From: Haliotis cracherodii
Taxonomy: Eukaryota
Reading direction: 5' to 3'
Length of the DNA: 64,000 nucleotides
NCBI RefSeq assembly: GCF_022045235.1
Contig: NW_027266273.1
Location: 3,286,001-3,350,000 of the forward strand
Shown: piece after piece, positions 1 to 64,000 of the stretch
How positions within the stretch are numbered: position 1 is the first letter of the stretch
Layout: the number at the start of each line of letters is the position of its first letter
Notes under the pieces: model-generated
The model's input: only the letters and a program-made list of their open reading frames with translations
Told to the model about the DNA's origin: nothing
Database searches by the model: none
Position numbers and translations under genes: made by a program

Positions 1-632
1 ACATCACCTTCATGAACAGGTACACAGCTACCAGATAGTTCCCGTACCGCTTACCACAAAGAAGAGACAGCTTAGCCGACAGGATGTGTCTCAGTTGTAC
101 ACAACACGTATGCCTACTCTCCCTCTGGTTGTCCAAACACCTGTCAATATGCCTCACCACGTATTTTATAGTCCTTATTCTGATCTCCGGACTCTCATAC
201 TGGGCGTCACTGGCCAGACCTACAATCCTGTCAACGTTGATGCCAGACTGACCATTGAGGAGTCTCCATATAATACATGGGATGTAGAACATGAGTGCTT
301 GGATGAGGAGCACAACTGGTACCCACTGGTAGTAGGTGAGCTCTTTTTCTGTTCGCTTGTGATGCTCAACTGGGATGACTTCATTCATGGGGATGTAATA
401 TGTATTGGAGATCCAGCAGATGTTGTTCGCGTAGTCGACATGTGCCCCTGTGAACTGGGCCGGACACCAGCACCTGATTGGGTCGCCTACGTACTGTCGA
501 GCACTGACGACCACTGTGAAGATTATGAGTATTCCTGTTGTATATAGATGGTTCACGCGGTCAATCAGATCGTCATCATTGCGAACTTTTACGTTGGCAA
601 CTCGTCCTACAGACCCAATAATACTGTCCATC
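1..632 (-). CDS. inx: Innexin (gap-junction channel) constant coding exon, truncated by the window edge; 210 codons from the ATG at 631
   Basis: Manual minus-strand translation from 631: MDSIIGSVGRVANVKVRNDDDLIDRVNHLYTTGILIIFTVVVSARQYVGDPIRCWCPAQFTGAHVDYANNICWISNTYYIPMNEVIPVEHHKRTEKELTYYQWVPVVLLIQALMFYIPCIIWRLLNGQSGINVDRIV...CGKRYGNYLVAVYLFMKVM, with no stop. Innexin hallmarks: DDD-x-x-DR, QYVGDPI-x-C, C-W-x-x-NTY and the YYQWVP signature. Acceptor ttctcatctttgttacag|G ATG at 633/632. Paralogue identity not assignable. Confidence 0.97.
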
Positions 633-3016
633 CTGTAACAAAGATGAGAATACGTTAAAATATTGTGTCATTTATATAGTAATAGCCATCACAGTATTTG
701 CATCAAACACATCATAAATGCATACTGCATATTAAGACCACACATAGCTTAAGTCAGTTACATTTATTTAGAACAAATATGAAGACTTACGATGACACAT
801 ATCTGTATATGTGTCACATCGTATTACACGCATTTACATATTTATACACTGTACTCGACATGGTATGTAAGCGCGTGCGTATCGTCTTGTAGGATGGGTA
901 CACGGTACGTGTTTTCGTAGTTTGACGTCAAATGGACATACTCTGGCATGCGTCCAGTCAGGAGAATGAAACTTGACATAACTCAACTCGACGTCGTTTG
1001 TGATTGTATCGAATCCAAAATTATCAGCACCGTCATTCCACTCGTTGCCTTTGACAACGTGTGTTCGGGTCAACAATAAGGTACCAAACATCTGGAATTC
1101 ATTCTCGGTAGGAAATATTGACAGTGTTTTCCCGTGTGGTAAATAATCTTGGGGTTATATACGGGGAGGCAAAACAGTTTCGCGGGCAGGTGTTTAGTCT
1201 ATGATTTAGTTTCATATATACAGGTCACTAAATAGGTCAGATATCTATTTTAACCTTTGGCGTATGCTTGCGGTTATGAGATATTTCCATACATTCTTTT
1301 CCAGACCATGGTGTTGTTACGGTTTCTGAGTTCCTATAACGTTCGGACCACATGATTTGTTTAAGGAAGCTTAAAACATCTTTTTTATTGACGAATTCAC
1401 CTTTGAAGATTGTTCAATCAAAAATAAATGCAGCAAAACATGTATTAAGGACGCGAGATACTCGTAGCGGCAAATCCACTTTGGAATAACATGACAAACA
1501 CAACGCAATCAAGACAAAGGTAATTGCATTAAAGAGTCCCACGGTTCATATATAACTTATTTTACCAAACATTTCCATATTTCTGAAGATTTTAAAGCAA
1601 TGAGTAATGTCGTTCGGTAACAATCGGACAAAACAAACCGAGTTTCTCTACAGTTACTACGTGAGTTTCAGAGAAACACTGATCGATTGTGACAGTTATT
1701 GGATAGAGCATTCGCTCCAAACCGACAATCACAGGCGAGAATCATTGACTAACTCAGTTGTTTGGAGCGCTCTGAGCTAAAATAATAACGAACTAAGACA
1801 AGTCAGATAGGGTTATCTAGCAAACAGGTGCTCCACGTAGCAGAGACCTATGCAGAGTCCTCGGGGTGTTCAAATACCATCTTCTGAGGTCCCGTGCGAG
1901 GAGAAAGATCATGCCTTATGCCCTTTGCTATTGTAAATGTATAGGGTGTTTGGAGCTTCACGTGGCAGGTACAAATAGCATTATTGCTTTCATATGGTAA
2001 CTGACATTAGGTTGGGTGATAAAGAGAACCACTACATAAAATACTTCTTTAAGGACGAAACGTGTGAAAATCGTAACAGAGGGATGATAAGGGAATGAGA
2101 AGAATGATATATGAATATCGAACAAGTAATAATTCGAATGAAACACGTTCGGGGGAAGTTATCGAGAACCTGAACACTTCACATGTTGTAGAACCCACAC
2201 CAGGTAAACAAAAGCCAATTGAAACGACTCTGATAATTTCAAAATTGTGGTGTGTTTATGTATAAAACACGAGACCGTATCTTACTCTAAAGACAAATCT
2301 CGATAAGGCGCTTATACCTTCGAGGTGTTTTTACCGGAGGCGAAACTTTAGAACACGCGTGAAAACTATTTCCCAAGCTGGAGAACATCCTCATGGAGTC
2401 GGTCGACGGTAGCTGAAGGCTTTCTATTGCGAGGTATGAAGTAACGAGGAGGATCCCCATGCATGTCCAGACCAAGAGGTTTAGCGAGGAGATGACTCAT
2501 CGCCACGGGAGTGGAGCATGGCGCAATCCGCGATAACAAACGGAATATTACTAATACGTTTCCTATAATACACGTGAGGGGCCTGGTCAATGGATAACGT
2601 AGGTGTAATGAATGGAGCAACTGGGATAGGGTGTGTGGCATCATCGTTGGTACACCATACAAGGAAGGTATGATGAGTGATTAATACGCATAAACTATGC
2701 AAGCTAAGTAACAACAGTTGGGCGTGTTCTACGAATTTAGGAAACATTTTCCGAGCGTATGAACTGAGGTTAAATATTGAGTAAACAAATCATATCATTG
2801 TTAACGATTCACTAACATGCTATGATTTAAATGAATTACTATCAACAATAAACAAGAAACAAAATCCTTTTATGATAAATAAATAATATACCATGCATCT
2901 AGTAGATTAAGTCAAAACAATACAGAATACCATGAACGTTAAAACAGAAACAACAAATACAAAAGTAGGAACGAGAAAAAGAAGGAACAGCAAACGATGT
3001 GTGTGTTGACACTTAC

Positions 3017-3063
3017 CCTTTACAAAGAAAAGCTGATGCGAAACTTTGTATTCCCAAAATCAT
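3017..3063 (-). CDS. Candidate alternative first coding exon of the innexin: MILGIQSFASAFLCK(G)
   Basis: aatcATG (A at -3), in-frame stop just upstream, 15 codons + GG, then a consensus donor AGG|gtaagt. Phase 2 matches the acceptor at 632. Confidence 0.62.
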
Positions 3064-4027
3064 GATTCAATTTAAAGCATCCTATACACAACAAAAGTTC
3101 TCATCCAGAAACTATCGGTTAAAGTTACCTCGTGCCGCAATCCGTTTCTTAATATTTCAAAATCCACCAAGTTTACATACAGCCCCATAGCTAGGCTCTC
3201 ACACAAGGCAATATGGACGCGGGGAGATGCTAGAGTGCGAAACTGCGGAATGTAAAAAACGGATCCGAAACTGTGGCTTCATGCTGAGTAATATGTTCCG
3301 TATTAATTGTAGTGCTTTCTTTATATTCACCCACGTGTGGAAAGTGAAATATTGAGACTGATCTGACTCACGGTTTGAAGGACTGAACGCGAGATAAGGG
3401 AAGGGATTTATGCTCATCGCTCGCTGATAAAGAAGCCACTCAAATGCCACATAGTTATTTCAATACACGCTGATTCGGTGTATGTATGAGTAGAGCTTTT
3501 TCTGCCTTTTTCGATCAGTAAAGAAAGGCGCGCAAAAGATCATGATTGATAAAGCTTGTTATCACATTGTTCGCGATTCAATGGCGTTAACTCAACAGCA
3601 CAGTCACGCATTAAAACGTCAATATTTTGAAATCAGCATAAAGGATTGCTCACGGCTGTGACTGTGCCAGGAGCTCAGAGGGAGGCGTTCGCTAACATTT
3701 CATGTACATCACCCAACGTTTCTGCAACCATCGATGCAGTGCATGGAAACGTCAACATAAGGTTCGCGTTATTTCCATACGTGGATGCCACAACATCTCA
3801 TTACAACCACGGATTCCTCAAACACAACAGGGGATTTTGTATCCATTATATCCAACGCTTTCTTGCAGGGGCCACAATGGTAACAAGGCACTGAGCACTA
3901 AGGATTTCAGTTCAACAGTGCTTAAATGTAACGACACACGGACAGATGGTTATCGTGAAGTCACGTGATGAAGTGAAGCATGCAGACAGAGATGGGGGAA
4001 TGGGGGAGGGGGTATAGGGGAAGAGAC

Positions 4028-4080
4028 AGAGTATCAGGATAGGTCAGTACCAGGATAGGTCAGTACCAGGATAGGTCAGC
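4028..4080 (+). repeat. 16-bp tandem repeat (cagtaccaggataggt) x~3
   Basis: Directly visible. Confidence 0.9.
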
Positions 4081-4432
4081 ATGCCAGACTAATGGATGTG
4101 TCATAGGAGAGGTGGGCTTGGAGTTTGCAGGCAAATGCATGTCTGTGTATGCATGCATGCAATGTTTAAAACGTGCTGGTATGTCAAATAACTGTTGTCA
4201 GTTTACATCCCTGTTCCTTTGATAGATTATTTACAGGCCTCTGTCATATACCTGGAATATTTTTGCGGCGTCAAACAATATCCACTCAATCATTTGGGTA
4301 TACTGTAGTAATATCGGGTGTTCTATAAAGTACGTCTTGAGTGGTACATCTCTGGTCATGAGAATATAGAACTTTGTTGCTTCGTTTTAACGTTAAACAA
4401 ACATAATTCCTGTCCTATTCAACACAGAATCA

Positions 4433-4584
4433 GGGGCGGTGGGAGAGCCAAGTGACTAAAGCGTTCGCTCGTCACGCCGAAGACCCGTGTTCGATTCCCC
4501 ACAATGTTTGAAGCCCATTTTCACCGTTCCTCTGCCGTGATATTGCTGGAATATTGCTAAAACAGGCGTAAAACCATACTCACT
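4433..4584 (+). mobile_element. tRNA-derived SINE, family A (~165 bp, (ACTC)n tail)
   Basis: A/B-box-like head (gttcgattccc) and shared body/tail with the copies at 16897, 21729, 27239, 58734 and 62047. Confidence 0.85.
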
Positions 4585-4756
4585 TAACACTGGATAAACG
4601 TTTTCTCTTTTTTGTTCAATACAGTTATAATCTGCCTGAATTTGAAATTTCGTACTTGAGTTTTAAGAATATTTTTTACAAGATGTTTTTATGTATATCT
4701 ATCCAAACGGAACTTGCAAGGTGAGACATTATTACCACATCACAAACTAATCTTAC

Positions 4757-4773
4757 CGCATATTTGCTATCAT
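4757..4773 (-). CDS. Candidate alternative first coding exon: MIANM(R)
   Basis: ATG ATA GCA AAT ATG CG|gtaaga; phase 2; in-frame stop upstream. Confidence 0.42.
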
Positions 4774-5939
4774 TCGTCAGTGATCTATTTACGAATACCG
4801 ATATCTCCTTTCAAGCAGTCTTTTACGAAACGTCACAATATCTCATCTCATGTGAAACCGACTCTTCCAAAACGCGTATATTTAAAGACAACATCCTTTG
4901 CCTGGTCCAAAGAAAACTAAGATTGTTCTCTTGGGACACCACAAAACAACCAAGAACATTAGGCACTAAACAAGGACCGCCATTTAATGTCCTAATTACG
5001 TCCTATCTGAACGTTGCACGTGCAACGACTGCAATAAAGCAATGCAAATAAATTACAAAACACGAATCGAGGGGACAGGACAGTTGAATATATTCCCAAG
5101 GAATTGATTTTATGACAAAGGACTGTTGTGCATCGCTTGCATCCTTGGGGTTACCGTGTTAGAAACACCGAATAGAAGTATTAATAATGTAGTGCAATGA
5201 GCATTCACTTGCTGAATGGTATTTGGCGCATTAAAAACGCACTTATTATTACAAACTAAGAGTTTATATAATTGGGGTGTTAAGGTGACCTTATATTTCT
5301 ATTGTATTGCCTTTTGTTTGTATACTGGTGCCGTATTGTCTGCCGGTCGTACTATGACTTTGTGATCGAAACTGTGCCGTAAAAATAGGATATTGGTCGA
5401 GAGAACAAAAGATGTATCGAGACGATGGAGAGACATGCCAATTATAAATTAAACGGCATATCAATCATTTATTCTCGTCATCAAAATGGATTTAAGTGAA
5501 AAACATTATGAAAATGCGAAAAAGTAATCCCCACCCAGAAATATTCTCATATTTATTGATGCGAACGTGATGATATTTGGAATGGCATATTGATATTGAC
5601 ACAAACCTGGCATGTTATTAAAAAAAAGAATTATGTCGGTGAACCTGACATTATCGTAATTAAGGTAAGCCAGGACAATAGTGTTATCAATTACTTACAC
5701 GTTTTTTTTTGTTGGAATAGACGTATTCCACAATTATACCAATGATGAGCCTGGTCACTGGCGATTGACACCTTTCCAATCATATCAATTTCAAAGCCCT
5801 TGGTTATTGATAATGCAATGACATTAATAATACAACTATAATAGTAGTATGGCATTATTCACGCGTCATTTAACTGACCTAACAACGACAATACCACAGT
5901 CTTAATGAGTATCGATGGGTTCTCTTGATTAACCAGGGC

Positions 5940-6140
5940 CACGGAGACCCAATGGTCTTAGGCGGAGCAACTCGCTGACAGGAGTTGCGTCCCTTTGCCA
6001 TGTCAAGACCCCTGGTTTCGAAGATTCGTCTCGATGGCGACCCCTTGACTGTTATACCCATGGGTTTCACTGAAGTGTCCTTTGCCTACGACCTGTGACA
6101 CCATGGACTTTCCGCCCAATGTAAGCTGACACGACCTAAC
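5940..6140 (+). mobile_element. Degenerate SINE family D
   Basis: Shares gagttgcgtccctt, gggtttcactgaagtg and aagctgacacg with 38251-38523. Confidence 0.6.
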
Positions 6141-6144
6141 ACCG

Positions 6145-6460
6145 ATTTAGTTTAGTGGATAGTGTCTGCCCCGAGAGGCGAAGGTCGGTGTTTAGATCCC
6201 CTGGCCACGTCATACAAAAGGACGTTTACATCTGGTACTTAATGTCACCCTGTCTGTCTCTTGTCATTAAGGAGATAAAACAAGGACTGAGTGGGGTATC
6301 AAAGATAAACTGCAGTATGGTATCTCATCTGGCTGACACTGTCAAACCGGCATAAGTCCGGACAGAAGAAGAAGCCACACAAACGCACTCACACACGCAC
6401 CCGGCACGTCAATATATATGCAATAGTCTTGAAGGCGCGACGTTAACTCATTTCGCATCA
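6145..6460 (+). mobile_element. Degenerate SINE family B
   Basis: Similar to 6541-6902 in the opposite orientation. Confidence 0.75.
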
Positions 6461-6540
6461 ACTGCCCGCACGCTTTAAAAACTGTTCAAATTATACCCCT
6501 CACTCACTTTCAAACACTAACAAATCAACCCTCAGTGACG

Positions 6541-6902
6541 TGAGGTGAAGGTGAAGTGAAATGGGGTTTCACGTCGCGTCCAAGATTATTGCACTTATAT
6601 AGCGACGTGCATGTACGTGTGCGTGTTTGTGTAGCTGCTTGTACTAGTCCGGACTGATGCCGATTTATAGTTGCTAGCTCAGTGAGATAGCATGCCGCAG
6701 TTTAACATGAATACCCCACTCAGACACAGTATACTGACTCCGAGCCGACCAGTCCTTGTTTTAACCCCTTAATGCCGAGCGCCAGACAGGATAACAACAA
6801 GTACCATCTTTTAACGTCTTTTGGTATGACGCGGTCGGGGATCGAACCCCGGACCTTCCGCTCTCCGGGGGGACGGTCTACTACTAGACCACGGAGGCGG
6901 TC
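6541..6902 (-). mobile_element. Full-length tRNA-derived SINE family B (MetaSINE-like body, (CACCT)n tail)
   Basis: tRNA-like head gaccgcctccgtggtctagt...ggttcgatccc; 12-bp TSD ccctcagtgacg (6529-6540 / 6903-6914). Superfamily name is from recollection, not a search. Confidence 0.92.
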
Positions 6903-7978
6903 CCCTCAGTGACGCATCCACTCAGTTATAATACAACAGTGACACTGAGTAGGGTCAACTGGCGGATTAACTGCAGTCAATAAAGCTCACGGATCGGCCT
7001 CAAGGTAAAGGAGATGTAAACATGCCGTCATACAACAGAGCAAGCACAGAAAGGATTGCAACAAGTTGTTAATTTGACATCAATGACGGGGCAATGATCA
7101 TAATCGTAAACTCAGGCCGATAACGTCATGTGCAGAGGACAATCAGATTTCTGCTTCAATAATCTTGTTCGTAATTAGGGTCAATTATTCATCCTGTTTT
7201 TGAACGAATCGACGTGATTATTTGCTTGTGCTTGACTTCTCTACAACGCTATGCGTAATGCAGGTAATAAATAACAAAGCCATTTGTCAAATTGTCAGCG
7301 TATCAATCTATATCCTATTAAGCACTTGAATGTACACTTGCTATGGTGCTATTTACATATGAAAAGCAAGATAATTAACATATAAGACGTCATTGGGGAA
7401 CGAAACGAACACCAACGTTTGTTATTGCATGAAGAGTGTATTTCAGACTATTGGAATGGCATGGAGGTAACCTGACGCCCTTGATGTTTATAATACGGAA
7501 ATGTATAAAAACGCAAAGACTAAAAAGGTGTCATTGTCGCATACATTAGTATTGGAAAATGATTACTAAGTTTAATAATATCGATATGGTGGGATCTCGT
7601 GTAAAAATGTATACTGGAATACGAAACCTAATTAGGGTTACCAATATACGAGTATACTAAAAAATCATTTTGTGATTTAAAATTATGAACAGTCATATCA
7701 TGAGAAAGTGAAATGTGACGTGATTGTGACGTGAACAGGTAGTCATAGATGTATCCATAAATGTACATCTTGTGCCAGTTATTATGTAATACAAAACTTC
7801 CGAAGCAATACATCTACAATCTATACACAGTGTTGCGAGCTCAGACAGGTCAAATGACAAGTTGTAGAAAAAAAGCGGAGATATTACCTATGGATGGAGA
7901 CTTGCAAGCCATGGAGAAAGACCCAGGGTATGCGAACATGCGATTATGGCGGCAAACACATATACTTCCAGCACCTAC

Positions 7979-8052
7979 ACAGATGACGTTGAACAAAACT
8001 CCACTGAAGATACTTTTTTCCAAACGGTTAAGTACTTCTTAGCTGCTACCAT
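7979..8052 (-). CDS. Candidate alternative first coding exon: MVAAKKYLTVWKKVSSVEFCSTSS(V), with a possible longer start at 8136
   Basis: acgATGG strong Kozak context, 24 codons + GT|gtaggt, phase 2. Lies in a CpG-rich, repeat-free block (~7900-8750). Confidence 0.45.
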
Positions 8053-9475
8053 CGTTACCCCCGACCCCTCGGGCCCATTACGCACCCCCCTCCACCCTCG
8101 GACTTTGGGGTGTGTGGAGTGTGTGTACTGGCTCATTCGTACATTTGCATATGGGAAACAATAAGCCCGATGCCACTATACTTCGGATATCGGACAGCCG
8201 CCTGCTTCGCCAGATACCTAACGGCGGTCGCCTAGCAACCAGAATTGGGGATCCAGATTTAGCAAAGAGTTCATTCCAGGCAGATGTTTTTTTCGGGGTA
8301 GGAAGACTTACACTGTATATCCCAGCGCGCTGCATGTCGGTCTTAGTAAGCGCTATACGGTGCATGCTGGTGCCGAAACGCAACGTCTCTTGGGTGAGAC
8401 ATTTTTTCCCATTCCATGACGTCATTCGTAAACAACACTACGTAGGAAGTTAGACCATATCACTGACACACCCAACACCGGGGAAACACTGGAACCGTTG
8501 TCCCAGTAAATAAACACAAACACTTGGCTTATATTTCAGATAATCTCAACATGTGATAAAATCGCTCTTCAACGTGTTGACCACATCGCCCAGGCCACGC
8601 TGATAACGACGGTCGACGCCACCTTATAAGGTGAAAACCACGCAAGCGAAAAGAGTGATAAGGACAGATGCCGAGATGAATGAGATCCATATCCACAAGG
8701 AAATCTGTGGAGGCGGCAAAGCACTTTAATTACTGACCAATATCTAGGGTCGCATTAGAAACAGAAAATGAAAATGTATCACGCGATCATATAGGAAATG
8801 ACTCAACACCCACCCTCTCACTCTCACTTCAAAATTCACAAGACGTATGTTCGAAAACGACGAAAGTGATTGATACAATTGACCTGACTGTTATATGATT
8901 AATTCATGACTCAGTTAAACGATTTCAGCCTTTGGAGAAAAGGGAATATGTGGATAGGGATCTGCACCTCCTGTGCAATATTGCAGCTATACATATATAT
9001 CATTCACCTTGTGAACCCACTATAATCGAACCAGATAATAATAAATAACGAGAGACCATACTACCAACCGAGCTACCCCATGCCATGGTAACTTACAAAG
9101 CGATTAAATATCATTCTATCAATTTCGATGTATTCATTTTCGCAGTAAATATTAAATTTTGAATTTCATTTAAATTAAATATGGTATCATTATATTGCAT
9201 ACAAATAATAAAAATATCCATATTTGAGGCGAGGAAAATAATTCTTTTCACTCTTTTTGGAACTTCCGATGGATTGGTTTGGTAAGAGCTGGTGGGTGCG
9301 TGCACACATCACATACTGGCACCGGTTCGTTTTCCCACTTATGCCAACAATTTGGAATATGCTTCCCGGCATATGCTGTATAGTTCCTGACAGACCCATT
9401 GCTGAAACTGACATAATTCTGCATTTCTTCAGACCCCTGGGCAACCCGTGCCTAATACGATCTTCTCCTCGCCAA

Positions 9476-9481
9476 CCCCCC

Positions 9482-9512
<31 letters not shown>

Positions 9513-9553
9513 CCCACACCCCTCAACACACACACACACACACACACACCACC
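9476..9553 (+). repeat. Poly-C run and (CA)n microsatellite
   Basis: Directly visible. Confidence 0.95.
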
Positions 9554-12500
9554 ACCTCAGCCTCGACCCTTCATACACACACTCCAAAATACACCATACA
9601 TTACGACCTGTCACAAGGCCAGCTGAATCTATTCTTCAAGTCTCAGCATGATTGAGCATCTTCCTCAAGGAACACATCAGAGACCTTTGCCAAGCGATGC
9701 ATTAAGTCCAGTCAGAAAACAGTTTAACCCCAGTTACAAATGTCTATCTGTCCTGATCCCCAACACGCGACCCTCTCTACAACCAGGCACCCCTACATGT
9801 TCACGCCCAACACAATAGCACACCGGAGCCATCATACAATGGGATGTAATGTCCACGTCAAAAGGTTAGGTAAATACACAACGCTGGTAACTTATTCAGC
9901 TTACGAAGACCCGTCTACCTAACGCTGAACATATGCCATCTTCACGATCTCAAGCCCAGTGGTTGTTGTGATTACTGGATTCTGTTTCCCTAGAAACTAG
10001 TTAAAACGGCATCTAGGGCCTCTGGTGCACATCTGCGTATGCGATGGTAGCACCTGTCTTGTGGCTATTAATGTGTTTATGTGATAAAATTTTGGTAAAA
10101 ACAGCAGTTACGTCAACAGTGAATTTATTTAGTTTATATATCTTTCACTGAAAATGTTTCGGCGAAGGGTGTTGTCAGTGCAAGACCAGTAAACATGGTT
10201 AAATTGTTTTGTGAAAGCAGCAATCAGTTAAAGATCATGATGAGAAAATGGTTTGGGGAGATACAATCTTACCGTTTACGAGTTAGTAATTAGCTTTCGG
10301 TGCCACGTGGTGACTGTGTCAGAAAGGTAAGAGATATTCAAAAGACGTTGATATTTGTATGATGAGTACATACAGTCACTGTGAAAACACCGTTTTTCAA
10401 TAAGTGTTAGCGATACCACAAGGTTCCAAGGTGTACGTGGACGGATATGTCTACATCACAATCATACAATTTGCTGATAAAATGTTTCGACCAGAGAATG
10501 GTAATAGGATACAACTGCTCAAATAATTATTCAACCACGAAGTTGGAAATTATAGAATCTGATTTGTTAGTCAGGTTTCAAATCTCAATAGCATGCCTCT
10601 GATTCAGGGAAGCACACACCATGAAACCTCTTTTACACGAGGTCCAAGGAATCATTTAGATGTTCGAGACAAGCAGAGTCCTGATATTAACGATAGTGCC
10701 GAAAGAGTTTCTGCTAGTCCTGCACCATGACCGAGGAATATATTTATTTTATGAAAAAAATATATCTAGAAACGCATACAAAAGTAAGTCTAGCCCGCTC
10801 AAGCTAGCTCTGTTCCACATCAGCATAGGGAATTTTTATTTTATTTTTAGAGTCAAGAGGGATATTGTGTAAAATAAGAATTAAGAGACTAAATGTTAGT
10901 CTAAGTTTCTGCGGGAACATAACGTTACATCGCCTTGAACGATATGTCGAGTTAGTGGTCTTGTTCGCGTTGACGAGGATCAGTTGTTTTCACCAGAAAG
11001 TACTATTTTCACCAACCCAGGCTGTAGAGGCTGCAAATAACTGGTATATTGCTGATCATTCTTTACCACTTCGACTCAGGAATAACTTTTCAAACACCTG
11101 GTGCTATCAGTATCTTGACAGTGTTATCCCAAATCTTCAAGAATGGGTTTATTAGTCTGTGTTACACAGTAGTACTAAGTCAACTTTGACAAATATGACG
11201 TCGTTGATCTAATTCTTACAAGAGCATTCTCCTCACGGGGCCTAGTGACATAGTTTAGTTATGCATCTTTTCCGGGAGGCATCCCCCCCCCCCCCCGTGA
11301 GTTGACGCTCAACGGATTGCGGAAATCCGATCACCTCCTCCCAATAGGTAATAACCGTTAATTGAACACCTGTCAAAAGCCAGCCGTTTATCTGACCACT
11401 CCACCTGGTGGAAGAATCCGGTCTATTACCGCTACCACCAATACGATAATGGCATTATCTGTTAAAGAAAGTAGATTATTCCCAATTGGGGCGGGTTTTA
11501 GACAGGTAACAGCCCGCATTGTGAATAGCAAAAGATGATGACCGAAGCAGATGACTGCACGAAGTTGATGAGGGTTCCCGTTACTGTGTATCAATTTGGA
11601 TGATCTGAACGACAAAGCAGCAAGTTCAACCTTCCTGTTCCACAAAGCCGACGAACACGTGCACACATCATGAATTGTCTGCTCTTACAGCAGAAACGTT
11701 GCCTCTTATCAGATGATACTCAAAGTAATGTGACGTCTTAATGTACTGAAATGTCAGGATAATGAATACTCAGATTATACGATACGGTTCTGGAGATATG
11801 ATACCGGACATATGATACCCAGGGAGGTGTGCGGAACAAGGCCAATGGTATGATCCTTGATCAAGGGATTTAAAGGTTTGTTCGTGCACATATAATCGGT
11901 CACCACATTGTTTTGGCTGAGTTCGCAGAACAAATACGTTATCCGTGACAATTACATTGACAAATGAACCATCACGAATCCAAAACTCATTTAAATATGT
12001 TCGGGACAAAGATCTGTACAGGTCAGCAAACACTGGCATGTCAATCGATTAAATGCCACCCTCTTTTCGCCTTACAAGAGCATATTTTACATTGATTTAC
12101 CGTTAGCGATTTTCTGCATTGCGCCCTTCACTGCAGCTTGATTATCGAACCCTAGAATTATCCAGATTTCTGTTTTCTCCCATTACTGTATCAATATCAA
12201 TAACCATGACAGTCCATTTAAAAAACAAACACACATTGACAATAGACTGAGGTTCATGCGTCGTGTCACTAATTCAAAATGACACCTAATCGCGTTTGTA
12301 TACTACATGAAATTGCTCAGTAACAAAAATCGGACGTGGAGCTATTACGATGTATTACCAGTGATCCCAAAAATATCACTATACCAATGGGAGATTAAAT
12401 CTAGGTCCAAGGCAATACAAAACAGACACACCGGTACAAGCTTTCCACGGGCGGCCAATTTCCCATTAGACAGAATTATCAGGTTATTGTTGAAACTCGT

Positions 12501-13072
12501 CGTTGTGACAGAGTAACAATCCACCTTCAACATCTGCGGCATCCGTTATCTGGCTGCTGCGGTTGAGAAGAAATCTATCAAAATTAGCGGGAAACAATAT
12601 CCTCCCATGGCGCGCCAGATCGTGACTGTTGGAGCTACGTCCCAAGAGACTATATTGTGTTACGTATTTCTGGTTTATCAATCTCTACTCGCTCTTGTAA
12701 TATTGTGGTCCACGGTAGGCCAGTGCTATGTAAGGATAACGTATAAGCAGGAGTGCGAGGAGAAGCTGAGAGCTGTGCAGAATGTTAACAGTGTTCCCGG
12801 ACTTGCATCTGTAAAGCAGGCATATAACCTGTATATCTAAATACATCAATACCCGATAACCTGAGCAGGGTGTTAGTTTCTGAGAAACGGCATGCGCACA
12901 TGTGTTTTGCTGGAGAATTATTGCATTAACAAAACACTGTATCTAATGAAATGGACTAATAGTGTAGAACATGTGTGTGTGTACACATGTATACATTACT
13001 TTGTTCAATACAGGGTTAAGATGGGTGCGTTACCAGAGTATCACACTTAAAAGCTATGTGCTATCAATTAAG

Positions 13073-13341
13073 TGGTGAGGTGAGGTGAAATGGGGTTTAA
13101 CGCCGCGTCCGAGATTATTACACTTATATATCGACGTGCATGTACGTGTGTGTGTTTGTGTGGCTGCTTGTACTAGTCCGGACTGATGCCGATTTATTGT
13201 GCTAGCTCACTGAGATAGCATGCCGCAGTTTAACATGAATATCCCACTCAGACACAGTATACTGTCTCCGAGCCGACAAGTCCTTGTTTTAGCCCCTTAA
13301 TACCGAACGCCAGACAGGGTAACAACAAGTACCATATTTTA
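13073..13341 (-). mobile_element. 5'-truncated SINE family B
   Basis: Lacks the head; 12-bp TSD ctatcaattaag (13061-13072 / 13342-13353). Confidence 0.92.
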
Positions 13342-13506
13342 CTATCAATTAAGAAAGACGCTGAACAAGTAAAAACAGTTGTAATGTATCTATGGCGTTC
13401 GTTATAATACTGGAACGGTTGAAATCAGCTCATACTAAAGTGATGATTTGACAGTTTGTTATGTCAGTTTAGTCTCTCGTACAAATGAAATATATTTCAA
13501 AGTTTC

Positions 13507-13810
13507 GACCGCCTCCGTGGCCTAGTGGTAGAGCATCCGCCGGAGAGCGGAAGGTGGGGAGATGAAGCTTGTTGTTACCCTGTCTGGCACTCGGCATTAA
13601 GGTGCTAAAACAAGGACTGGACGGCTCGGAGTCAGTATATTGTGTCTGAATGGGGAAACTGCAGCATGCTATCTCAATGGGCTAGCATTATGCAATCGGC
13701 ATTAGTCCGGACTAGTACAGGCAACCAAACGCACACGTTCATGCACGTCGCTATATGAGTGCAACAATTTTGAACGCGACGTTAAACCTCATTTCACCTC
13801 AATTCACCTC
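13507..13810 (+). mobile_element. SINE family B with internal deletions
   Basis: Head, body and tail match family B. Confidence 0.88.
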
Positions 13811-14316
13811 AAAGTTGCAATGTTTTTATGACTGCTTTCTACGCAAAATGTCGCTTGAATGAAGGTAAAAGATTTAATTGAATAAACATGGGATACGTCA
13901 TACTTGTAAGTGTGATGTTGTACTGGGAGTTATCTGTAACCTTATATCACTGGTGGAATGAAAAATGTTCATATATTTCAATTGTTAAAAACGTCACTAT
14001 AACGTCATTCGACTAAAATACTAGTATGACGTCACAACGCAAATGAGACTTGTTGCCAGGATGCTGTTTGGTCGGGCAATTGCTGAAGGTTCAACGGTTT
14101 GTTATTTTTCATGACTGAAGCTGAATAAAAGATGAATATTTGGTTAAACTGGAAAGACAAATTGTTCATCCCATGCCCCAATAAGACTTATATATTTCCA
14201 GTTGACAGGATGAACTAAATATTCTCTTCATCCTAAATTTCAAACTAAGAAACATTATTCTACCGCGCATTGCGAGAGAATCAAACACCTGAAGCCGTTG
14301 TGAAAGACTAGTGTAT

Positions 14317-14880
14317 GAGTGAGTGAGTTGGGTTTAACGCCGCTTTTAACAGTATCCCAGTTATATACCGGCGTGTCAGCTTAATGTGGGAGGAAAGCCC
14401 GGAGATGCAGACGTTGATCTCTTGTGTTAAACCACGGAGTTGGTTGGTGTGTTGCCTTACACCGCACTCAGCAATATTCCATCTGTAGACGGCAGTCATT
14501 AAATAATCGAGTCTGCACCATATAATCCAGTGATTGATATCATGAGCATCGATCCACGCAATTGGGATCGATGACATGCTTCAAGCATGTCAACGATCCT
14601 GACCACCCGATCCCGTTAGTCGCCTCTTACGACAAGCATAGTCGCCTTTTTACGGCACGCATGGGTTGCTGAAGACCTATTCTTCCCCGAATCTTCACTG
14701 GTGGAAACCGAGGAGGGTTTGGGTATGGTGCTGACAAACCAAGAAACATAACCTCCTGAGGTGAATAAAGAGGGAAAAGAAAAAAACAAGAAACATAATC
14801 GTGGCAAAGCGGGATTCGAACCTACATTCATAGGTTTCTGGCGTGTCAAAGGAACGTAACTACTCTAACCCGTGCCCCCG
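14317..14880 (-). mobile_element. SINE family D interrupted by a family C element (~14440-14699)
   Basis: D tail at 14317-14440 and D head at 14700-14880, with a complete C element between them. Confidence 0.8.
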
Positions 14881-15544
14881 ACTAATGTATGAAACACTGG
14901 TAAATTGGTGCTGAAGTAACATTTAGCTGCAGCGGGATCAAATGTTTCTTAGATCAACATGGACTAAAGTCACTGGTATTTTCTATAGGTACTAATGTTA
15001 TAAAATGACGTCTGCGTGGAATTTCATAACGTTATACAGATCTCTGATTGTCAAAGAGCTCGGTACAAATAATCAGAATGAAATCAATACTGACTTCTCT
15101 TCAGGATGATTAAATCACATTAGTTCACCGAAATAACCAAAGTGTTTCGTGACGAAGTCGTATTAATCCTATTGTGTTGCAGATAGATTAGGTTCAGGAA
15201 CCCGTAGTTTGGCGATTATGCGACACTCGGTGCTGATGAAACAAGACCGATGGGTTATTTTACTTAAGGGCAATAATAAGTTACAAGGCAAAAACACGCA
15301 TTTAAGAAGACCAGAGAACTGTAGTGCGAATCTGTCTTTTGATACATACATTTATCGTCGGATATTTTGACCTTTTTCATCTTGATATTTGAACATTTGG
15401 GTGAGATTCTCTGTTTAACTCAGAAATCACACAACACCACATTTGCATAACCTTTGTCGTGTGATTTATAGAGCGGATTAAAAATACTCCATGTAGCTGT
15501 TGGTTTTAAAAACAAATGTTTGTATATATTGTCACAGCTGCGCA

Positions 15545-15744
15545 GGGCGGTGGAGGTCGCCGAGTCGTCCGGGTTTGATACCCCAGTCGGGTACAATGTG
15601 TGAAGCCCATTTTAGTGTCCCCCGCCTTAATATTGTGGGAATATTGAAGCGGCTTAACATCATACTCATTCACTCACTCACTTGGTGCCCCCGCCGTGAT
15701 ATGTCTGGGATAATGCTAAAATCGGCGTAAACTTACACACTCAC
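15545..15744 (+). mobile_element. SINE family A with a duplicated 3' tail
   Basis: Two successive ccccgcc...gcggc/cggcgtaaa...actcac tail modules. Confidence 0.8.
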
Positions 15745-16388
15745 CGCGTAATGTACGATGTATTGACCACAAATCGTTTCAGGAAGATATACAAGCGGGT
15801 TATATCTCACTTCATCAAACACGACAACCATTCACCCGGTCATCAGCATAACTCACTCTGATGCATTTATTACCAACATGCTACGTTCGCACAGACTCGA
15901 GATAACTAGCCTGTCAGCTAAATAGCCTCAAAGCAGCATCGCGCGCATAGTTCTACTTCCGCTTCTGCATCGTATGGTGCGAGAAAGTAATTTCCTGCCA
16001 TAAGATAGATGCCTTTATGCTCCTGTTTCAGAACACACTGGAACTCGATCTTGTTGAGAGAGTATTGTACATATCGCATGATGCGTTCATGGTTCAGGAC
16101 GCAAATGGCATGTGGAGAATTTGGATTAAGCAGCGCGGATTGTTGTTCCTAACAAACGAGGGATGGTACCATTTCCCTTAGGCATTGAGATCAGTTTGGA
16201 AACGACAGTGAGATTATGTCTGCCTTGATCGAAAAAACACCATTAACTCAGCAACACACCTCGAATTTGAATTAATTCATCAACGGTAGTTGATAGCCCG
16301 TTGCTAAAAGCAAGAGGTGTCGATATGTGTTCAGAATCCCGCTGTCTTGTTGTGTGAATGTGACTTATTTAGTGTTGACTTAATCTTT

Positions 16389-16468
16389 CATATCATATCA
16401 TATCATATCATATCATATCATATCATATTCCTTATATCTCATATATCATATTTTATCATATTACTCAT
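16389..16468 (+). repeat. (CATAT)n microsatellite
   Basis: Directly visible. Confidence 0.95.
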
Positions 16469-16896
16469 ATAATTTTTCTTTGTATCGGAATTCGTTACCG
16501 ACTGAATATCACAACATATTTTTAAGGTGAAACATGCGCTTGGATTTTATGTATACACCTAGAAAAAGGTAAAGCACGATATTTTCTATACTTTCATATA
16601 TCATGTATGTTTAGAAAATAACTTCGTATCACATTGATATAATTTTGACAACTGTCCAAGATACCACGATACCTCCTGGGTAGTTGGTACAAGAACGCTA
16701 TATATTCCTGCAGGTAGTCGCAAATACGTAGTAATATCATAAGATGCACAGAAGCATGCGCAGATGAAGCAACTGAAAGGTAACCAGGAAACCATTGCCA
16801 AGAAGCGGTAACAAAATATGTCATTAGTAATCGATTTCTGTTTCTGTATTTCAATGATTATGTCACATTGTCAAAACATGGTTTCTCATAATTATA

Positions 16897-17057
16897 GGGG
16901 CGGTCGGGTAGCCTGGTGGTTAAAGCGTTCGCTCTTCACGCCGAAAACCCGGGTTCGATTCCCGACATGGGTACATTGTGTGAAGCCTATTTCTGGTGTC
17001 CCCCGCCGTGATGTAGCTGGAATATTGCTAAAAACGGCGTAAAACCATACTCACTCA
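16897..17057 (+). mobile_element. Full-length SINE family A
   Basis: 12-bp TSD ctcataattata (16885-16896 / 17058-17069); A and B boxes present. Confidence 0.93.
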
Positions 17058-18783
17058 CTCATAATTATAAAAAAAAATATATTATTAATTTATTTATAAA
17101 AAACATTTCCCACACTTTAACACGTACGATGCACGCCATAAGGGTCAGAAGGCAATTGTAGCTATGAATCAATGCAACTACAAGACACATGTTTATTAAA
17201 CAATCACAGAAACTTCCTCGGGGTAATCTGGCTATCACTAACAGTCTTACCCTTCAAGGTTATCCGAACTTATAAATTAGGGCGAGTCAATGTATGTCGG
17301 CATTGAGTATTTTATATGACTTTGATATACGAGACGCAATGAAAGCAATCTTATGAGTTTCAAGATTCTAGTACCAGCAACGCCTTTCAAGATATGTGCA
17401 ATGAAATGTGTACTTGTGCAGCTAACGACTCATAACCTTCTGAGTAGTTATATCGGCACTTATTAGAAACCCTTTTCTGTGAATCTGAGAGCAATGGCTC
17501 TCTGATGCAGACATTAAAATAGATTGTTTAATGATGCTACATGTATGATGACACTTGCAGAATATTGTGAATGGATATATTTACAGGGATTACCGAGACT
17601 TGCAATTTGATAGCTTTACCTGCATTGTCAAATAGTCCAATAGGATTTAATCAAGTAGCTAGAAGTGATTTAACTAGGGAAGTTAAATCCCTGGAGATTC
17701 CACAGTAGTTCTTTTAAACTCCTCCGAAGCAGAGGGGGTGATCGGTAAATAAATCATATCTCGAAGCCTTCTATCCGCGTTTCCATATCCAATTACGAGA
17801 TATATACGTGCATAAAACGCTATTCATTTCTGGGAAATTGTATTTGCACTAACTAGCTTCTACGTAACAGCAGTTAAAAACTTGCAGCTTGTAATTTGCT
17901 CTGCACTTAATGAAACGGGTTTCTTCGGCTCCACAATTTAAAGTAGCTATACCAGAAACCATTAATTTGGACGGGAAGGTCTGCGCTGGTCTTCTGTGTG
18001 GCTACGGTATTCATTATCTGTACAGTATGAACGATGGGTTACTTAACTTTCAATGAGATCTGGCAGGTTAGAAACGGAACGGATTTAACATGGAAGAATG
18101 ACGTTAGGTGACAGGCATTGTAATGCAACCTTATTATAGACGTCATACGAGGGTCTTTCTTGATGGACAGTTAGTAATTATTTATGAAGGCACAACCAGG
18201 AAGGCATGTTGAATGGTTTCGCGAATATATTTGCTGCGTAGATGTCAAGCATACAACAGCAATGGAATGCCGACCCTTTCAATATAATATGCCGTATTCG
18301 TTTCAACTTTATTCTTGAATTCTATAACACTGGATATCTATTATTGTTGGACTGTCACATCATCGGGAAATGTATTGCTTTTACTTGTTGCTACTGTCAC
18401 TGGACAGGTTTTAGTCTTACCATTAAAACTGACTGCTGAATAGTGCTCGGAATGTTTAGGGGAGCATTCTGCTCGTACCCACTCCAGGGCCTGCAAATTT
18501 ATTCATGTTGTTCGAACACCAAACTGAATCTATTAACCCATATGTTGCAGTGTAAAACAAGTTTATCACTTAATGCAAAATCATGTTATACAAATAGACT
18601 GTCTCATATTCACAAATGACACTAGTTTAGACTAAGTTTGAAAATAGGCTCCAGACAGTCGAGCTCTGTATCCTTTAGTGTAAGTCATCTGATTGTGTAT
18701 TTCGGAGTTAGATGAATTATAGATTGCCGTGTGGAGGTCGCCAACCAATATGTCCTCTATATCTCCTGTGAAGGATCACGAAT

Positions 18784-18968
18784 TGAGGTGAGGTGAGATG
18801 AAATGGGGTTTATTGTCGCGTCAAAGATTGTTGCACATGTATGTCGACGTGCCTGCGCGTGTGTCTGTGTACGTGTGTATGTCGCGTAGTCTGTTGGTAT
18901 GACGCGACCGGGGATCGAACCTTCCGTTCTCCAAACTGATGCTCTGCCCCTAAACCACGGAGGCGGTC
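18784..18968 (-). mobile_element. SINE family B, central body deleted
   Basis: Head and tail of family B joined directly. Confidence 0.85.
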
Positions 18969-20822
18969 GTTTACGAAATGAAGAATGACCATTTCGAGAA
19001 TCAGTGAAAAGTAAGATCGTTGTGTCTGTTCTGTTCAAACTACACGCTTCTGCAATAACAAGACACGCACAATTATCCTGCGAGTCATATACACTTAACG
19101 TATGCTGAGTGTAAATGCTATTACTATTTGGCTGAAATTAAAGATACCGAATGAGTAGTTCTACATATTGACTTTTTTCCGAATAATTAACTCTGTATTT
19201 TGGAAACTTTTGAACTCGTTTACAACGAATATTGTTGATCAAAGTAGAGGCCATTTGCGATGTTTCAACGCCTCGCGTCACTTCATAAGCGAATCAACAT
19301 GCTCCCTCAAGAGATTCCAGCTCATTAATTTCTAGCCTATCTATGAGGCACGCAAGCATGGCCAATGGGAGTTGACCTTGGGTCAGATTTACCGAAAATC
19401 TGATGAGGTTGCAGTACATGGGATAGATTGCCCAGTTGCCCAAACCACAGTACCATGTTCTGATCCAAATCACCAATCTCTAGGGGGAGTATTGAGAGAT
19501 CAGATTTTGTGGTCATGAGATTGGAGGAACAGTATTTTCCTATAAGTTGATTACTTGACAGAGCTTATAGTTGGTAAAGAGACAACGTGAGAGGGATCGG
19601 ATCGAGTAATGACCTCGTTACCACAACTAATTGATAGACTCACATTGAAGTGGACACCAAATGCTAAGCCTTGCCGTTTCCCAAAGACATTGTACCAACT
19701 TACTGCTTGGAGTGGACTTGCAAGTGTGCCTCAGCATTGATCGTTTACAGGGAAATAGTCGTGGAATAAAAAGACAGGTTTTAGCGGATATAATCAGTTA
19801 AGTAAACATTGTACTTCCAGGTACGTGCCTTTATCTGTGTTTACTGAATGGCTTCAAATAGAAATGTTATGAATATAAGGACTTAAGTCGTTGTGTTTAC
19901 ATCAGAAGGTAACAGTTTCTTTGTCTCGTAAGAACTTGAAGTCTCGTCTTGAACGAGAGTTTGTGCCTGAAACGCAATGAATGGTAATGTAACTCCATTT
20001 AGACATATGGCCGTAAAGTAAAACAATCAGATAATTGTTTGCAATTACTTAAGGGGTGAGCAGAAAACAAACACAGGACTATTCTTTTTACCTGATTGAG
20101 TGTCTGTATACAGCACAAGATCGGAAAAAAAACTTGATAAAACCTACAGTGAATTCAGAATTGATAACTGAAGAATATTTATTAAAAAAATATAGATGAG
20201 TATGTACATCCTTGAGGATAAAAACCGGAAATACAACGAACACCCAAACGAGGCTCTAGTCTAGCACCTAATCACCTTAACGCAGAAACTCGGGAAATAA
20301 CGTCAAATCACGCGTGATTTACTCTCGAGGGCATATTAGACTTATCAGACATGTGGCCACATGGTTCCGAGGTTAATGAAGGCTAAAGCCGGAATGAAGG
20401 TCTTCTAGCCAGACTGAATCTTTTCTAGTTTACTTCCAACTCTTTACGAGTTAGTAGTTAATTAAGCAGAAACGCAGTCACAACGAGACAAGGTAAAAGT
20501 TCAGAAACAGTGTTTGTGTGGTGTTGTCCACAGCAGGAGTTCATTTCAATGATGTTTTTGTAATAATTCATAGTTTAAGTACTAAACTGATAAAGAACTC
20601 AAGAAAAAGTGAGTAATTACATCAAAAAGTGTGACTTGCATATGACATAGTTGAAATTATACAATGGGTTCTGTTAAGCAGACCTTTCTTACGATTATGA
20701 AGGAGGATTTGTCGTGTGTATTTACACACTTTAAAAATGTCGTTGTAATCTGGTCTATTAAACGTATAGTGTTTTTATTGTATATGACCATGAAACCACT
20801 TTTAATTTTCCATTCAAAATGA

Positions 20823-21157
20823 GGTGGTGAGGTGAGGTGAAATGGGGTTTAACGTCGCGTCCAAGATTATTGCAAATATATAGCGACGTGCATGCACGTG
20901 TATGTGTGCGTGTGGCTGCTTGTACTAGTCTGGACTGATGCCGATTTATAATGCTAGCTCACTGAGATACCATACACATGAATACCCCATTCAGACACAG
21001 TATACTGACACCGAGCCGACCAGTCCTTGTTTTAGCCCCTTAATGCCGAGCGCCAGACAGGGTAACAACAAGTACCATCTTTTAACGTCTTTTGGTATGA
21101 CGCGGTTGGGGATCGAACCCCGTGCGGACGCTCTACCATTAGACCACGGAGGCGGTC
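20823..21157 (-). mobile_element. SINE family B
   Basis: 13-bp TSD ccattcaaaatga (20810-20822 / 21158-21170). Confidence 0.93.
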
Positions 21158-21728
21158 CCATTCAAAATGACTTGGGAGTAGTGTGTTCACATATGTATGA
21201 ATACAATACTTATTGTTTGATCTGTATCTAATACTGCACAATTGGCGAGGCAATTCGCTGAGCCGAGTTGCGATCCTTAAACGTGTCAGAAAACTGTCAT
21301 CCAGATTCGCCTTGATTTTGTTTATGGTTTAAACAACACACTACCCGTGCTCGTTGGTTTGTCTAAAGCGGTCTAACACTCCAACGTCAGGCTCACGATA
21401 CCGTTATAAGCACCGTTAAACCAAACTCACTCACACTGCACAGTTAACGTTTCTTGGTGCAGCATTGAAGGAATCAACACTCGAACAACACGTCAGTATA
21501 CAGCTGATATATGCAATCAAAATACAGTTTCTTCACAGTTCCCTTCAGAATAACTGTTGCAGTTTCATTGAAGCCATTTTGTTACACAAATGTTCTCTAT
21601 ATTGGTATCTGCAAGAAGACGCCGAAAGAATCGACTCATATTAAGTTATCCAGCTCAGAACAGCTGGGGCATGTTCTTTTTGTTTGAATATCTAATTCCC
21701 ACTGTACATGTGGCGGCATCAACGAAGA

Positions 21729-21879
21729 GTGAGTGGGTATAGTTTTACGCCGCTTTTAGCAATATTCACGCAATTCCTCAGGGAACACCAGAAATGGGCT
21801 TTACACATTGTCGGGAATCGAACCCGGGTCTTCGGCGTCACGAGAGAACGCTTAAACCACTAGGCTACCCGACTGACCC
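21729..21879 (-). mobile_element. SINE family A
   Basis: 13-bp TSD gcatcaacgaaga (21716-21728 / 21880-21892). Confidence 0.92.
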
Positions 21880-21924
21880 GCATCAACGAAGAAGGTGATT
21901 GCTCATGTATCAACAGCCACACTA

Positions 21925-22070
21925 AATAACACCCGTACTCGTGGGTTTTACCGAAGTGGTAAGCCTCAGAGACCTGCACCACGTCGGGCTTTCCTCCCTT
22001 ATTAAGCTTCCACGCCGTGATATAACTGGAATACTGTTCAAAGCGACATTGAACCCAGTTCACTCACTCA
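21925..22070 (+). mobile_element. SINE family D, 3' half
   Basis: Matches 38380-38523. Confidence 0.8.
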
Positions 22071-23271
22071 TTACAATCAACATATAATCAGTTTTTGTCC
22101 CCGTGTTTCCATTTCCCTTACATCATTTGTGAGCACTGCACGATCTTATTACTACCACGATCAACTTGACGAAATGTCAGCACGGTCGGGGGTAGTTATT
22201 GTGCTGTTGCTTTATCATCAAACAATATCAAAGGAAGTGTTTTACTGTAATGGTTTTAGAACCAGTTCCAGTAAGAACATCTGTGTTTGCATGGGATTGA
22301 TAACACTAGTTAAAACGACCGTTGGCGCCCCTATACAGCAATACAGTACCAATGATGCTTGAGATGTCTTTGAAAACGCCTCTATATAATGACAGCAAAT
22401 CAATACGCGCAAGATCTAACGAGGCGAGACGAACTTGTCACGGGCCCTATGTTAAGATGTGAAGATGAGTTACGTCACACACACAGACACAGGGGGCAAT
22501 TGAAATGACTTTTGTGTCAGGAAACATGGAGATTATTGCTTTTTCTGATGTGTAAAGAAACCAACTATTTAACTTTTATGTTCCACAAATGACGTCCAGG
22601 TGCAGAACGGAACTCTTTTCCGAATAGGATGGCAATGAATGAAAAGAAGGACGACATTTATATTTAGGAGAAGTGACATTAAAGGGTTTCGTTTGATCAC
22701 GTTTGAATAATGAACATGTGTACACTACTGCAAATACAGTGTATTGATTATAATAGGGAAAGACGGAAGAGTAACAAAAGAGCGAGTTACTGCCTCGGGA
22801 TATTGTGTTGGTCTGGAGAGTGATATTGTACTGTAGCCACTCTAAGGCTCATCTCAAACTTCATCGTGGTTACAAATCTACCCGGTGTTAACAGCAGTTA
22901 TAAGTATAAGGTATAAGTTTACACTACAAGGCCTATTAATTATGTTCCTTTTGTCTTAAACGTTAGTTGACTGAAGTTATAGAACATTATGTACGCATCT
23001 AAAGAAATGATTATGGTATTAATGTATCCATTAGAAATATGTGCGGATACCTTAAAAGATGTCTTTTATTGAATAGTGATACGTACATGGTTTGTTATGT
23101 ACTAGTATTCCTGTTAAATGTATTGATACGAAGTGTATGAGTAATGAACGGAGTACGGTGTGTATCCATCATTTGACTAATGGGTCCATGGAAGAACAGT
23201 TTTATGACAAAACCTATAAGAAATCTCGATTACTCGATCACTAGCAAGTGTTTATGAATAACTATCAAATA

Positions 23272-23930
23272 GTGATGATACCAGGTGTTGACAAAAATGT
23301 GAGCATAACCTGCCCCTTCGGTAGCACCCGAACAAACACATGCTAAGCCAAGGCAAATTTTCACCCGAACAAACACGGGAACGGGAAGTCAAAATGAAGA
23401 AGTATTGCGTTTTGGTCACTGATGTGCCAGTTGTGTAAATGTCCACCACATGTCTACCATAAAACATTTTGAAAGTTTTACTGGGGACCTGATTGTTGTA
23501 ACTCTTCAAAAGTCGTATGACGCTCTTTGAATTATTCGTAGAAAGAGCATTTTGAATTGTTACTGTAGACACCAAAGGCCTGAGCTGTTAATATTGTTCC
23601 ATATAAAGAGAAAGTTGAAGTCATCCCTCTTGTCACAAGATAGACACAATTATTTTGGATAACAACTTCTTTAATACTGTAAAGCAACGGTATAAGGATC
23701 TATACCGAAACGTCGCCTTTTACAGTATTAAAGAAGTTGTTATCCATAAAAATTGTGTCTATCTTGTCATCCGTCAACTTCTAAGTAATGCCTATCAAAC
23801 AATTTATCCCTCTTGTCAGACGGTCTTGTGGAAGTCATGTCATTTATACAATGTCATTCGAACAATGAAACATGACTGTCATTGAATATGAGCTTCGTTA
23901 TCCGTATCGATCGTTGAAAGTGTATGAGTC
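23272..23930 (-). mobile_element. Decayed Penelope-like retroelement RT C-terminal fragment
   Basis: Minus-strand remnants read as DKRDDFNF, FGVY and FKMFYGRH, plus a decayed RY(I)DD-like region near 23900; frameshifted. Confidence 0.65.
23635..23767. repeat. Fold-back (palindromic) element of ~133 bp, MITE-like
   Basis: ~49-bp inverted arms acaagatagacacaatt..ggataacaacttctttaatactgtaaa / tttacagtattaaagaagttgttatcc..aattgtgtctatcttgt. Confidence 0.88.
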
Positions 23931-24007
23931 CAGCGATGATGTGCGTTATAATCTATACTATGTAGTTTTTACAATATGATCTTAAATGTTACCTCTATCT
24001 ACTACCA

Positions 24008-24330
24008 CTGCCCCTGCAGTGTCATGGATAGCGCAGTGGTTGTCCCTTTTGTCCATGTCAGACGTTTTAAAAGAGTACTTGCCGTTATCCGGCCTAGCGC
24101 TTAGCATTAAGAGGATAAAACAAGGACAGGTCGGCTCGGAGTTAGCAACATGTCTGAGTTTGGTATACATGTTTAACTGCGACGTGGTATCTCAGGGGGC
24201 TTGCACTATCAACCTACTATTATAGATCAGGACCAGTACAAGCAGCCACACATACCACACGCACATGCACGTCGCTATGTAAGTAAAATATTCTCAAACG
24301 CGACGTTAACCTCCGTTTTCACCTCTACCT
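24008..24330 (+). mobile_element. Degenerate SINE family B
   Basis: Body and tail match family B. Confidence 0.8.
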
Positions 24331-24342
24331 ACAATGACTTAC

Positions 24343-24386
24343 CTGTACTGTGAAGTACTTAAATCGTTGTTAATGGAACCATTCAT
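24343..24386 (-). CDS. Candidate alternative first coding exon: MNGSINNDLSTSQY(R); frame also open back to ATGs at 24515/24518
   Basis: agaATG, 14 codons + AG, consensus donor CAG|gtaagt, phase 2. Confidence 0.5.
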
Positions 24387-24954
24387 TCTCTTATAACGAA
24401 CCACAGAAACATAGAAAGGTACCAACTTGTAACAGCGAATCCAAATTGACTTATTGAGTTTTAATTGATTACCATTTATGAAAGGTATTCTGAAGAAACA
24501 TGTTTTATTTATCATCATATTTATAGGGATGGGTTATTTCTAGTCATCAGTGTAACGTTCACGTTTGAAATGATATCATGTTACAAATCCCAGATTTAGG
24601 TCTTTAAATTATTTATATATGAAACCACATTGGCGTCAGTTCTTTTCAAATTCCACGGAAAAAACTAAACATTAATGTCAGTTTCGGAGGTTATCTAAAA
24701 TATTTATACAGCCTCTAGAAACACGGAGCCACTTGACATATATAAAAAAGAATTTCATCACATTCGTATTTTGAAAACGTCAGAGATATTTAAATGGGTT
24801 GCCAATGAAATGTCAATTATAGCGGTTGAATGTAAAATTACAATAACAATATCGTTACTTTTGAACTTAAGAGATTTTGTAGTTAAATCAATTCTAATGC
24901 TATTAAAATGGTTTAATTTGGAAATTCGTGAAATGTAGTTTTTGTAAAACTTAC

Positions 24955-24968
24955 CAGTTATACGTCAT
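24955..24968 (-). CDS. Candidate alternative first coding exon: MTYN(W)
   Basis: ATG ACG TAT AAC TG|gtaagt, phase 2. Overlapped by an out-of-frame uORF (ATG ATG GAT GAC GTA TAA), so it may be effectively a 5'UTR exon. Confidence 0.42.
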
Positions 24969-26006
24969 CCATCATTCGCGTCTTCAGCGTTATTCTACTT
25001 CTTCACTTTAACCAAAGGGATAAAACACATTGTTTATCCATTTGTTCTTTCATAGCAATTGCTTGTTCACATGCATTTAAGAAACTTTAATATGTATACA
25101 CATGCGCTTGATTAGCCTGTGTCTTCAAGTGGGATCACCTCATCTCTAGGCTACCACATTGTATTCTAGTATATAAGAGTCTGCGTTTCCTCTCAGAAGA
25201 TCAAACGGGATGTTTGTAAACTTTTATATCATCTTTGGACTTAAGTCCCAAAGGACACACAGATTTCATTCTGAAGTAATTTCCTTCGGCTTTTTAAAGT
25301 TCTTTTTTCTTCGCCAAATGAAACCTGTAACCTATCAAAGTCCATCCATACTCTTGTAATCTGTCTGATAATAGTTTTGTTTACATGCAATTCGCATTAA
25401 CTCCAAGGTTGGATAATTTCTTCATTTATAACCTAGTGCTCCTCCCAAGAGCCTGTTTACACGGTGAGGCCAGGACCCTGTACTCTCGACCACCCCCCAC
25501 CCCCTCCCGGCCGATGCACTTGAGTCAAACAGGCAGGCACGCGAGTTTGTAGTTGTTCAACGTCTGAAAATTTACAGGAATGTAACTTGAGGCGCACGAA
25601 CATCGAGGCGCGAGGCATTTGGGCCATTTCACAGAGGATGTTATGATCTAAATATAGCAGGGGGTATTGACGTCATCAACAACTAAACCAAGGGGGTCTG
25701 GGGTTTCTATCCTGTAAACTTGGTCTGGCGCCTACCATCAGAAACAATGAAAAAAAGTGTACGTTTTCCTCAGAATATATGATCTCTTTTTCTTTTCAAC
25801 AACAATGATCAGACTTATCAAAAGGAAGTTGACTCTTACAGGTTAACTCGTGATAATGGAATTTCAATATGGTATGTAAGTATGAAAAAATAAACAATAC
25901 GGCGTTCTAAAAGGGATACATCTTGTATCTTGTATTAGGTAGCTCGCTTCTCGCATTGTCATCGCACGTGTCATGCTGAGTCGAACAGGTATAAATCAAT
26001 ACCTAC

Positions 26007-26032
26007 CACCAAATCTGAGAAGTCCAGACCAT
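26007..26032 (-). CDS. Candidate alternative first coding exon: MVWTSQIW(W)
   Basis: caaaATGG strong Kozak context, 8 codons + TG|gtaggt, phase 2. Directly downstream of a CpG-rich and polypyrimidine promoter-like block. Confidence 0.58.
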
Positions 26033-26099
26033 TTTGAATTCTTTTCCGTAATACTTGGAACCAGCTCCAAAAGAAGTCAAAATTGGCACAAACTCCAAC

Positions 26100-26510
26100 T
26101 TAAGATAATACACGAAGTCCATCCCATATTCCACGTAAAGGAGACACTACGGGCGTCCGTAGACAAGACACCAATGGACACTGACAATGGCCGTTCGATC
26201 GCTGTCACGTTAACGCAGGCTGGACACGGCCAGAGTTCTAGAATCGCCACTGAAAAATCAAAGCTCGGAAGGTTTCGTCGATTTACCGCCTCAGCTGCGC
26301 GGAGTGATACGGCAAGGCGCAGGTCTTCGACTCTTGGCCTGAGAGGGGGAGCGGGGAGGAGGAATATGGAAGGGAGGGAGTTGTGGCGATGGAGGGAATG
26401 TGGGCAGCGTTGGAAGAGAGGAGGGGACTGACTAAATCCAAGTCTCGATCGATCGATTTGACAGTCGCATCACGATCTCTGCCCATCACAATTTACTCTC
26501 GCGAAACGAA
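26100..26510 (-). promoter_or_regulatory. Putative promoter/5'UTR of the 26007-26032 exon
   Basis: Local GC/CpG enrichment and a CT-rich tract on the minus strand (26340-26430); no repeats recognised. Confidence 0.4.
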
Positions 26511-27238
26511 CACAAGATCTTTATCAGCTATTAGCTCAATTTGATCTGGTTTGCAGAGCGTTGTGTTTGAAAACAGTTTCTGTTTGACAACGGTATTGGC
26601 ACAAAAGTCTTTGTAAACTCCATCACATAAATCCTCAGTTCAACATCCACTTTGTGATGGAAGCATACAATATTTGAGCACACGTTGGACATATGGTCAT
26701 GGAGCGCTGTCATCAATTGCCTTTGAAATGGCAATATAGATTACAATTAAATGACTATACAAGATAAGAATCTCCATCGCCTCAAGGCTTACTTATAGAT
26801 AAGCTGATATCTTTTTGAGAATACTTTCCTCACTAAATAAGTTTAAAGATTCTGACGCAATGATCTGAACAGTATGGAACAATTTAGACAAACAATTCTG
26901 GAAATTCTTCATGAATAAAAGCATGGTTAAAGCTCGGAAATTAGTGTTCCGGGACAACGTCGTCCTATACAAAATCCGTTCTTTTCCATAGAACTTCTTG
27001 TAGCATTCAGGAAGTGTGTGTTTTTGGGAGGACGGCATTACGATCTTCAAATGATATTCTCAACATTAACGTACTGAGTATTAGTAAATGCAGAGAACTA
27101 AAGTCATGACACATTCACGAGAGGATTTTTCAACAGAAGTTTTACTTTGATACGTTATGGTTAGTTATACGAAAAGACTTTCCGTGTAACTATAAAACTT
27201 AATATGTATACGAAGGATCATAAAATACACGGTTAAGA

Positions 27239-27404
27239 GTGAGTGAGTGAGTGTGGTTTTACGCCGCTTTTAGCAATATTCCAGTCATATCACTGCGGGG
27301 GATATGAGAAATGGGCTTCACCCATTGTACCCATGTGGGGAATAGAACCCGGATCTTCAGCGTGACGAGCGAACGCTTCAACAACTAGGCTACCTCCTCG
27401 CCCC
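27239..27404 (-). mobile_element. SINE family A
   Basis: 12-bp TSD acacggttaaga (27227-27238 / 27405-27416). Confidence 0.93.
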
Positions 27405-30059
27405 ACACGGTTAAGAAGTGAATGAGTTGATATTAATTACTCAAAGCCGCATCAGCAGTTTTGCAGCTGTCTGTGTCGAGACAGTGAGAAGAGTAACAAA
27501 GGTGAGTAAAAATGAAATATTATTATTTCTTGAACTTTTAATACAGTAGTAATTAAATAGTTTAAAAGATTATATTTGTTACCTTAGAATAATTTTGAAT
27601 AGATGCAACAATTATTTTCTCACATATATGCAGAAAGATAATTCATAAGGATAATTAATTTAATTGGTCACAACATGCCTCGCAAAATGTCTGAGAACAT
27701 ATCAACATTTAATAACAATAGAGTATGCCAACACTGGGGACCCCCTGTTGTACACGTACGATGTAAGAGACCCACACATTTCTGGCAAACACGTTACACA
27801 AGAGATGAAAGCTTAATTCATATGGCACATGCTAACATGGGGATCTTTCACTAAAACTGCCCATGAGAGTTTTATTACTTCGAGTAATTATAACGAATGC
27901 AGGATAAAGAACGTGGCTAGTTTCAGGTACCCGACGATTTTTAAACATGTCCGTTGTAAAGGCTTATGCTGTGTATATGGAGGGTTAAATAATTACTTTA
28001 AAGGACGTCATCTCCTCGTGCACTTTCAGAAGCATAGGGTAGATGGTAGCCTGAGAACCGCTGTTTATAAGAGATTTTTTTAATTGTTTATTTTTTTAAA
28101 AAATCTAGTCTGTTCGTTATCTCTAATTCGCATGTCACAAGAAACTAAAGTTGTCCCAACTTTTCCATTTGATTTCATTCATATTCAAAAAGACGAATGT
28201 CCATCCATGGAGGAGGATGTTCCTTAATTAGAGGCTGTTACCACTTTAATCGTGTTTCAGTTATATCACGGCGTGTCAGCTTTATGTGGGAGGAAAGGGA
28301 AGCAGATCAGAGACGTTTACCACTTTGGTCCACTCAATAAAATCTAATATTAAACATCAACGCCAGAGAATAACCAGTCTCGATTATCCTACGAAACAGC
28401 TTTCATTAGGGGTAAAAGGCAGACTACCTGTGAAACTTATATGAATGGATTGCTGAACACAGTAATGACACACAGGTAGGGTGGTGACAGACAAATTCAT
28501 TTTAAAATTAATTAAAAAAATTCAATCACACATTTCTCGGATTCTGAAACACAGTTAAGGGAGGTAATTCTGCCCTGCCCACCAAACCAAGAACCATGCT
28601 CAGATTGGAACCTACTACCAGCAAATCCTGGCAGCTACTGAACACAACTCTTAGACCACGGGTCAGAAACGTGCTCCATTGTGTTCCACCTCCCATCATA
28701 GAAGTTGCGGAGCACTGTGAATTTGGATTTTAGTGATGAATAGAACCCGCCACAAAGGACAACCAATCATTCATTGCTTAAAGATATCCAAATTATCTAA
28801 CTGCAGCGTTTCAGATTGCCAGTGTCCCCATTCAGAGCATTGTGAATCTCCATTTCTGAGCCATTTGGGCCCAATAGCCCTATATCTCTGAGACATGGCA
28901 CATCCTTTTCATAAGGAACCTTTCACGTGGGTATTCAAAGTTTGCAATAAATCTGAATTAGTTTACAATATCGGGTTTCTGGTCGCATGTGTCTCATCAG
29001 ATCATAACAACCTGATTATCAGCTTGTCCAAAGAGAAAGGAACAATCAGTTTGAAATGCCAAACAAATACAAATGACAAAAGATTCCCAGTTGATATGTC
29101 TCTAATATTATATACCTAAGTGGGAATTTAATCTAATGCTAGCAAAACGACAAAAAGGTATACATTTTTAGAATCTGACAGTGAAATTTTGTTTCTCATG
29201 TGAGCCTCAAACTTCATTACGAAATAGTGAACACAAATTCATCTTAACATTAAGAGAAACACAAAACATTCTTTTTTAATAATCAGTTTCTTGACACCTT
29301 ATATTCCTTCACCTTCTCAAGACACGACACATAAACATAACAGTACAGATCGATGTTAGTTACCTAAACTACGATACGTCCCTAACATATGAAAAGCGCA
29401 ATAATCAAATCATATATATCCTCATGAGATATAATCCATTGTAAGACCAAAGTTACATTGTAATCTGTTGTCATAGCAACCAGATGTAACACGAGCTGCT
29501 TCCTTTAGACCAATTAACGTTTATGAAACAACGCCGTCCTAACCGACAATAATGCTCTGTTTTTTTAATTTATATGTATAAGGACTATATTCTGTTCTTA
29601 CGCAACGAGAGAAAGCTCATAAAAAAACACCACAGTATGAAGGCAAAAACAAGTCAATGTGATCATGCTTTGTATCATCAGTCCTGGAGACAATACATGA
29701 TAATCAATCTCTGGCAGATCCAATTTACGTAAAATAAAAAATTGAACAAGTGGTTGAAGCCTAAACATTTAAACTCAATTTTAAGCTTTTAAATATCATA
29801 GATTCACTATTTGGCAAGCATGTTTATTACAACAAAGTGAAAGATGGATGTTTTATGAACATTTGGTTCGATGAAGTTTGTCTGCATTATGATTATACTT
29901 CTAAACATGAAGCATGGTCGAGGAGTCTTTGTGCGAACGCTCTTAAATGCCATTAAATTTTAAAATAATTTACTTCAAAGAGTAAACAGAGTGAGTTATG
30001 ATCAGCTTAACTCCCCTTAGATTAAGGTGGTGTGGTAGGAAGAGGGAGGATGTTGTCAT

Positions 30060-30530
30060 TAAGTGGGGAATGTGCCATCATTAACAGCCTCATCTTCTGT
30101 CGCTCTCTGAAATTGATTTTTGTTAAAAAATGTTTCAGACTTGCAACAAATCGATATTCTTTGACCTCCATTTATCAAAACGTGCGATGGTGATACATTT
30201 GCAAGTCAGATTGAAAATTTGGAAATAAGAACGTGGCTTGTGCTTGGCGTATGAATTCAAATTCTTATACGATGATATTATTGTTTAACATTTAGTGCCA
30301 GGGAAATGATTTAGTTTGTAAAGAGCCCTCGTGGGCTTTGAAATCCTTTTGAATCAAGCTTTTGAAGGAGTATTTCATTTAGCATTCATACGAACGTTCG
30401 TAAGAAGGACTGGGTAAAATTGATCCAAAATTATATTATTGGAATGAGGTTGGAAGATAACATTTGCTTCCTGTTGAACATTTTGTTCCTTTTTCCAAAA
30501 TTATGATTCCTCATAACTGTTAGACAACAG
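30060..30530 (-). mobile_element. Possible decayed L2/CR1-group LINE 3' end
   Basis: Minus-strand remnants resemble the SF.P...WN.L / S...FK..L end of ORF2; very degenerate. Confidence 0.3.
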
Positions 30531-31379
30531 TATGTATGATATTGGAAAATCGATAATTATCAACATTAAAGGCGACATCCAGTCACAAGAGCTTAACACA
30601 AAAGACGGGACACCAGCAAATTTATGTATCCATGCTCAAGGATTTGACCTCACGGCGAATCACGTCTCAGTCAAGGGAGGTAATTCCTTTTAAGAATCGT
30701 CCAGTACATTTAAATTCTGTCAGATCAATGTGGGGGACAAGACAAGTTTCAGATATATAGTTGAGATATATTGTAAAGTTGTATAAACTGAATACGTATG
30801 TCGAAACATATACGTACATCGGTATAACATTAGCTTGAACCTATGTACAAATAATTTCAGAAGACCGACAAAAACTGTCGGGAGGACCGACAGAAGTCTG
30901 ACGGAGGACTCTAGCAAATGTTGTCCGTTTCAGGGAATCAAGGTACAATCTATATCCGACTTCGCAGAGTATTCGCACCGAAGCGACAAGGTTCACCACA
31001 ACACTCATTTCTAAATCTATCACAGGTTTATTAATATGCATTTAAATCCATAGCAGTGCGTCGAAAACGGCCGTACAACTAAAGACAAACGCCAGATACT
31101 TGCAAATATCTTCCAGCTTTTGACAGCTGATCATACTTGGTTTGCATTGCAATCAATCAAAATGGCCCTTGACCTGTCTCCCCGCCAGTTAGTATAATCA
31201 AGATGTTGTCTTTGTCGTCACAGGGTCATAAATCATAACGAGAGACAACATACATTATCCTCGAGTCAAACAGGGATGCTAACATGATGCTAATATCACA
31301 GTCTGTCAACAGCATATCTGCAAATTAAAACCTGCAGAAGATTAAATGAAATCTACTTTGGCAGTTTACAACCAGAACT

Positions 31380-31635
31380 GAGTGAGTGAGTTTGGTTTAA
31401 GGCCGCTTTCAACAGTATTCGAGTCACACCAATGCGTGTCAGCTTATTGTAGGAGGAAATCCCGTGAAGTGATTAGATCTTAAACGTTTACCACTTTGTT
31501 GAAACCCACGAGCACGGGTATGATGCTTACAAACATCATAATCAGGATTCGAACCGCCGATCCTAAGTTTCTGGTACGTCCAAGGGATACAACTCTGCAC
31601 AGCGACTTGCGTTGCTTTATACGACTGGTCTCTCT
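31380..31635 (-). mobile_element. SINE family D
   Basis: Reverse complement of 38251-38523, diverged. Confidence 0.8.
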
Positions 31636-31698
31636 GAGAAAATACATACTGCAGAGCTGTTTCTAGAATATTTACACTTTCAATTATTCATCACTTAC

Positions 31699-31727
31699 AG
31701 GTGTAGGCAATCTGCTCGTTCCATCAT
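31699..31727 (-). CDS. Candidate alternative first coding exon: MMERADCLH(L)
   Basis: ataATG ATG G..., 9 codons + CT|gtaagt, phase 2. Confidence 0.33.
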
Positions 31728-33041
31728 TATACTTGGCAAAATGGACGAAATGTTGCCTTTCAAACATGTTTGGATCAAGAGGAGCCATCATAAAATAGAA
31801 CTCATTGGCGGTTAGGTAATGACATTTTGATACTATTATATTTTATGTTTTCTCAATGCAGTGTTCAACTACAGACTATCTTCAGGCTGTGTAGAACGCA
31901 TAACATAAAATATTTCCCCATATATTTTTTCTGTCAGAATGAGGCTAAATATACGTTACAATTCAGAAACGTGTTATATTCATCATCTTAGATTAAAAGT
32001 AGATTCTATTTCAACTTATGACGTAAAAAGCAAATTATGCAGCTTGTTTCTTCTGATGAAAGAATTCGCGAACTAAGTTACGATAAAAATAATGTCGAAG
32101 TCTTTTCCTTGACGTCCGTGACTACTTGAGAGGAAATAAGGTAAGACAGAGGTTAATTATCCAATGTTTATGTCCGAATGCATGCATGCTCCTTGTTTAC
32201 AACCGCAGGTGTCAGCACACTGCAGTAGATAACTTCACACACACACGCACGCTGTAGGGAGTAGGTGACCCCTTTTCTCAACTCGCTACACATGTCCAAC
32301 ACGTGCTGAATGTCAACAGAATAAAACCATCCATTCATGCTTCGTGGATTGACAGACTTCCGGGTTTGCAAAAATCGCCCAGAAAAAGGCCAAAACCTTG
32401 CAGAGCCAAAATGTGATGATAAATAACATCATGGTATAGCCAGAGATATCAGAACCTGACTTGGGTTTACAAGAATGGTTGAACCATCTACAATAACAAC
32501 ACCAATCTGATCATCAAGTTATGGACCTTAAAATTTTTAAATTATATGAATACGTAACAAAAGCTTCTTTGTCATCAACAACACATAGCGATGTATTTCA
32601 TGTTTCAGTATAGTAAAATATTCTCGACCACGCCCGGTAATAAACTACTTTCTGAAGCCTGATTATGAAACAGACCATTGGTGTTTAAAGATAATTAATT
32701 CAAAGGTTGCTGTGGAGCTTACTACTTTTACAAATCATAAAGCTTTGTCGAGAGTGGAGTGCTTCTCAGTACAAACGTACGAATGTACAGCATTTATATA
32801 CCAAGCTTCTTTGATCGTTCGACTCCGGGAGTGGCCCAGATGCCTAATGGTGAAGTGTGTGATGATTTAGAACATTTTTATGCCCGGGATTCCATCGCGC
32901 CGTGGGCAGCTCGTGACCCTGATGTTGTTTTCCAGCATTATCGGGGCTTTTCGTCTCGATGTAATATAATTCTCGCTTAAAACCAATTTTGAGGTAAACC
33001 GAGACATGAAAGTGAACCTTCCTAATATGTATTTAACATAC

Positions 33042-33067
33042 TCTATGGTATTCCCTTTTTCCGACAT
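33042..33067 (-). CDS. Candidate alternative first coding exon: MSEKGNTI(E)
   Basis: actATG with an in-frame stop upstream, 8 codons + GA|gtatgt, phase 2. Confidence 0.3.
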
Positions 33068-34263
33068 AGTTCATACATCTATGCTTGTTATGAAACATAA
33101 CATCATCGAAATCATTTTCATTTAAAAGGATGTAAAAGTGGCCATCTTACTTTTACGTTCCTCTTCAGAACAAATTCTGTTTAAAGATTCCTTTGATTTC
33201 ATTATCAAAATCTGGTTTGTAGCATGATGCAATGTCTTGACAATTTACGATGAAAACATAACATGGTATCCATTCTGTCAAAGTATTATCGGGGAATCGA
33301 TAAGGGCGTGGCTTAAGGCTACATCTCAATTGGGAATTCTTCACGACTGTTATACAAATACCCAAGAGCTAGAAATTGAGATGGGATACGACTTAGAAAT
33401 GTGATTTTGCACCGTGGAGAATTTCGCCAGTCTCAACAACTGACCCACCTGCTCGAAACAATCAGAGAGCAGATGAAGATTCTGACTGCTGAGGTAAACG
33501 ATGGCTTGACCGTTGGCATTGGCGTTATCGGACGGGAACTGACCGTTTTACTGTTCAGCGAAACTGACGTTAAGTATGGAGCCCTTTCAAGATAAGCAGC
33601 CATTATTGAAAGTAGTTCCTGCTCATCAGAAACATACAAATCAAACGAAAAACTCTTTCTCTTCCTCTCGTGCAACACATGCATTACAAATCTCCATCCT
33701 GTGGCTTTCATCTCCCATGAATTGATCTTTTCCTCTAAAACTGGCCAATTGGAGCCAGATTTAAGAAAAATCGCTACACAGCGACACCAAACCCTAAATT
33801 ATCTTCAAGTGAAAACTTGCCCGGTCTATGTTTATCTCGTCCAGGGGATCGGTCACGTGGTCATTGCACACATCTGTACCTGTGATATTGTTGTAAATAA
33901 TGACAGCCTGCATTATTATAACGATGATGGTAACAAGGATGCCTGCATGGTTTAGATGAGGCTGAAGAGGGACCAATGGCCATGTTTCCGTTTAAAAATG
34001 AAGCAAAACACCTGGCACCAAACAAGTGCTTCTTGTTATTTTGATAAAAAAGCAACATCTCACAGCATATCTGACAGTACCATTAATAACATACAGGTAA
34101 ACGGAAGCTGTTTTAGAGAATGGTGTAAATAGGTTTGACATAGTGTATATGAGATGACCGTAATTGACACCAGTGACCGACGGACGGTATCGGGAATAAA
34201 AGCGCGGGCGTTTCAACCAGCCAATAGGGACAGGCCTTTAAGGTGACAAGACTCGGTACTCAC

Positions 34264-34445
34264 GGCGAGGGACCCCCTCCACTGTCATGTGCCGACGGCG
34301 TTGACGAGTGTGACGTCAAATGAATTGTATGCTCCAAACGTTCCCCAATCTCAGACCCTCTCCGTAGACTAGCCCTTGACGATGGCGCTGCTCCAGTTGC
34401 CGATGATGCTGCTATTTCGCCAAAAAATCTGACCATGGACGGCAT
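34264..34445 (-). CDS. Candidate alternative first coding exon: MPSMVRFFGEIAASSATGAAPSSRASLRRGSEIGERLEHTIHLTSHSSTPSAHDSGGGPS(P)
   Basis: Perfect gccaccATG context, 60 codons + CC|gtgagt, phase 2. The ORF-track stop is the TGA inside the donor. GC-rich. Confidence 0.68.
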
Positions 34446-34960
34446 GGTGGCTCCGTTGTGACAACCTTAGTATGGTCGAGGTGGGTCGAGCGCCCGCCCG
34501 CCCTCCTACTGGGCATCCGTCCCAAGCCTCACACCCGACTCAACCACGGTTCTAAAATAACTACTTGGACCAAAGCACAGATAGAGCGAGTGAACACTGC
34601 AGAGTAAAAATACAGTGGCTGAAAGCCTAACCGCTGGTCCACGGATCGAGGTCGCCCGATTCAAGTTCCATTCTCACTCCCAGCGTAGTCACCGTATTGT
34701 TTGTCGCTCCCTTGTCTCATAGTCATCTTAAGGAACCCTCTTTCCACCTGAAGCAACGGTAGCCTCTCCGTATATCCCCATCTTGCAGATTCCCATAGTG
34801 GCGCTGTATGGGAACCAGGATGCTGCTTACAGTGCAAGTACTATCCACAGACACGGCTACAGGGAGGGAGTGAGAGAGATGGGGAGAGAGTAACACGGGC
34901 AGGCCTCAAGCCACAGAGTTAAGGGAGGGAGAGAGGAGGAGGTGTTTATTGAATGTATCA
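34446..34960 (-). promoter_or_regulatory. Putative 5'UTR/promoter of the 34264-34445 exon
   Basis: CpG-rich, GGGCGG GC-boxes near 34490-34503, CT-rich tracts on the minus strand at 34860-34945; repeat-free. Confidence 0.42.
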
Positions 34961-36192
34961 TCAGAGTCAGAGAAAGGGTTAACATTTCGTTCGGCTTTCA
35001 CAACCTCGTGACAGTCAGAAAGATGGACGCACGTGCAGGCATTTAGCTCGAGACTCGCACACAGCACGTGATAGGACAGACAGTGATTGAAGCCCGAGGT
35101 CGATATTTTGTCACCAGAGACAGTCTGTCGGCTCAGTGCAGGAGCAATGCAAGTGTGGCCGTGCCATGCTTTCCTGAACGGGTTATTTCTGCCTTTGGTT
35201 GCATAATGCAAAGAACATTTTCCTGTCATGTCGATCTCTTAAATGATATGAATCGTGGTGTGGTGTAGTCCATGTGTCAATGAGGAATTGATAGGTGTCA
35301 GACACCTGTTTGATGTCATTTGAACAGCTCTCACACCACGCAATAATTATTACGAATAAGCATTCACACAAAGTGCATTGGCACCACATCTATATGTACC
35401 ATTGCTGTAAGACCGAAAATTGGAATCACGCAAACAGGATGGACATAGAATCACTTGCTTTTGTGGAGTTCAAAAGCTCCATAAAGCAGGAAGAAATCAT
35501 ACAACATAATGTATATTTGATAATATACATCACGGAATAGATATGCAATCACATTCAGCAGAAAGTAGCTATGACATATTCGTTATTCCACGCATGCGCA
35601 CATGCTGAACTGGAACTCGCTGTCTCCTCGTTGCATGTTATTAGTGAACCCTGGTCTTGCATCAGCACGGGCTTTCAAATTTAAGCTCAAATTAAAAAGA
35701 TTCATTCTCTAGGGGGTTGGATTTTTTTTCGCCATTACTCTCCGCGATGATTCATGCAAAAACCCGTTTGGAGTTAATGAGGTTATTTCAACGCAAATAT
35801 TAACCCTTTAACCCAAACCTCCTTGCACTCAGTATTTACTAAAATATCACCATCGCCACAGTGCCGTCGTCAGCGGTGTTACTTTGAATCAGCATTGTTT
35901 GATTGATGGCAAAAGATACCAAGGTGGCCTTGGTAACGTCAGAGAAGTGTGCCGATGCGTTATGAACTCGACAAGGAAATTATTGTTAATTAGTGCAAAT
36001 ACTTTAAGCATCATAAAGATACTAGTACACTTGATCGTTGTCTCGCCCGTAAAGCTAACGTTTTATCTTAGTCAGGAATAACTATGGAACATTATTATCT
36101 ATAATAATTATCAATAATTACAAATATGAAATAATAATCCACCTACACATGCCTAGACTAGACATAACAGGCAGACCAAATCAAATAAAATA

Positions 36193-36367
36193 CAGCAGAC
36201 TACGGTTATAACGAACTCGAGAGGACCACTAATTTTAGTTCGTAATAACCGTAGTTCGTTATAAGCATACATACAGCATACATACAATAAATGGTCGGGA
36301 CTAAAAAGTAAGTTCGTTATATCCGTCAGTTCGTTATATGCGTGTTCGTTATAAACGTAGTTTACTG
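36193..36367. mobile_element. Tc1/mariner-pogo-type MITE
   Basis: TIRs cagcagactacggttataacgaac / gttcgttataaacgtagtttactg flanked by TA dinucleotides; internal gttcgttata repeats. Confidence 0.88.
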
Positions 36368-36541
36368 TAATATATAGGTATTCTGTCAACGAATCAATGT
36401 GCTTTCAAATTGCATAAGCCCTTCCTGGGAAGTACACACCTCGACTGTTTGGCTTTACAAATATTGTCATTCACATCCTACCGGGTACCCATTATGTTGG
36501 TGGGATAGGATTAACTTGTATAAGAGCCCTTTATCTACATT

Positions 36542-36723
36542 CAGTGAAACTGCGTTTTTTAAGTATCGGGGATCACCGGGCGAATATCGAGTTATCCATA
36601 CTTCGACACAAAACCAAGCGCCGACGTAAGACAGTGAGGATAAAAATTCTTTCTGTACCATGATGCTACATCTTAAGCTATGTCTCGAGTTAAAGGAGTT
36701 CGAGATAATGAAAGTTCACCGTA
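36542..36723. mobile_element. Degenerate related MITE
   Basis: cagtgaaact... / ...aaagttcaccgta ends with internal ttcga motifs. Confidence 0.45.
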
Positions 36724-37157
36724 TTCAGTGTTCGGAGTTGTTACGATGGTTGTCTCGAACCGCCTTCCCAATTCGACATAATGGCAGACAATTGTAATTC
36801 AAGCTATAGAGAATTGTATGTGTTTTTGATCCCTCTGTGTGGGCGTTTGAAGTTATTCCTGCCGAATCGGCGACTGCGTTTTCTTGCAGTAAACTAACTG
36901 CTGAACTGACAGCCGTAACAGTAAAGAATGATTATTAGGTCTTGAACTTGACAAAGAATAATCATAATCTATGTGCAGGTGTTAGCTTACACATCGACGC
37001 ATCAACGGTTCAGAATGAACAATGGATAGACAGCAACGAGAATACAATCTGGAGTTGAGTTACATAAAGACCCAAAAACATGTTAACACTATTTTCTGTT
37101 TCTTTTAAAAGCTTAAGAGTGCTGACTAAGTAAAAATATCTACCCGTTGTTTAACGA

Positions 37158-37365
37158 TTGATTTGCTTTGTCGCCGCTGTCGGTTATATTTTAGCTGAAT
37201 CTCGACAGCATGGAAACATTAGGTCTGGACCAGGCAAACCATTGGTTGAAAAGATGACCTACATTGTACCTCCTACTCCTTTGGGTGAGGTGAAAGGCAT
37301 TCAACCAGGTCACATTTCAGTCTGTTTTAACAACAAGCAAGTGTGACCTATTCTCACCCGGAATC
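37158..37365 (-). mobile_element. Degenerate family C element
   Basis: Remnants gtctggaccag and gacctattctcacccgga. Confidence 0.55.
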
Positions 37366-38250
37366 AATGATGTTAAACGTTATCAAATATTCTTGACAAA
37401 ACGAAAACCAAAGAGGTCTGAATATGTTCAATATGAAATGTATAGGTCAATTATCATTTAAACTTAAACATAAATTTTAAACTTGAAACTTGAGTGCTCC
37501 TTTAACGTATACTTTTTTCCACTTATAAAAACAGGGTCTGTAAGTTTGTCTGTGCGCCTGTGCTGCATCAATAACAAAACAATTATTTTCTCATCACGAT
37601 ATTTAAAACAGCGAGTGCCAATATGTATTTTAAACTCCATATCGCAAATCGAAATCACTGTCAGAAACCTTACGTCTGTTGTGTTATTAATACGAATCAC
37701 TTTCTTAAGAAGGAAGGACAAAAACACTGATCCCATCCATTTGATTGAAGAACAATGAATCTGAAATCGTTTTATCGTGTCTGATTTTTTATCTTAAAGA
37801 TTTCCTGGCGCAATGATTGGCATTTTGAATCACTCGAGCGGACGCAGGCCTGTGGACGTAGATCATATCAATTATAGCAACTGTATTGACGTAGTTATAC
37901 GTTCATCAAGAGAGAAAAAACATTATTTATTTTCCGTTTTCTTGGCGATTGTTTTTGCTATTTCTTTTCAAAGCTAACATCCCGGACAACTCTGCACAGC
38001 GAATAACAGAGTAGGCCACCCATGCCCCATTTACCATGATGAAGATTTCGATGTTTACACTGATAAAGACAATCTCAGTTGATAGTAAGTACTATTTATG
38101 AGCCCCTATTTGATATCACATACATACCTATAAAGTATACATGTTTTACGATGCTAAAGTATGCATGTTTCACGATGCTATATACATATATCACTAGACA
38201 TCTTTACACGTTTATTCCAATATAATGCGTCTTTCCTACATACGAGAGTA

Positions 38251-38523
38251 CGGGTGACCCAGTTGTCTAAGGCGTCGTGATTAGCTGTGCAGAGTTGCGT
38301 CCCTTAGACACGACAGAAACCTATGATTGTGGGTTCGAATCCCGGTTCGCCCCGATTATGTTTCTAGGTTTGTTAGCACCATACCCATGCTCGTGGGTTT
38401 CACTGAAGTGGTAAACATCTGAGACCTGCATCACTTCGGGCTCTCCTCCAACATTAAGCTGACACGCCGTGATATAACTGGAATACTGTTAATAACGACG
38501 TTAAACCCAACTCACTCACTCAC
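38251..38523 (+). mobile_element. Full-length SINE family D (tRNA-Leu-like head with long A-B box spacing, (ACTC)n tail)
   Basis: gtctaaggcg...gtgggttcgaatccc head; further decayed copies near 28240, 39600, 52790, 55790, 61240 and 62262. Confidence 0.85.
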
Positions 38524-41500
38524 ACACTGCATACGAATGCAATCCATTGTGAATGAAATACATTTTTAAAAATACATTAAAAATAATAAACATACAATGT
38601 GTAGTTTCCACTAAGTATGCACTTTGAGTGAACGAATAAAGATCAAAACAGCTGTCAAAATAATATGGAAGGACCATTGAAAAACAGGGATGACACCAGG
38701 TGTTCGCGAGAAGGGTAATGTAACGGCCAAGATGATTGTGAGAATGCAGATAGAGGGTCAAACTAGACGATATAAGTTAATGTCGTGCCACATGATCTGG
38801 ATAAAGGCATCAAGTCACTGGTGATTAACCAATACTCCATCTTTACCATCTGAAGACCGCGACAGGCTTAGAACTGTCCTATCTGCTATTTAGATCACCA
38901 TCAAGCAGAAAGCATTAGCGGTATGCAGTCGAATTCATAGACTGCCCTTTCACATCTACGTTGTGTTATGTTCCTCCGACCATAAAATTAGTTCCGTCGT
39001 TCGGGTCTGGCGTTAATCTGGTGGCGTTAATTTGGCGGAATGTCGGCCAAGACTTCGCTGACCGCTCTCGGTCATCACTGCAGAGGATAATATAGAGCTG
39101 ATACCATCGCGACTTCAAACCACTGGGGTCAGACATTACCACGTTGAATTTGCTTATTGTTTAATAGGGCGCCATTTGCATGAATATATTTTGCCTAATT
39201 GATTGATGTTGTGCGTCGACCCTTTTATGGTGTTAGTTTTATTATATGGAAATGTGCTGGTGCCGCTACTTCTAACCTTACAATCATTGTAAGATATTGT
39301 GTTTGTGTGTGTAGGAAAGATACAAGCTAATCATTGTTAAACTTTCTAATATATAATGAAACTCTCTTCATTAAGTAGTTCACGTTTCGTTGGGCCTTAT
39401 AAGGGTCAGCTGTGTGAAGCCAATACTTAAATGATGTCAATAAGGCCTTGCTTATCCTTTTCAAGTGCAAAATAAACCTGCTTTATGTTATATCATGAGA
39501 AGTGAGTGAGTGGGTAGAATTGGACGCCATGTTACGCTCAGTTCCAGTAATATGACGAACATGGACAACACATACAAATGGACTTCACACATATTTTAGG
39601 GAATCGCTTTAACCCATCAGCATGGGTTTCGTGTTACATACCTAGACAGATATTCGTGGCGAATTTCGGATTCGAACACAAGATAATCGGTTTCTGACCA
39701 TGGCCAACCTAACAAAACCCCAAACTCTGCACAGCGAATTGCGGCGCGTTAGACGACTTCATCCTCTTTCCCTTACACACACCATTCTACAGTAGTGAGT
39801 TCGTAGTGGTTATAATATTTGCCTTGAAGTACATTTCAGTTTTGTGACAAGACGTCAAATTAATGTAAGTCGAAAGCCCAAAGTGACACAGATCGCTTTT
39901 GTGAAACCCACGGATATTGTACTGAAACATCGAGCATCACATTCGACTCGCATCTTGAACTCGAACCATGCTAACCAAGCAATTACTGGGGCTGTTAAAG
40001 GATGTAACTCTGCTCAATGCAGTGTGGTGCTTAAACCTCCGGGACCTACACGTTCCCACTAATAGATAGACGGAAAGTGGACACACTTGGTCTTGTCCCC
40101 CGGGAATTGTATCCTAGGACAAAGTAATCCAGTGTTGAATGTCCTTGGACATCCAATGCGGTAATGTGCTACTGTAAGAACTGCAACCTTCATGTAATCA
40201 GTACCCAACGCAAGGGACCCGAGTGTAGCTCTTTGCGATGCATGGTTAGTAATCACTCAAATTTGAAGGTACATGTAAGTCCGTTCGATGTTCTAGAAGT
40301 GCGAGTATTTAGAATCAGTTCAAAGTTGTCCTCTATGTGAAACGGTGGCCTAACAGTCGGCATAGAAATTAAAATGAAACCAGTGTAAGGACAACAGAAA
40401 ATATGGGTAACCGCTAGAAATGGTATTGAAAAATGTCCAGAAAGGTATTGGAACTCACACTTATGACACGTCGTACTAAACAAACCGGTTTACTTCGTTT
40501 GATGTTGGGCTTCACGTCGAGAGGGTGCGATGGTGAATGTGGCAAATTTTATGTGTCTAGGCTACCCTCTTCATAACCATCATCCTGACTTCATATATAT
40601 CACCAGCCACCATTAATGTAGTGACAGGCCACTACGTCCAAATATTGCCCTAGCCTCTATGCATCAGAGTCACTGGTTACCACAGATCATATACCTATAT
40701 CACACGAGTTGCTAGGGTTTTTCGTACAAGTTAACAACGTGACTCGAAATAGTCGTCCTAATATATTAATTAATAACGAAATATACTTCCTACCGCACCA
40801 TTAATAATTTTACAATGTCTGGGATACGTCATGAAAAGTCATGGCAAGGCAAATTAAAAAATATAACACACTAAGTCAATTTCTACAAAGTATTTCAACC
40901 TTTTCAATGACGCAATATGATCAACAAAGCGCGTTCACCCAAACACGTTACAGAAATATAAGGGCTTTAACGCACCCCACAGTGTCCATGTTGATGAAAT
41001 AGAACACGTTGTATGCTGACATCTTCATGTCTAACAAATTTAATCTTTTTTAAAGCATTTACCACCGTTCTAAAACATACCAATAAAAACGCAAAACTAT
41101 CACCACGAGCAGGAAAATGATCATGGCTATGCTATTTTAGTCCTTAAAGGTTTGAAGCTTAGCACGGTACTTTTCAAGAGATAAGTTTTAATTTGTCGTT
41201 AATTATACAACGTGCACCTGCAGCCGAATAGAAAGGGCTTCTCTTGCTCGTATTGGTCGTGACTCACGCTCTGTAGTGGTTAGATTTGGCTGGAGATACT
41301 CGCAGTGATCCCGTGGTTTCTTTTGAGAGAACTTGTTTATACGTAATGGCAGCTCACAGAACGGAATGCTTGTGTGAGATTGTGCTGGGAGTATATCGGT
41401 ACGTTTCAATCTGTCTGCAGGAGAAGATTTAATGGGCTTTTGTATATTTTGGACGATTTCTGACTTGTGGCAAGAACCGTGTTTGAAATAAGGAATCAGG

Positions 41501-44449
41501 AAGCATCGTATGTCTGATATATATTTCTATTTCATAACAGATTTGAAATTTCATAATATTTAAAAGGAGCTTAAAGTTGACTATATTTTTGTTGAACTGA
41601 TCTGAAATCATTTTGCTGTATATCATTTTCATGAAAGTCTAGGTATGTCCTCGCTGAGTGGAAGGCGGAAAGATTAATCCTGGTCCAGAATCTATTATTT
41701 ACATACATATCATGGGTTATTTTGATGCATGTTGAAAATGTTTGACAGTAGCGTAAAACAACATTCATTCCAGGTATGTTAAACTGGGGCGTGTATGGGG
41801 GAAGTAAAGGTTTACCTGATTAATAAGTTAATGGTCTCCAGGATTATCGATTAAAACGCGTGTTTTTGTTAAAATCACAATCGGTTGTCATGTGACATTT
41901 AAGAACGCTCATCTAATATGCATGTCATCATTACAACGTGATGCGTAATCAATTGTTTTGTTAAATTCCAGTTCTCCAGACGCCTGATATAGGTCTTATG
42001 ACTAAGCAAGAAATGAATACTTATTATATCATGGACCCATTGATTCCTTAGCTGACTAATTCAATATTTCTAGGCTCTTAAAATGTATATATCGTGAATA
42101 ACAATTTTGGGAGTAAAAGGCAAATGAATATTATTTTAATGGATCACTCAAAATCAGTGATGACACCAGGTGTTCGCGAAAAAACTCTCCCTTTAGTCCA
42201 CTCAACGACCATGTCCTTTATCTTTGAATAAACTTATGTATAACTTTCTGTTTATCACATGAACCACTTTCAGTAACAGTAAACAATACGTCGTGTAGGG
42301 CATAAAAAGGGAGAACAGTACGTCATCTTGGCAGAGATGTTAGACAAAAAAGCTCAGTACGTCATGTGGGCTACGTCATATGGATCAAGGAAACAGAAAC
42401 AGTAACTATTGTGACCCCTGGATCAGAAAACTATACGTCATACGTCATGTTGATCACGAACACAGTACGTAAGGTTTGATAATACGTCTTTAGGGACGAG
42501 GCACAAGAAGGTCCCCTGACACAACAATCAATACATCCTCCGAAACAAGACGCATTCTGTTCCTTTTACTGTGGTGTTTCCTAATTATTATGAATACTGT
42601 CAGTTTCGTCAAAAACAACTATGTCGCAAACTCTGAACTTGACCATTTGACGTCCACCGTGCATGTATTTCATCCGAGCATTATTACTGTGAGTTATTTG
42701 GGTACATTTCGATCATTGCTCCATGACACTTTAAACGCCTCTCAGTTCGCTGACAACGCACAAAATGAATGTTAGCTTAACTCAGAGCAAAGCTTTTAAC
42801 GTGTATTTCTTATAAGCAATAAAGCTGTTAATTCTGCTGTTCTTTGAGAAAGCTTTGCCTGAAGCAGATATGTGTCTTGTAAAAAAAACTCGGCAAAGAA
42901 AATCACAATATGATGTTACAAGGTGATATTTTGAGTTTTATCCTCACAACAAACAGACGATCAATATTGATCACATCCTTTATAATCACGTTTCTTTAGC
43001 CAAGTGTTATACAACCTATTATTAATTAGTGCTCTCCGTCAAGGCTGGACACTGAGGTATATACATATAAAGGATAATTTACTTAGCATTAACAGCCGTA
43101 TGCAAACCCACGGAGAGGATTATGAGTTAAAAGGTTTCAATCTGTACAAAGTCTCCTTCTTAGCATTTGTGTATTTGAGATCTCCACTTTAAAAGCTACA
43201 GGATCGTTATGTTTATCATTGATGTGTGTCTTGCGAAGAAATGAAACCTTAAGCTTTCTCCAGCTTGCTACTCTTCTCAGGGTCCGACCATTTGATATTC
43301 TGGAGGAGGGGTGATTTTGCATGGAGACCAAATATTTGTGAGCTACCATAGCAAAACTATATTTGTTTTAATTAAAACAATAAGCCTGAGTATTTGTTTC
43401 AAAAACACCTCTTGCATCAATGTATCTTTTTTGTGGCAGACAATAGTTTTTCAATAAAGTCCCGCCACCCTCAACCCCCAGAATAGCAAGTGATCAGTTC
43501 CACAGTACAGATATACCCTGCACAGCTTAGCATCAGATAATACCACAGGAACATAATTGATCTACTAGTTGTATGGCAGATGCACCTTTGTTTAAATCAC
43601 GTAAACTCTCGCGCCACGAGAATCACAAATATATCCGTGCTGGATCAATAGTGCATTATTTGCACGCGCTAGTCACCCATTCCCACATAAAATATGCGTC
43701 GCGAAGCATTTGCTGGTTCAAAGTTTCTCATTGTAATCAATAAACTTCTTTAGAAGACTTGAATGTCGTCGTCTTGCTGTGACGTCACAACAAAGGAGGT
43801 GTCACAAACAGGAGATATTGGGTTTCTCTCGTGAGGTATTGCAGAAATTGTGTTTCTATTGCTACACCACAGATAGTTTTGGCATTCATAGTGCTGGCTG
43901 AGGGCATATGGGACAGTAGATTTATACCACTGGCCCACTGAGAATGGTGCTTTCGTGAGATTTGAAGGTAGAGATTGTATAACCATGGGCCTTGGAGCAA
44001 CAACTATTATATAGTAACTATTATACATTAAATAGACTTACGACAGTCCTAACTACGACCGCTTTTGAAACGTGGCCTTACTTGTTTACCTCTCTGAAAT
44101 AATAACCCTGAAATCTAGATATCTAAACATCTGAAATAAATATAAATTACTCGATTCAAATTCGACATAACATATTGTTATATACTGTGGTAAATGTCAT
44201 TAACAAAAGTATTATGTTTAAAAGCACAGGGAACTAAGAGCACACACAGACACGCAAGGGACTATTTTCTCTATAAGAACCCTCTACTGACATTCTGAGT
44301 TGTTTCAAAGTAAGTAATAGATGTTTTCTACAAAAAAAAACGTTTTAATGTAGCTTCATTTAGACTTAATCCCTTTTCATTTAGAAATGTGTTATAAAAA
44401 ATACCCCATTGCCGTTTCACTTATGTCTTAAAGAAACTGCGCGACAGAT

Positions 44450-44820
44450 AACCCAACGGAACTATTTTTACTGACCTCATATAGTGACCCCAACTGTTGC
44501 TCTTCCATGCCATCCTGCACAAACGTTAGCCACTGCATGTAGTTTGCAGACACGGTAATGGCAGCTTCTTTGGACAGAATGTAACCCCAGCCAGTCTTAG
44601 GTCGAAATTCTATCTTCTATGGACAACCAGTTACATTAACTAGTCTACTCGACCTTGCGCCAGACATAGGCCAACTGGACCCCACCTTCAAACGTAACTC
44701 ACACAGGCGTGCTATCAAGCTCGCGGCTACTTAAAGAAACCCCTGGCCACTTAAACTTGACATAAAGATCCAGATTGACCTACGCCTTCCAAGGGACTAT
44801 GTTCTCACTTATGGATTATA
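44450..44820 (+). mobile_element. Possible decayed tyrosine-recombinase (DIRS-like) fragment
   Basis: LDP....SH.RR-like and IKIQ.D-like remnants; heavily disrupted. Confidence 0.25.
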
Positions 44821-47094
44821 TTGGTAAATGAAATTGCAACTATGGAAGCCATTTGTAAGTTAGGATCTGTCATCATCCTAGACAAATGTTAACGTTAATT
44901 TGGGAGGTTAAAACATTGTATCAATCAAGATAAATGAACTTGTATTGGGAAACACGGACCAAGCTTGTGCTTGCTAACGAAACAATTTCCGGGAGGAATG
45001 TGGGTAAAGAGGTTTTTTTGGCAAGGGTCCTAGACAAAGCACACCCACCGTGCCCACTTACATGTACATATGGCTGGGCCAAGACAACGTGTTTTAAGAC
45101 TATTAGAAAAACAGAGGAAGTCGATCATTTTGGTGTGAACTTGAATGAGCCTGGACATCTTACTGATAGACTAGCATTTGCAGTTCAAAAACTCTCAGCC
45201 ATGATATGCTTTTGATCCGGCGTCATGGTGTCGCAGCGTCATCCTCGACGTATATTTTATAAAAGGATATTATGTCCAAAATTCCTGTTTCATCGCCCGT
45301 CCCCAAATTTTATCTTGAACGTAATTCTTCATTGACTGTTTTGATTGCTTACTATGATAAATTCAGAATAGTGTTCTGGCGAATTCCTAGTTTCTTTTGA
45401 ATTCAAGAAAATCATATTGGTTATCAAAATAATGATATTCATAAAAAATAAAATCATTTCAACCGATAAATATCTTTAAACAAAATAGTGGAAAAAGCAA
45501 TATTATTCATTATAGTAAAAATTGTCTTCAGTATTTATGAGCTCTTTGAAAAAGGTCAATGAATAATTGTTTGTCCTCGGAATAAGAAGAGGAAGTAAAA
45601 CAGATAAATTCATGTCTCAGATTTCTTTTCTCATCGTCAGAGATAAACCCGAATACTCTCTGACAGCTGCGTTTCAGGAGAAACGCGTAGATAATAGCAA
45701 TGAAAGAATTAGGGCGCATTAATGCCGATAGTCGATTTGCAAAATTGGTTATTGTGGTATTAAGTAGCCACGGAAGTAATATCTAAAGAACAAACAGTCA
45801 CGAAGATTACAAAGGCGGTAGGCAAAGACGACTTAATGAAAGCCATGCACAGTCTTCTTGGACAGAATAGACGTTAATGCAAAGCAATAGTTCGATTGAA
45901 GTCTCTCCTGACTTGAACACAACAGAAAATGTCAGAGCAAAACGATGCAATTTGTATACATATGCAACTACTTTGATATTGCAGACATGAACATAGTGTG
46001 CATTTCACCTATTGAGAGTGAGTGAGTGAGTGAGTCCGGTTTTATGACCCTTTAACCACAAGGCCAGTTCACCGACATTTCACCCATGAAATATGATATG
46101 TTCTAGATGTGTTTGCTATCTTTAACTGTCGATTCAAAAGAAAAACAATATGGGTATAAACGAATTCAGTTTACAGCATAACCAAAGATTTTGACTGGGC
46201 AAATATGCTTCTCATCGTTTGATAGTCTAGGGATAATCTGATATTTATGCCATTCAAGAACTATAACCTTTTCGCGGAGACCTGGTATCATCGGTATTTG
46301 GTAATGATTCATAACACCATATTTATGATATAGTCGGACTCGAACAATGGAGTTGTATCAAGATTGTGGTCAGTTTTGTCGCTTGTATTAATATCATTAA
46401 GATTACTTATGCAAGGAACCATTTAACAAGGCGACCTATCTTGTCCCTGTATTAAAGCTAACATCACTTACGTGACATAAAAAAGTGTCAGTTCTTAAGA
46501 TGAGAGATGCATGTAATATGAACCGTGTTTTATTGATAAAAATGAAGATATTATTTAAAAAGGGAAAATCAAAATATATCCAAACAGAAGCTCCCCACGG
46601 ATACTTTGACGCTTTATGTATTTGGAATCCATTAGACGTTCTAGCACAGATAAATTGGCCAAGCTGGTGTCTGCCAGCTGCGCAAAACTGCAAACTTCAA
46701 TAACGTCATTGGTCCTGATTCGTTGTGCGTCGGGTTACCCTAAGATATGTGGTCAGTTTAGTGTCCAGTGTCCAGCTGGCCATAATAGGTTTGCAACAGT
46801 CGCGGATCTGATATTGCCACCACGGGCAACTGGGGAATTATTTCAACCAGATCCTTGTAATACACCAGAAGCGTATCAGGCAATCAAGGCTGCATGACTG
46901 TTTCGTGAACTGATATCAGGTGTAAGAAGAGTGGAATTAGTTTGCTCGCATTATTAGAAACGTATGAAAACAACATGTTGAACTTTGTTTCTGCGGCTCT
47001 GTATAGGACAGCCAAATTCTGTCGTAATGTAAGTCACTACACGTACCATTTCATCTCTTGACAGCTGTACACTCGTATGTTGTCAGTAACAATA

Positions 47095-47340
47095 CTCCTG
47101 GTGGAGAATAGGTCTTCAGCAACAAAAGGTTGCCGCAAGAGTCGACCATGCTTGCCGTAAGAGGCGACTAACTGGATCGGGTGGTCAAGCGAGCTGACTT
47201 AATTATCGTATCCTAATTGCGGAGGACAATGCTCACAGTGTCAATCATTGGATTGTGTGGTCCAGACTCGATGATTAACAGACGACTCTCAAATTGCTGA
47301 AATGTTGCTGAGTGCGGCGTTAAACAACAAACAAACAGAA
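47095..47340 (+). mobile_element. SINE-like family C
   Basis: gaataggtcttcag...taagaggcgactaa...ggtccagactcga...gagtgcggcgttaaacaacaaac. Confidence 0.85.
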
Positions 47341-49321
47341 ACAATACATTCATCTCCTCATCTGCTTATGCAAACGGGTCGTCCATGTTGACGCTGTCTG
47401 TCTCTTGTATATGTGGCACACTACAGTATATCCGTTCAAAGTATCCTAACTAAAACAATCGTTATCAATAGTAATAATGATCTCTCTTAATAATAATGAT
47501 GGAAATATGTTGCTCCCTTGTCGTGAAAGATGAAGCCATCAATATCAGCTTAAGTGACATGTACAAATATTTTCCATTGGTTGTATTTACTTAAGATATC
47601 GATACTAACAGTTTTATGTATCTGTTTTGTCTTGTTTCATCCCCGCATAGAAGAACGGTCACACCCATTTCATGTTTATGTCAACGATGATCCGATGCTT
47701 AACTGTGTCATCGTGGTTTTGTGTCCCTGGGCACTTCTCGGATGTGGCGTTGCTGATGGTTACAGAAACAAGGGTGTGTTTTCTTTGAGACGTACCTCGC
47801 ATTAACGTCAATCTAAGTAATGCATTTCAGAGATTTAAGGAAATATATAAACAGACATCCAGTGGTAAGTTCGATGGTCTCATGTGACGTGCATTAAGAT
47901 TAATATGGGCCAGCCTCAGTCCTGTATTGCTTTAAGAGTTCCAAACGAATCTTAATTCTAAAACTCCATTAGCAATAGGGTTATACATTAATGAATAAAA
48001 AGAAGTAGATGGCTAGAAACACGAACATTGATTGACAGAGAGGTTTTCTACGTAATATAATAAGATGCTTTATCGATTCTATCATTTGTAAACAAGTGAA
48101 TTAAAAATTAATTACCCGCTGTCTCCTTTACAATTTCAGATTCACATTCAAGCATCATTAACGTGTATTTTTGCAACGAGGTGAAGAAACAATACCAAAA
48201 GAATTGAAGGTTTGAAAGTAATGATTATTTTTTAGTTTGTTGACTGTTTGAGGTTATCGATTATATGTCTGAAGTCATAATGTACAGGAACGGTTTATTT
48301 AAATTAGCGCCATGAGAATTTGTTGAATCCTATAACTTCAACAATGCACACGAACGGGATTGATTACCGACAAGCGTGTTTACCAATAGCATAGGCGACC
48401 CATGAACATTTTCTTCATGGATCGTGGCTGTAACACAGTCATTAGGTTCCAGGAATGCACCGAATGGCGTACTCATTATATTCTAAAATAGAACCAAGAA
48501 CATTTATCTCTGCAGTTATTTTTGCAAACTTGGATTTGTACGATTATAAACGACCACGCGTTGTACTGTGGATCCAGTGATATTTATATTGGTATCAGTA
48601 AGGTATAAAACGTATTGAGCTTCCTTATCGAACTTGTCTCCTACATGTAGAAATCTTTTGTTCAGTTTAATCATGTCATGTCATTAGTCGTTACAATATC
48701 GGCTGTGTTGTTGTCACCATGGCAACAAAATTAATAATGTTTGGGTTTGGCTTATTGTCGTATAGATAACCTCACAGAGCGACTTAAGGCATTCGATAGT
48801 TGGCATCAGATACAACACTAAAGAGACATTATATTTAGTTACAGTTTATTATTATTGTAAGCAAGACGACGTAAGTTTAATCAGCTTGTTAGATAAGAAG
48901 GTGTAAGTAATGTAATAAGAAATCTGAGCATCAAACACTTTAGAAGAAGATGATTAAAGGATTCCAATGGACTACCCAATCAAGACAGAAGCTACATACA
49001 CAAACAATTCCATAGACGAAGTATTGGGACGCCAATGGGACTGATTCTACACATTTAATTAATTCCTATTAATTTCTTTGATAGCCAGACTTAACAAATC
49101 TAGTGCACAACGACATGCAAAGATTGTATAAGGAACTATTTGATAACTTGACATCAATCAAAGCTAAGATGTTACAGCATCAAAAAACTTCTGTAACTAA
49201 GCTGAAGCCTAAGGTCATATATACTGTCTGCACTACCCACATTGAAAGACTATATCATTAAGATGAAAGGATGTGCTTAACGAAAGGTCTTTTATATGTA
49301 GACAACTTAAAATGAGCTAAC

Positions 49322-49455
49322 CTGACCAGTGGTCCCAGACCCGAAGACTCCAAATCCATGTCCATATAATGAGGGTTGTGACTTCTGTCATTACCACCGT
49401 CCAAAAAATGCACCATTGCAATCTCCACCCCAGAACGTCTTCGTCCTTTCGCCAT
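49322..49455 (-). CDS. Candidate distal alternative first coding exon: MAKGRRRSGVEIAMVHFLDGGNDRSHNPHYMDMDLESSGLGPLV(R)
   Basis: gtcATGG strong Kozak context, 44 codons + AG, donor CAG|gttagc, phase 2. Composition drops to AT-rich immediately after the donor. Could belong to a different gene. Confidence 0.5.
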
Positions 49456-51217
49456 GACCAGTGACCATCGGTCAGCACGTCAAACACATGGTCTTGATGA
49501 AGGCTGGACCTAACTGTTGCGATAAGAACGTTTAGCAGGTGCTGGCGTTTCGCTGACGATATGAGGCTGGCTGAAGCTGTAGCCAGTGGTGTCAAAATCG
49601 ATCATAGGAATTGAAGCTTGTGTATTGATGATAGCAGATGTTCCTCAGCGTTGGAAATCACTATCGACACTGTCCACGTCCCGGTTTCTCAAGCGAATGA
49701 GTTAAACGACTAAGTCTCTGCCTCTTTACAAAGAGCCACATGAACCTATTAACGGACGTAGAACACTACCGCCAAGTCACATAGCCCATATATACTATTG
49801 ACCTTTAAGCAAACGAATACTTCTTGATTAATCAATAAACTTTGAGATCAAGGCGATTCCTGATCGAGGAAAAATGCCATTTGTTTGCTAGTATATGTAA
49901 AAGGAGCGTGTTCCCAAATCTGTTTGGAGTTCCTGTGCCATATTCATTATTCGTCCAGCCAGCACTTCACCGTCTGTGTGATAGGTTGTTGACTATTTAT
50001 TAACAGTCCTTGGGACAGTGAGGGGTTAATGCATGGACGGGATCCGACCTGACCCCGGATGGCTAGGGTCCGGACTGGGAGTTTTTCATTACGGTGGATG
50101 ATGAGGCTGACAGACTTACTGTGGTTTGATTAAATTTCAGTGAAAGCGAGACTCATCTGGTGGAAGATAACGGTGTGGGCCTGTCACCATGGAGAAATAT
50201 GACAAACAACGGTGCATCTCTTGGGGAAAGATGTAGAAAGAGATAAGGAACCTTGAATAGTGGTGCAAGAACGAGGCACAGTTGATCCTGAAATTGTTTG
50301 CTTCAACGTGCTGATTGAAGTGGTTGCAGAAGAATGACAGGGATCTATGTCATGGTTTTTTGTGGGTGGGAAATCCAAAGTGTTCTTTATTTAATTAACG
50401 TATGATCCAATGCAGTGTCATACGTATGGATGGGTTGGTGTTAGACTGCTAACAACGTCGTGATTGACTTGGGCAGTATTTCACGTCACAGAAAGCAATC
50501 ACAACCTTCATCACAACGATCTGTTCATGATCAAATCTGTACCAGCCAAACCAGTGACTGACCACGCCATTGTGTACGACGACACAAAGACCCTGACAAC
50601 TTGATATCGATTGTGTATATTCTTACAAACATGAGGTACTGGACGCATATATTGACCCGGAATCCCCGAAAGGCCACATTGTGGGCGTGGAAATTGCAAT
50701 GGTGGTTTGAATGGCCAAAGTCACAACCCTTGATAATTTAAGTTGGCAATGTTTTCACTGTGTACAGTATAGCAGAATAAGCTTATTTCACAGTTCACAA
50801 ATGCAATATAATGATATTTGAAGAGAAACTTGATCTGTGGACCACGTAGACATATGAAGAACCAAAATGACCCATGACAGAAACTACATCGAATTGCGAG
50901 TGGACGCTAATATGTATGCTTTTAGACAGTTTACTCTTTGCGACTATAAAATGTACACATATAATTTGGAGAGAAAGGCGCTAACAGTACAACTGTGGAA
51001 ACGGCTACGTTTTAGACAGTAAAGCGTTTAAACGTTGTTGAGTCACTGCGGGTAAGTTAGTAGGATGTAAAAAGTATTTTTCCATGATATCACGGCCAGT
51101 CAGCTTAAAGTGGTGATGATGGTTATAGAAGCTTAACTCTTTTGTAAAAGAGGAGGATATAAGACGCCATTAACGACGGAGCCCAACTATGTTTAATTTT
51201 AGGATGAAACACGACAT

Positions 51218-51575
51218 GCAACTACATCGTTAACAACAGGTCATGTTCTGATGACCTATACCAACATCGTTAACTAAGTAAACTTTCGTGTTCCTGTTAT
51301 CTACAGAATCATCGTTGCCAACAGTTCATTTTCCCGTGACCTATACCTACATCGTTAACAACAGTTCATGTTCCTGTGACCCGCAACTACATCGTTAACA
51401 ACTGTTCATGTTCCTGTAACCTATACCCACAACGTTAACAAGTTGCTGTTCATTTTCATGTGACCTGCAACTACATCGTTAACAACTGTTCATGTTCCTG
51501 TAACCTATACCTACAACGTTAGCAACTGTTAATTTTCTCGTGACCTGTAACCACATCGTTAACAACAGCTCATAA
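51218..51575 (+). repeat. 40-bp minisatellite, ~9 units
   Basis: Unit (gcaa|atac)ctacatcgttaacaacWgttcatgttcctgtRacct. Confidence 0.92.
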
Positions 51576-52404
51576 ACAATTCGGACCTGTAACACTATCT
51601 TTACAAACATGTTGACGGAGTTATATCACGCATAATGTCAATTCGCTCAAGAAATGTGTTCTCGAATACAATCAATACCTCGTTTAAGCAACATCGCAAC
51701 TCCTATAACATGAAACATATGATGCTACCTGATCACCTTATTCCCATAACAGAAATTCATTTCAGTCAAAGAAGTAATAACAAAGAGCATGGATCCAGTG
51801 AGCCAGGCTTAGATTCGTATTCCCAACATACTTGTATATATGTGTGGTTCGTACGATAAAACACAGATATTAATAATTACCCATCCCCATAGACGGCATA
51901 TGTACACCTACCATAAGGTGACTACTCACATTATATCCTTACAGACGTATTCCCACTTCTATAATAAATGTGAACACTATCACATTCTAAACAGTCATCA
52001 TAACAAAGACATTACAGATGTGTGTTTGTTATGACAAAGCAATTAGACCTTCACAATATATCACTGATCAAGCAGTTGAAAGCAGATTATAGTAAAAGTG
52101 TTATGTGTCATTTTGACGTGTGTCGCAATGAGTGTCATTATTAGTGTATTTCCCGAGGAGGCCAAGGGAAATATAGTTATTCTATCGGGGATTTCGCACA
52201 GCAGGAGGATTCATATGTGTCTGTTGCAGACTATTCATTATGTACACTTTTAAATTAGTTGTTCTGTACTGTTCTCAAAATTGGAAGCTTTTTTTGAGGA
52301 GGTGACAGTGTCGATATGACGCCACCAATAGTAACGCTATCATTATAAATTACGTCAACAAAGGTTACTGTCTATTTATCCTTACAAATTGAGTTAAACA
52401 GGTT

Positions 52405-64000: not shown

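What the first reader, a model, noticed from the sequence alone, without database searches (positions are those of the whole stretch)
1..49455. Innexin with a ~49-kb array of variable first exons, each donating a different N-terminal peptide to one constant channel exon
Seen: the innexin exon opens ag|G-ATG (phase 2). Upstream on the same strand are about ten ATG-initiated segments ending at GT donors in exactly that phase: 3017 MILGIQSFASAFLCKG; 4757 MIANMR; 7979 MVAAKKY...SSV; 24343 MNGSINNDLSTSQYR; 24955 MTYNW; 26007 MVWTSQIWW; 31699 MMERADCLHL; 33042 MSEKGNTIE; 34264 a 61-aa Ser-rich peptide; 49322 a 45-aa MAKGRRRS peptide. Several have strong Kozak contexts and CpG-rich, repeat-free upstream blocks. 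All three G|gtaagt donors I found outside SINEs carry an in-frame ATG. Established: innexin N-termini line the pore funnel and influence gating; Drosophila ShakB and C. elegans UNC-7 have N-terminally different isoforms; variable-first-exon/constant-region architecture is known from clustered protocadherins and UGT1A. Inference: promoter choice generates a repertoire of electrical-synapse subunits, potentially a cell-type code for gating, rectification or trafficking, on a larger scale than the few-isoform cases I know. Caveat: a random donor has an in-frame ATG roughly one time in four, so the weaker candidates may be chance.
Basis: partly seen in the sequence, partly recalled or inferred. 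Interest (0 to 1): 0.92.

Follow-up and report, generated by a model that had tools for sequence, protein, structure and literature searches.

The report
Innexin gene with many alternative 5' exons
A mollusc gap-junction (innexin) gene keeps its whole 404-residue protein in one exon and splices at least eight different upstream exons onto it; two of these add ancient, conserved N-terminal peptides, much as in the worm gene unc-7.

Summary

- **Constant exon.** The minus-strand innexin exon opens ag|G ATG at 632/631 and carries the whole 404-aa protein.
- **Isoforms.** Public annotation of this genome and close relatives holds 15 listed isoforms with an identical core. They differ only in the peptide before MDSIIG.
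Four of the ten (donors 3017, 7979, 26007, 34264) match those isoforms. Transcriptome contigs from two runs show the 3017-to-632 junction directly. The other six have no support.
- **Chance level.** "ATG plus in-phase donor" is not above chance: about 30% of donor-like GTs pass it in any phase or strand.
- **Missed exons.** One form uses an 18-nt internal micro-exon, so not all variable exons are first exons.
- **Conservation.** The 61-aa exon, with RRxS motifs, is conserved from gastropods to bivalves, and the 9-aa MVWTSQIWW exon probably is too. Others differ between close relatives while the core is identical, so they look unconstrained.
- **Paralogue.** A paralogue shares the intron position but has Leu instead of Met there.

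The closest known case is C. elegans unc-7, with six N-terminal groups. I found no paper describing this molluscan case.

The parts
1..632 (-). Constant exon: one leader base (G at 632), then the core start codon at 631-629 and the first 210 codons. The 404-codon reading frame continues without an intron past the window start (L001:917-2131:-).
   Evidence: Pfam Innexin E 1.8e-48. RNA contigs cover 1-632 in four runs and end or branch at 632.
633..650 (-). Shared acceptor (tctcatctttgttacag|G). The upstream exon supplies the first two bases of the codon that the G at 632 completes.
   Evidence: Read directly. The 631->3016 joint has GT..AG ends on the minus strand. The paralogue has the same position and phase.
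2318..2394 (-). Alternative 5' exon giving a 26-aa extension (MRMFSS...TPRR); donor AAG|GTATAA.
   Evidence: Exact match to P0001, an isoform annotated on this genome's own contig. No junction was seen in the four runs laid. Single copy in the genome.
3017..3281 (-). Alternative 5' exon giving a 16-aa extension (MILGIQSFASAFLCKG; ATG at 3063); donor AGG|GTAAGT. The exon reaches at least to 3281.
   Evidence: Matches P0123. The 3017->632 junction is present in RNA contigs of runs X1 and X2, and one contig covers 3016-3281.
7979..8136 (-). Alternative 5' exon giving a 25-aa extension (ATG at 8052) or a 53-aa one (ATG at 8136), MVAAKKY...SSV; donor TGT|GTAGGT.
   Evidence: Matches P0127 and P0128. 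A relative's version differs at 3 of 25 residues (P0132).
26007..26122 (-). Alternative 5' exon. Its last 9 codons give MVWTSQIWW (ATG at 26032); a 39-aa form starts at 26122. Donor GTG|GTAGGT.
   Evidence: Matches P0133 and P0129. Resembles bivalve MLWSHGHYW/MLWSHGHFW. The pattern M-[LIVM]-W-x5-W plus an in-phase donor occurs once in 134 kb, here, against 0.045 expected.
34264..34445 (-). Alternative 5' exon giving a conserved 61-aa Ser-rich extension with RRxS motifs. The start context is gccaccATGc; donor GCC|GTGAGT.
   Evidence: Matches P0121. Aligned with Patella, Babylonia, Crassostrea, Argopecten and Potamilus isoforms and with Batillaria. Upstream G+C is 0.54.
4757..4773 (-).
   Evidence: The sequence features are present. 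No matching isoform. No RNA depth at 4601-4800 in four runs.
24343..24518 (-). It has the best donor in the span, CAG|GTAAGT.
   Evidence: No matching isoform. RNA not tested, because it lies outside the one stretch allowed.
24955..24968 (-).
   Evidence: No matching isoform.
31699..31727 (-).
   Evidence: No matching isoform.
33042..33067 (-).
   Evidence: No matching isoform.
49322..49455 (-).
   Evidence: No matching isoform.

Best explanation
This is the 5' region of a molluscan innexin gene (NCBI names its orthologues 'innexin unc-9'). The genome is probably an abalone's or a close relative's.

**Shown.**
- The complete 404-aa channel subunit, including its own start codon, lies in one exon.
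- Upstream, over at least 82 kb, lie at least eight alternative 5' exons.
- In annotated isoforms each is joined to the same acceptor one base before the core ATG, always leaving a split codon completed by that G.
- RNA contigs show one of these junctions directly.

**Inferred.** Choice of promoter or 5' exon decides the mRNA leader.
- If the leader has no in-frame ATG, translation starts at the core Met and gives the 404-aa form.
- If it has one, the subunit gains an N-terminal extension.

**Which extensions matter.**
- Two extensions are old and under selection, so they are true coding exons. One is a 61-aa Ser-rich peptide with tandem RRxS motifs. The other, probably, is a 9-aa M-V/L-W...W peptide.
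- A 4-aa form may also be old.
- The remaining peptides are lineage-specific and look unconstrained. They are most likely by-products of leaders that chiefly carry transcriptional or translational control.

**Likely function (inference only).** The innexin N-terminus lines the pore, and N-terminal length and charge set voltage gating and rectification in UNC-7. The conserved extensions therefore most likely tune gating, rectification or kinase regulation of gap junctions in particular cell types.
For: - **Single-exon coding sequence, acceptor and phase:**
- **Isoforms:** 15 listed isoforms share an identical core and differ only in what precedes MDSIIG.
- **Exon mapping:** each peptide maps to one contiguous stretch ending at an in-phase GT. 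Positions are 2318, 3017, 7979, 26007 and 34264 in the window, and 69946 and 80298 upstream. One further form needs two exons, 82292 plus 81622-81605.
- **RNA:**
  - The four runs give depth on the exon and almost none in the intron.
  - The 3017->632 joint is present in two runs.
  - The main contigs of X1 and X2 stop at 632. I read this as a branch in the assembly graph.
  - The contigs of X4 and X10 carry 302 and 262 further 5' bases that do not lie in 1-6000.
- **Deep conservation:** the 61-aa exon is conserved across distant molluscs. The MxW...W pattern is unique in 134 kb.
- **Paralogue:** it has the same intron position and phase but CTT (Leu) in place of ATG, and its first exon lies 63 kb upstream. 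An upstream exon must therefore supply the start codon there.
- **UNC-7 precedent:** PMC7455501, PMC2694797.
Against: - Only one junction was seen directly. The others rest on database gene models whose RNA support I could not inspect.
- No evidence shows that any extension is translated.
- Transcription start sites are unknown, so 'alternative promoters' is an inference.
- One variable unit is an internal micro-exon.
- The resemblance of MVWTSQIWW to the bivalve exon was noticed first and tested afterwards.
- The structure model was too poor (pLDDT 41) to say anything about the extension.
Confidence: 0.75

Rival explanations
1. Leaders only. All upstream exons are non-coding 5' UTR exons used for tissue-specific transcription. 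Translation always begins at the core ATG (631), and the annotated extensions are artefacts of annotation pipelines that take the longest open frame.
For: - The core ATG and MDSIIG are conserved in every orthologue.
- About 30% of arbitrary donor-ended stretches carry an in-frame ATG, so a few of about ten leaders would do so by chance.
- Several peptides vary between close relatives while the core is identical.
- In the oyster, three accession numbers are listed for one extension-free protein sequence. I read these as separate transcripts.
Against: - The 61-aa exon is conserved in sequence, frame and length class from gastropods to bivalves, and has a near-ideal start context.
- The paralogue has no ATG at the start of its constant exon.
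- Bivalves conserve MLWSHGHYW and MEFW across orders.
Confidence: 0.1
2. One reading: ten or more variable first exons, each with its own promoter. Each gives a functionally distinct N-terminus, forming a cell-type code for electrical synapses.
For: - About ten distinct N-termini are annotated in this genus. Oyster isoform numbers run up to X10 and Biomphalaria's up to X6.
- In UNC-7 the N-terminus does control gating (PMC7455501).
Against:
- Most of the peptides are not conserved.
- The exons are unrelated to each other.
- At least one is not a first exon.
- No expression map exists.
Confidence: 0.15
3. Mostly chance: apart from one true 5' exon, the ATG-plus-donor segments are coincidences of a long AT-rich intron.
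For: There is no phase-2 enrichment of ATG-donor pairs. This reading probably is correct for most of the six unsupported candidates.
Against: Eight mapped exon units correspond exactly to annotated isoforms. One junction is seen in RNA. Two are conserved across distant molluscs.
Confidence: 0.05

Closest known systems
C. elegans unc-7 (innexin) N-terminal isoforms
   Same: A conserved core initiation Met (M121, 'the conserved innexin initiation site') is preceded by alternative upstream exons and start sites. There are 10 isoforms in six N-terminal groups, and N-terminal length and charge set voltage dependence and rectification (PMC2694797, PMC7455501).
   Different: - Here the whole core is one exon, and every variant joins at a single acceptor one base before the core ATG.
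- The locus is larger: at least 82 kb, against more than 25 kb.
- The extension sequences are unrelated to those of UNC-7.
- No functional data exist for this gene.
Drosophila shaking-B (ShakB neural, neural+16, lethal)
   Same: Innexin isoforms with different N-termini sit on the two sides of a rectifying electrical synapse (as summarised in PMC7455501).
   Different: From my own knowledge, not tested here: the ShakB variants replace a larger part of the N-terminal region, rather than adding a peptide to an intact core.
Clustered protocadherin / UGT1A variable-first-exon loci
   Same: Many upstream exons are each spliced to a common downstream exon.
   Different: - Those variable exons are tandem duplicates that encode the main functional domain, each with its own promoter (my own knowledge, not tested here).
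- Here the exons share no similarity.
- They are 4-61 codons long.
- The constant exon is a complete protein with its own ATG.
- One unit is an internal micro-exon.
Paralogous innexin of the same genome (G000:C22, matches P0028, named Haliotis 'innexin unc-9-like')
   Same: One constant coding exon, the same intron position and phase (tttcag|G), a first exon 63 kb upstream, and variable N-termini across species.
   Different: The constant exon starts with Leu, not Met, so the N-terminal exon is obligatorily coding.
Vertebrate connexin genes (for example GJB1)
   Same: From my own knowledge, not tested here: the whole coding sequence is in one exon, with alternative non-coding first exons and promoters for tissue specificity.
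   Different: It is an unrelated protein family, and the connexin leaders do not add residues.

Membership tests
Innexin (Pfam PF00876) | Match to the family profile above the curated threshold | tested here: met
   165.9 bits against a cut-off of 25; E 1.8e-48; residues 20-210 match profile positions 1-169. The best homologues are all innexins.
Innexin (Pfam PF00876) | Hallmark motifs: YYQWV at the second membrane helix and paired cysteines in both extracellular loops | tested here: met
   Read in the translation: TYYQWVPVV; C..C in CWCPAQF...NNICW and in MCDFDIRQ...VQCVLPIN. All are invariant in the 18-sequence alignment.
Innexin genes with alternative N-terminal isoforms (unc-7 / shakB type) | Several upstream exons or start sites joined to a common core that keeps the conserved initiation Met | tested here: met
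   15 listed isoforms have an identical core. Their exons are mapped. One junction is seen in RNA.
Innexin genes with alternative N-terminal isoforms (unc-7 / shakB type) | N-terminal variants change channel gating or rectification | not testable with these tools
   This needs paired-oocyte or in vivo electrophysiology.
Innexin genes with alternative N-terminal isoforms (unc-7 / shakB type) | The extensions are translated | tested here: inconclusive
   Conservation argues for translation of the 61-aa exon and, less strongly, the 9-aa exon. There are no protein-level data. Other peptides vary between relatives.
Variable-first-exon / constant-region cluster (protocadherin, UGT1A type) | The variable exons are paralogous tandem duplicates | tested here: not met
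   No DNA or peptide similarity among nine annotated exon segments and the six candidates, flanks included.
Variable-first-exon / constant-region cluster (protocadherin, UGT1A type) | Each variable exon is a first exon with its own promoter | tested here: inconclusive
   The MGPGRHVW form needs an upstream exon plus an 18-nt internal micro-exon with its own acceptor. There are no start-site data. G+C is raised upstream of three exons only.
Variable-first-exon / constant-region cluster (protocadherin, UGT1A type) | Each variable exon is spliced directly to the common constant exon | tested here: met
   Each peptide is fused directly to MDSIIG in the annotated isoforms. The 3017->632 junction is seen in RNA contigs.

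The most novel reading that the evidence does not exclude
A set of at least three alternative N-terminal coding exons has been kept since before gastropods and bivalves split. They are a 61-aa RRxS-rich domain, a 9-aa MxW...W peptide and a 4-aa MEFW-like peptide. They sit in an innexin whose paralogue shares the same phase-2 intron. Choice among them per cell type would give electrically distinct hemichannels, with rectifying or kinase-gated behaviour like the UNC-7b 'ball'. Lineage-specific exons would add further variants.
Probability: 0.25. Interest if true: 0.7.

Novelty: new member of a known kind. Interest (0 to 1): 0.45.

Why it matters
Molluscan electrical synapses in Aplysia, Lymnaea and Helisoma are classic preparations, yet the molecular basis of their rectification and modulation is poorly known.

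This locus offers concrete, conserved candidates. One gene gives a 404-aa 'bare' subunit, a form with a 61-aa N-terminal domain carrying conserved basophilic-kinase motifs, and a form with a 9-aa Trp-rich cap. All three can be expressed and compared directly.

The case also carries a practical warning for annotation. The acceptor sits one base before the core ATG, so any leader with a chance in-frame ATG is reported as a new 'protein isoform'. Isoform counts for this gene family are therefore probably inflated.

Tried and rejected
- **My first reading was wrong.** I assumed all upstream exons were plain non-coding leaders and the ten candidates chance. The annotated isoforms and the conservation of the 61-aa exon overturned this.
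I could not fetch the orthologous loci of the relatives, and ATG, frame and donor conservation could be judged only from their protein isoforms.
- **Read laying** is capped at one call and 6,000 letters here.
  - Only 1-6000 was tested.
  - The loose-end table was filled by a SINE, so the 5' letters of the X4 and X10 contigs were not shown.
  - Donors beyond 6 kb remain untested in RNA.
- **Search with the 61-aa region alone** found only Batillaria, because the cluster representatives are mostly short isoforms. This blank says nothing about other phyla.
- **AlphaFold model of the 465-aa isoform:** mean pLDDT 41. It is unusable, and I draw no conclusion from it on disorder of the extension.
- **Pfam scans** of the extension peptides and of two plus-strand ORFs (9257-9655, 25973-26431) found nothing.
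- **CpG observed/expected as a promoter marker** does not discriminate.
- **A second cluster look-up** listed the same 15 members; two members remain unseen.
- **Literature searches** found no paper on this architecture in molluscs. The Limax paper reports four transcript variants of one innexin, but the passages I read do not say how they differ.
- **Joined exon models.** I built and searched none of my own.


Full report
**1. The constant exon**

On the minus strand the sequence reads ttgttacag|G ATG GAC AGT, with the acceptor at 632 and the ATG at 631-629. Translation from 631 gives MDSIIGSVGRVANVKVRNDDD... with no stop to the window start.

- It matches Pfam Innexin from residue 20 (E 1.8e-48).
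- The window is G000:C10:3286001-3350000 in a 1.18-Gb genome.
- In the flanking DNA the frame runs on to a stop, giving 404 aa (L001:917-2131:-). The whole protein, with its own start codon, is therefore one exon.

**2. The upstream exons are real, according to public annotation**

A homology search returned a 430-aa protein of this genome's own contig that is 100% identical to the 404-aa query, with 26 extra residues. Orthologues were named 'innexin unc-9 isoform X2/X3' in Patella, Physella, Magallana and Liolophura.

The 90% cluster holds 17 members from this genome (29.3-Mb contig) and close relatives (65.6-Mb and 2.3-Mb contigs). Fifteen are listed. All have an identical 404-aa core and differ only before MDSIIG:

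| Extension | Length (aa) |
|---|---|
| none | 0 |
| M | 1 |
| MVFM | 4 |
| MHRLLFR, or MAESV...LLFR | 7 or 21 |
| MGPGRHVW | 8 |
| MILGIQSFASAFLCKG | 16 |
| MVAAKKY...SSV | 25 or 53 |
| MRMFSS...PRR | 26 |
| MDFV...MVWTSQIWW | 39 |
| MPSMVRFF... | 61 |

**3. Mapping the exons**

Each peptide is encoded contiguously on the minus strand and ends at a GT donor that leaves two bases of a codon.

| Exon (window or extended coordinates) | Peptide | Donor |
|---|---|---|
| 2394-2318 | MRMFSS...PRR | AAG\|GTATAA |
| 3063-3017 | MILGIQSFASAFLCKG | AGG\|GTAAGT |
| 8136/8052-7979 | MVAAKKY...SSV | TGT\|GTAGGT |
| 26122/26032-26007 | ...MVWTSQIWW | GTG\|GTAGGT |
| 34445-34264 | 61-aa MPSMVRFF... | GCC\|GTGAGT |
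| L006:5946-5956 (70.0 kb from the window start) | MVFM | TAT\|GTAAGT |
| L011:6298-6365 (80.3 kb) | MAESV.../MHRLLFR | CAG\|GTAAAC |
| L011:7605-7622 (81.6 kb) | 18-nt micro-exon of MGPGRHVW | TTG\|GTGAGC |
| L011:8292-8296 (82.3 kb) | ATGGG, start of MGPGRHVW | ATGGG\|GTGAGT |

- Three forms were not in the window, so I fetched 70 kb further upstream and found them there.
- The 18-nt micro-exon has its own acceptor, ttttcttaccacag.
- The locus therefore spans at least 82 kb, not 49 kb. Not every variable unit is a first exon.

**4.

All ten are present as described.

- Four coincide with annotated isoforms: 3017, 7979, 26007 and 34264.
- Six do not: 4757, 24343, 24955, 31699, 33042 and 49322.

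- Of 1,328 donor-like GTs on the minus strand of the 134-kb extended region, 32% have a stop-free in-frame ATG in phase 2.
- The figures are 32% and 30% in the other two phases, and 26-33% on the plus strand.

**5. RNA evidence**

- The runs behave as transcriptomes. Word depth on 1-632 is 17-91, and it is zero over most of the intron.
- A joint 631->3016, with GT..AG ends on the minus strand, is present in X1 and X2, which come from the same study. A contig covers 3016-3281. Exon 3017 is thus spliced to 632.
- The junction contig's depth (12.5 and 8.2) is about 15% of the constant exon's (90.8 and 51.6). With due caution about contig depths, this suggests that other leaders dominate in those samples.
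- The 6.2-kb main contigs of X1 and X2 end exactly at 632-633. That is what a branching assembly graph would produce.
- In X4 and X10 the main contig continues for 302 and 262 bases 5' of the acceptor, and these bases do not lie within 1-6000.
- X4's alignment runs two bases into the intron's 'ag', so its leader ends in AG. This fits the 80.3-kb exon or the candidates 24343 and 49322, among others. It is an inference only.
- There is no depth at 4601-4800, so candidate 4757 has no support.
- No junction from 2318 was seen.

**6. Which extensions are coding?**

- **The 61-aa exon is clearly coding.**
  - It aligns with the N-termini of long isoforms from Patella, two Babylonia genes, Crassostrea gigas, Argopecten and Potamilus.
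  - The shared blocks are MPxMVRFFG, RRxS[LI]RR[GA]S and GExLExTIH[LV]TSxSSTPS. Batillaria matches at 79%.
  - Its start context is gccaccATGc.
- **The 9-aa MVWTSQIWW exon is probably coding.**
  - Bivalves of three orders share MLWSHGHYW, MLWSHGHFW or MLWAAHGHYW. MVWTSQIWW has the same length, with M1, W3, S/T4, an aromatic residue at position 8, and W9.
  - The pattern M-[LIVM]-W-x5-W followed by an in-phase donor occurs once in 134 kb, at this exon. The expectation is 0.045. This test was made after the resemblance was noticed.
- **The 4-aa form is only a possible relative.** MEFW or MDFW in bivalves, MEFLR in Patella and MVFM here may be related.
- **Other peptides look unconstrained.** Between close relatives with 0 of 404 core differences, MVAAKK... 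differs at 3 of 25 residues and MAESV... at 3 of 21. That is roughly what unconstrained sequence would show, though the samples are small.
- **The variable exons are unrelated to one another**.

**7. The paralogue**

P0028, which is 55% identical and named for Haliotis, matches this genome at 100% over residues 39-439 on contig C22. This suggests the genome is an abalone's or a near relative's.

- Its constant exon opens tttcag|G CTT GAC. That is the same intron position and phase, but with Leu where our gene has Met.
- Its first exon lies 63 kb upstream.
- Its N-termini also vary among species.
- The intron and the coding use of upstream exons are therefore old features of this innexin subfamily.

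**8. Comparison with what is known**

- C. elegans unc-7 has a 'conserved innexin initiation site' (M121) preceded by alternative exons (PMC2694797).
- It has 10 isoforms in six N-terminal groups, with 24 to 168 residues before the first membrane helix. These differ in voltage dependence.
- The UNC-7b N-terminus confers rectification by a proposed ball-and-receptor mechanism (PMC7455501).
- The present gene is a molluscan case of the same kind. It has a cleaner layout, with one acceptor and a complete core exon, and a larger locus.
- It is not a protocadherin/UGT1A-type array, because the exons are not duplicates of each other.
- I found no paper describing it. The isoforms themselves are already in public annotation.

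**9. Limits**

- Only 6 kb could be tested with reads.
- The structure model was poor.
- I built no joined exon models of my own, so the six unsupported candidates were not searched as spliced proteins.

**10. Verdict**

The real feature is a conserved alternative-5'-exon system with two or three truly coding N-terminal exons and several probably incidental ones.

Noticed in passing
G000:C22:1408725-1409927 (L015) and C22:1472921-1473049: A paralogous innexin (55% identical) has the same layout: one constant coding exon opening tttcag|G CTT GAC, with Leu instead of Met, and a coding first exon 63 kb upstream.
   Followed up: partly
window 4430-4590: A SINE-like repeat whose loose-end consensus starts GGGTAGCCTAGTGGT (tRNA-like head). 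Summed word depth is about 2-3 x 10^5 in all four transcriptome runs, with many chimeric joints. It swamped the loose-end table.
   Followed up: no
window 5710 and 2244: Contigs of runs X4 and X10, from two other organisms, join 5710 to 2244 in non-collinear order, with 22 unplaced letters between that are absent from the window. Both flanks are single-copy in this genome, and neither boundary has splice signals. It could be a rearrangement in those species or a circular or chimeric RNA; it remains unexplained.
   Followed up: partly
L011:7605-7622 (G000:C10:3367605-3367622): An 18-nt internal micro-exon with a good acceptor and a GTGAGC donor. With an upstream exon ending ATGGG|GTGAGT (L011:8292-8296), it encodes MGPGRHVW.
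   Followed up: partly
window 3196-3484: A low-depth contig of run X4, from another organism, matches with 0 differences over 289 bases. Neighbouring intronic contigs (2679-2836, 3618-3869) differ by about 4%. This may be a longer exon 3017 or a conserved promoter.
   Followed up: no
below window position 1 (L001, L014): The main mRNA contig is 6.2 kb from the acceptor, but the coding part is only 1.2 kb. This implies a 3' UTR of about 5 kb.
   Followed up: no
G000:C10:8.07-8.47 Mb and C11:5.6-6.9 Mb: Dense clusters of further innexin-like single-exon frames: more than 15 hits on C10, several on C11, some with stop codons.
   Followed up: no
window 63843-63975: A run of 133 N (gap or masked). 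I left it as it is.
   Followed up: no
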